From positions 1 to 34,695 of the forward strand of contig JBDKRC010000250.1 of assembly GCA_039683575.1 (NCBI GenBank): a stretch of 34,695 nucleotides of DNA. Direction: 5' to 3'. Position numbers and translations under genes: made by a program. The DNA comes from Armatimonadia bacterium (lineage in GTDB: Bacteria; Armatimonadota; Zipacnadia; Zipacnadales; UBA11051). Below the pieces are notes generated by a model, which had not been told where the DNA came from, searched no databases, and was given only the letters and a program-made list of their open reading frames with translations. Positions 1 through 34,695 of the stretch are shown piece after piece. Each line of letters starts with the position of its first letter. Positions within the stretch are counted from its first letter, which is position 1.

Positions 1-30
1 CGGGGGAAGCGGTAGCTCGATGTCTGCCAT
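1..30 (-). CDS. 5' end of a gene running off the left edge (MADIELPLPP...)
   Basis: ATG at 30 (alternative at 39), frame open to the window edge, directly downstream of a consensus promoter at 67-95. Too short to assign. Confidence 0.4.
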   Translation of the reverse strand, partial: MADIELPLPP

Positions 31-66
31 GATCCGCATCGGGTGAGGAGTGTTGAGGTCCGCTAG

Positions 67-95
67 AGTATAACTTTGCCGCCCTCAGGTTGCAA
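67..95 (-). promoter_or_regulatory. sigma70-type promoter
   Basis: Minus strand TTGCAA - 17 nt - TATACT. Confidence 0.7.
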
Positions 96-122
96 GGGAT
101 TGTACACAAGTGGGGACCGGAA

Positions 123-163
123 CGGCAATGCGAGAGGTGCACGGGGCACCTCTCGCATTGCCG
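123..163. terminator. perfect 18-bp hairpin at the end of the long minus-strand gene run; probable terminator or RNA-stabilising stem
   Basis: CGGCAATGCGAGAGGTGC-ACGGG-GCACCTCTCGCATTGCCG. Only a short T run follows on the minus strand. Confidence 0.6.
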
Positions 164-182
164 AATGGTCGAAATGACGGGA

Positions 183-227
183 CGGCGGGGTATGAGCCCC
201 CTGCGACGCTGACGTCGCGACACTACA
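183..227 (-). repeat. GTAG-type REP-like palindromic element
   Basis: Minus strand TGTAGTGTCGCGACGTCAGCGTCGCAGGGGGCTCATACCCCGCCG, nearly identical to 30485-30531. Confidence 0.7.
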
Positions 228-234
228 ATCCGAG

Positions 235-3200
235 CTAGTCGGCCTTCAGGTGCAGGAGGCCGTACGTCGTTGGCGGTCCCCAGTTCCCCGCACCGTCCTG
301 GGAGCGGATGTGGAAGTACCAGACGCCCGGAGCCATCGTGTCGAAGCTCTTGGCTACCTCCGTGCCCTCCGGCGTCTCGTCCGGAACCGTGGCCGGTTCC
401 TGATCGAGGGCGAAGCTGAAGCCCTTGATGCCGGTGGTGTCAGTGGCTCGCCAGCGCAGCACCGGCGGGTACTTGCCTACCTGCCCGACGATGAGGTTGT
501 CAAACCAGGCGGTGGCGCCTGCCGCGTTGTCCATCGTGTTGCGGTCGCCGATAATGATCTGCTGCACGATCAGCGCGTCCTGCGCCTGCTGGCGGCGGAG
601 CATCGGCATCAACTCAACAGCCGCGTGGCGCCACTGGTTATCGGCGATGATGCCGGGTACGCGGCCAATCACGTCGGTCGCGGCGTCGTTGAGGGTGATG
701 GCATGCCACTTGCCGCCCAGGAGAACGCTGAAGGCAAGTTTGGTGGCGGGCGGAATGCGGTAGTCAAAGGCGATCACCGGGTACTTCTCGCAGTCATAGG
801 CTTCCGTGGTGATGGTCGCCTGCATGTGGCCGCCGGCCTTTTGGTTGGTGAGCTTCAGCGAGCCACTCCCGTTCTTGGCGGTCGTGGTGTCGATTTCCAC
901 CTTAGCGCCATTCTCGCCGTCGCGGGTTGCCCACGGCACCTGCCCGTCCTCGAAGGTCTGCGTCAGCAACGTCGGGTGGGTGGTCGAGTGGATCTCGGCT
1001 GGGCGCGGGGGCGTCTTGTCGAGCGAGTAGTCCATGACCCAGCTCCACGCGGCGCGGGTCTGGACGGGGTTGCCGGCATAGTCAGAGGCGGCGAGAAGCT
1101 CGACGTCAACCTGCTTTTGATCCGGGAAGACAACCGGGTTAGGAATGACTCGCTCGCAGTTCCAGATGAGTTTGCCATCGGTGGGACGATAGCGCAGGCC
1201 CTGACCGTCCATGACATAATCGGTCCCGGCGACCTTGAGCCGCACGGAGGAGGGATCGATGCCAGCGAGGCCCTTGTCCGAAAGGGCCAATTCAATCTCG
1301 GAGACGGCGTGCTTGGCCCCGGCGGCGGGAAGCAGAGCCTGGGAGGTCGGGGCTTCGGAGTCAACCAGGAGACGGCGGCTGGTGGGTGGGCCCCAGTTGC
1401 CGGCTTTGTCCTGGGCGCGGAGGTTTAGCCAGCCGTCGGTGAGGCCCGCCAAGGTGACGTTGGTTTCTTCGCCCTGCGCGCTCAAGGTCTGGGGGACAAC
1501 TGCGCTGGAGAGGGCGTCGAGAGCCCAGGCAGCGCCCGCTATGCCACTGAGATCAGGGGCCTGCCAGGCCAGACGGACGGGGTGGACGCCGCTCATGACC
1601 GGGATCAGCTGGAAGTCATCGAGGTGATAGGTGCTGCCGGGACGGTTGCCGGCCCAGCCCCAATCGGCGATGACGAACTGGCGCACGATGAAGGTCGGCG
1701 CGGTCGGATCGTCGGCGCGGAGGAGGTCGTAGAGATTGAAGCTCGTGGTATGCCACTGGTTGTCAGGCGTGACGTTCGGGACGGTGCCGATGACGCCGAG
1801 GTCATTATCGTTGTCGGTGAACTTGATACCCTTCCAGTCGCCGTTAACATAGACGGCGAGGTCGGCGCGCAGGCGGTCGTCGCATTTGTAGGCGAAGGAG
1901 ACGATGCGATGCTTGCCGGCGTCGAAGGGGGACTGCGTGACGTAGGCGCCGAAGCGGCGGCCGGCAGTGGTGTGATAGAGCTTGAGGCTGTACTTGCCGG
2001 AGTTGGCGGTGCTGCTGTCGCGGGAGAGGACGGCCCCGCCGGGTCCGCCGTAGTTGGCCCACTGGCCGAGGTACTCTTCGAAGTCATTGTCAATGAGATA
2101 GCCGTCGCCGATCTGCAGCTTCGGGGCGGGCGGGGCGGCCTTGTCCTGTTTGGTATCGGCGCCAAAGGTCCAGTTCGCGGGAGTGGCGGTGGCATTGCCG
2201 GCGCGGTCACTGAAACCGGTGAGGGCGAGAGCGATTTGGTCGCCGTCCTTGACCGTGAGGCCAGCGGCTCGGGGGTCTATGATTAGTTTTGAGTCTTCAG
2301 GCTCGTAGGTGACGGCCGGCGAGGCGATGGTGAGGCTGGTCGGACCGAGGTCGATCTTGAGGGCGGCGAGGTCCACGCCACTGCCACCGGCATCCGAGAG
2401 GCTGAGCACCACCGGAGCGTCCTGCAGCGAGCCTCCGCCGGCGGGCTCAAGGATCTTGGCGACCGGTGCGGTATGGTCCACGCCGAAACGATAGGTGTTA
2501 TCGCCGCCCCACTTGCCGTCCTTCAGAAGCGGCCGGACGTGGGCGTAATAGGTGCCATCGGTCTGGAGATCAGCTTTGAAGGTGGCCTCTTTGGTCGTTA
2601 CGGTCTGAGGAGCTGGCTTGTTGGCTTGCTGATCAACAGTGACCGAGTAACCCTCGATCTCCTGGCCTTGGCGCGGAGTGAAGGCGAGTTCGACCTTCCC
2701 CGTGCCCGGCTGGCCAAGCATGAAGTTGTCCAGGTACCAGGTTGCGCCACTCCCGTTACCGCCGAAGCCGGCGAACAGGTAGTCTTTGTTGCTGAGGTTC
2801 CCGATCCACACGTCGGTGCAGACGGTCGAGCTCTCCAGGCCCTGCTTCTTCTGCAGGGCGCCCAGGAGATCGAAGGAGGCGTGGTGCCACTTGTCGTCGG
2901 CGATAACGCCGGGGATCTGGCCGAGTATCTCGCGCCCCGGGGCGGGTTCAGAGAAGCCGCTGAAGACCACCTCGTACGGCTTGTCGGCGACCGTCAGATA
3001 CAGGTTCGTCTTCACGTCGGGGGACAGCTTGTAGTCAAAGGCCAGTTGGGATAGTTGCTTGGCGTCGAAGCGATCTGAGATCTTGACCCCGAAGTTGCCC
3101 CCCGCGGCACGGTTGATAAGCTTCAGGCAGTGCCCTGTTCCGTCAGGGCCGCCGTCAGCGAGGCCGCACAGTGCGCCTTGGTCGGCATCGTAGGTGACGA

Positions 3201-4134
3201 AGGTGCCGGTGCTGGTCTCGAAGTCATTGTTGATCGAGGGATGCGTCGGCGAGCTGATTGTCAACTCGGGCTCGCGTACCGTCGCCTTCATGCTCTCCGG
3301 ATCGAGCAGCGGCGGCATCGGGTCACGGGGGAGCTTTTCCTTCGCGTAGTAGATCTTCACCCGCGGGGTAATCATGTCGTTCTTGAGCACCCACAGGCCG
3401 ACGCGTCCGCCGGGAAGGGGATTGGGGTCGGTGCCCTCGAGCACGAGTTGCTCGTCCAGGTAGACCTGCAGCTTCTGAGCCTGCTTGCGGACGCGCAGCG
3501 ACCACCACTTGCGGTGCCAGGAGTAGGTCTCAGGCTGCCCGTTCTCGTAGATTGGCCACAGCGCCTTGGGGTCCCGCGATTCGGCGATGACCTTGGTGCC
3601 GCGCATGATGCGCGTGTAGCGGTTGTCGTCGCCGCCAACTATGAAGGCATACCCGCTGTCCGGGTTGGCGCCGTCCCCGCAGATGGTGATGTTCAAGTCA
3701 TTGGGATGCAGGTAGGTCGGGTCGCGGTTGAGGCGCATTTTGAAGGCGACGTAGGCTTCGACGGTGATGTCGCCCATGAACTCGCGCTTGTTCCACATCG
3801 CCGCGATGCCATTGGGTGAGTAGCCGCCATACCATGACCACTGCGGGCTGCAGGTCCAGCGGTTGGTCGCGTTCCACTCGCCGCTGCGGACGAGCCAGTC
3901 GGTGGGAGCGCTGCTGAAGGTATAGTCGCAGACGTTGGCCGACTGCAGGTCCACTGCGCCAATGTCAGCGCCAAGTGCGCCGCCGGAGAAGAACACCCGG
4001 CCCTTCTCGACCGCGAGAGCGGCCTGGGCAAGGGCATCGTCCCGAGCCGGCGCGGGAGTTGCCTGAGCCCACAGTGACGCGGGCAGGATAACTACCAACA
4101 GAATCAGAGCCACTGTCCAGCGTGTGACCATCAT
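235..4134 (-). CDS. large secreted protein (~1299 aa): N-terminal lectin/DUF1080-like beta-sandwich plus three repeated carbohydrate-binding + Ig-like modules
   Basis: Signal peptide MMVTRWTVALILLVVILPASLWA after a GAGG RBS. Repeated motifs NDFE/QTFE...LKL...AFDY/SFAY...D.KWH/D.QWH/D.QWR and HVRP..DGKWG / RAQDKAGNWG / RSQDGAGNWG. Start moved from the track's 4290 to ATG 4134. Confidence 0.8.
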   Translation of the reverse strand: MMVTRWTVALILLVVILPASLWAQATPAPARDDALAQAALAVEKGRVFFSGGALGADIGAVDLQSANVCDYTFSSAPTDWLVRSGEWNATNRWTCSPQWSWYGGYSPNGIAAMWNKREFMGDITVEAYVAFKMRLNRDPTYLHPNDLNITICGDGANPDSGYAFIVGGDDNRYTRIMRGTKVIAESRDPKALWPIYENGQPETYSWHRKWWSLRVRKQAQKLQVYLDEQLVLEGTDPNPLPGGRVGLWVLKNDMITPRVKIYYAKEKLPRDPMPPLLDPESMKATVREPELTISSPTHPSINNDFETSTGTFVTYDADQGALCGLADGGPDGTGHCLKLINRAAGGNFGVKISDRFDAKQLSQLAFDYKLSPDVKTNLYLTVADKPYEVVFSGFSEPAPGREILGQIPGVIADDKWHHASFDLLGALQKKQGLESSTVCTDVWIGNLSNKDYLFAGFGGNGSGATWYLDNFMLGQPGTGKVELAFTPRQGQEIEGYSVTVDQQANKPAPQTVTTKEATFKADLQTDGTYYAHVRPLLKDGKWGGDNTYRFGVDHTAPVAKILEPAGGGSLQDAPVVLSLSDAGGSGVDLAALKIDLGPTSLTIASPAVTYEPEDSKLIIDPRAAGLTVKDGDQIALALTGFSDRAGNATATPANWTFGADTKQDKAAPPAPKLQIGDGYLIDNDFEEYLGQWANYGGPGGAVLSRDSSTANSGKYSLKLYHTTAGRRFGAYVTQSPFDAGKHRIVSFAYKCDDRLRADLAVYVNGDWKGIKFTDNDNDLGVIGTVPNVTPDNQWHTTSFNLYDLLRADDPTAPTFIVRQFVIADWGWAGNRPGSTYHLDDFQLIPVMSGVHPVRLAWQAPDLSGIAGAAWALDALSSAVVPQTLSAQGEETNVTLAGLTDGWLNLRAQDKAGNWGPPTSRRLLVDSEAPTSQALLPAAGAKHAVSEIELALSDKGLAGIDPSSVRLKVAGTDYVMDGQGLRYRPTDGKLIWNCERVIPNPVVFPDQKQVDVELLAASDYAGNPVQTRAAWSWVMDYSLDKTPPRPAEIHSTTHPTLLTQTFEDGQVPWATRDGENGAKVEIDTTTAKNGSGSLKLTNQKAGGHMQATITTEAYDCEKYPVIAFDYRIPPATKLAFSVLLGGKWHAITLNDAATDVIGRVPGIIADNQWRHAAVELMPMLRRQQAQDALIVQQIIIGDRNTMDNAAGATAWFDNLIVGQVGKYPPVLRWRATDTTGIKGFSFALDQEPATVPDETPEGTEVAKSFDTMAPGVWYFHIRSQDGAGNWGPPTTYGLLHLKAD

Positions 4135-4211
4135 ATGTCCTCTCAAAGCGGAAAACCAATCAGGAGGCCGCAGAGCCTCTAGCGTGCTGTCGCGGTGACA
4201 TCCATAGGGTG

Positions 4212-4265
4212 CCAGTAGGGCAGGCGGCTCGCCTGCCCACGCGGGCGAGCCGTCCGCGCTACTGG
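4212..4265. repeat. inverted GTAG REP doublet (REPIN-like)
   Basis: CCAGTAGGGCAGGCGGCTCGCCTGC (4212-4236) and its imperfect reverse complement GCGGGCGAGCCGTCCGCGCTACTGG (4241-4265), in an intergenic gap. Confidence 0.65.
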
Positions 4266-4294
4266 ACTTGCCTAGCCAATTGCGGGACACTACA

Positions 4295-6265
4295 CTAGCG
4301 TTGCGCCGTCAAGACGGGCTGTTCGTTGACCCGAACAACCACGAGGCCGCTCTCGCGGCTGAAAAGAATGTTGGCGTCACCCTCGACCTCTGTCTCAGCG
4401 ACCTTCACTGGTTGGTCGGCGGCGGTCAGGGCGAGTTTGAGCTTCTTTGACTTCTCCTCGGCTGAAACCGTGAGTGTCAGACCACTCTTGTCGCCTGGAG
4501 CCCCGCCGATGGTCGCCCGACAGCTTCCGGTCTTCGAGCCCACCGCAGGGATGACGAAGATTACGCTGGTTTCGCCGAAGTAGTCACCCTTGGTCCAGAA
4601 CGCGTTCTGGTCCTCAGCGGTCGGCGTCCAGGGGGCCTTAGTGCTGGCCCACCCCGCCATCTCGGGGTGCTTGTCTATGATCGCGAACTCTTTGGTGATG
4701 TGTGACCCCTTGCGCAGCGGCACAAGGGAAAGACGGACGTTGTCAAACTGCGACGGGCCATCGGCATATAGAGCGATCGCGCCGCCGGTGACACCTGCTG
4801 ACAGTGCCTGAAGCCGGATCGTGTCATCCACGAGGCCTGTGAGAAGCCCGTCTTCGACACTTACGCGCAGTTGATGCTTTTGTGCGGAGCCCGGAAGGGC
4901 TTTCTCTGCCAGTACCGCGAGCCCCTTATCGGTCATCTGAGCGAGTTGAACCTTGCCGCGGTAAGCGGCTTTGGAGCCCGCGGGCGCCCAGCGCAAGACA
5001 CAGAAACCTTTGGGCCCATTGTAGGCAAAAGCCAGTCCTGTGCCGCCGCCGGTGCTGGTGGAGTCGACCGCACAGGTGTAGCGCTCCCAGTTCTGCCCGG
5101 CAACGCAGAGCGCGCGCTCGGCTCCGCCGTAGGTCATGACCCCAGTCTTCTGGGTCCAGCCAGTGCCATCCACCCACTTGCCGGGGGTAACCTGCGCGAA
5201 ATTCTCGCGGAAGAGTTCCCATTCCGCGCTGGCGACGTCATCAAAGAACGCGCCCGCTTTGCCCTCAACGTAGAGCCCGGTCTGGCCCTGCCCAAAGAGC
5301 GGGGTCTCGACCTGCAGCAGTAGTTCGTCATCCACGCTGCACTGCACGACACCATCGCAGACCTGCGCGCGCAGCTTGTACCACTGTCCCGGCAGGTAGG
5401 CCCCCGCCCTCTCCCCCAGCACCTTCTCCTGACCGTCACGTACAGCGACGAGCTGCAGGGCGTTCAGAGCTTCATCCGGGAGCCGGCGCCAGCGCAACAG
5501 CAAGTAGTTTTTGTCGTTCTGGTAGTAGAAGACGAGACCAATCGCGCCCTGCCCCATCGGGCGAATGGCGCTCTCAACCATGTAACGGTCCCAGAACCAG
5601 TTGCCGGCGATGCTGATGGCGCGGTCACCGCTGCCGAAGTATGAGAAGGCGTTGGCGGACTTATCAGCCTCTTCGCGTCCGGCCTGTTGGTCGTCGCGCA
5701 GCGTGCGAGCCTCCCAGACACCGACTACGGGCTGCCAGACGCTCTGGGCGCCCTCCTCGCGGACGAAGTCATCTCCCATCTCCATGTCGCCGACAGGCTG
5801 CACCTGGAAGTCCGCGAGGGTGCCGCCAGAGACGCGGCTGCCGACGAGACCATCCTGAAGATACGGATCATAGGCCCTGAGTACCACGAGGTTGTCCCAC
5901 ACGAGGGACATGCGCCACTGACGGCGCTGGAGGGTGAACGGCACGGTGCTGCCGTCCTTCAGGGACACTTTGACCGCGTTGCCGAGCGGACGGGCCTTGC
6001 CGCCGCTGATCACCTGGATTCGGGCGAGCCCCCCGCTGACTGTCAGCAGGTAGTGCTTCTTCGTGTCCTGCTGGTAGTTGAAGGCAAGCTCTAGATCGAG
6101 GCTCTTGGCGCTTTTGACAGTAAGGGAGCCGTTGGCGTTGAAGTCACCTTCGCCGGGGTCTTCGAGGAAGGCAAGCCCGGCAGCCTGGGAGGCAGTAGTG
6201 GAAAAGCCGCATGCCACGATGATACCGAGACATACGGCGAAAGCGCTGAAACGATAAATCTTCAT
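4295..6265 (-). CDS. secreted protein with repeated concanavalin/DUF1080-like beta-sandwich domains
   Basis: 656-aa ORF with a signal peptide. Trp/Gly-rich beta-strand motifs (GQWYKLR...GVVQCSVDD...GQTGL...FDDV; FDNV). Confidence 0.75.
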   Translation of the reverse strand: MKIYRFSAFAVCLGIIVACGFSTTASQAAGLAFLEDPGEGDFNANGSLTVKSAKSLDLELAFNYQQDTKKHYLLTVSGGLARIQVISGGKARPLGNAVKVSLKDGSTVPFTLQRRQWRMSLVWDNLVVLRAYDPYLQDGLVGSRVSGGTLADFQVQPVGDMEMGDDFVREEGAQSVWQPVVGVWEARTLRDDQQAGREEADKSANAFSYFGSGDRAISIAGNWFWDRYMVESAIRPMGQGAIGLVFYYQNDKNYLLLRWRRLPDEALNALQLVAVRDGQEKVLGERAGAYLPGQWYKLRAQVCDGVVQCSVDDELLLQVETPLFGQGQTGLYVEGKAGAFFDDVASAEWELFRENFAQVTPGKWVDGTGWTQKTGVMTYGGAERALCVAGQNWERYTCAVDSTSTGGGTGLAFAYNGPKGFCVLRWAPAGSKAAYRGKVQLAQMTDKGLAVLAEKALPGSAQKHQLRVSVEDGLLTGLVDDTIRLQALSAGVTGGAIALYADGPSQFDNVRLSLVPLRKGSHITKEFAIIDKHPEMAGWASTKAPWTPTAEDQNAFWTKGDYFGETSVIFVIPAVGSKTGSCRATIGGAPGDKSGLTLTVSAEEKSKKLKLALTAADQPVKVAETEVEGDANILFSRESGLVVVRVNEQPVLTAQR

Positions 6266-6305
6266 TTGGTACCGCCGGATGCGAACTAGTGCCTGAATGC
6301 TGAGA

Positions 6306-6821
6306 CTATCTCTCCACCCGCACAGGAACGTACCTGAGGTTCTTGGTCAAGATGAACTGGTCGAGCTTGGCCCCGTCCTCGCGGTTCTGAACTACCACCT
6401 GGACGTTACCGGCGGGAAGGTTCATCTTGGGGCCCTTCACCCAGTGCCACTTGCTGTAGGTGCCGTCCTGGCCGAACTGCACGGGCGGGTTGCCACCGAT
6501 CTTCACGAAGAAGGAGTTGCCGCACGAGTCATACCACATGGCGCGGCCCCAGAACTGCCAGACGCCGGCCGAGGGGACCTTGACGGTGTACGTGGCGCTG
6601 CCGGTGTCCACAGGCGCGCCCTCGGTCTGCGCATGCGGCCGGTGGACCGGGATCTCGATGAAGTAGCCGCCGGAGGCATTCGCGCTGGCGGTCTTGCGCA
6701 TCGAGGGCGTGATCTTCGTGTACTTCTCGGCCTCCACAACCACTTTGATGGCGCTGGCGCAGTAAGCCACGCCTACAGCGACAACGATAAGGGCAACAGC
6801 GCGTGTAACATGCTTGAGCAT
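6306..6821 (-). CDS. small secreted protein with a galactose-binding-like/CBM fold
   Basis: Signal peptide followed by VVVEAE..., NASGGYFI, and a C-terminal REDGAKLDQFILT typical of CBM6/35-like jelly rolls. GGAGG RBS. Confidence 0.7.
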   Translation of the reverse strand: MLKHVTRAVALIVVAVGVAYCASAIKVVVEAEKYTKITPSMRKTASANASGGYFIEIPVHRPHAQTEGAPVDTGSATYTVKVPSAGVWQFWGRAMWYDSCGNSFFVKIGGNPPVQFGQDGTYSKWHWVKGPKMNLPAGNVQVVVQNREDGAKLDQFILTKNLRYVPVRVER

Positions 6822-6853
6822 CCGATCATCCTCCGACGAACGTATTTCGTAGA

Positions 6854-8233
6854 CTATAGCTCGGCCGCGTTCTGACTGCCGCGGACACGATTTTCAAGTG
6901 CTTTGGCGGCGATCAGGGCGAATACCAGCGCCCAGATAAGCCCGGTTCCTCTGACGAAGAGGCTGCTGAACAGGTTAGTCAGCAAAAGCGAGAGCGCGGC
7001 GCCATGCAGGCCACAGGCCAGGCCGCGCGTCCAGGGCGAGTCCGCGTGCATCCAAAGCTTCCCCGCCTGCCGCCAGAAATACCCCAGGTAGGACAGCAGA
7101 CAGACCATACCCGCAAACCCCATGCTGCCACCGATGACCAGGTACAGGTTGTTCGTATCAGGCTCGGACTTCTTCACATTCGGCAGGAAACCGTAGTACT
7201 GCGGCATGCCGATGTTGGCCTGGTAGTTCCCAGCCCCAACTCCCAGCATGAAGTTCTGTGCCATCATGTTCAGCGCCGGCATCCACTCGATCCAGCGCTT
7301 CTTGAGCACCGGCGCCTCGTTCACGGGTTGCTCCGCGCCAGAGTCAGCCTGCATGACCTTGAAGATCGGACCCTCTTCGAACGGGTTCAGCATCTCCTTG
7401 AAGGCTTGCCGGTTCAGTGGCAGGAAGGCGACGGTGAAAAGCAGGAACGCCGCGGCGACGCCGGCGGTGATGGCAGCCCGGGCGCCCCCTCCCCAGGTGA
7501 GCGCTGTGAGCGTCAGTATTAGCGCCAGGACGAACACGAGCGGGGGGGCCACCATCGTCACGGCCCCCAGCAGGATCACCGCCAGCGCCCAGTAGCGTTC
7601 CCACTGACGGTCGGTCCACATCACCAGCCCAAAGAAAACCGGCAGCGCGAGGCACAGGAAGCCGCCATAGGCGCTGCGGCTCTGGAAGACGGAGTTGACA
7701 CCCATCAGGAGTCCGGGATCAGAAGTCGCCGGGGCAGCCGAGGCCCGGACGTAATGGTATAACCCGTACAAGACTACTAACGATGTTGAGGCCAAGAGGG
7801 TCCATAGCGCTCCGCGACGCCGCTCGTCGGTGGTGAGGACATTGACGAAGAGCATATACGCCGCGACGAAGTATAAGCCGATCTGAACGATCTCGAGGAT
7901 TGCGTCTTTGAGGCTCTCGGCACCGAGACCCGAGAGCGCAGCGACGACGAGCAGGGCCCAGATGTGCTTCGGCGCCCAGACCCATTCACGCGCCTGGCGG
8001 CGGCTGAGCGACCACAGGAGCCAAAGCCCCACCACGGCAGCGGCCGCAATGTCGGCGTATGCGATGAATGGCCCGTGCTTGCGGTCCACCGCATACGCAA
8101 TCTGGCTCGGGGCGACGAAGACGAGCGCCAAAGTGAGCCAGTAGAGCCACGTCGGCACCGGGAGCGGTTGCCAGATGGCTTCTTCGCGGGGCGCTGGCTG
8201 TGCGGAACGGGCGGCTATCCGGTTCATGCCCAT
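6854..8233 (-). CDS. O-antigen ligase/polymerase (Wzy_C, WaaL-like) membrane protein
   Basis: About 12 hydrophobic segments, a large loop, and R...W..ALNMM..N.MLGVGAGNY...NNLYL...GFAG matching the Wzy_C pattern. Confidence 0.8.
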   Translation of the reverse strand: MGMNRIAARSAQPAPREEAIWQPLPVPTWLYWLTLALVFVAPSQIAYAVDRKHGPFIAYADIAAAAVVGLWLLWSLSRRQAREWVWAPKHIWALLVVAALSGLGAESLKDAILEIVQIGLYFVAAYMLFVNVLTTDERRRGALWTLLASTSLVVLYGLYHYVRASAAPATSDPGLLMGVNSVFQSRSAYGGFLCLALPVFFGLVMWTDRQWERYWALAVILLGAVTMVAPPLVFVLALILTLTALTWGGGARAAITAGVAAAFLLFTVAFLPLNRQAFKEMLNPFEEGPIFKVMQADSGAEQPVNEAPVLKKRWIEWMPALNMMAQNFMLGVGAGNYQANIGMPQYYGFLPNVKKSEPDTNNLYLVIGGSMGFAGMVCLLSYLGYFWRQAGKLWMHADSPWTRGLACGLHGAALSLLLTNLFSSLFVRGTGLIWALVFALIAAKALENRVRGSQNAAEL

Positions 8234-8235
8234 GA

Positions 8236-8973
8236 TCAGGCCCCTCCCCCGCCGATGACGTTACGCGCCAGTGCCAGCAGCAACGTGGCGGCGAAATAGA
8301 CCTGCATGACCGCGCCAACGCCGGTGCGTCCCGACACGCTGAGGACCACGAGCAGGAGCAGGTAGTATTGCAGGGCATTGCCAAGCAGCGTCGCGAGGTC
8401 CATCACGTCCATCTGGTAGAGACGGTCGAGGGCGAGGAAAGTGACTATGCCGAGGGCGATGATCAGCAGCACCGCGGCGTGCAATCCCCAGCGGAACGGG
8501 GCTGCGTGGCCGTGGCGGAGGTAATTGTTGAGGGTGTAGAGGTACCACAGGCCAAAGATGGTGGCGATGATGACACCGGCCATGGAGAGCCCGGGAGCGA
8601 GGCCCATCAGCCACGTAGGCATGGTCTCGCTGAAGTTACCGAAGCTCGCCAGTTGCGGCTCGGCGGCGAGGCTCAGGACGATGCCGGCGGCGAGGGCGGT
8701 GAGGAGCTTGCCGCCGTCGGTGAAGGCACAACGGCCGCGTGTAGCAGCGGTCCAGACAAGCAAGATGATCGCCAGCAGCCCCAGGCCGAGCCACCGTTCC
8801 ATGCCCATCGTGGGTGGCTGGACGGTGTAGACGGCGGAAGCGCAGACAAGCAGCAGGCCCACGTGCATCAGCGCGGCGAGGCTGGACACCTCTCGGCGAT
8901 GCCGGGGCTGCAACTCTACCTCAGGTAGTTCGTCGTCCGGTAACAGCATGTTGGGAGGGTATCCTACTGCCAT
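8236..8973 (-). CDS. hypothetical integral membrane protein (~7 TM)
   Basis: 245-aa hydrophobic ORF abutting the ligase gene. Start could be the second Met (MLLPDD). Confidence 0.7.
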   Translation of the reverse strand: MAVGYPPNMLLPDDELPEVELQPRHRREVSSLAALMHVGLLLVCASAVYTVQPPTMGMERWLGLGLLAIILLVWTAATRGRCAFTDGGKLLTALAAGIVLSLAAEPQLASFGNFSETMPTWLMGLAPGLSMAGVIIATIFGLWYLYTLNNYLRHGHAAPFRWGLHAAVLLIIALGIVTFLALDRLYQMDVMDLATLLGNALQYYLLLLVVLSVSGRTGVGAVMQVYFAATLLLALARNVIGGGGA

Positions 8974-9052
8974 TAGTAGACTGCCCAGCTAGAGTGCAAA
9001 GACAATGTGAAGCTCCCCGGTGGCGCGCGTGAGAGACTTCACCACACGAAAA

Positions 9053-9679
9053 TCAGACTATACCATACCCGAAGTTCCTGCGAAAGGCCTGTTCCACTAC
9101 CGGAAGCACGTCACTGACTGTAGCTCCAGGTACATAATCCACGATGCGGCCCATATCTTCCGCGGTCAGCCCGCAGGGCGAGATCATCGAGAAGCCGCTC
9201 ATATCGCAATCCACGTTCAGGGCCAGCCCGTGGTAGGTGACCCAACCGCGGACAGCCACTCCGATGGAGCAGACTTTCCTCTCCCCTATCCAGACGCCTG
9301 TAAAGCCCTCGATATTCCGTGCTTCGAGGCGGAATTCAGCAAGAGCGGTGATTACCACCTGCTCGAGCGACCGCAGGTACCAGTGCAGATCGCGTCGGTG
9401 GTCGCGCAGGTCGAGGATCGGGTAGGCGACGAGTTGGCCTGGACCGTGATAGGTTGCCTGCCCGCCACGAGGGGTTTCAACTACTGGAAGCTGATTGTGG
9501 CCATGTACCGCGCGCTCCTGGCTCGTCCGGCCGAGGGTCACGACGGGATCATGCTCAAGGAGCAGGAGCGTGTCACTGATCTCGCCCGCACGGCGGCGGG
9601 CGACGAGGTCCTCCTGCAGGCATGCGGTGGCTTCGTAGTCGCAGCGGCCGAGACGGCGAACGTCAAGAAGGCGTGTCAC
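9053..9679 (-). CDS. lipB: lipoyl(octanoyl) transferase LipB
   Basis: LLLLEHDPVVTLG, RGGQATYHGPGQLVAYPILDL, KVCSIGV, HGLALN and PCG motifs. GTGA overlap with the upstream GT. Confidence 0.95.
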   Translation of the reverse strand: MTRLLDVRRLGRCDYEATACLQEDLVARRRAGEISDTLLLLEHDPVVTLGRTSQERAVHGHNQLPVVETPRGGQATYHGPGQLVAYPILDLRDHRRDLHWYLRSLEQVVITALAEFRLEARNIEGFTGVWIGERKVCSIGVAVRGWVTYHGLALNVDCDMSGFSMISPCGLTAEDMGRIVDYVPGATVSDVLPVVEQAFRRNFGYGIV

Positions 9680-10815
9680 CGGCCCACCAACTGGCTGTAG
9701 AGGCTAACGTGGCCCTCGACCATGTGGGCGAGAGTGTACTCACGCTGAATGAGATCACGCAGGCGGCAGCCCTGGGCGCGGGCAGCGGGCTCGTCATCCA
9801 GCATCGCGGCAATCTGCGCTGCGAAATCGTCCCTGGCGAGCCGCCCCGTGACGCCATGCTTGACAACGTCGCGGTTGCCGGGGATATCGCTGACAACGAC
9901 GGGCAGCCCCGCAGCCCCAGCCTCGAGAATCGCGTAGGGCAGCCCTTCCCACAATGACGGCAGCACGAAGACATCGAGGGCCTGCAGAAGCTCTGGGATG
10001 TCTGTACGGCGGCCAAGGAAATGGACCAGATCACTGAGCCCAAGGCTGCCCGACAGTGCCTCCAGTTCGGCCCGCAACGGACCGTCGCCAGCAACCACGA
10101 AGTGCGGCGTAGCTGGGCCGCGCTGCTCATTGAGGGCGGCAGCGGCATACAGGAGGCGGTCGAGGCCCTTCTGGGGGACCAGGGCGGCTACCGTGCCGAC
10201 GACCTGAACGCCTTCAGGGAGGCCGAGGTCCAGGCGGTAAGCCTCGCGATCAATCTCGATCTCGAACTCTTCTGCGCGGACGCCGTTGGGGATGATGATA
10301 AGGCGGTCGGGTGGAACGAGCCGGTTGTCCAGGGCCAGTTGCTGGCCCCCTTCGCTGACGGCAATGAGGCGATCCGTGCGCCGTCCCGCCCAGCGCTCCA
10401 GAGCCACATACAGCGCATGCTTGAGCCCAGAGGTGCGCATCTGGAAGGGGAAGCCGTGGGGGCTGTAGACTGCGTAAGGCGGGCTGCCCTGTACCAGCCG
10501 GGCGAGGAAACCGCCTTTGGCGCTGTGGCCATGCACGATGTCGGGCTGCCAGTCTCGCACGAGGCGGCGCAGGGCGCGGAGGCATCGCCAGTCCCGCGGA
10601 GGGCTGATCTCCCGCACCATCGGGAGCACGGTGACTTCAATCCCGGCGGCGCGGAGGCGTGTGATGTCTGAGTTGAACCCCTCATCGCGGAGGGTTGAGC
10701 AGACCAGATGCTGGCGAAAGCGAGGCGGCAGGTTAAGGCAGAGGTCCAGCAGATGCCGGCGTGTGCCGCCGACGGTGGCCTCCAGGACGTGCATCAGGCG
10801 GATCTCATCGCCCAA
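9676..10815 (-). CDS. glycosyltransferase family 4
   Basis: PDIVHGHSAK, IIIPNGV, QKGL and DVFVLPSLWEGLPYAILEA (EX7E) motifs. Confidence 0.92.
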   Translation of the reverse strand: MGDEIRLMHVLEATVGGTRRHLLDLCLNLPPRFRQHLVCSTLRDEGFNSDITRLRAAGIEVTVLPMVREISPPRDWRCLRALRRLVRDWQPDIVHGHSAKGGFLARLVQGSPPYAVYSPHGFPFQMRTSGLKHALYVALERWAGRRTDRLIAVSEGGQQLALDNRLVPPDRLIIIPNGVRAEEFEIEIDREAYRLDLGLPEGVQVVGTVAALVPQKGLDRLLYAAAALNEQRGPATPHFVVAGDGPLRAELEALSGSLGLSDLVHFLGRRTDIPELLQALDVFVLPSLWEGLPYAILEAGAAGLPVVVSDIPGNRDVVKHGVTGRLARDDFAAQIAAMLDDEPAARAQGCRLRDLIQREYTLAHMVEGHVSLYSQLVGR

Positions 10816-12520
10816 GGCGCTTCCGCACCTTCTTGGCGACGAACCCGGTCACCATGGACAACTCTTCGATCTTGAGCAACGCGGCGCTGACAAGGAACAC
10901 TCCACCGCCGCCGAAGCCGACTGCGGCCGCCAGCGCGAGCATGCGCATCTTTTTGGCCGCAAAGGGCGGCTGCCACACGGCCAGCACTGGCTGCATCTGA
11001 GTGGCGATCAGGTAGATCACACCGCCCATTACGAGGCTGGCGAGGGCGAGTTTGGCGGTGAACAGCAGGACCACGCGCCGGTCGATGTGGCCGATGCGCT
11101 TGCGCAGCAGCCCATAGAGGATGATGACCTTGGTGGTCTTGCTGATGGTGAGCGCCAACGCTACGGTCGCGAGGGCCCCGGTGGCGCTAATGTAGCCGGC
11201 CGGCCACAGCCACATGACACCGATGTAGCCGATGACAACGTTTGCCATGGCCATGCCCGCGCCCCAGTAGTTCGGGGTCTGGGTGTCCTGGAGGGCAAAG
11301 TACCACTTCATGATGCTGGTTTCGAGGGCGAAGAACAGCAGCCCGGGAGCGTAGCAGAAGAGGGCGAGGGCGGTGCGGGCGGCGTCGTCGGAAGTCATCT
11401 GACCATGCTCGTAGACGATGGTGATGATCGGACGCGCCATGAACATCATCGCGACCGAGATTGGCACGAAGATGAAGGCCATCACGCGGGTCATACCGAC
11501 CAGCGCCTCGGCCAGCTTGTCCCTGTCGCCTCGGGCTGCCCATTCGGAGAGGAAGGGGTAGACGACGAAGCTGATGGCGAGGGGGATAATCTGGAGCGCG
11601 GAATCGCCCATGGTGCGGGCGAAGGTGAGGTTGGTGTACATGCTGGGGCCGATGGCGTCGGCGTAGATGCTGTCGGCGTAGTTGCGGAAGTAGGCGGCGG
11701 CCATGCCCAGCAGCAGGGGCGGCATGAGGCTGAAGACGGTGCGGGTGCTGGCGCTGCGGAAGGGATTGAGGAGCGCGCGGTAGTTGCGGAGCCGGGACCA
11801 CAGGCCCGGCAACATGGTGAGAAAGCGCAAGGAGGCACCGAGGAGGGCGCCGAGGGCGGCGGCGAGGATGCCGTGGGGGCCCTTGGGGTCCCAGAGAATA
11901 TAGACGCCGACGACGATGCCGGCGGCGCTGCCGGTGCGGAACATGAATTCGGCGACGGCGGGCAGGGTGAAGCGCTTGTAGGCGTGGAGGGTCAATTCGG
12001 GGATGAGCGACATGCCCATGAAGATGACCGCGGGGGCCATCAAGCGCAGCATCAGCACGGCCAGGGGGAAGCCGACCGGGTCTTCGGCCATGACCTTCCA
12101 CGAGAGGCGAATGACCTGCGGGGCAAAGAGTTCGAAGAAGAGGGTCAGGGCGAGGAGAAAGACGAGGGCCAGGTTGCCGATGATGCTCGTGACCTGCCAG
12201 GCCTTGGGCTCGCCCTCTTCCTTGCGGTCGCGGACGAATTGCGGCAGGTAGGCCGGGCGGATGGTCTTTTCGAGGTTCGTATACATCCCATAGATGAGGA
12301 CGTTGTAGACCTTGTAGAAGGCGTCGGTGCGCACATCGCTGCCAAAATAGCCGGAGATAAGCATGCTCTTGGCATACCCGGCTATTTTGCCCAGGAAGAG
12401 GAAGAACGAGATGATGATGCCGCCCATAGCCATGCGTCGGCCAGCGGTGGCATCATCGTGTTGCGCCTGCGGTATTTCTTCCGGGATCACATGATCCTCG
12501 GCGGTATGCAAATCATCCAT
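10805..12520 (-). CDS. murJ: MurJ/MviN-family (MOP) flippase
   Basis: GKIAGYAK..LIS.YFG...TDAFY, YLPQF, PIITIVYEHGQMT.DDA..TALAL and FALQDTQTP motifs; multi-TM. Substrate (lipid II or a cluster-specific glycan) is unresolved. Confidence 0.85.
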   Translation of the reverse strand: MDDLHTAEDHVIPEEIPQAQHDDATAGRRMAMGGIIISFFLFLGKIAGYAKSMLISGYFGSDVRTDAFYKVYNVLIYGMYTNLEKTIRPAYLPQFVRDRKEEGEPKAWQVTSIIGNLALVFLLALTLFFELFAPQVIRLSWKVMAEDPVGFPLAVLMLRLMAPAVIFMGMSLIPELTLHAYKRFTLPAVAEFMFRTGSAAGIVVGVYILWDPKGPHGILAAALGALLGASLRFLTMLPGLWSRLRNYRALLNPFRSASTRTVFSLMPPLLLGMAAAYFRNYADSIYADAIGPSMYTNLTFARTMGDSALQIIPLAISFVVYPFLSEWAARGDRDKLAEALVGMTRVMAFIFVPISVAMMFMARPIITIVYEHGQMTSDDAARTALALFCYAPGLLFFALETSIMKWYFALQDTQTPNYWGAGMAMANVVIGYIGVMWLWPAGYISATGALATVALALTISKTTKVIILYGLLRKRIGHIDRRVVLLFTAKLALASLVMGGVIYLIATQMQPVLAVWQPPFAAKKMRMLALAAAVGFGGGGVFLVSAALLKIEELSMVTGFVAKKVRKRLGR

Positions 12521-12540
12521 GAAAGCGTTGCTCCCGGAAA

Positions 12541-12563
12541 GCCCGCGGCGGCGGGCGCTACAG
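12541..12563 (-). repeat. short GTAG REP-like palindrome
   Basis: Minus strand CTGTAGCGCCCGCCGCCGCGGGC at the GT4/murJ junction; its TAG is the stop codon of the GT4 gene. Confidence 0.4.
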
Positions 12564-13859
12564 CTCTACTCTCGCCTCGGCTTGATCGGCCAGTGCCGGC
12601 GTCGGAGGCCACTGTCGAAGCCCCAGCGCTTCGGCAAACAGGGCGCCCAGCCGCACCGTGTTCTTCAGCAGGTCGAATTGTTCGGCGGCCCTGAGGCGCG
12701 CTTGCTCAATCAGCCGGCGCCGTAGGGTCTCGTCATTGAGAGCGCGGTCGAGTTGGGCGGCCAGCTCCTGTGGGGCGCCGGGCGGCGCGAGCAGGCCGGT
12801 CTCCTCGTGCTCGATAGCCTCGGGAATGGCGCTGAGGTTACTCGCCACCACCGGCACACCAAACGCCATGGCCTCGAGTATGACGTTGGGCAGGCCGTCA
12901 CGGTCGCCGTCCGCGGCCACGATACTTGCCAGGCAGAAGGCATCGGCGCGGCGGTAGACCTGTGACAGGTCCTCCTGGCTAAGGTGCCCTGCAAACACCA
13001 CCTTATCCCGCAGCCCCAGTCCTCCCGCGAGGCGCTCCAACTCGTCACGCATCGGGCCATCGCCGACGATAACCAACTCGAATTGCACGCCCTGCCCGGA
13101 CAGTATGGCAGCGGCTTGCAGCAGGAACGGGAAACCCTTCTTCTCCACCAGGCGCCCCACCGAGACTATCATCGGCAGGCGGTAGTTGACATGCGACTGC
13201 CGGGAGAGCTTTTCGACTTCGATGCCGTGGTAGATGAGGTGGAGCTTGTCTGAGGAGGTTAGTGAATGATTGCGCTGCAAACGTTCCAGGCCATAGCGGG
13301 TACAGACCGTGACGAAGTCAGCTTCCTGAAGCTTGCGGGAGAGGAGAATGGTGTTCTCGCCAAAAATGTCCTGCGCGTGGCATGAGATGGAGAAGCTGCT
13401 GCTGCAAAGCTCGGCGAGCAGCAGGCCGACGGTGGCCGGGTAGCTGGCGAAGTGGGCGTGGATATGGCGCGTGGCGCGACGGTCGAGGCGTCCTGAGAAC
13501 CAACAGGCGGCGAGGAATGCGGAAACCAGTTCGCGTGCGTAGCCTGGGTGCATCACCGCATTTCGCAGCACGAAGAGCAAGGCCGAGATGAAGCCGAACG
13601 GGTGCTGCGCCAGGGCCCTGATAGACGCGCCAAACGATGCAGCGGAGAGGGGGCGGGGGCGATAGAGCGTGCGGCCACGGAAGGCCTCGGCGTCGGCGTG
13701 TACCGGGCCCTGCGCAGGCGGGTCAATGGAGAGCGGAATCAGGTGATAGCCCATCTCTTCCAGGGCCCGCATCTCGCGAAGGATGAAGGTCTCGGAGATG
13801 GAGGGGAACTGTCCCAGGACGTAGACCAGTTTGTGGCGACGCTTTTCAGCCGCTCGCAT
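12558..13859 (-). CDS. glycosyltransferase family 4 (WcaL/AmsK-like)
   Basis: FPSISETFILRE, HIHAHFA, VGRLVEKKG and DGDRDGLPNVILEAMA motifs. Confidence 0.92.
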   Translation of the reverse strand: MRAAEKRRHKLVYVLGQFPSISETFILREMRALEEMGYHLIPLSIDPPAQGPVHADAEAFRGRTLYRPRPLSAASFGASIRALAQHPFGFISALLFVLRNAVMHPGYARELVSAFLAACWFSGRLDRRATRHIHAHFASYPATVGLLLAELCSSSFSISCHAQDIFGENTILLSRKLQEADFVTVCTRYGLERLQRNHSLTSSDKLHLIYHGIEVEKLSRQSHVNYRLPMIVSVGRLVEKKGFPFLLQAAAILSGQGVQFELVIVGDGPMRDELERLAGGLGLRDKVVFAGHLSQEDLSQVYRRADAFCLASIVAADGDRDGLPNVILEAMAFGVPVVASNLSAIPEAIEHEETGLLAPPGAPQELAAQLDRALNDETLRRRLIEQARLRAAEQFDLLKNTVRLGALFAEALGLRQWPPTPALADQAEARVEL

Positions 13860-14964
13860 GCGCGACTTCCTCGTAAAGCGCCACCACCGCGGCGGCGTGA
13901 CGCTCCCAGGTGAATTGCTGCGCGTGCCGCAGGCCTCGGTCGCGCAGTTCAGCCAGCCGTGCTTGATCCCCCAGGAGGGCGCTTAGGGCCTCAGCCAGTC
14001 CCTCCGGCGGCCCCAGCGGCACGACCTGAGCAGCAGGTCCGGCCACTTCGACCAACGCCGGGGCATCCGACACAAGCGCCGGGGTGCCGCACGCCATCGC
14101 CTCCAGCGGCGGCAGACCCATGCCCTCCGTCAGCGACCATTGTACCAGAAGGTCGGCGGCGGTGTACAGGGCGGGCAGGTCAGCCTGGGCAACGTAACCA
14201 GGGAGGTGGAAGCGTTGCGGGTAGGCCGAAGCCGCCAACGCGCGGGTGACGTCGGCATAGTCCCAGCCCCATGCCCCCGCCAGCACAAGATCGTGCGGCA
14301 GGCCGCACCCAGCGGCCATATCGAAGGCCTGCACCACCGCCGCCAGGTTCTTTTTGGGCTCGATATTGCCCACGCAGAGGACGAAACGGTCAGGCAGGTT
14401 GAGGCGCTTCCTAAGCTCGGCGACCCGCTCTGGTCCGACAGGGCGGTACTGCCTGTCGAGGCCCAGGGGAATCGTCCGGAGCTTCGGGGTCACCTCAGGA
14501 AACCTGTCACGCACGACCTGTGCGACCGCATCGGTAGGGACGACTACCCGGCCAGCACGGCGAAGGCTGCGAGGCAACATGCGGCCATAGTGCCAGACGT
14601 TGCTCCGCTTGCAGTACTGTGGGGACTGCAGGGCGATGAGGTCGTAGACCGTCAGGACCGATGGTCCGCGCCAGCGCAGGGGCATGATGTAGCCAGGGGC
14701 ATGGAGCACGTCACACCGCCCGCGCAGCGCCGAAGGCAGCGCGTACTGCTCGTACAGGATGCGGCTCAGGCGATCGTTGACCCACGAGGGGGCGGGGAAG
14801 GGAGTAAGGCCAGGCGGGACGCGCTTTGCGTACTCTCGGCGGCAGATGAGGAGATACTCGTGCTGAGGCGCAACCTCTGGCAGCGCACGCGCCAGGCCTT
14901 CGATGGCCTGCTCCACGCCGCTGTGAGGTCCGCCCAGCAGCAGGGCGTCCAAGGCGATGCGCAT
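13846..14964 (-). CDS. glycosyltransferase family 4 (mannosyl/rhamnosyltransferase-like, MtfB/WbpY type)
   Basis: MRIALDA, VLTVYDLI, VGNIEPKKNL, EGMGLPPLEAMACG and FTWE motifs. Confidence 0.92.
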   Translation of the reverse strand: MRIALDALLLGGPHSGVEQAIEGLARALPEVAPQHEYLLICRREYAKRVPPGLTPFPAPSWVNDRLSRILYEQYALPSALRGRCDVLHAPGYIMPLRWRGPSVLTVYDLIALQSPQYCKRSNVWHYGRMLPRSLRRAGRVVVPTDAVAQVVRDRFPEVTPKLRTIPLGLDRQYRPVGPERVAELRKRLNLPDRFVLCVGNIEPKKNLAAVVQAFDMAAGCGLPHDLVLAGAWGWDYADVTRALAASAYPQRFHLPGYVAQADLPALYTAADLLVQWSLTEGMGLPPLEAMACGTPALVSDAPALVEVAGPAAQVVPLGPPEGLAEALSALLGDQARLAELRDRGLRHAQQFTWERHAAAVVALYEEVAHASG

Positions 14965-14967
14965 GGC

Positions 14968-16152
14968 TTACCGCCCGCCGTCATCAGACATGATGTCGCG
15001 GTAGAGGTGCACCATGGTCGGGGTGAGGGTCTCCTGGCTGAAGTCCTCGGCGCGTCGCAGACCTCCCTGCCGGAGGCTTTCGGCCAGTTCCGGGCCTTCC
15101 AGGACACGCAGGACTGCCTTGGCGAGGGCGGAGGGGTCGAGAGGGGGCACCAGAAGACCGCTCTCACCGTCCTCGAGGATCTCGGCGGGCCCAGCCTGAT
15201 TGATAGCGACCACGGGCGTCCCCACAGCAAGCGCCTCAAGCACCACGCGCCCGAAGGGCTCTTTCTCCGCCGGATGGGCCAGTACATCCAGCGCCGCCAG
15301 CGCCGAGGCGGGCTCGGCGGTATGCGCGACCCAGGCTACAGCCTGCCGCAAACCCAGATCGTCCACCAGGCGGCGCAGCTCAGCGGCATACTCGCGATTC
15401 TCCCTGAAGGCGTCGTCGCCGATGAGCACGAGACGCGCTTCAGGAAGGGCCTGTAGTATCGCCGGCATCGCCCGCAGCAGCACGTCCTGCCGCTTCCACG
15501 GCACCACCTGGCCCATATACCCGATCAGAGGCGCATCCGCCGGTATCCCCCACTCGCGCCGCAGACTGTGGCGGGAGCGCGTCGCGGCGGTATCGCGGGA
15601 CGTTAGCCCGTTGTGTATCACCTGAACCGGGGCGCCGTGCGGGGCCTCAGCAGCCACGTAGTCAGCCACGGCACGGGAGATTGCGACGACGGCAGCCGCC
15701 TTCCGACGCACGAGTCTCATGAGCCGGCGGGGCAGTCTCAGGTCGCGGACGTGCCAGATGACCGGCACTCCGGTGCATCTCACGGCCGCCCAGGCCGCAA
15801 CGGGGCCGTTGGCATGCACGAGGTCCGGCCGAAGGAGCTCGCAGACACTACCCAGGGATCGGCAGAAGACGAGGAAATGGTGGAATTGCCGCCAGAGCAG
15901 CAGCGGGTTGAGGGTCCGCCGCAGGCGGCATTCCGGCAGCGGATAGCCCGGGATGCCCAGTTCGTCCGCGGCTGCTATCATTGCGCCATCGGGGGCGGCC
16001 ACATCCGCTTGGACCTGCGCAGGGTCCAGGCTTTCGAGCAGACGCAGAAGGCTTTTGCCCGCCCCCCCGAGCACACCGGTCTCAGACACATATAATACGC
16101 GAAGGGGGCGCGCAGGAGGTGGTAAGTGCTCGGGGCCGTCTTGTTCGCTCAT
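14968..16152 (-). CDS. glycosyltransferase family 4
   Basis: GGAGKSL, PDLVHAN, WHVRD, PWKRQ and EPFGRVVLEALA motifs. Start placed at ATG 16152, which gives an ATGA overlap with the upstream stop. Confidence 0.9.
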   Translation of the reverse strand: MSEQDGPEHLPPPARPLRVLYVSETGVLGGAGKSLLRLLESLDPAQVQADVAAPDGAMIAAADELGIPGYPLPECRLRRTLNPLLLWRQFHHFLVFCRSLGSVCELLRPDLVHANGPVAAWAAVRCTGVPVIWHVRDLRLPRRLMRLVRRKAAAVVAISRAVADYVAAEAPHGAPVQVIHNGLTSRDTAATRSRHSLRREWGIPADAPLIGYMGQVVPWKRQDVLLRAMPAILQALPEARLVLIGDDAFRENREYAAELRRLVDDLGLRQAVAWVAHTAEPASALAALDVLAHPAEKEPFGRVVLEALAVGTPVVAINQAGPAEILEDGESGLLVPPLDPSALAKAVLRVLEGPELAESLRQGGLRRAEDFSQETLTPTMVHLYRDIMSDDGGR

Positions 16153-16988
16153 CTGGCCTGACTCCGCAGCCACAGCAGGCTCTGGTCGATCACTTCATTC
16201 TCCCACGCAAGGGAGTAGAAAGCGTGGTTCGCTCCGGCGACGAGGTGCTGGTTGAAGCTGCGTCCGGCCCGGCGGCAGAGCGCTTCGTAGTGCGCCAAAG
16301 AGCCGGGGGTGGTTGGATCGTTGCCGCCATAGATGAACAGCCTCTCGCCCTGGAAGCTCATGAACCGCTCGAACCAGTCGATCTCGGCGTCGCTGGCTGC
16401 GCCCTCTTCCCCGGCGCCCTTGCCGCCGCCGCTGATGACCCGGCGTATCTGGTCGAACTGCAGACCGCGCCCGAAGAGCTTCTGCCAGGTCTCACGCCGG
16501 AAGGCTTTCCGAGCATATTGCTGCAGGATCTGCTGCTTCTTCGCGCGGTCGGTCTGGGCACGGTCGCCGGCGACGATCGGGGCAGACCAGAGCACCATCG
16601 CCTGGATTGCCGCTTCCAGCGGGCCAGTGCCTAACGCCACTTCGCTGCCCGAGCAGTCACCAATCAGAGCAGCGTGTGATAGCCCCGTCTCCTGCAGTGC
16701 GAAGCGCGTGGCATTCACGGCGTCTGCGATCATGGTGGTCAAAGTGGCGGCGCGGGTATCACCTTCGGAGTCGCCGCGGCCGCGGAAATCAAAGCGCAGG
16801 CTGCAGAAGCCCTGCTCCTCGGCGCGGCGGGCCATCTTGGTGAACATCTGGTGGGGGCCGATGCGGTATCCGGCCCAGCCGTGCAGATACACCAGCGCCA
16901 GCGGCAGGCGCTGAACGTCGTTCGACGGGGTGTGCAGGACCCCAAGGAGGCGATAACCGTCACTATCGAAATAACAATGCTGTTCCAT
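16149..16988 (-). CDS. alpha/beta hydrolase-fold protein, exosortase-system hydrolase 1-like (Cys nucleophile)
   Basis: YRIGPHQMF, LRFDFRGRGDSEG, elbow G-D-C-S-G, GGND and GANH motifs. Start placed at MEQH (16988). Confidence 0.8.
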   Translation of the reverse strand: MEQHCYFDSDGYRLLGVLHTPSNDVQRLPLALVYLHGWAGYRIGPHQMFTKMARRAEEQGFCSLRFDFRGRGDSEGDTRAATLTTMIADAVNATRFALQETGLSHAALIGDCSGSEVALGTGPLEAAIQAMVLWSAPIVAGDRAQTDRAKKQQILQQYARKAFRRETWQKLFGRGLQFDQIRRVISGGGKGAGEEGAASDAEIDWFERFMSFQGERLFIYGGNDPTTPGSLAHYEALCRRAGRSFNQHLVAGANHAFYSLAWENEVIDQSLLWLRSQAR

Positions 16989-17050
16989 GTTGCCTAGTCG
17001 AAGTACCTTATGTCCATTTGGGGTGATTCCGACCCTACGCGGTAAGGGCG

Positions 17051-17881
17051 TTAGATGTGATCCGGCATCCACGAGGCCTGCTGTTCGGCCAGCCAGATCT
17101 CCGTCACTTCAACCACTGGTCGCGCCTCGATCAGGCCGATACGGTTCCAGAACGGCTCCTGCCGGACCGCGGCGACGCGGCCATTGAGCAGGTCGGCTAA
17201 CTCCCGATACGGCTCGCCGGGTTGCTCACGGGAGCCGATATTGACCACGAGGGCAGGGCCGCTCCACTGGGGCTTGTGTCCCAGCAGGTCGATGGCCTCG
17301 ATCTGGTTGCGCATCTCTGCGGAGATCAAATACCCGTCGAAATCATACACGTCCTGCTGACGCGATTGCCGCACCTCGGCGGCGTCGAACTTCTCCTGGT
17401 CGGTCAGCATGGACTTGATGAGCGAACGGCGTAGGTTCTGGGTCAGGTACTGCTTGCCGTTGATGACCGGCTCCCACAGCGCCAGGAAGTCTATGTCGCC
17501 ACTGGCTTCCGCCGCTGCCAGGGCCAGCGAGCCGCCCAGCCGCAGGCCCAGCAGACCAAGAGTGCTAACGCCCATGACCTGTCGCAAGTGCTGGGCAGCA
17601 GCGAGGATGTCCTCGATCCAAAGCTCTGGCGTGGCCTCGGCGAACTCGCCGGGGCTATCGCCGGTACCGCGGTAGTCAAACCGCATGCACCCAATATCGG
17701 CTTCGCAAAAGGCCCGCGCGGCCTCCACCATGATGCGGTGGGCGCACTTCTTCTCCTCAGCGAAGGGATCGCAGAACAGCATCCCCCACTTTGGGTGTGA
17801 ACCCTCCAGGCAGCCATGCACAATGGCGTGCAGCGGGACGGGGCCGGGGATCACAGCCACGGACTCTTGCGTCCGGACCAT
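17051..17881 (-). CDS. alpha/beta hydrolase-fold protein, exosortase-system hydrolase 2-like (Arg at nucleophile position)
   Basis: PFAEEK, RFDYRGTGDSPGEF, elbow G-L-R-L-G-G, LWEPV.NG and C-terminal EPFW. Confidence 0.82.
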   Translation of the reverse strand: MVRTQESVAVIPGPVPLHAIVHGCLEGSHPKWGMLFCDPFAEEKKCAHRIMVEAARAFCEADIGCMRFDYRGTGDSPGEFAEATPELWIEDILAAAQHLRQVMGVSTLGLLGLRLGGSLALAAAEASGDIDFLALWEPVINGKQYLTQNLRRSLIKSMLTDQEKFDAAEVRQSRQQDVYDFDGYLISAEMRNQIEAIDLLGHKPQWSGPALVVNIGSREQPGEPYRELADLLNGRVAAVRQEPFWNRIGLIEARPVVEVTEIWLAEQQASWMPDHI

Positions 17882-17886
17882 TGTGG

Positions 17887-18144
17887 CTAACCTCGCTTTT
17901 CGGCGACGTACGCGGCGATACTATCGACAGTCGAGAAGGTCTCCGTATTGAAGTCGGCGTCTTCGAGTGAGATGCCGAAGTCTTCTTCCAGGCCCACCAC
18001 GATCTCAAACAGGTTCACCGAATCGATACCATAGCTGTCCATGAGGTTGGCATCATCGACTATGTCGGCGGGCTCGACATTGAGGAACAGCCTTTCCACG
18101 ATCATGTCCTTGATCTGCTGCTTCAGTTCAGCATCCACTGCCAT
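17887..18144 (-). CDS. acyl carrier protein
   Basis: 85 aa, acidic, YGIDSV phosphopantetheine Ser motif, LEEDFGI. AGGAGG RBS. Confidence 0.92.
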   Translation of the reverse strand: MAVDAELKQQIKDMIVERLFLNVEPADIVDDANLMDSYGIDSVNLFEIVVGLEEDFGISLEDADFNTETFSTVDSIAAYVAEKRG

Positions 18145-18180
18145 GGCAACCTCCTGTGTAATGCCCGAAGCGTGCGCCTA

Positions 18181-20400
18181 CTATCCCCTGACGCTCCGCT
18201 CGATGATATGATCCTGTATGCCCTTGTTCAGGGTCGTGAAGTAGGCGCTGTAGCCTGAGACCCGGACGGCGAGGTGGGACCATTGCTCCGGGTTCTCTTG
18301 CGCCGCGCGAAGTTGTTCCTCGCCGACGATGTTGAACTCCAGATGCATGCCGCCCTGCTGGAAGTAGGTCGTAAGCAGATCCGCCAGCATTCCGGCTTCC
18401 TGCCCTGCAGGCAGCGCGGAGGGGTGTAGCTCACAGATATACGATGTTCCTGCCGCCGCGCGGGTCTGATCGATCCTGGCGGCTGAGAGCAGGGAAGCGG
18501 CGGGTCCAAGCCGGCCGCGCCCCGGATAGGGCATCAGGCTATTGGCCAGATTCTCCCCTGCCCGGCGGCCGTCGGCTGAGGCCGCGCAGACAGCGCCGCC
18601 GCTGATGGCTACCGTGAAGGTGAACAGGTGTGCATGATAGCGCCCGCCGCGCGGATGTGCAAATCCGTCGAGGGTCTCGCAGAAATGGGCGGCCAGTTCA
18701 TCGGCCAGCCCGTCCACTTCCTCTTCGTTGTTGCCATACTTGGGCGCATTGTGCATGAGACGCTGGCGGAGGTCCTCGGTTGCGACGAAGTTGCTGCGCA
18801 GGGCCTCCAGAAGCTCCGCCATCGTGAGCGAGCCGTCCCCGACTTCATGACGGATGGCCGTCAGTGCATCAGCGACGTTCGGAATACCCATCGCGCAGAT
18901 GCTCGTGGCATTATACCGCGCACCGCCCGCTGTCATGTCGCGTCCGCTGGCCACACAGTCATCGGTCAGCATGGACAGAATCGGCATTGGAAAGTGCGTC
19001 GCCTGCGCCTGCTCGGTCTGCCGGAGGCCCTCGGTCGCCCGCTGCAGGTCAGCGCGCACCTGTTCACGGTACGCGGCGAGCACGTCGTCATAGGTGAAGT
19101 ACGCCGCGTCCCCCGTCTGGGGCCCCGCCTGCTGGCCTGTGAGCATGTCCACGCCATTGTTCAGCGCGAGTTCCAGGCACTTGAGCAGGTTGCAGTAGTA
19201 GGCAACCGCCCGCGGGTCCATCAGGCCCGGGATTGTGATCTCGATGCAGCCGATGATCGCGTAGTCCCGGGCGTCGGCCAGCGGGATGCCCTTCTGCACG
19301 AGCGCGGCGATGATCGCCTCGTCATTGAAGAACTGCGGCTGGTCGAGGCCATGCGATACGACCGCGCAGGCCCGCTCCAGCAGCGCTCGTGGGCTCTCCC
19401 GGTGCCAGCGCACGGAGGTCTGCCGTGCGAGGTGCAGCTCGTCCATGACCTCCAGCACGAGGTAGGTGACCTCATCGGTCACATCGCGCCCCTCGCGGTC
19501 TACGCCGCCGATCATGCCGTTCTGGACGTCGTAACCCTTGTACACCTTGAGCCAGAAGGCGGCAAGAAGCTCCTTGGCCTGCTCGCGCGTCAGCCGCCCT
19601 GCCGCCACGTCCGCCTCATAGAAGGGTCCCAGCAGCCGGTCGAGGTGCCCAAGCGAGTGCGCGTTGGGCGGGTCCTCCGCCTCCACGAACAGCAGGCAGA
19701 ACCACAGCGCCTGCAGCGCCTCATGGAAGGTCCGCGCGCCACGCGCAGGGACCTGCACACAGACCTCGGCAATCGTCTCTAGCTCTGCGCGGCGCTGCGG
19801 GTCGGTCTCCGCCTTCGCCAGGCGCCGCGCCTCGGCGGCATAGTTGCGACCATACTGGGCGCAGGCGGTCGCAAGGTCAGCTATCCCGTGCCGGAAGTCC
19901 TCCGGCGTGTATGGCACTGACAGAGTAGCGTCCGGAGGGGCCGCATGATCGCGCCCTTTGCGATCATCCGGCCCGCGCTCCGCCTCGTCGGCAATCGCCA
20001 GGAACCCCTCACGCAGCACGCGCTCATAGCCCGGCACGCAGTGGCCAAGCAAATTGCCCCGCGCCCGGAAGTCGGGGTGAGCGCGCCAGAACTCCCCGAC
20101 CTCGCGAAGCTGCGCGTCAAGCGCCTCATCCCCCACCTCAGGCTGATTATCGCCCCAGAACTCCGGGTAACTCAGCAGGTTCCAGTCCGAGGTCACAGCC
20201 TGATAGCCAACGATCAATTCGTCAGGCAGAATGCGCGGCGTAGCGCTGCGAAGATAGTTCGCCAGGCCGGCGCAGCGGCGGACGATGACGGTGTCGTCAA
20301 GATGATCCCGGTAGCCGGCGGTCAACAGCACGGCGCGTTCGATATCAGGATCGCGCTTGGTGGTGAGGGCCTGCTCTTTGAGCCGTTCGATCCGCGTCAT
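18181..20400 (-). CDS. glycyl radical enzyme (PFL2/eliminase-like)
   Basis: C-terminal VRVSGYSAYF glycyl loop, single-Cys IIGCIE motif, PDELIVG, HNAPKYGN and ASADGRRAG motifs. Confidence 0.9.
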   Translation of the reverse strand: MTRIERLKEQALTTKRDPDIERAVLLTAGYRDHLDDTVIVRRCAGLANYLRSATPRILPDELIVGYQAVTSDWNLLSYPEFWGDNQPEVGDEALDAQLREVGEFWRAHPDFRARGNLLGHCVPGYERVLREGFLAIADEAERGPDDRKGRDHAAPPDATLSVPYTPEDFRHGIADLATACAQYGRNYAAEARRLAKAETDPQRRAELETIAEVCVQVPARGARTFHEALQALWFCLLFVEAEDPPNAHSLGHLDRLLGPFYEADVAAGRLTREQAKELLAAFWLKVYKGYDVQNGMIGGVDREGRDVTDEVTYLVLEVMDELHLARQTSVRWHRESPRALLERACAVVSHGLDQPQFFNDEAIIAALVQKGIPLADARDYAIIGCIEITIPGLMDPRAVAYYCNLLKCLELALNNGVDMLTGQQAGPQTGDAAYFTYDDVLAAYREQVRADLQRATEGLRQTEQAQATHFPMPILSMLTDDCVASGRDMTAGGARYNATSICAMGIPNVADALTAIRHEVGDGSLTMAELLEALRSNFVATEDLRQRLMHNAPKYGNNEEEVDGLADELAAHFCETLDGFAHPRGGRYHAHLFTFTVAISGGAVCAASADGRRAGENLANSLMPYPGRGRLGPAASLLSAARIDQTRAAAGTSYICELHPSALPAGQEAGMLADLLTTYFQQGGMHLEFNIVGEEQLRAAQENPEQWSHLAVRVSGYSAYFTTLNKGIQDHIIERSVRG

Positions 20401-20414
20401 CGGTGGACCTCAGG

Positions 20415-21296
20415 TTAGGCAGGAATCATCGGCGGCACGCCTGTCCGTTCCAGCGGCCGCGTCTCCAGCGGCTCCCACTGACATTCACTGTCGGGCGGTC
20501 CGTCCTCCGCCTCAAACATCCCCTGCCACCGCTTCTTGAACAGCGCCCAGTTCTTCATGGTGACATACTTGAACTTCACATCGGGTGAGCCATCGGTTGT
20601 CACGTTCTCGAAGTGGTACAACTCCACCGAAGGTTCGTAGAGCACCCGCCAGCCCGCTTCACGCGCCCGGTAGCACAGGTCAAAGTCCTCGAACTGCGCC
20701 GGGTTGAACGCTTCATCGAGGTTCCCCACCTGCTCGACAACCTCACGCCGCATCAGCCAGCAGGCGCTGATGAGGCACTGTACTTCAGCCTGCAGGTTGT
20801 ACTCCGGAGTGTCAATCGCCCTGCCCCGACCACGGTACTGCACACGTCCCGTCGGCGAGATCGCCACGCCCGCGCATTCGATGTTGTAGGGCTCAAACGG
20901 GTAGACCAGCTTCGGCCCGACGATGCCGACGCCAATGTCATCAAGAAGCACCTGCCGCAGCCCCGCCAGCCACCCCTTGTGGCGCACTGCCACATCATTG
21001 TCCATGAAGCCTATGAAGTCGCCAGTGGCGACCTCCAGGCCCTGATTGCGGGCAGTACACGCCCCCACATTGCCCTCATTGCGGATCAGCTCAAACTCCA
21101 CCCCGCGCCCCCGCGCCTCGGTCTGCAGGGCCTCCAGCATCTCGACGCTACCGTCGGTCGAGCCATTGTCTACCACCACAATCTGATCCGGCGGCGGCTG
21201 GCAGTCAAGCTGACCCCGCAGGCATAGCTCCGTATACGGGCGCTTGTTGTAGCTGACGACGATCAGGGTTGTGCGCAGGCTGGTCTCACTGTTCAA
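20415..21296 (-). CDS. glycosyltransferase family 2
   Basis: IVVVDNGSTDGS, ARNQG, FMDND, ACWLMRR and FEDFDLCYR motifs. Start is TTG 21296 (GAGG RBS) or GTG 21311. Confidence 0.9.
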   Translation of the reverse strand: MNSETSLRTTLIVVSYNKRPYTELCLRGQLDCQPPPDQIVVVDNGSTDGSVEMLEALQTEARGRGVEFELIRNEGNVGACTARNQGLEVATGDFIGFMDNDVAVRHKGWLAGLRQVLLDDIGVGIVGPKLVYPFEPYNIECAGVAISPTGRVQYRGRGRAIDTPEYNLQAEVQCLISACWLMRREVVEQVGNLDEAFNPAQFEDFDLCYRAREAGWRVLYEPSVELYHFENVTTDGSPDVKFKYVTMKNWALFKKRWQGMFEAEDGPPDSECQWEPLETRPLERTGVPPMIPA

Positions 21297-23943
21297 CGCG
21301 AATAACCTCACACCGCTGGGGCTCCAGCGGCACTGTCACTACGAAATTGGCCCCATCAACGGCTACCGCCGGTTGCGACGGACGAACAAGCGCCGTCACC
21401 TTGACGCCCTCACCAAGCTTCAGGGCCTTACCATCCAGTGTCACCTTTGCGTTAACCGGCGCCTTGCTGTCGTTGAAGACCGCAAAGAGGATCGTCTTGC
21501 CCTCGCCGGGACCATAGCGCTCCACCCGGACCTCTGCCGGCCCTGCCGTCGCGTACGTCACAGGCTGCCATCCGGCCGCGAACATCTCCCGCAGGACCGG
21601 GATGAACTGCTTGTACAGCGGCCGGGCGCGCTCGTATAGCGCGGGGTCTTTGAAGAAGTGGACAATCTGCCACTTGCCGTCTACGAAGACGTCGCCGTTG
21701 AAGAAGCTCGGAAAGATACCATATAGCGCGCTACGGTGGAAGTAATCTTCCATGTACGTGGGTGGCAGCTTGGCGAACTGTGTGTTGAGCAGTGGCGAGT
21801 AGGGCTTGTTGCGCAGCAGCGTCCGCGCCATCGCCATCGCCTCATGTGACAGGATCGTGCCAGTCTCCTGGCCCGTCGTGTCCAGGAGGGCCGGGAAGAA
21901 CGGCCACAGCGCCCCGCCATTGCCATGCATGGCCCCGCCGCGCGCGTGGACGTCCTGGGCGATCCAGTTGGTATACTGCCAGGTCGAGAACATCTGCAGG
22001 AGGACAGGCTGGCGGGTCTCGGGGTCGAAGGTCAGCGGGACTTCGACAGTCTTCCAGTGCTCCCGCCGCCAGTTGCGCACCTCGCCCCAGTTGGGCATCG
22101 AGTCGATGTAGATGCCGTCGAGTCGCGGCCCTGTCGCGGGCATGATGTTCTTGTCCGCCCAGGCTTTGCTGTAGCCCTGATGGCCCTTGTTCACGGGGCA
22201 CTCGGGCGTCTCTGGGATGTTCGGGTCGGGGTTGAGGGTGAAGACCGCGCCATCGCACCACGACTGGTTCTGCAGCGAGACGTCGTACCTGCCCTGCTGG
22301 TTGAAGACGCCGGAGCAGAGAGTAGCCGAGGCGCTTCTCTTCTGCGCCTCGTTACCCTTTTCAATCGCATCCCGCAGCGCCTGGAGCGCCCCGTCATACG
22401 TCCGGGGACAGCTCTTGGCCATCGCCAGCCAATACGTCATAGGCTCGATGTAGCGGAAAGCCGTGATGCCGTTGTCGTTGTCAAACTGCAGCGGCGTGGC
22501 GCTGATTTCGTCATACGCAAAGCCGAAGTCCTGCCAGTCCTTGACCTTGCTGATGTCAGCGAAGGCCATCCAGATGCCGCCCTTCTTCAGGCGCTGGGCG
22601 AAGAACTGCGGGTGGCGGCTGTGGTACTTCTCGGTCGCCGCCCGGAAGCCCCATTGCGGGTCGTGGGCATAGATTGAGAAGCGGAAGTCGGCCTGCGAGG
22701 GGAAGTTGAGGGTATCTTTGACCAGACCGAGGTTGACTGCGATGTACAGGGCCTTGAGCGTGCTGTTGTAGGTCAGCCGGAAGACACGTGGGCAATCCAT
22801 CGGCACCGAGAGCGACAGGCCGACGTTGCCCGCCGTCAGCGAGCACATCGGGTAAGCCGACGCGATACCGGAGATGGGCCAGCCCGAGGCGTTGAGATAC
22901 TCACCCTCGGCCGTAGTAGCCGTCGAGTGCAGCATGTCGTTGTGCCACACCCACGGCAGGTCTGCCAGCGGCAGGACGAAGTAGGCCGTCACGGCCCGGT
23001 CCTTGCCGGTCAGGTCCTTCACCGTCGCGTGTACATCAATGCCGTCGCCGGTGGCTTCCCAGCGCGACTCCAGGGACAGGCCCGCCGCGGCATCCTTGCC
23101 TGCCAGCGTCGCCCCTTTGCCGTCCTTGCTTACTGTGTAGTCCGGGCGCAGCCACGGCCCCTCTGCCCCCACGTCCCGGACCCACATTCCACCGGGCCCC
23201 TGCCCCAGCACCGGCTTGCCGGCCACGGCCAGCCCTGCCGGGCGGCCCTGTGCGTCCAATTCAAGCTTGAGACCATCCTGCGTCTGCAGCGCGGTCTGCG
23301 GCTTGCCGGCTTTGCCGCCGCCCGTGGTCGTCACCGGCGTCCGGTCAAATACCGCCGCCCCACCTGTCTGCAGTTCCTGCAGGGAGATGTCATCAAACCA
23401 TACCTTACCGCTGAAGCCCCGCCGGAAAAGCAGACTGATAGTGGCGCTGCGCACCGGCTTGCTCACGATGAATGAGTACTCACTGTGTTGCCAGTCGTGA
23501 GTGCCGACCTCGAAAGTGGCTTTCTGGCCATACAGCGGCGTGCCGTCAACGTACTGCAGGTCCACCCAGACCGAGTATTCGGAACCGCGCGTGCCCTCGA
23601 CACCCTCGGCTTTGCTCCAGCCGCCCACCACCAGCGGTTGCGCCTTGGTCTGGTTGAGCGTCACTGTCTGGCTGATCCAGAACTGCGTCCCCGCCTCGGG
23701 CTTGACGAAACGCAGGCTGGCTTTCCCGCTGTGTGCTACCTGCTCATCCACTGCCCAGTCCGGCGATAGCTGGCTTTCCCAGCCCACCGGCTTGCCGCCC
23801 TGAAGCTGCTCAAAGCCCGGGTTTGCGACCAGGTTTGGGCCTCGCGCTGCCTCGACCTTGAGGGGCCTCAGCACCTCTGCCGCCTGCAGCGGCACTGTTG
23901 AGATAACGACCATGGCAATTGCCAACAGCCAGAAGTCTCGCAC
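21286..23943 (-). CDS. secreted protein: N-terminal CBM4/9-like domain plus putative glycoside hydrolase-like catalytic domain
   Basis: Signal peptide, NLVANPGFE...VWFDDISL CBM-like module, and a later DGIYIDS motif typical of TIM-barrel glycosidases. GGGAGG RBS. Confidence 0.7.
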   Translation of the reverse strand: MRDFWLLAIAMVVISTVPLQAAEVLRPLKVEAARGPNLVANPGFEQLQGGKPVGWESQLSPDWAVDEQVAHSGKASLRFVKPEAGTQFWISQTVTLNQTKAQPLVVGGWSKAEGVEGTRGSEYSVWVDLQYVDGTPLYGQKATFEVGTHDWQHSEYSFIVSKPVRSATISLLFRRGFSGKVWFDDISLQELQTGGAAVFDRTPVTTTGGGKAGKPQTALQTQDGLKLELDAQGRPAGLAVAGKPVLGQGPGGMWVRDVGAEGPWLRPDYTVSKDGKGATLAGKDAAAGLSLESRWEATGDGIDVHATVKDLTGKDRAVTAYFVLPLADLPWVWHNDMLHSTATTAEGEYLNASGWPISGIASAYPMCSLTAGNVGLSLSVPMDCPRVFRLTYNSTLKALYIAVNLGLVKDTLNFPSQADFRFSIYAHDPQWGFRAATEKYHSRHPQFFAQRLKKGGIWMAFADISKVKDWQDFGFAYDEISATPLQFDNDNGITAFRYIEPMTYWLAMAKSCPRTYDGALQALRDAIEKGNEAQKRSASATLCSGVFNQQGRYDVSLQNQSWCDGAVFTLNPDPNIPETPECPVNKGHQGYSKAWADKNIMPATGPRLDGIYIDSMPNWGEVRNWRREHWKTVEVPLTFDPETRQPVLLQMFSTWQYTNWIAQDVHARGGAMHGNGGALWPFFPALLDTTGQETGTILSHEAMAMARTLLRNKPYSPLLNTQFAKLPPTYMEDYFHRSALYGIFPSFFNGDVFVDGKWQIVHFFKDPALYERARPLYKQFIPVLREMFAAGWQPVTYATAGPAEVRVERYGPGEGKTILFAVFNDSKAPVNAKVTLDGKALKLGEGVKVTALVRPSQPAVAVDGANFVVTVPLEPQRCEVIRVEQ

Positions 23944-23973
23944 GAGGCACCTCCCGCTCAGGCGGGTTTGTTG

Positions 23974-24951
23974 TCAGTATGCAACCACATCAGCAATGGC
24001 AGTGGCGATACTCTTGAAATCAGGGATTGCGGCGCGTTCCAGCGTGCGACTCGACGGCACGGGCGTATCCAGGGCCGCTACACGCTTCGGCGGTGCTTGC
24101 AGGTAATCGAAGCACTCCTCGGTCACCCGCGCCACGATCTCCGCGCCAACCCCGCCGGTCAGTGTCCCCTCCTCCACCACGACCACGCGGCCGGTCTTCT
24201 CCAGCGACGACTTGACCGCCTCAGCATCGAGCGGCGCCAGCGTCCGCAGGTCCAGAACCTCGGTAGCGACGCCGTGCTCGGAGAGAGCCTCCGCGGCCTT
24301 CAGCGCTTCCTCCACCATGCGGCCATAGGCCAGCACGGTCACGTCCTCGCCCTCCAGCGCTACCCGCGCCTGCCCTAGCGGTACCGTATAGTCACCCTCC
24401 GGCACTTCGCCACGGTGACCATAGAGAATCTTGCTTTCGAGGAAGATGACCGGATCATCCCACCGAATGGCGCTCTTCAGCAGCCCCTTGGCATCCTCGG
24501 CGGTGGAGGGACAGACAACCACAAGCCCCGGTGTAGCGACGAAGAAGCGCTCCAGACTCTGGGAGTGCGTCGGGCCATACCCTCTCCCCGCGCCGTAGGG
24601 GCAGCGCACGACCAGCGGCACGTGGCACTGCTCGCCAAACTGGTAGTGGAACTTCGCCGCATGGTTCACAAGCTGGTCCACGGCGAGGGTGATGAAGTCC
24701 ATGAACATGATCTCGGCGACGGGCCGCAGGCCGGTCATGGCCGCACCCACGGCCACGCCCACGAAGCCACCCTCGGCAATCGGGGTGTTCAGCACCCGCT
24801 CGCAGCCGAAGCGGTCAACGATGCCCTCGGTCAGCTTGAACGCGCCACCGTAGCCCGCGATGTCCTCCCCCAGGAGTATCACCGCCGGGTCGCGCTCCAT
24901 CTCTTCCTCGAGCGCCGCTCGAATTGCGTGTGAGAAGAATAGTTCTGGCAT
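23974..24951 (-). CDS. 2-oxoacid/acetoin dehydrogenase E1 beta subunit (PdhB/AcoB-like)
   Basis: GEDI..YGGAF, NTPIAE, GLRPVAEIMFMDF, THSQ, DAKGLL and DLRTLAPLD motifs. Confidence 0.93.
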   Translation of the reverse strand: MPELFFSHAIRAALEEEMERDPAVILLGEDIAGYGGAFKLTEGIVDRFGCERVLNTPIAEGGFVGVAVGAAMTGLRPVAEIMFMDFITLAVDQLVNHAAKFHYQFGEQCHVPLVVRCPYGAGRGYGPTHSQSLERFFVATPGLVVVCPSTAEDAKGLLKSAIRWDDPVIFLESKILYGHRGEVPEGDYTVPLGQARVALEGEDVTVLAYGRMVEEALKAAEALSEHGVATEVLDLRTLAPLDAEAVKSSLEKTGRVVVVEEGTLTGGVGAEIVARVTEECFDYLQAPPKRVAALDTPVPSSRTLERAAIPDFKSIATAIADVVAY

Positions 24952-24968
24952 TTCGTGTGGTGCGGGTC

Positions 24969-25829
24969 CTATATGGGCGGCATCTCCGCCATGTCCGGAA
25001 TTGCCGGCGCGCTGGTCTCCATCTCCGCCATCGGCGGAATTCCGGCGGAGGTCTGCGAGGCCTCGGCCATAGGCGGCAGCATGCTCTGCTCACGGTTGAT
25101 CAGCATGGGCAGCAGCCTGTCCCCCGCCGTCCGCTGCTCTTCCTGTGCCGAAGGCGGTGCCGCAACCGGGGCAGCGCCCGGCGGCCGCACTTCCTGCGCA
25201 CGACGTTCCTGGGACTGGGTCGAGTCGCTCCGCCGCGCCCGCACCTCCTGTTCGGTCTCGACCGCGGCGGGCATCTCAAGCCGCACACGAGGCGCGCCGG
25301 TCCCTGGTTTGGCTTGGGGCGAAACGGGGGCCACCGGCGAAGGAGACGATGGCGGCTCTTCAGACGGCGTCGTACCACCAGTTCGCCCCCGGAGCTCGAC
25401 CTCGGTCTCGACCGGGGCGGGCATCTCAAGCCGGACGCGCGGCGCGCCGGTTCCAGGCTTGGCTCGAGGCCGCACCACGGGCGTTCCCGGGAGAGGGGGC
25501 GGCGGCGTCGGAGCTTGCTGCTGAGCCATTCCGGCCCGTTTCTCTATCTGAGCGAGGGAGTCACGGGCGGCGGCGCGCAGGTCCTCATTCGGACTGGTCA
25601 TAAACGGCATCAGTTCGCCAGCGGCTTCTGGACCACCGATCTGCCCCAGTTCCTTGATCGCAATCCATTGCACCGGCTCGTCACCGCTCTTGAGCATCCG
25701 CAGCAATGACTGCTGGCGTCTTTGGGACAAAGGCAGTGAGGGCGACATCTGCCCCTCTGCGGCAGCTTTTATCTCACCCGCCACGAATTTCAGAAGATCG
25801 CCGATTCCTGGTTCAAGGTCCTTGGGCAT
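24969..25829 (-). CDS. hypothetical protein: HEAT-like repeat N-terminus plus Pro-rich disordered tail with repeated motifs
   Basis: VQWIAIKELGQIGGPEAAGELMPFMTSPNEDLRAAARDSLAQI is HEAT-like. The duplicated 21-aa motif differs mostly at synonymous sites, which supports this frame. GGAGG RBS upstream of ATG 25829. Confidence 0.75.
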   Translation of the reverse strand: MPKDLEPGIGDLLKFVAGEIKAAAEGQMSPSLPLSQRRQQSLLRMLKSGDEPVQWIAIKELGQIGGPEAAGELMPFMTSPNEDLRAAARDSLAQIEKRAGMAQQQAPTPPPPLPGTPVVRPRAKPGTGAPRVRLEMPAPVETEVELRGRTGGTTPSEEPPSSPSPVAPVSPQAKPGTGAPRVRLEMPAAVETEQEVRARRSDSTQSQERRAQEVRPPGAAPVAAPPSAQEEQRTAGDRLLPMLINREQSMLPPMAEASQTSAGIPPMAEMETSAPAIPDMAEMPPI

Positions 25830-25856
25830 GCCTGACACTACCTCCGGAATCGAGCT

Positions 25857-26834
25857 CTATACCTGGCCCAGTCCCGCCGTCGCGAAGACGCCCCGCGCCA
25901 CGCCTCCGGCGTCGGGCTCAGGGCTCTGCCGCGCGAACTCAACGGCTTGAGCGACCTCCTCCTCAACCTGCTCCCGCGCCGCAGCTAGTTGCTCCTGCGT
26001 AGTCCCAGCCTCCAGCAGTCTCTCCGCCATCACCCCGAGCGGATCGCGGGCCAGCCACCGCTCCAACTCGCCCTCAGGACGGTACTCGCACTTGTCACTC
26101 TTCGAGTGCCCGCAGTGACGGTAGGTCCGGGCCTCGACGATGGTGGGCCCATTCCCCTCCCGCGCCCGCTGGACCGCCTGCTGGGTCGCCTCGCGCACCG
26201 CAAAGTAGTCGTTGCCGTCCACCGTCACACCGGGGATGCCGTAGGCCTCAGCCCGTCGCGAGAGTCCTTCGATCTTGAAGGTCTGAGCCACCGGCGTGCT
26301 CATCGCGTAGGCGTTGTTCTCGATGAGATACACAATCGGCAGGTCCCAGATGGCGCCCATGTTCACGCCTTCGTGGAAATACCCGTTCCCGCAGGCGCCG
26401 TCTCCAAAGAAACAGAGCACCGCCTTGCCGGTGCGCTGCAGCTTCTGGGTCAGCGCCGCGCCAGTCGCCACCGGGATCATGCCTGCGGTAATGCCGTTGG
26501 ACCCCAGGAATCCAATCCCGAAGTCCGCCATGTGCTGCGAGCCGCCCCGCCCGGCAGAGTACCCGGTCGCCTTGCCGAACAGCTCGGCCATGATCCGGCC
26601 CGTGTCCCCGCCTTTGGCCAGAAAGTGCCCGTGGCCGCGGTGGTTGGAGGTGACAAGGTCACCCGGCCCCAGCGCCGCAATTCCGCCCACCGCACACGCC
26701 TCCTGCCCCACACAAAAGTGCGAGGTGCCGCCGATCAGCCCCTCGCTAAAGATATTAGCCAGCACTTCCTCAAATCGCCTGATCAGCACCATCAGGCGGT
26801 AGTGTTCGAGCAATTCGTCGGGGGAATAGGTCAC
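25857..26834 (-). CDS. TPP-dependent 2-oxoacid/acetoin dehydrogenase E1 alpha subunit (PdhA/AcoA-like)
   Basis: GQEA, SNHRGHGH, GRGGSQH, TPP motif GDGA...ENN and TYR..GHS. Start at GTG 26834 (GTGA overlap with the KS stop). Confidence 0.93.
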   Translation of the reverse strand: MTYSPDELLEHYRLMVLIRRFEEVLANIFSEGLIGGTSHFCVGQEACAVGGIAALGPGDLVTSNHRGHGHFLAKGGDTGRIMAELFGKATGYSAGRGGSQHMADFGIGFLGSNGITAGMIPVATGAALTQKLQRTGKAVLCFFGDGACGNGYFHEGVNMGAIWDLPIVYLIENNAYAMSTPVAQTFKIEGLSRRAEAYGIPGVTVDGNDYFAVREATQQAVQRAREGNGPTIVEARTYRHCGHSKSDKCEYRPEGELERWLARDPLGVMAERLLEAGTTQEQLAAAREQVEEEVAQAVEFARQSPEPDAGGVARGVFATAGLGQV

Positions 26835-29059
26835 GGAAGTCTCCGCAATGATATGGAGGCACCCAGCCGCGTAGCGCGGGCGTCTCGCCCGCCTGCGCCG
26901 GTCACCATGAGGTTCTGGCCCCCGCTCGTCAGCAGCTTCGCCGCTAGTTCCAGCGCCATACTCGCCGCAAAGGTGTGGCCCCAAGCCGGGGTCTCAGTCG
27001 TCGCGGCCGCCTCCCCCTTCCGCAGCGTCACGTCAAGCACCTGCGCGAGAGCGGTGGCCCCGCGGCGCGCAGCGTGCTCGGCACTCTCCAGCACCAGCAG
27101 GCAGGCCCCCTCGCCGGGCACGTAATCAGGCTGCGCCTGCGCCAGATACCGCAGCAACGGCTCACTGAGAGCCTCCACGCCCCCGGCTAACACCACTTCG
27201 GCGCGGCCGTCGGCGATGATCCGCCAGGCGTAGTCAAGCGCGCTGGCCGCGGAGACGTCGCCGACACAGAAAGTGGAGGTCGGCCCCTGCAGGTCGTACT
27301 CCACCGCAGCGAGACTGGTCGGGGTGTTGGCAAAGGAGTGGGTGAAGATCACAGGCGAACCAAAGCGAACGCCCTTGGACTGCACCCGCGCGGTCATGTT
27401 GGCCATGGAGTCGAGACAACCAAACGCCGTCCCCAAGCACAGCCCCACCCGCTCGTGCTCAAGCTCCCGCCAGTCGAGCCCCGCGTCATCCCACGCCAGC
27501 GCACAGGCTGCCAAGGCGAGTTCGGAGCAGCGGTCCAGGTAGGTCTTCTCGCTCTCCAGGTAGTCTTCCACGACGAAATCGAGGCACTCAGCCAGCAGCG
27601 GCAGACCATGGCCAGTCAACCGCTCGGGCGCGCGCCGGCCCTCACGGCCTTCGGCCAGCCCCTGTGCAAAGTCGTCGCGACCGATCCCAATCGCCGAGAT
27701 AGGCGCGACACCTGTCACCACTACGTCATGCTTCAACACATATGGACCGGGAACAGCGCAAGTTACCGCGGTCGGCGCTTTGGGTGGAGCCTCGGAAGCA
27801 GTCTCAGGTGGCGGCCCAAATACCACACACGCGTTGCTCCCCCCTACCCCTGCCGAGATCGTGGCCGCGTAACGCACTGTGGCTTCACGCGCCTCGTTCG
27901 GCACATAGTCCAGATCGCACTCCGGGTCTTTCTCACGGTAGTTGACCGTAGGCGGCACCACACCCGTCTCGATGGTCTTCACGCACGCCAGGGCCTCCAC
28001 CGCCCCCGCTGCACCCATCAGGTGCGCGATGGCACCCTTGATTGAACACACCGGGATCTCGTAGGCGTGGCCGCCCAGCACACTCTTGAGGGCCTCGGTC
28101 TCCGCTACGTCGTGCGGCTTGGTGCCGGTCCCGTGGGCATTTATGTGGTCAAGCTTCGCCGAATCAAGCTGCGCGTCGTTCAGCGCCCCGCCAAGCACCC
28201 GCGCCATCCCTGCGCCGCCCTTGTCGGGGGCAGTGAGGTGATAGGCATTGTTGTTTTGCCAGGAGCCGAGCACTTCGGCGTAGATCTCGGCCCCGCGCGC
28301 CCGGGCGCTGTCGAGGGACTCCAGCACCAGCAGCGCGGCGCCTTCCCCAAACATCGTCCCGCTGCGGTCGGCGGAGAAGGGCCGGATGTCCTCCGCCGTG
28401 ATGGTGTGCAGTACCGAGAGCCCGGAAAGCGGCGAGGGGGAGAGCACGTCATGTCCGCCGGCGAGCATCGCCTCGGCCTTGCCGGCGCGGATGAGATCGA
28501 AGGCATACCCGACCGCCGCCGCGCCTGAGGCGCAGGCAATTGAGAGCAGACTCAGGGGGCCGGTGAGGTCAAAGGCGTGGGCAAGGCAGTCGAGGGCGGT
28601 GTGAAAAGCGAAATCATCGAAGTCCGACGGGCTACCGTCACGGCAGAAGTCTTCCCAGGCCAGCCCGCCCCCAAAGTTCGTGGAGAGCACGGCCCCAACA
28701 GGAAAATGGGGACTGACACCATTTTCCCCCTCACCGCGTTCGGAGGCCACCAGAGCCACGCTGGAAAATGGTGTCTGTCCCCGTTTTCCGCCACGCAGCC
28801 CTGCATCCCCCAACGCCTCTCCCGCCGCATGCAGCAGGAACTGCACCGCCAGATCGGGGGCCTTCCGCAGGCCGTAGGCGCTCGGATCGAACGTCCAGTC
28901 GTTGATCTCCCCGCCGTTTTCGTTGCGCAGGCCGGTCGGATCGAGGCGGCTGAGGCGCTTCATCCCGCGCTCTCCGGCGCACAGCCGCTGCCAGAATATC
29001 GGCACACCCAGCCCTAACGGCGTCACAGCCCCAAGCCCCGTCACCACTACACGATTCAT
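26831..29059 (-). CDS. fabF: beta-ketoacyl-ACP synthase II-like domain fused to a second, degenerate KS (chain-length-factor-like) domain
   Basis: Domain 1: NRVVVTGLG, ACASG (Cys), NAHGTGT (His), SIKGAIAHLMGAAG (His). Pro/Ala linker. Domain 2: DVVVTGVAPISAIG...GEGACLLVLES, with VGDVS in place of ACASG and a truncated C-terminus. Confidence 0.88.
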   Translation of the reverse strand: MNRVVVTGLGAVTPLGLGVPIFWQRLCAGERGMKRLSRLDPTGLRNENGGEINDWTFDPSAYGLRKAPDLAVQFLLHAAGEALGDAGLRGGKRGQTPFSSVALVASERGEGENGVSPHFPVGAVLSTNFGGGLAWEDFCRDGSPSDFDDFAFHTALDCLAHAFDLTGPLSLLSIACASGAAAVGYAFDLIRAGKAEAMLAGGHDVLSPSPLSGLSVLHTITAEDIRPFSADRSGTMFGEGAALLVLESLDSARARGAEIYAEVLGSWQNNNAYHLTAPDKGGAGMARVLGGALNDAQLDSAKLDHINAHGTGTKPHDVAETEALKSVLGGHAYEIPVCSIKGAIAHLMGAAGAVEALACVKTIETGVVPPTVNYREKDPECDLDYVPNEAREATVRYAATISAGVGGSNACVVFGPPPETASEAPPKAPTAVTCAVPGPYVLKHDVVVTGVAPISAIGIGRDDFAQGLAEGREGRRAPERLTGHGLPLLAECLDFVVEDYLESEKTYLDRCSELALAACALAWDDAGLDWRELEHERVGLCLGTAFGCLDSMANMTARVQSKGVRFGSPVIFTHSFANTPTSLAAVEYDLQGPTSTFCVGDVSAASALDYAWRIIADGRAEVVLAGGVEALSEPLLRYLAQAQPDYVPGEGACLLVLESAEHAARRGATALAQVLDVTLRKGEAAATTETPAWGHTFAASMALELAAKLLTSGGQNLMVTGAGGRDARATRLGASISLRRLP
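28701..28789. repeat. inverted doublet of 27-bp palindromes inserted in-frame in the ketosynthase gene
   Basis: GGAAAATGGGGACTGACACCATTTTCC (28701-28727) and GGAAAATGGTGTCTGTCCCCGTTTTCC (28763-28789) are reverse complements with 2 mismatches. Confidence 0.8.
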
Positions 29060-29082
29060 GGTATGTTCCTATCCCCCATTCC

Positions 29083-29829
29083 CTACATCCGCAATCCGCC
29101 GTCAACGCTGAAGACCTGCCCCGTAACATATGAGGCTCGGTCTGAGCACAGAAACGCCACCAACCCCGCGACCTCGTCCGGCTCACCGAAGCGCTGCATC
29201 GGAATCATCCCCAGCAGCGCCTCACGGCGTGTGTCGGGCATGTCTTTGGTCATGTCGGTCGCGATAATCCCGGGGGCCACCGCGTTCACGCACACCTTCT
29301 GCAGCGCCAGTTCACGGGCGAGGGCCTTCGTCAACCCCACCACACCCGCCTTAGCCGCCGCATAGTTCGCCCGCTGCAGGTCGCCCATGAGCCCCGCGTC
29401 AGACGAGATGTTCACGATTCTCCCCCACTTGGCCTTGAGCATCTGCCGCACCGCAGCCTTGCAGCAGAGGAACGTACCCTTCAGGCATGTATCAACGACT
29501 TCCTCAAAAGCATCCTGGTTCATGAACGCCAGATACTGGTCCCGTAGCAACCCCGCGTTGTTGACGAGTATCTCCAGCCCGCCCAACTCACCGGCAGTGC
29601 GGGCCACCATCTCCTTCACCGCAGCCTCGTCCCGCACGTCCGCCTGTACCGCGATAGCCTTGCGGCCCAGCGCTGCAATCTCGGCGGCGACAGCGTCAGC
29701 GGCTTCGGCGCTCGTGTTGTAGTTCACCGCCACATCGGCCCCGCACCGTGCCAATTCCAGCGCGATTGCCCTGCCAAGGCCCTTGCCCGCGCCGGTGACC
29801 AACGCCCGCCGACCGCTGAGATCAATCAT
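29083..29829 (-). CDS. fabG: 3-oxoacyl-ACP reductase (FabG-like SDR)
   Basis: [26 protein letters not shown] (YxxxK), VNAVAPG and VDGG motifs. Confidence 0.92.
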
Positions 29830-29835
29830 GGCGCC

Positions 29836-30324
29836 TCACTTCTGCTCCAGGTACTTGCGGACATCCGCCTCATCCACCTGTTGCGCCTCCCCGAGCCACC
29901 CGGCAACCGCTTCGAGCGTCACGCCGGCTTCCCGTGCCACCCGGCGCGCTGCCGGCGTTGCCCGCACTCGCTTGCCCAGCTTCGCCGCCAACTGTGCCTT
30001 GAGATCGTCATCCGCCCGCGAGGCCGCCTGATGCTCGGCCAGAAGCCGCGCATTCTCCGCCTCCACTCCCTCCGGCACCGCTTCTCCCATTTGCGCCACA
30101 AAGGCCAACACGTATCCTACCGGTATGACGCTCTTCTCGGGCGCATAAATCCGCAGAAGCGTCCCCCGGCACTCCATCTCATACTCAAAGGTGGCTTTGT
30201 CGGTGATGATCTCGCATAGCGACTCACCCACCTCGAGCATGTCGCCTTCCTGCTTGAGCCAGCGGTTGAGCGTGACTTCATCGAGATTCTCGGCCCACTT
30301 CTCAACCTTGAGCAAATGACCCAT
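29836..30324 (-). CDS. stand-alone lipoyl domain + peripheral subunit-binding domain protein (E2-like, no catalytic domain)
   Basis: WLKQEGD...EIITDKAT lipoyl-Lys motif, then RVRATPAARRVAREAGV PSBD motif. Stops at 162 aa. Confidence 0.88.
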   Translation of the reverse strand: MGHLLKVEKWAENLDEVTLNRWLKQEGDMLEVGESLCEIITDKATFEYEMECRGTLLRIYAPEKSVIPVGYVLAFVAQMGEAVPEGVEAENARLLAEHQAASRADDDLKAQLAAKLGKRVRATPAARRVAREAGVTLEAVAGWLGEAQQVDEADVRKYLEQK

Positions 30325-30362
30325 GTTATACCCTTTGACAGCAGCTTCTTGATCTTCAGCCG

Positions 30363-30391
30363 AGTATACACAGCCCCCGAGACAGCGTCAA
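30363..30391 (-). promoter_or_regulatory. sigma70 promoter for the long minus-strand operon
   Basis: Minus strand TTGACG - 17 nt - TATACT with an extended -10 TG, about 40 nt upstream of ATG 30324. Confidence 0.8.
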
Positions 30392-30426
30392 CGCGGGGAG
30401 GTCTGCGCGGGACCGGGCACGAACCC

Positions 30427-30537
30427 TCGGGCTGTAGGGCGGGGGCTCGTACCCCGCCGGCCGTTATCTATGACCACACCCGAGCGGCGGGGTACGAGCC
30501 CCCTGCGACGCAGACGTCGCTCCGCCCTACAGCCCGA
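30427..30537. repeat. GTAG REP doublet (REPIN-like) with a 20-nt hairpin insert in one arm
   Basis: Left arm TCGGGCTGTAGGGCGGGGGCTCGTACCCCGCCG. The right arm is its reverse complement interrupted by CTGCGACGCAGACGTCGCTC. Confidence 0.8.
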
Positions 30538-30567
30538 ACCAGAGCCCCACCCCAGAGGAGCCACACC

Positions 30568-31323
30568 TTGCGACCCATCATCGCCATCATCGCCAATATG
30601 TTGCGCCACGACGGTGGAGAGTTCTCTCTTCGTGATGTTGTCAGCCACCAGTTCGGGGACCTCATCGCCTCCGCCGGAGCCGCCCCGGTCATCATCCCCT
30701 GCACCGAAGACGTCGAGGCCGTCGAGACCGTGCTTGAACGCGCTGACGGCCTCCTGGTCAGCGGAGGCCCCGATGTCTCGCCGGATGTGTACGGACAGGG
30801 CCCCTGCGCCCATCTCGGCGGCGTAGAGCCCCTGCGTGATGCCGTGGATGACATCGCCCTGCGCTATGCCTATGCCCATGACATGCCCATGCTGGGTATC
30901 TGCCGCGGCATTCAGAGCATGGCCGTCTACGCAGGCGGTACACTCATCCAGGACATCCCCTCGCAGGTCCCCAACGCGCTGCAGCACGGGCAGAAGGCGC
31001 CGGGGTTCCATGGCATACACGAAATCACCATCGAACCGGAGTCGCTCCTGGCACGCGTCACCGGACGCAGCCGCGCCATGGTGAACAGCTTCCATCACCA
31101 GGCCGTGGACACCGTGCCCGAGGGCTGGGTGGCCAGCGCCCGCACCGCGGACGGCGTGATCGAAGCCATAGAAAAGCCCCAGAGCAAGTTCTGCCTGGGG
31201 CTACAGTTCCATCCTGAGCTGATGGCGGCCCGCCATCCCTTCGCGATGAGCATCTTCAGTTCATTTGTGGCGTCCGTAACTGGCAACTGCCCCTACGGCA
31301 GTCCGGCCTTGTACAACTCATAG
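30568..31323 (+). CDS. peptidase C26 / gamma-glutamyl-gamma-aminobutyrate hydrolase family (class I glutamine amidotransferase, PuuD-like)
   Basis: GLLVSGGPDV, LGICRGIQ, VNSFHHQAV, DGVIEAIE and GLQFHPE motifs. Start at TTG 30568 after GAGGAG. Confidence 0.92.
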   Translation: MRPIIAIIANMLRHDGGEFSLRDVVSHQFGDLIASAGAAPVIIPCTEDVEAVETVLERADGLLVSGGPDVSPDVYGQGPCAHLGGVEPLRDAVDDIALRYAYAHDMPMLGICRGIQSMAVYAGGTLIQDIPSQVPNALQHGQKAPGFHGIHEITIEPESLLARVTGRSRAMVNSFHHQAVDTVPEGWVASARTADGVIEAIEKPQSKFCLGLQFHPELMAARHPFAMSIFSSFVASVTGNCPYGSPALYNS

Positions 31324-32441
31324 AACAGCTTCGTAACCTTCTCCACATACCGCACCGTCTCGGGGATGTTCGGGATGCCTCCCGCCCGCTTTACCGCCCC
31401 CGGGCCGGCATTGTAGGCCGCCAGCGCCAGCGCGCACTGCTCCCAGTTTGACCGGCCCGCAAAGGCCCGCAACTGGTCGGAGATGTACTTCACCCCACCC
31501 GCGATGTTGCGCTCGATATCCCACGGGTCCACTCCGAGCGCCCGCGCCGTCCCCGGCATGAGCTGGCACATGCCTATCGCACCCGCGTGCGAGACGCAAC
31601 TCGGGTTGAAGCTCGACTCACACCTGATCACCGCAAACATCAGGCGGTGATCCACCCCATACAGCGCCGAGTAGTAAATCACTGAGCGCACAATCAGCTC
31701 CAACTGCCCATCCGTCAGCCGCCCGTTCTGCTTGGCCACCCACTGTTTCCACGCAGACACGCCCTTGGCCGCCGAGGCGTTGAGTTGCGGCATCTCGGTG
31801 CCCGGCCGTACCACGGGCTTGTCCACCGGCGGCGCGGGCTTCTCATCGGGGATAACCGGGGTGCGCTTGGCATCGTCATCTGCCTGCGGGATCTTTACAT
31901 CTATCTTGTTCAGCGGCGGGCCGGCCGCCTTGGCCGCTGCGGCCTCCGCAGCGGCGTATCGCTGCTCCTCGGCCGGCAGGTCGCTCTCCAGGATGACCGC
32001 CCGCATCAGGAAGTGATCTGACGGGCGGGCGTCAGGGGCCAGATCGGCCAGCACGTGCACGACGTTCTCCACCACGAGCAGCGGATGCTCCTCATGGGCA
32101 TCGACCATCACCCAGTCCTTCACGCCCGGAATAGACAGCGTGAAAGTCAGTGGCACGGCAGCCCCCGCAGCCTGGGCGTTAGTGCGGCCCAGGATACGAC
32201 CAAAGAGCTCGACCGACTTGCCGCGCCAGGGCCCCCGGCCTCCATCGAGTTGGTCGGTCGTGAGCGTCACCGCGCCCAGAGACTTGCGCAAGGCCAGGTA
32301 CTCGCGGGCATTGTCCTTGAGCACAGGTTCGGCGGCAAAAAGTGTGGCAGGAAGCGACAGGAGGACAGCCAGGACCGCAAGTAGGCCCACGAAGTGGCCA
32401 CGGCTTAGGTTGGACAGCGGTAGTGTGAGGTGTGTTCGCAT
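31293..32441 (-). CDS. lytic transglycosylase (SLT domain) with N-terminal signal/anchor and unknown domain
   Basis: AVIRCESSFNP..VSHAGAIGMCQLMPGTA, ALAAYNAGPGAV and ET.RYV motifs. The track's extension to 32888 runs through the tRNA, so it is not coding. Exact start uncertain. Confidence 0.88.
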   Translation of the reverse strand: MRTHLTLPLSNLSRGHFVGLLAVLAVLLSLPATLFAAEPVLKDNAREYLALRKSLGAVTLTTDQLDGGRGPWRGKSVELFGRILGRTNAQAAGAAVPLTFTLSIPGVKDWVMVDAHEEHPLLVVENVVHVLADLAPDARPSDHFLMRAVILESDLPAEEQRYAAAEAAAAKAAGPPLNKIDVKIPQADDDAKRTPVIPDEKPAPPVDKPVVRPGTEMPQLNASAAKGVSAWKQWVAKQNGRLTDGQLELIVRSVIYYSALYGVDHRLMFAVIRCESSFNPSCVSHAGAIGMCQLMPGTARALGVDPWDIERNIAGGVKYISDQLRAFAGRSNWEQCALALAAYNAGPGAVKRAGGIPNIPETVRYVEKVTKLFYELYKAGLP

Positions 32442-32456
32442 AATAGAAGCCCCCGG

Positions 32457-32489
32457 ACAAACAAAAAAACCGCACCCTCCGGCGCGGTT
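32457..32489 (-). terminator. intrinsic terminator after tRNA-Glu
   Basis: Minus strand AACCGCGCC-GGAG-GGTGCGGTT followed by TTTTTGTTTGT. Confidence 0.85.
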
Positions 32490-32562
32490 CCCTTTGTTTT
32501 TGCCCTCGGCCGTCGGTCCAGGCACTGGGCGAAGACAAACCGGCGGAGCGGCGAATGATGTT

Positions 32563-32637
32563 TGGTACCCCCACGGGGAGTCGAACCCCGGCCTACGGAC
32601 TGAGAATCCGGTATCCTTACCACTAGACCATGGGGGC
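32563..32637 (-). tRNA. tRNA-Glu (anticodon CTC)
   Basis: GCCCCCATGGTCTAGTGGTAAGGATACCGGATTCTCAGTCCGTAGGCCGGGGTTCGACTCCCCGTGGGGGTACCA: cloverleaf, GTTCGA T-loop, encoded CCA, 75 nt. Confidence 0.97.
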
Positions 32638-32657
32638 ACCGTCCAGTGACAAAGCGA

Positions 32658-32686
32658 ATTATACCGAAACTGGCCCAGGTCGTCAA
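32658..32686 (-). promoter_or_regulatory. sigma70 promoter of tRNA-Glu
   Basis: Minus strand TTGACG - 17 nt - TATAAT. Confidence 0.85.
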
Positions 32687-32881
32687 CACCCTTTGGTAGG
32701 ACGAGATTCGTTGCCCCCAGGCAGGTGCGCGCCGCCCTCACGGCGCAAAGACTGGCAAGCAATACTGCCAAGCGCTGCTCTCGATCAGTTTGGGCATTTC
32801 TCTCGCAAATGCAGGAGAATGCCGCAAGTTGCGGAACAACCTGGGCAGTATCTCGAAACGTAGCGCTAAGGGAGCACCTGC

Positions 32882-33546
32882 ATGACACGTCGTGGCTTCA
32901 CTCTAATTGAACTGCTGGTTGTCATCGCGATCCTCGCCATTTTGGCGGCGATCCTCTTCCCTGTCTTTGCCAAAGCTCGTGAGAAGGCCAGGCAGACGTC
33001 CTGTCTGTCGAACGTCAAGCAGCTTGGCAACGCCCTCGTGATGTACAACCAGGATTACGACGAGCGCTTTCCCAGTTATCTCCCGGCCTGGCCGGCGCTG
33101 CCCAGTCCTCCTGGCTCAGGCTGTTCCTGGTGGGAGGGCGTTGTGCCCTACGTCAAGAACTATCAGGTCTACGTGTGCCCGAGTTACCCGCGCCGCAGAC
33201 CACTTGGAACTACAACGAGCATTACTTCCCCCTGCAACCGTCCTATGGCTACAATGCCGCGCTCTACGCCCTTGCCCAGGCGAGCCTTACTCGACCGGCC
33301 GAGTGCATTGCGCTGGCTGATAGCTGCCACCCGGCCGGCGGTGACTGGCGCTTCGCCTGGCCCAAGTCTCCTCTCGTGTTGCCCGGCACAGGCAACACGT
33401 GCCTGGTCAAGACCACGCCCTCGGCCCAGGAGCCATCCACCGTTCACAACGGCGGCTCCAACTGCGCCTTCGCCGATGGTCACGCCAAGTGGCTCAGGGA
33501 CATCGAGATCTACTCGAACGGCTCCGGCAAGTACCTGACGCCGTAA
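32882..33546 (+). pseudogene. DUF1559 / prepilin-type N-terminal cleavage-methylation protein with H-X9-DG C-terminus, frameshifted near 33185-33200
   Basis: Frame 1 gives [42 protein letters not shown]...YVCPS. The expected SYGYN and [16 protein letters not shown] motifs lie in the -1 frame ending at 33546. May be a sequencing indel. Confidence 0.8.
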
Positions 33547-33565
33547 GGGCACCTTCGCATGAATC

Positions 33566-33598
33566 GAGACGGGCCGGACGCCATGTCCGGCCCGTTTC
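33566..33598. terminator. hairpin terminator between convergent genes
   Basis: GAGACGGGCCGGAC-GCCAT-GTCCGGCCCGTTTC followed by TGTGTT. Confidence 0.75.
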
Positions 33599-33624
33599 TG
33601 TGTTCGGTTGAAACTCAGCGGCCC

Positions 33625-34674
33625 CTACAGCCCCCGCTTCCCCTGACGGTGCAGCAGGTACAGGAAGAACGGACACCCCAGCGCGCTGGTGATGATCCCA
33701 ATGGGAAGCTCCGTCGGCGCCAGCAGCATCCGCGCGGCGATGTCGCTCAGGACCATCAGCAGCGCCCCCATGACCGCCGCCAGCGGCAGCAGCCGCCGGT
33801 GATCCGGCCCCACCAGCATCCGCGTCACATGCGGCACCACCAGCCCCACGAAAGCGATGATCCCCGATACGGCCACAGCGCCGGCCGCGAGAAGCGAGGC
33901 CAGAGCAAGCAGCAGGCGCTTGCCCGCCTGTGTGTTGAGCCCCAGGCTGGCGGCAGCTTCATCGCCCAGGAGCAACATGTTCAGCGGCCTCGCCAGCACC
34001 ATAGCCGCGACCAGACCGACCGTGGCCTGCGGCAGGATGATCCATACCTGCGGCCACCCACGGCCACTGAGGCCCCCCAGAAGCCAGAACAGCACCCCCC
34101 GGAGGTCCCGCTGCATCAGCAGCATCATGAAGGACGTGAGAGCGGAAACCAGCGAGCCAACGGCTATGCCGGTAAGCAGCAGCGTGCCGGTCTGAACCCG
34201 TCCCCCACGTCGGGCCAGAACGTAGACGAGGAACACCACCGCAAGCGCGCCGATGAACGCCAGAAGTGGTACCGAGACCACCGCAGCGGCACCTGCGGCG
34301 CCCACGGCCATGGCAATGATCGCCCCCAGGGCCGCGCCCGAGGAGACACCCAGCAAGTATGGGTCCGCCATCGGGTTCTGGAACAGCGCCTGCATGATCG
34401 CCCCCGACAGAGCCAGACAGACGCCCACGAGCGCCGCCAGCAACACGCGCGGCAGGCGAAGGCTGAGGACGACCGTGTGCAGGCCGTCGGCTTCATAGGG
34501 CACCCCTGCCACGACATAGCGCACACCGTCGCCCAGGGCGCGCATGACGTCGCGCGGCGAGTGCTCAGCAGCCCCCACGATTAGTGCCAGGAACATGCTG
34601 GCCAATAAGGCCAGCAGCAGCAGGGGTACGGTGATTGCCATGCGGCGGCGGGTGGCGGCGCTGGTGCCGGTCAT
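33625..34674 (-). CDS. FecCD/BtuC-family iron-siderophore/cobalamin ABC transporter permease
   Basis: LRLPRVLLA, QALFQNPMADPYLLGVSSGA, GDEAAASLG, IAFVGLVVPH and ELPIGIITSALG.PFF motifs. Confidence 0.95.
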   Translation of the reverse strand: MTGTSAATRRRMAITVPLLLLALLASMFLALIVGAAEHSPRDVMRALGDGVRYVVAGVPYEADGLHTVVLSLRLPRVLLAALVGVCLALSGAIMQALFQNPMADPYLLGVSSGAALGAIIAMAVGAAGAAAVVSVPLLAFIGALAVVFLVYVLARRGGRVQTGTLLLTGIAVGSLVSALTSFMMLLMQRDLRGVLFWLLGGLSGRGWPQVWIILPQATVGLVAAMVLARPLNMLLLGDEAAASLGLNTQAGKRLLLALASLLAAGAVAVSGIIAFVGLVVPHVTRMLVGPDHRRLLPLAAVMGALLMVLSDIAARMLLAPTELPIGIITSALGCPFFLYLLHRQGKRGL

Positions 34675-34695
34675 GGGCGCTCACCGCCGCCCGAC

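Follow-up and report, generated by a model that had tools for sequence, protein, structure and literature searches.

A conserved Armatimonadota gene cluster that may couple carrier-protein-bound acyl synthesis to glycan assembly at the cell surface

An operon of 23 genes, common to many relatives and without prior study, was identified in an uncultured Armatimonadota bacterium, and comparison of gene order and gene loss across genomes supported the view that its acyl and glycan genes form a single system. What was observed directly is which genes are present, that their catalytic motifs are intact, and that the genes are conserved and linked. The broader reading, to which we give an even chance, is one biosynthetic system in which a short ACP-bound acyl group would be made and joined to a glycan, itself built, flipped and either polymerised or ligated at the cell surface. 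If this is true, the cell uses components of pyruvate dehydrogenase and fatty-acid synthase to produce a small fatty group, which is attached to a surface sugar polymer. The initial annotation had called the system undescribed, and no prior description was found in the searchable literature.

The window, i.e. the whole stretch of DNA analysed (34,695 nucleotides), contained the following features.

30363..30391, minus strand: sigma-70-like promoter match TTGACG-17-TATACT upstream of g1 (pattern match only)
29836..30324, minus strand: g1, lipoyl carrier, 162 aa (Biotin_lipoyl 32.8 bits, E3_binding 27.8 bits)
29083..29829, minus strand: g2, FabG-type 3-oxoacyl-ACP reductase (TIGR01830 291.9 bits, cut-off 297.75; NF009466 268.5, cut-off 222)
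26831..29059, minus strand: g3, ketosynthase (KS) plus Cys-less chain-length-factor-like half (Pfam/NCBIfam, alignments)
25857..26834, minus strand: g4, E1 alpha, ThDP-binding (E1_dh 264.3 bits; TIGR03182 346, cut-off 393.85)
24969..25838, minus strand: g5, HEAT-repeat and Pro-rich protein with internal tandem repeat (HEAT_2 32.2 bits)
23974..24951, minus strand: g6, E1 beta (NF006667 377.2, cut-off 321)
21286..23943, minus strand: g7, secreted protein, 885 aa, glycoside-hydrolase-like (lead only)
20415..21311, minus strand: g8, soluble GT2 glycosyltransferase (Glycos_transf_2 86 bits)
18181..20400, minus strand: g9, glycyl radical enzyme, 739 aa, dehydratase (PFL2) type (PFL-like 490 bits, Gly_radical 82 bits)
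17887..18144, minus strand: g10, acyl carrier protein (PP-binding 45.7 bits; top NCBIfam AmcB 69.3, cut-off 80)
17051..17881, minus strand: g11, alpha/beta-fold protein, hydrolase-2-like (TIGR03101 124.3, cut-off 202.75)
16149..16988, minus strand: g12, alpha/beta hydrolase, hydrolase-1-like (TIGR03100 98.4, cut-off 168.45)
14968..16173, minus strand: g13, GT4 glycosyltransferase (Pfam, NCBIfam)
13846..14964, minus strand: g14, GT4 glycosyltransferase (Pfam, NCBIfam)
12558..13859, minus strand: g15, GT4 glycosyltransferase, EpsE-like (NF041876 197.4, cut-off 400)
10805..12520, minus strand: g16, MurJ-family flippase, second paralog (MurJ 195.8 bits)
9676..10815, minus strand: g17, GT4 glycosyltransferase, stp2-like (TIGR03088 162.9, cut-off 409)
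9053..9679, minus strand: g18, LipB octanoyltransferase (TIGR00214 182.2, cut-off 83.55)
8236..8973, minus strand: g19, hydrophobic protein, 245 aa (no Pfam/NCBIfam family)
6854..8233, minus strand: g20, Wzy_C-domain membrane protein, polymerase or ligase type (Wzy_C 36.9, cut-off 31.7)
6306..6821, minus strand: g21, secreted or anchored CBM6/CBM35-like module (predicted model, pLDDT 82.4)
4295..6265, minus strand: g22, secreted protein, 656 aa (Atlas 0.95, 155 shared features, lead only)
235..4290, minus strand: g23, secreted protein, 1351 aa (sub-threshold Cip1-like Pfam match only)
124..162, minus strand: perfect 17-bp hairpin with 5-nt loop (arms 162-146 / 140-124), downstream of g23

ORF calling bore out the claim of 23 consecutive minus-strand genes, tightly packed from 30324 to 235. 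Overlapping stop and start codons, described before as many, were present at 7 of the 22 junctions when the longest ORFs were taken, while the other 15 were gaps of 2-79 nt; the start of g4 is likely the GTG which overlaps the stop of g3 (GTGA). The single consensus promoter claimed was recovered as one sigma-70-like match at 10/12 positions, where shuffling the 1.6-kb region gave an expectation of 0.2. The strong hairpin at the end was also present, beginning 73 nt past the final stop of g23, but it lacked a T run, and no canonical terminator was called when the region was scanned for one (0 sites). The RNA data were assembled contigs from a single study, and such contigs are unable to show one transcript.

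Pfam and NCBIfam confirmed the lipoyl carrier, FabG, E1 alpha/beta, ACP, two alpha/beta-fold proteins, LipB, GT2, four GT4, MurJ-family and Wzy_C genes named in the initial annotation, and a Pfam search agreed that the window lacks a dehydratase, an enoyl reductase, an E2 catalytic domain and an E3. Its gene list was incomplete, with the glycyl radical enzyme, the secreted glycosidase-like protein, the HEAT/Pro-rich protein and the 245-aa membrane protein unlisted, and it overlooked a free-standing E2 catalytic-domain protein (contig C43), E3 and LipA, which are unlinked in the same genome.

Linkage of acyl and glycan genes in relatives had been set beforehand as the refutation test, which left the claim standing: the two were found contiguous in G002, G018, G028 and the distant metagenome loci L104 and L110. 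In G002 (same genus) 21/23 genes were colinear, and in G018 and G028 (family f4) colinearity began at KS and extended as far as g23 or the limit of the retrieved sequence. L104 preserved the gene order for g1, g2, KS, partner half, g4, g6, g8, g10-g17 and g21, with 26-58% identity, and L110 resembled it. E1 genes stood immediately upstream of GT2-ACP-hydrolases in 11/43 metagenome loci (at least 6 kb long). The acyl and glycan blocks were unlinked in families f5 and f6 and in some of f1, and an E1-beta paralog (45-47% identity) lay about 5 kb upstream of g1 in 3/44 genome loci.

The E1 subunits were divided between two loci in G008 and G020. Locus A carried (g1, g2,) KS, partner half and E1-alpha, and locus B carried E1-beta (a g6 ortholog, 70-73% identical, adjoining GT2-ACP), GT2, ACP, hydrolase 2, hydrolase 1, three GT4, MurJ, GT4, LipB, Wzy_C and g21-g23. 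Losses were joint or modular: orthologs of KS/partner half, g12, LipB, cluster-type E1-alpha and g1 were not found in G023, G033 and G037 (92-93% complete), and G004 (95% complete) retained g8, g10-g17 and g19-g23, with KS/partner half, cluster-type E1-alpha, g1 and LipB not found. Contiguity, the E1 split and these losses together support one acyl-plus-glycan system, as had been proposed. The hydrolase-1 model matched 77/301 Armatimonadota genomes (57/238 among high-quality ones), and its positive families, as read from tables, were those with strong matches (unlike FabF) to the partner-half model.

In the acyl module, g1 possessed a lipoyl domain, whose TDKA lysine motif was invariant in it and three orthologs, and a peripheral-subunit/E3-binding domain, without E2 catalytic domain; no paralog was found in the genome at E<1e-5. 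Ser and YxxxK motifs were carried by g2, and the E1 ThDP motif GDG...NN by g4, whose best paralog was 45% identical. The claimed KS-KS fusion was not upheld, since g3 consists of a KS (residues 1-~430) with intact Cys-His-His triad and a thiolase-fold partner half of ~300 aa without the cysteine, where six sequences had D, G, G, S, D and D. KS residues Cys, His, Lys and His were invariant in 45/45 sequences; the two parts were fused in some relatives and encoded by two adjoining genes in others. The DSV serine of g10 was invariant in it and eight orthologs.

The hydrolase pair appears, from profile similarity, to belong to the uncharacterised "exosortase-A hydrolase 1/2" superfamily, a kinship missed by the earlier reading. 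A Cys-Asp-His triad (GDCSG; C112, D224, H255) was invariant in 48 sequences of g12 type, and the Cys was kept in 136/136 aligned representatives. The nucleophile elbow of g11 (GLRLG) had Arg at the nucleophile position (48/48 aligned). The g12 ORF extends to 17072, while the closest relative has 279 aa, and translation likely begins at the ATG at 16988. Fusions of hydrolase 2 to hydrolase 1 occurred in 50/150 representatives (50% clustering). The complex model of g11/g12 scored 0.87 against 0.00 for the best control, with at least 83% contact agreement between runs and partner pLDDT of at least 83; the 0.87 mark was attained by 116/157 solved complexes and 2/215 mismatched pairs, counts which are rough because of custom alignments. 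The model supports a predicted g11/g12 heterodimer.

For the glycan module, the position of g8 immediately upstream of ACP was conserved across relatives and metagenome loci. A better-scoring MurJ (260.7 bits) was encoded on contig C264, and cluster-less relatives retained one strong MurJ, so g16 is taken as a dedicated flippase. Probably a membrane protein, g19 was weakly conserved (G002, G004, G008), and g20 had conserved loop motifs. A Pfam search of the cluster found neither an initiating phosphoglycosyl transferase nor a chain-length regulator or an outer-membrane exporter; phosphoglycosyl transferases were sited elsewhere in the genome. The description of g21-g23 as secreted CBM proteins held for g21, with Foldseek matches to CBM6/CBM35 (E about 1e-7, target TM 0.72-0.75), but g22 gave only a lead, to probable repeated ConA-like (DUF1080-type) domains, and g23 was tied to g22 just through paralogs on the same two contigs (C93 and C281). 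Both g22 and g23 were conserved in relatives.

Three genes are lineage-specific additions. No homolog of g5 was found in its own genome or in the clusters of relatives, making it an insert specific to this genome. No sequence match of g7 was found in Pfam, NCBIfam or PDB, while its Atlas features resembled alpha-glucosidase/GH123_N/DUF6259 clusters (0.97, 218 shared); it has genomic paralogs, and L140 holds a GH5+CBM_4_9 protein at the equivalent slot. Motifs GCIE and RVSGYS were present in g9 (TIGR01774 504.4, cut-off 678.2), with glycerol dehydratase 1r8w as closest structure; its counterparts in G002 (72%) and L140 (60%), missing from other clusters, mark it as an accessory gene recurring at this slot.

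From family knowledge we infer every chemical step, the acyl identity and the acceptor of a carrier-protein-dependent glycan acylation. LipB (g18) and the unlinked LipA would lipoylate g1. This g18 may also serve housekeeping complexes, since it is the only LipB found in the genome, with no paralog. The PDH-type E1 (g4, g6), docked on the binding domain of g1, would decarboxylate a 2-oxoacid (probably pyruvate) and leave dihydrolipoyl-g1 carrying the acyl group in thioester linkage. Because the cluster has no E2 catalytic domain, the acyl group might then be handed to the active-site Cys of g3, directly or via a helper; we know of no enzyme for transfer from lipoyl arm to ketosynthase. The E2 catalytic-domain protein on C43 could make ordinary acyl-CoA instead.

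In the handover route, the KS with its Cys-less partner would join the acyl group to malonyl-ACP (g10) by condensation, after which FabG (g2) would reduce the product to 3-hydroxyacyl-ACP, most simply (R)-3-hydroxybutyryl. With dehydratase and enoyl reductase lacking in the cluster, housekeeping FAS enzymes might process the chain further, and "3-hydroxyacyl" is therefore insecure. An acyl donor for the ACP and hydrolases can also come from another source, as G004 keeps both without the E1/KS module. Under the proposed acylation, the g11/g12 heterodimer would bind the acyl group through Cys112 of g12, then pass it to the sugar chain, at either a hydroxyl or an amino group. The GT2 and four GT4 could assemble this chain on a lipid carrier that was primed elsewhere, then g16 would flip it and g20 polymerise or ligate it, while the CBM-like g21-g23 may bind or process the glycan outside the cell.

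Parts of this scheme have precedents. An E1-like/lipoyl/ACP relay is described for QncN/L/M and SclQ1-4 (PMC6335953). According to PMC10698177, AmcF-AmcG, which pairs a KS with a non-catalytic partner, carries out one C2 extension on its dedicated ACP, AmcB.

Contig C250, the whole of which makes up the window (34.7 kb), belongs to a 6.23-Mb metagenome-assembled genome that was 96% complete. Twenty-three head-to-tail ORFs (g1 to g23) occupied 30324 to 235 of the minus strand, and seven of their 22 junctions were overlaps when the longest ORFs were taken, the others being gaps of 2-79 nt. Judged from the sequence, the start of g4 was most likely a GTG overlapping the stop of g3 as GTGA. A match to TTGACG-17-TATACT was found by pattern scan at 30391-30363, 5' of g1, and a 17-bp perfect hairpin with no T tract was located at 162-124, 3' of g23.

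Genes of the operon (g1 to g23) and of its flank
g1, minus strand: lipoyl and subunit-binding domain, nothing more
g2, minus strand: FabG
g3, minus strand: ketosynthase (KS) with fused Cys-less partner half
g4, minus strand: E1-alpha
g5, 24969-25838, minus strand: HEAT/Pro-rich protein
g6, minus strand: E1-beta
g7, minus strand: secreted protein of 885 aa
g8, minus strand: GT2
g9, 18181-20400, minus strand: glycyl radical enzyme of 739 aa
g10, minus strand: ACP
g11 and g12, minus strand: pair of alpha/beta-fold proteins
g13 to g15, minus strand: three GT4
g16, minus strand: MurJ family
g17, minus strand: GT4
g18, minus strand: LipB
g19, minus strand: membrane protein
g20, minus strand: Wzy_C
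g21 to g23, minus strand: secreted proteins
30316-31323, plus strand: Peptidase_C26/glutamine amidotransferase, divergent flank gene
31293-32888, minus strand: SLT lytic transglycosylase, flank gene
32882-33538, plus strand: prepilin-type DUF1559 protein, flank gene
33625-34674, minus strand: BtuC/FecCD permease, flank gene

The initial annotation, made from the sequence alone, was largely right in what it observed. ORF and domain scans agreed with it for all the genes that it named, but g5, g7, g9 and g19 had been left out. The "KS-KS fusion" that it described was in fact a Cys-His-His KS followed by a thiolase-fold half of about 300 aa, with Asp, Gly or Ser at the Cys position. The product of g5, which was situated between E1-alpha and E1-beta, was composed of a HEAT repeat and a Pro-rich region with two near-identical repeats of about 30 residues and a PMAEM-type tail, and no homolog of it was found elsewhere.

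The true start of the C26 gene probably lies further downstream, since the long ORF call overlaps the promoter region of the operon. A GC-rich repeat of about 36 nt, with the core GCGTCGCAGGGGGCTC[A/G]TACCCCGCCG, was observed at 183-218 and 30485-30520, both on the minus strand and in the same orientation at the two operon ends; 12 copies on 10 contigs were obtained when 5 mismatches were allowed in the search. Assembled contigs from four metatranscriptome runs of one study matched most of 11500-31400 in short pieces with 95-100% identity. The best run covered 24 of 30 bins and a few contigs bridged g2/g3 and g9/g10/g11, and such assembled RNA contigs show neither transcription nor a single transcript, nor do stretches without cover carry any meaning. 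RNA-library contigs were piled very deep at 30430-30540, with joints to 26867-26898.

Linkage of the acyl and glycan genes was analysed in 40 relatives of the same order, from seven families, together with the own genome (41 genomes, designated by G-numbers where needed). Best matches to the KS at E<=1e-100 were found in 35 of the 41, the own genome included, and at this threshold none was found in G004, G007 (66% complete), G011 (fragments only), G023, G033 and G037. Orthologs of g12 with at least 50% identity, counted from the search table, existed in 36 of the 41 genomes searched; they were not found in G009, G023, G033 and G037, and G007 gave only a weak, paralog-level match.

In G002, which belongs to the same genus, 21 of the 23 genes were colinear, with g5 and g7 missing, and a colinear cluster without g9 was present in G018 and G028 of family f4. 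The system was divided over two loci in G008, from another genus of the own family, and in G020 of family f6; the first locus consisted of (g1, g2,) KS, partner half and E1-alpha, and the second of E1-beta (70-73% identity), GT2, ACP, the g11-like protein (hydr2), the g12-like protein (hydr1), three GT4, MurJ, GT4, LipB, Wzy_C and g21-g23. E1 needs both of its subunits, yet E1-alpha and E1-beta were divided between the "acyl" and the "glycan" locus, so the two blocks would work together; as an argument from gene arrangement, this division is the strongest single one for their joint function. Family f5 (G019 and G024) kept KS, partner half, E1-alpha and E1-beta together, and carried ACP, hydr2, hydr1 and the GT4 to MurJ-GT4 part at another place. 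The order g1, g2, KS, partner half, g4 was kept in the genome loci.

Losses were modular as well. KS/partner-half orthologs, g12, LipB and g1 orthologs were all lacking from G023, G033 and G037 (92-93% complete), from which cluster-type E1-alpha was also missing (best match 39-45%). G004 (95% complete) retained g8, g10-g17 and g19-g23, and in it KS/partner half, a g1 ortholog, LipB and cluster-type E1-alpha (best match 47%) were not found. This pattern in the four genomes indicates that LipB travels with the lipoyl/E1/KS module, and the gene content of G004 that the ACP-hydrolase-glycan block can stand alone. Absence of linkage in relatives, which by the initial annotation would have refuted its claim, was checked for and the claim was not refuted: clusters were colinear in G002, G018, G028 and distant metagenome loci, and E1 was divided between the two loci of G008 and G020. 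In some families the blocks were unlinked. A coupled acyl-glycan system, which the initial annotation had proposed, is supported by synteny, the split-E1 architecture and modular co-loss, while its specific acyl chemistry is still something that we infer.

Several insertions were observed in these clusters. Two IS200-like (Y1_Tnp) transposase ORFs were inserted between E1-alpha and E1-beta in the otherwise colinear cluster of G018 (L027:9554-11860). A PhoU_div/PHO4 phosphate-transporter pair was located between FabG and KS in G008 (L035:2811-4560), and a gap at the FabG/KS position in G006 was consistent with the same insert.

Over a wider range, metagenome contigs with fused-hydrolase proteins were scanned, and 43 loci of at least 6 kb were analysed, in 11 of which E1 genes were directly upstream of GT2-ACP-hydrolases. 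The metagenome locus L104 contained g1, g2, KS, partner half, g4, g6, g8, g10-g17 and g21 in order with 26-58% identity, and L110 and L141 resembled it. When the extra ORFs of L104, L110, L141 and G018 were searched with Pfam, no other conserved enzyme was found. By label, 39 of 44 related loci were Armatimonadia, Armatimonadota, Armatimonadetes, Candidatus Zipacnadia/Zipacnadum or WS1, four were bacterium or uncultured bacterium, and one was a weak Myxococcota match; the last (L094) was ruled out as the same system, having only a 32% partner-half-like match and no other cluster gene. One match of the fused hydrolases was labelled Kiritimatiellae. Of 301 Armatimonadota genomes sampled, 77 were matched by a profile of g12 relatives at E<=1e-40, as were 57 of the 238 that were of high quality, and the matches were clustered by family, e.g. 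21/27, 11/12, 5/6 and 4/4, with none in other families (0/31, 0/18, 0/17, 0/15 twice and 0/13). Strong matches of a partner-half profile occurred in the same families when the tables were read by eye; only these were used, as the tally of 224/301 at E<=1e-30 was inflated by FabF. In one metagenome variant (L154:2397-14601), the hydrolase pair was joined to a full reducing KS set: GT2, hydr2, hydr1, three KS, ACP, zinc-ADH-type (enoyl) reductase, MaoC dehydratase, ketoreductase, methyltransferase and amine oxidase were present.

For acyl supply, the Cys, His, Lys and His of the KS were invariant in 45 of 45 sequences, and the Cys-His-His triad of KS-CLF type was present. The partner half, a Cys-less thiolase fold adjacent to or fused with the KS, had D, G, G, S, D and D at the Cys position in six sequences. 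The KS also matched AmcF (NF058662, 252.8 vs cut-off 325), FabF models scoring higher, and the actinorhodin KS 1tqy was among its PDB matches. The best NCBIfam match of the ACP g10 was AmcB (NF058660, 69.3 vs cut-off 80), and DltC matched weakly with 26.9 bits. A heterodimeric E1 alpha/beta with ThDP and pyrimidine-binding domains, as in PDH-type enzymes, was encoded by g4 and g6: E1-beta scored above the cut-off of the PDH E1-beta subfamily NF006667 (377.2 vs 321), and the PDH-like E1-alpha below that of the equivalog TIGR03182 (346 vs 393.85). E1 paralogs existed elsewhere in the own genome at 35-48% identity, g4 and g6 each being 45-48% identical to theirs. In g1, the TDKA lysine was followed by the subunit-binding domain, after which the protein ended with no E2 catalytic domain on the same chain. 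LipA (C164) and one Lpd above cut-off (C238) were encoded on other contigs and not in the window, and g18 was the only LipB found in the own genome.

A free-standing protein of 237 aa with an E2 catalytic domain and the DHRSVDG motif, with no lipoyl domain and not beside E1 genes, was encoded on contig C43 (G000:C43:13638-14351 in the own genome; L175:4639-5352). It was considered as the missing half of g1 in a split E2 and rejected, since its presence did not track the lipoyl carrier. Orthologs were present in 39/41 relatives, including the cluster-less G023, G033 and G037 as well as G004, so it is kept only as a possible helper, which could still assist g1. A direct hand-over of the acyl group from g1 to the KS, using neither CoA nor E2, together with heterodimers of the g11/g12 type (Cys hydrolase and Arg pseudohydrolase) as a new family of acyl-ACP:glycan acyltransferases, is a tentative idea that we regard as rather unlikely.

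In the glycyl radical enzyme g9, the motifs of dehydratase-type enzymes were present, RVSGYS for the glycine and GCIE for Cys/Glu (GC[IV]E, Glu two residues past Cys). Its best PDB match was the B12-independent glycerol dehydratase 1r8w (386 bits), from which it departed in places of the aligned region, and it scored 504.4 against TIGR01774 (cut-off 678.2). With 739 aa vs 776-849 aa for most of the solved relatives listed, it had a shorter N-terminus. Eight further paralog matches were given by tblastn in the own genome, where three activases were also encoded, none of them in the window. The slot of g9 between GT2 and ACP was occupied again in L140 (about 4500-7000, 60% identity), an unrelated metagenome contig, and among the related clusters examined g9 was absent from all except those of G002 and L140. 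Recurrence in the same slot suggests that g9 has a real but optional role.

For the hydrolase pair, the best NCBIfam matches were TIGR03100 (hydr1_PEP) for g12, with 98.4 vs cut-off 168.45, and TIGR03101 (hydr2_PEP) for g11, with 124.3 vs cut-off 202.75. Among 37 sampled representatives of the superfamily 31 matched one of these two models best, and the TIGR03100 cut-off was passed by two and that of TIGR03101 by none. From an exhaustive search, the best 150 representatives at 50% clustering were used, 50 of which were hydr2-hydr1 fusions. Within these 150, the elbow nucleophile of the g12-like domain was Cys in 136 of 136 aligned (15 gapped fragments), with His in 145 and Asp in 148. C112, D224 and H255 of g12 were invariant in a 48-sequence alignment, and in all 48 aligned g11-like halves the position of the nucleophile was taken by Arg. 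The thiol nucleophile of g12 would suit transfer from the thioester of an acyl-ACP to an acceptor. Structure prediction with own alignments gave a g11/g12 complex score of 0.87 (three runs: 0.88, 0.87 and 0.87) vs 0.00 for the best control; 116 of 157 solved complexes attained this mark, and among mismatched pairs 2 of 215 did so. Contacts agreed by at least 83%, partner pLDDT was at least 83, and conserved motifs (PFAEEKK..HR / HGWAGYR..PH and RG.GDS) lay at the predicted interface; the model supports binding of g11 to g12.

On the glycan side, the glycosyltransferases encoded in the window were of the GT2 (one) and GT4 (four) types, beside a paralog of MurJ and a protein with a Wzy_C domain (36.9 vs cut-off 31.7). 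A domain scan of the window found neither a phosphoglycosyl transferase for initiation nor a chain-length regulator nor an exporter of the outer membrane; elsewhere in the own genome, Bac_transf genes numbered three and MraY-type genes three to four. A second MurJ on C264 outscored the cluster copy (260.7 vs 196.4 bits), so g16 is an extra paralog and was rejected as the sole housekeeping MurJ; the cluster-less G023, G033 and G037 kept one strong MurJ. The best match of g17 was stp2, a glycosyltransferase of the XrtA system. The protein g21 was a CBM6/CBM35-like jelly roll (model pLDDT 82.4, Foldseek E about 1e-7), and likeness of g22 to DUF1080-type lectin-fold domains and of g7 to glycosidase-like clusters can be taken as leads only. 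The model of g20 had a mean pLDDT of 58.5, with the conserved loop below 50, too poor for classing it as ligase or polymerase. In G002, G004, G008, G018 and G020, g21-g23 were retained as the distal part of the block.

No exosortase was present in the window, and the C-termini of g21-g23 carried no PEP-CTERM-type tail. Near a contig end of the own genome (G000:C162:55688-57945; L182:9689-11946), the gene of an XrtA-like exosortase, with 206.6 bits under the cut-off of 208, stood in a row with those of an EpsI-family protein and a polyprenyl glycosylphosphotransferase, and a second exosortase was located on C52 beside an IS1380 transposase. A link of the exosortase to the cluster was not retained: no co-variation was shown, and orthologs of the XrtA-like gene persisted in the cluster-less G023, G033 and G037.

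The absence of an initiating phosphoglycosyl transferase from the window and from every annotated related cluster would also agree with a reading that we regard as unlikely, in which a hydroxyacyl chain is the aglycone for the glycosyltransferases, or forms an ester-linked hydroxyacyl oligomer, made by g12 from 3-hydroxyacyl-ACP, and the glycolipid is exported by the MurJ paralog. The substrate of RhlA is 3-hydroxyacyl-ACP, and PHA synthase has a Cys-Asp-His triad on an alpha/beta fold, which the triad of g12 resembles by analogy. The KS with its chain-length-factor-like partner hints at controlled iteration, and in L154 hydr2-hydr1 were coupled to three KS, ACP, enoyl reductase, dehydratase and ketoreductase beside GT2. 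However, polyprenyl-diphosphate-linked glycans are the usual cargo of MurJ-family and Wzy_C proteins, phosphoglycosyl transferases existed elsewhere in the own genome, and g11 and g12 had small serine esterases, not RhlA or PhaC, as their closest relatives of solved structure. The Wzy_C domain is common to ligases, polymerases and protein O-oligosaccharyltransferases, and it would be highly improbable, in our estimate, that g20 is of the last kind with the secreted g21-g23 as its acyl-glycosylated substrates. That domain range, the conservation of g21-g23 at the distal end in five genomes and the lack of chain-length or export genes in the locus would be in agreement with a protein target, but the CBM fold of g21 and the lectin-like features of g22 would rather be expected of proteins that bind or process glycans than of substrates, and the poor model of g20 gives no classification.

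A third alternative gives the modules separate functions, with g1, E1, the C43 E2 and Lpd as a split pyruvate/acetoin dehydrogenase producing acyl-CoA, KS/FabG/ACP as fatty acid synthase paralogs, the rest as a normal polysaccharide locus, and the linkage reflecting shared regulation only. The free-standing E2 domain with its DHRSVDG motif, Lpd and LipA elsewhere in the genome, the unique LipB, and the unlinked acyl and glycan blocks of several families would be expected from it. We consider it quite improbable, as G008 and G020 place E1-alpha at the KS locus and E1-beta at the GT2-ACP locus, the modules are lost together, the C43 E2 does not track the lipoyl carrier, the order from g1 to g4 around KS and partner half is conserved, and housekeeping is covered by the other E1 paralogs. 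Starter chemistry of another kind, in which a ketose or hydroxyketone is the substrate of the E1 pair, as with QncN/QncL, and a glycolyl or other oxygenated C2-C3 unit is delivered via the lipoyl arm, with g9 supplying or modifying the precursor where present, has a precedent in what is described of QncN/L/M and SclQ1-4 (PMC6335953). E1-alpha below the PDH equivalog cut-off and the glycyl radical enzyme between GT2 and ACP in two lineages point the same way, whereas E1-beta exceeded the cut-off of its PDH subfamily, g9 was confined to G002 and L140 among the related clusters examined, and the lipoyl domain of g1 was not fused to an acyltransferase domain; such a starter seems very unlikely.

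If the preferred reading holds, namely that an acyl-ACP made by E1, lipoyl carrier, KS and FabG serves g11/g12 for transfer onto a glycan that is then flipped and polymerised or ligated, a gene set that is widespread yet has no assigned function would gain one that can be tested; the hydrolase pair is present in 77 of the 301 Armatimonadota genomes sampled, on many metagenome contigs and in proteins labelled Kiritimatiellae and Pseudomonadota. The hydrolase-1/hydrolase-2/ACP trio, so far annotated by association only, would gain a role, and parts of 2-oxoacid dehydrogenase would have been recruited to feed a ketosynthase. A direct hand-over from g1 to the KS, if true, would be a new priming route for a fatty-acid or polyketide synthase, and acyltransferases of the g11/g12 type would account for the long unassigned "hydrolase 1/hydrolase 2" genes that several phyla carry in their exosortase-A polysaccharide loci. 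Acylated surface polymers would also be expected in the phyla carrying the cluster, whose cell-envelope chemistry is not known to us. Experiments have ready-made controls in the variants with natural splits (G008/G020) or losses (G004 and G023/G033/G037).

Among known systems, the operon was like the exosortase-A (XrtA/PEP-CTERM) exopolysaccharide loci in that an adjacent hydr2-hydr1 pair adjoined ACP and GT4 genes of a polysaccharide locus, as is typical of the exosortase-A hydrolases, and in that g12, g11 and g17 had hydrolase 1, hydrolase 2 and stp2 as best matches. The own genome has the XrtA-like exosortase with EpsI and phosphoglycosyl transferase, but on another contig; unlike those loci, the operon has no exosortase, and g11 and g12 were below both curated cut-offs. 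The exosortase-A hydrolase families are accompanied by an acyl-CoA ligase and a PLP decarboxylase, whereas acyl supply in the operon is the E1/lipoyl/KS/FabG set, and neither an AMP-binding nor a PLP-decarboxylase domain was found among 30 window ORFs scanned. For the function of TIGR03100/TIGR03101 no paper was found in the searchable literature (subscription-only papers excluded), the single mention of TIGR03100 being the annotation of B. cenocepacia Bcam1334.

In a PDH-type complex the E1 alpha/beta, the lipoyl DKA lysine with subunit-binding domain and an E3 in the genome have their counterparts here, and the lack of an E2 domain on the lipoyl chain is the difference. Compared with the Wzx/Wzy pathway, glycosyltransferases, flippase and Wzy_C are present, and initiating transferase, chain-length regulator and exporter are lacking from the locus. 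The glycyl radical and GC[IV]E motifs of g9 are shared with B12-independent glycerol dehydratase and the dehydratase glycyl radical enzymes, and activases are encoded in the genome; g9 differs from these enzymes in its TIGR01774 score, its shorter N-terminus and its place within a glycan/acyl operon in which no activase lies next to it.

DltA-D catalyse D-alanylation of teichoic acids and V. cholerae O1 RfbK-O add tetronate to perosamine, both in a carrier-protein-dependent manner. The operon would follow the same logic, a small acyl group being built or loaded on a dedicated, locus-encoded carrier protein and passed on to the glycopolymer, with the weak DltC match as the likeness in sequence; loading and transfer would be by other proteins. 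In classical chain-length factors, decarboxylative priming relies on Gln at the Cys position; the partner half is unlike that of type II KS/CLF in being shorter (about 300 aa) and in having Asp, Gly or Ser in place of Gln, and adenylating loader, cyclase and aromatase of type II PKS-like systems are missing. The combination of a Cys-His-His KS, a thiolase-fold partner that lacks the Cys and an ACP of its own resembles actinorhodin KS/CLF as well as AmcF-AmcG with AmcB, which are described as a KS and non-catalytic partner performing a single C2 extension on a dedicated ACP (PMC10698177), but the KS and ACP scores were below both Amc cut-offs.

For QncN/L/M and SclQ1-4, a relay is described in which two E1-like ThDP proteins, a lipoyl domain and an ACP of their own bring an acyl unit of central metabolism to the carrier protein and so provide glycolicacyl-ACP for non-ribosomal peptides (PMC6335953). 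By that description the operon is alike in having an E1-like pair, a lipoyl domain and an ACP in a biosynthetic cluster. In those systems an acyltransferase (E2 catalytic) domain is fused with the lipoyl domain and the downstream machinery is NRPS, whereas g1 has the lipoyl with subunit-binding domain only, followed by KS and glycan genes. No paper describing the gene combination of the operon was found in the literature searched (subscription-only papers lay outside). The operon, as a proposed variant of carrier-protein-dependent glycan acylation, is a relative of the uncharacterised exosortase-A hydrolase-1/2/ACP sets, and its unusual feature is the acyl supply from lipoyl carrier, E1, ketosynthase and FabG.

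Follow-up and report, generated by a model that had tools for sequence, protein, structure and literature searches.

A core-less lipoyl carrier encoded with a ketosynthase-CLF pair and a distinct E1 in Armatimonadota

Lipoyl arms and ketosynthase pairs in described systems

The E2 component of pyruvate dehydrogenase (PDH) complexes with a heterotetrameric E1 has an N-terminal lipoyl domain with a modified lysine, a flexible linker and a peripheral subunit-binding domain (structure 3duf_I). A carrier protein of the same N-terminal layout is encoded in the window analyzed here, i.e., the whole 34,695-nt stretch from Armatimonadia bacterium GCA_039683575.1 (JBDKRC010000250.1:1-34695). Compared to the PDH E2, however, this carrier stops where the PF00198 core should start, has its own EKWAEN signature, and in many genomes coexists with normal E2s. 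Lipoyl arms uncoupled from the enzyme that uses them, or E2-like proteins without a transferase, are known from GcvH, protein X and the actinobacterial OdhA, which borrows lipoyl domains. GcvH, the lipoyl protein of glycine cleavage, lacks a subunit-binding domain and serves another set of partners, and protein X (E3-binding protein), chains of which are among the solved-structure matches of the carrier profile, retains a non-catalytic core domain. To our knowledge, none of the three is linked to a ketosynthase (KS). The carrier also matches positions 6-123 of the 372-position AcoC model (NF011457). The rest of AcoC is a transferase of the alpha/beta-hydrolase fold, a precedent for an acyl acceptor other than PF00198; the two hydrolases of the operon studied here, however, gave no NF011457 match at E<=0.001 and do not belong to the conserved module core.

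On the side of the ketosynthase, type II KS/CLF heterodimers (actinorhodin, 1tqy; Iga11/Iga12, 6kxd; 6smo) likewise combine an active Cys-His-His KS with a KS-like partner that has no active-site Cys. In decarboxylating CLFs this Cys is replaced by Gln, whereas the partner in our module has Asp or Ser and is truncated. KS-CLF pairs have been catalogued in Armatimonadetes (PMC10132072); neither "lipoyl" nor "pyruvate dehydrogenase" occurs in the accessible part of that text, whereas the pair described here is linked genetically with a lipoyl carrier and with an E1. A parallel for the carrier comes from QncN/QncL/QncM and SclQ1-4, which, according to the accessible part of PMC6335953, load a glycolyl unit onto an ACP in a PDH/transketolase-like manner, so that a thiamine-dependent E1-like enzyme working with a lipoyl arm and a carrier protein supplies biosynthesis rather than central metabolism. 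In those systems, as far as the same text describes them, the lipoyl domain is fused to the acyltransferase catalytic domain that performs the transfer, and the acceptor line is an NRPS; here, the catalytic domain is absent from the carrier, from the locus and, in family f17, from the genome, and a KS/CLF pair would be the acceptor.

The carrier and its gene neighborhood

The carrier gene (162 aa; 29836..30324, on the minus strand, as are all features described below) encodes a free-standing protein with a lipoyl and a peripheral subunit-binding domain. A Pfam search of the protein found only Biotin_lipoyl (PF00364, residues 17-74) and E3_binding (PF02817, residues 120-142), and not PF00198, the catalytic, core-forming domain with the DHRxxDG motif, which no ORF of the window matches. 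The first-pass annotation had described an E2-like gene of 162 aa with only a lipoyl domain (TDKA) and a subunit-binding domain, and both the ORF and the Pfam matches agree with this description. The lipoyl-lysine motif ITDKATFE occupies residues 39-46; in the carrier family alignment, lipoyl-Lys43 within TDKA is invariant across 48 sequences and EKWAEN is the signature of the family. The subunit-binding domain reaches the C-terminus. The family profile aligns with the solved 428-aa E2p (3duf_I) over 12-168, ending where the E2p core begins, isolated solved binding domains (1w4g, 1w85_I and others) align across profile positions 116-165, and NCBIfam E2 models match the carrier by their N-terminal parts only. 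We interpret the carrier as a lipoyl "swinging arm", a predicted E2 without a core that represents a distinct conserved gene family.

End-to-end short orthologues were found in 27 of the 31 genomes of the order. Among database proteins, 240 (89-284 aa) match the carrier at E<=0.001, and every one of the 120 matches listed has lipoyl and/or E3-binding domains only. Because short orthologues span the order and the listed database matches are core-less, the short carrier is not a recent truncation. Homologous loci were expected to carry a full-length E2 if it were; instead, the short form is conserved, none of 20 loci yields a core match with an E-value under 0.03, and PF00198 is likewise absent from all 56 Armatimonadota-type loci (56/56) of a larger locus set.

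Downstream of the carrier gene lie, in this order, fabG, the gene for a KS joined to a degenerate CLF-like half, E1alpha, a HEAT-repeat gene and E1beta. The FabG-like 3-oxoacyl reductase (248 aa; 29083..29829; TIGR01830) starts 6 nt after the carrier gene, as noted before: the stop codon TGA is followed by ggcgcc and the fabG ATG. Its TIGR01830 score of 291.9 bits is under the equivalog cut-off of 297.75, compared to 329.7 for the housekeeping FabG on contig C21, and we classify it as a putative SDR of the FabG kind. In the 742-aa fusion, the KS half (27743..29059; PF00109 and PF02801) has the Cys-His-His triad, with Cys176, His309 and His346 aligned with FabF. The CLF-like half (26831..27742), recognized by a second PF00109 match and by alignment, has FabF and KS/CLF heterodimers as its nearest solved chains. 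Thus, the proposed KS fusion is real, but its second half is a truncated KS-like sequence with Asp at the position of the active-site Cys (Ser in one relative) and without the catalytic His region. In many relatives the CLF is a separate gene.

The E1alpha (325 aa; 25857..26834; PF00676, 1.5e-78) most likely starts at GTG 26834, and the overlap with the KS-CLF stop codon, reported in the first-pass annotation, reads GTGA. The E1beta (325 aa; 23974..24951; Transket_pyr and Transketolase_C) scores 377 bits with NF006667, over the cut-off of 321, and comes after E1alpha in loci of families f1, f2, f4, f5 and f17. The HEAT-repeat ORF that lies between them in the window (289 aa; 24969..25838; HEAT_2, 32.2 bits) is poorly conserved, with no tblastn match in 20 related loci. 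A same-genus locus has a gap of similar size at this position.

Downstream of E1beta, a GT2 glycosyltransferase (20415..21311; Pfam) opens a GT2-ACP-hydrolase-hydrolase-GT4 block, and the same arrangement is found in several families (loci L049, L061, L084, L085, L121, L154 and L162). The acyl carrier protein (85 aa; 17887..18144; PP-binding, 7.8e-12) is kept after GT2 in other families with 58-81% identity; it is present in the window operon and in f1, f2 and f4 loci, and most other loci have no nearby ACP match. The two alpha/beta hydrolases (16149..17881) resemble exosortase-A-associated hydrolases 2 and 1 (TIGR03101, 6e-36; TIGR03100, 4e-28; both under the cut-off). The operon is rich in glycosyltransferases and also encodes a MurJ-like flippase and a Wzy-like protein. 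The lipoylation machinery is present, with the LipB octanoyltransferase (9053..9679; LplA-B_cat, 1.1e-44) in the operon and LipA elsewhere in the genome (contig C164); LipB indeed belongs to the same gene run, as claimed earlier, but lies ~14 kb downstream, beyond the coordinates given there (23974..30324).

Co-inheritance of the carrier, the KS-CLF pair and E1alpha

FabG comes after the carrier in 20 of 20 loci, and KS-CLF-E1alpha is also present in 13 of them. Where the carrier and KS-CLF are not adjacent, KS-CLF was found elsewhere in all five genomes checked (5/5), with E1alpha and E1beta alongside in 4/5. KS-CLF adjoins the carrier in families f9, f10, f12 and f19 as well. Among 51 species-level loci with enough downstream DNA, a set that overlaps the 20 loci and is not an independent count, 49 have FabG after the carrier and 32 show KS-CLF. 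The genes are scattered in families f17, f23 and f25, and therefore the synteny is not universal.

In a sample of 121 genomes of the phylum Armatimonadota, the short carrier is present in 34 (G110 was dropped from the count, its frame running off a 4409-nt contig), and exactly these 34 genomes also have the CLF orthologue. Carrier and CLF are jointly missing from genus g12 within f4 and from G072 within f12, and their coupling rests on only about two such losses. At >=53% identity, E1alpha is found in 30 genomes, all inside the 34 carrier-positive ones and none outside. For all of these co-occurrences, the cut-offs were set after the lists were seen, and related genomes are not independent. 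One genome (G040) has the carrier and CLF and no E1alpha match at E<=1e-70.

The E1 phylogeny proposed earlier separates the KS-side E1alpha from those adjacent to E2. In the E1alpha tree, every one of the 17 E1alphas encoded next to a KS falls in the module clade (27 of 43 rows; SH-aLRT 95), as do those of f10, f12, f17, f23 and f25. Left outside are 6/6 E1alphas encoded beside full-length E2s, 4/4 paralogues of this lineage, and all 6 from carrier-negative genomes.

Alternative readings and the fate of the acyl group

A six-frame search of this genome found one PF00198 match, on contig C43: a free-standing 237-aa core with the catalytic DHRSVDG motif, apparently active, and with neither lipoyl nor binding domain. 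Thus, a separate E2 core, named in the first-pass annotation as part of a possible refutation, exists, whereas its binding to the carrier, and acyl-CoA formation with it, are only possible. Given this core, and with no lipoyl-type domain found in this genome besides the carrier, the latter may simply serve the core in trans and make acyl-CoA as usual, so that a CoA route is conceivable here and the fabG and KS-CLF neighborhood would reflect mere co-regulation of acetyl-CoA supply with lipid synthesis. The distribution of E2 forms in the order is consistent with such a split: of its 31 genomes, 29 have short-frame cores and no more than 5 have full-length E2 frames. The break falls exactly in the linker that separates the binding domain from the core. 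We nevertheless consider this explanation rather unlikely because core and carrier dissociate. In family f17 (4/4 genomes, 96-98% complete) and in G094, there is no PF00198 match, and in f17 the stand-alone core protein as a query gives none either; yet these genomes hold the carrier, module-type E1alpha-E1beta, KS-CLF and an E3-like gene. Conversely, genus g12 (2/2 genomes) has the core and no carrier match, all its Biotin_lipoyl matches resembling the two biotin carriers of this genome. Moreover, the short carrier shares at least 16 genomes with E2 frames of 405-543 aa, none of the 12 contexts of the core gene shows a conserved module neighbor, and the carrier tracks KS/CLF in all 34 genomes. 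The E2 core is not part of the module, and it is dispensable in family f17.

Another explanation is that the carrier is a housekeeping lipoyl arm shared by all E1 sets in the oxidation of pyruvate and branched-chain oxoacids, with KS-CLF and FabG, merely adjacent, serving an alternative initiation of ordinary fatty-acid synthesis. This genome has four E1 sets (that of the window and three more), a single E3 (contig C238) and one carrier, which may not be exclusive to the module; in genus g4, the module has unrelated housekeeping-type genes and no glycan genes on its flanks, and another E1alpha/E1beta pair is found immediately upstream of the carrier. However, a complete FabH/FabD/FabG/AcpP/FabF set is encoded separately in this genome, the clade of KS-side E1alphas is confined to carrier-positive genomes, and many of these genomes own ordinary full-length E2s, which makes a shared housekeeping role improbable. 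The glycan genes of the operon point to a third explanation, in which the E1 branches sugars and the lipoyl protein is unrelated to its role; PDH-like E1 pairs have been proposed to form two-carbon branches in avilamycin and paulomycin, according to the accessible part of PMC4425429. We regard this as highly improbable: genomes with the module E1alpha also have the lipoyl carrier and KS/CLF, this E1alpha adjoins the KS even in genomes without nearby glycan genes, and the lipoyl arm, the binding domain and LipB would be left without a role.

The reading that we prefer, with roughly even confidence, is a dedicated module of E1, core-less lipoyl carrier, KS-CLF and ketoreductase, conserved in Armatimonadota. 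The dedicated PDH-type E1alpha/E1beta paralogue would dock via the subunit-binding domain, decarboxylate a small 2-oxoacid (pyruvate-like) and reductively acylate lipoyl-Lys43. The KS is predicted to need an outside primer because the inactive CLF-like partner has neither the Cys/Gln nor the His residues; this primer would be the acyl group, passed from the lipoyl arm either straight onto Cys176 or via some transferase. Condensation with malonyl-ACP by the KS and reduction by the FabG-like ketoreductase would then yield a 3-hydroxyacyl thioester, and the arm would be re-oxidised by an E3 encoded elsewhere. In this genome, the product probably ends up, by way of the ACP and both hydrolases, in a glycan or glycolipid that the downstream glycosyltransferases and flippase make.

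The first of these routes, direct movement of the E1-made acyl-dihydrolipoyl thioester onto the KS cysteine with no CoA, E2 core or acyltransferase, is a tentative proposal that we hold to be possible rather than probable; in the first-pass annotation, the ACP was named beside the KS Cys as a site that the acyl-lipoyl thioester might prime. Lipoyl domains and ACPs are unrelated folds, and we found in the literature neither a ketosynthase that takes an acyl group from a lipoyl arm nor a description of such a module. The co-fold of KS-CLF with the carrier, suggested earlier, gave a weak pass, and the tool reports no interface. The median was 0.48 (runs 0.48, 0.17 and 0.73), compared to 0.00 for the best of three controls; the mark is passed by 116 of 157 solved complexes and 2 of 215 mismatches, and passes at <=0.60 comprise only 18 of the 157 solved complexes and both passing mismatches. 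The runs, made with self-made alignments, share at least 1% of contacts, and partner pLDDT is at least 76.

If this proposal is true, the module would be the first lipoyl-primed ketosynthase system, and in family f17 KS priming would be the sole use of the oxoacid-dehydrogenase parts. The inheritance of a core-less carrier together with its own E1 and ketosynthase pair suggests a new building-block feed to fatty-acid-like synthesis.

Gene content of the operon

Every gene from position 30324 down to 235 lies on the minus strand, and neighboring genes are separated by 5-36 nt or overlap. At the head of this run (29836-30324) is a 162-aa protein with a lipoyl domain and a subunit-binding domain, hereafter the carrier. 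It carries the TDKA motif that the first-pass annotation had read in an E2-like protein, and other readings of that annotation held equally well: the gene ends cleanly at 162 aa, the ATG of fabG follows 6 nt later, the GTG of E1alpha overlaps the stop codon of the ketosynthase (KS) gene as GTGA, and PF00198, the E2 catalytic domain or core, has no match in any ORF of the window. The carrier is followed by a FabG-like reductase (29083-29829), a 742-aa fusion of a KS and a CLF-like half (26831-29059), E1alpha (25857-26834), a 289-aa HEAT-repeat ORF and E1beta (23974-24951). We refer to the carrier, the reductase, the KS-CLF and the two E1 subunits as the module. The run continues with an 885-aa ORF of no family (21286-23943), a GT2, a glycyl-radical enzyme of the PFL2/dehydratase family (18181-20400; TIGR01774, 504 bits, below cut-off), an ACP (17887-18144), two alpha/beta hydrolases, three GT4s, a MurJ-like flippase, a fourth GT4, LipB (9053-9679), a Wzy-like protein and, at the end, three ORFs of 245, 656 and 1351 aa with no confident Pfam match. 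The lipB gene is thus real and belongs to the same run, as had been claimed, but it lies outside the interval 23974-30324 that had been assigned to the module, as does the ACP gene.

Several parts of the operon vary among relatives. The same-genus locus lacks the 885-aa ORF at this position and has E1beta next to GT2; partial homologues of the ORF occur elsewhere (loci L053 and L096). The glycyl-radical enzyme, for which no activating enzyme was found in the window, is shared with the same-genus locus, but three other genomes lack it in loci that match in other respects. The two large proteins at the operon end, 1351 aa (235-4290) and 656 aa (4295-6265), have homologues near module genes (loci L104, L108, L177 and L179 between them): those of the former directly beside the carrier gene in two genomes of family f12, and those of the latter about 6 kb or less from KS-CLF in two genomes of family f17. 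For both, atlas searches gave 3-keto-disaccharide-hydrolase-like (lectin-fold) domains, as leads only.

Two repeats were found in and near the module. An element of about 99 nt with two 27-nt palindromic units (28701-28799) is in frame inside the KS coding region and adds 27 residues (about 91-119) that are missing in a 90%-identical homologue (P0123); its units recur on 15 or more other contigs of the genome. The divergent intergenic region ahead of the carrier gene contains a 111-nt nested palindrome with 16-nt outer and 19-nt inner arms (30427-30537). With 363 blastn matches in the genome, this palindrome is a multi-copy repeat; a metagenome run has a depth of 213 at this site vs about 5 in the adjoining sequence, and it is a point at which contigs are joined or broken.

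Contigs from two RNA libraries, X2 and X4, cover 25 and 20, respectively, of 30 bins of the segment 17000-31000 at a likeness of at least 95%, and pieces bridge the fabG/KS and E1alpha/HEAT junctions. It should be noted that both libraries come from one sample of one study and that such libraries can contain DNA, and that contigs prove no transcript; neither the coverage nor the bridging pieces are counted as evidence of transcription.

Conservation of the short carrier and its partners

The short carrier could be a recent truncation or a pseudogene, in which case homologous loci would carry a full-length E2. We rejected this explanation because the short form is kept end to end. Within the order, 27 of 31 genomes have such an orthologue; of the other four, two contain pieces of it, one gives only a weak match and one gives no match. 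A database search (E<=0.001) returned 240 proteins of 89-284 aa that match the carrier and, among the 120 matches listed, all have only lipoyl and/or binding domains. The names under which close homologues are recorded point to Armatimonadota as the phylum of the source organism. The family has an invariant signature, EKWAEN...T...W, ahead of the lipoyl turn. Scanning species genomes for the pattern yielded 56 Armatimonadota-type loci, which overlap the other loci used for synteny and have no E2 core in their flanks; the sole locus with a core was a Bacteroidales hit, 27% identical, in an ordinary E2-E3-E1 operon.

The neighbors are conserved along with the carrier. FabG follows it in all of 20 related loci, and KS-CLF and E1alpha come after that in 13. 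Five of the seven genomes without KS-CLF adjacency were checked, and all five have KS-CLF elsewhere; E1alpha and E1beta lie alongside the remote KS-CLF in four of the five, and GT2-ACP-hydrolase(-hydrolase-GT4) then follows in two of those. Among the scanned loci, 51 had at least 600 nt downstream; FabG is next in 49 of these and KS-CLF was seen in 32. Beyond the order, the carrier adjoins KS-CLF in families f9, f10, f12 and f19, and does not in f17, f23 and f25; in many relatives, KS and CLF are separate genes. Two local variants can be mentioned. In loci L058 and L059 (genus g4 and a relative), fabG and KS are separated by two extra genes, for a PhoU-like protein and a PHO4 phosphate transporter, and the module order is kept despite the insertion. 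In L098 and L101 (two f17 genomes), the carrier is two genes from a BirA-like biotin/lipoate ligase and next to RecG and KaiC-like genes, and the modified Lys is in TEKV, not TDKA.

We also examined co-occurrence in a phylum sample of 121 genomes (at least 85% complete; the same set was searched four times). Short carriers, defined as frames under 330 aa with E<=1.2e-18, were present in 35 genomes, and in 34 after one was dropped: in this apparently carrier-positive, CLF-negative genome (G110), the frame, next to an E1 fusion, extends past the edge of a 4409-nt contig, and we took it as a cut full-length E2. CLF orthologues, defined by identity of at least 37% and leaving out FabF-like frames of 418-598 aa matched only over their first 195-245 residues, were found in exactly the same 34 genomes. 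E1alpha at 53% identity or more was present in 30 genomes, all inside the 34, and the best E1alpha identity in any carrier-negative genome is 51%. Carrier and CLF are jointly missing in genus g12 of family f4 (two genomes) and in one f12 genome (G072). Several positive f12 genomes are assembled in 1-3 contigs. The cut-offs were chosen after the lists were seen and related genomes cannot be counted as independent, so the pattern, although strong, is based on few independent events. The E1 result is supported by a quick maximum-likelihood tree of E1alpha (43 rows, one duplicate row left out), in which all 17 KS-adjacent copies fall into a single clade (27 rows, SH-aLRT 95) along with those of f10, f12, f17, f23 and f25. 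Outside this clade are six copies beside full-length E2s, six from carrier-negative genomes and four paralogues of this lineage (three of the source genome and one of a relative). The tie of the module to the ketosynthase pair is stronger than the first-pass annotation could know.

Carrier and E2 core in the source genome and beyond

Alternatively, the carrier could be the detached half of a housekeeping E2 whose core lies elsewhere. The source assembly (96% complete) contains a single PF00198 match, a free-standing core of 237 aa with DHRSVDG and without lipoyl or binding domain, located among unrelated genes (contig C43, 13638-14351; L013, 7639-8352). No second lipoyl-type domain was found in this genome: tblastn with the carrier returns only the carrier itself, and among the remaining Biotin_lipoyl matches are two biotin carriers, one with an EAMKL motif and the other adjoining biotin carboxylase. 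The separate E2 core that the first-pass annotation named as a possible objection to its reading thus exists, and in this genome the carrier may serve the C43 core as well. Across genomes, however, carrier and core are separable in both directions. On the one hand, in all four f17 genomes (96-98% complete) and in G094, another carrier-bearing genome (88%), the carrier occurs with module-type E1alpha-E1beta, KS-CLF and an E3-like gene (an E1 fusion is present in f17, not in G094), and PF00198 has no match; a search of the f17 genomes with the free-standing core protein also gave no match at E<=1. On the other hand, genus g12 has kept the core in a 241-aa frame with no carrier match and with just two Biotin_lipoyl matches, which are similar to the two biotin carriers of the source genome. 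Dissociation in both directions speaks against the carrier being merely the detached half of a housekeeping E2. PF00198 is found in frames of up to 329 aa in 29 of the 31 genomes of the order, only five of which also have E2-length frames, and E2 frames of 405-543 aa coexist with the carrier in at least 16 genomes. No conserved neighbor links the free-standing core to the module in any of 12 contexts; in one of them, an E1 fusion is 1.1 kb off on the opposite strand.

The short frame of the free-standing core is conserved in the same 29 genomes and consistently lies among unrelated genes. Genus g12 keeps it without a detectable lipoyl protein that could be its acyl donor, and in G020 it is the C-terminal part of a 637-aa protein with no match for the first ~390 residues. 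The source genome has three further PDH-type E1 sets (contigs C324, C171, C238 and C82), at 34-47% identity to the window E1alpha, with one E3 and one lipoyl carrier for all; one set is a 761-aa alpha-beta fusion, and another is an E1alpha with an N-terminal extension of about 300 aa. It also holds one LipA and several 2-oxoacid:ferredoxin oxidoreductase-like genes. A role of KS-CLF as a FabH replacement and sole initiator of fatty-acid synthesis was rejected, since FabH and a FabD-FabG-AcpP-FabF set lie together on a separate contig (C21).

Proposed acyl transfer and its significance

In textbook 2-oxoacid dehydrogenases, the E2 core builds the complex and passes the acyl group to CoA. In the simplest scheme for the core-less module, E1 would load an acyl group onto Lys43, KS would take this group as a primer, with malonyl-ACP, the reductase would act after the condensation, and E3 would recycle the lipoyl arm. 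The KS half has its Cys-His-His, and in the alignment the CLF-like half has Asp at the Cys position (Ser in a relative) and no His region. In Gln-type CLFs, decarboxylation is held to supply the primer; with Asp or Ser and no His region, this half would thus be unable to make its own. The binding domain retains the basic residues R121, R127, R128 and R131, and in complexes of the Gram-positive type E1beta or E3 docks on residues of this kind. Co-folding of KS-CLF with the carrier gave a median of 0.48 (runs 0.48, 0.17 and 0.73), compared to 0.00 for the best of three controls. The mark is reached by 116 of 157 solved pairs and 2 of 215 mismatched pairs, yet the passes at 0.60 or less comprise only 18 of the 157 solved pairs and both passing mismatches; the predicted pairing, obtained with custom alignments (contacts agreeing by 1% or more, partner pLDDT of 76 or above, no interface reported), has weak backing from the model. 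We infer the direct hand-over from lipoyl arm to KS, the substrate and the product. The overall reading in the first-pass annotation is partly supported: a real, conserved module, built without a core and tied to a KS pair, stands, CoA-independent transfer is a proposal, and a core that could act in trans is available here.

Because ACP-hydrolase-hydrolase-glycosyltransferase-flippase genes lie downstream in five families, the gene content suggests a 3-hydroxyacyl decoration or glycolipid as the product. This set recalls the rhamnolipid route, which combines a FabG-like reductase, an alpha/beta-hydrolase acyltransferase and glycosyltransferases. The operon hydrolases were also considered as AcoC-like acceptors of the lipoyl-bound acyl group and rejected: they have no NF011457 match at E<=0.001 and are outside the conserved core of the module.

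Related arrangements are known. In the Qnc/Scl systems, as proposed for the module, an E1-like enzyme and a lipoyl arm load a carrier, and the lipoyl domain there is fused to an acyltransferase domain (PMC6335953). For two PDH-like E1 pairs, AviB1/AviB2 and Pau11/Pau12, the proposed role is to attach two-carbon branches to sugars (PMC4425429). A catalogue of type II KS-CLFs includes Armatimonadetes, and its main text contains neither "lipoyl" nor "pyruvate dehydrogenase"; its supplementary tables may list these pairs (PMC10132072). In full-text searches of the literature, we found no paper on a core-less lipoyl carrier with a ketosynthase. For annotation, core-less carriers of 160-180 aa should not be named "pyruvate dehydrogenase E2", as some sources do. 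The module is a small, testable five-protein system for enzymology. If the proposed transfer is true, the swinging arm would be re-usable as a stand-alone acyl shuttle, and fatty-acid-like or polyketide-like chains would be primed from a 2-oxoacid, bypassing acyl-CoA.
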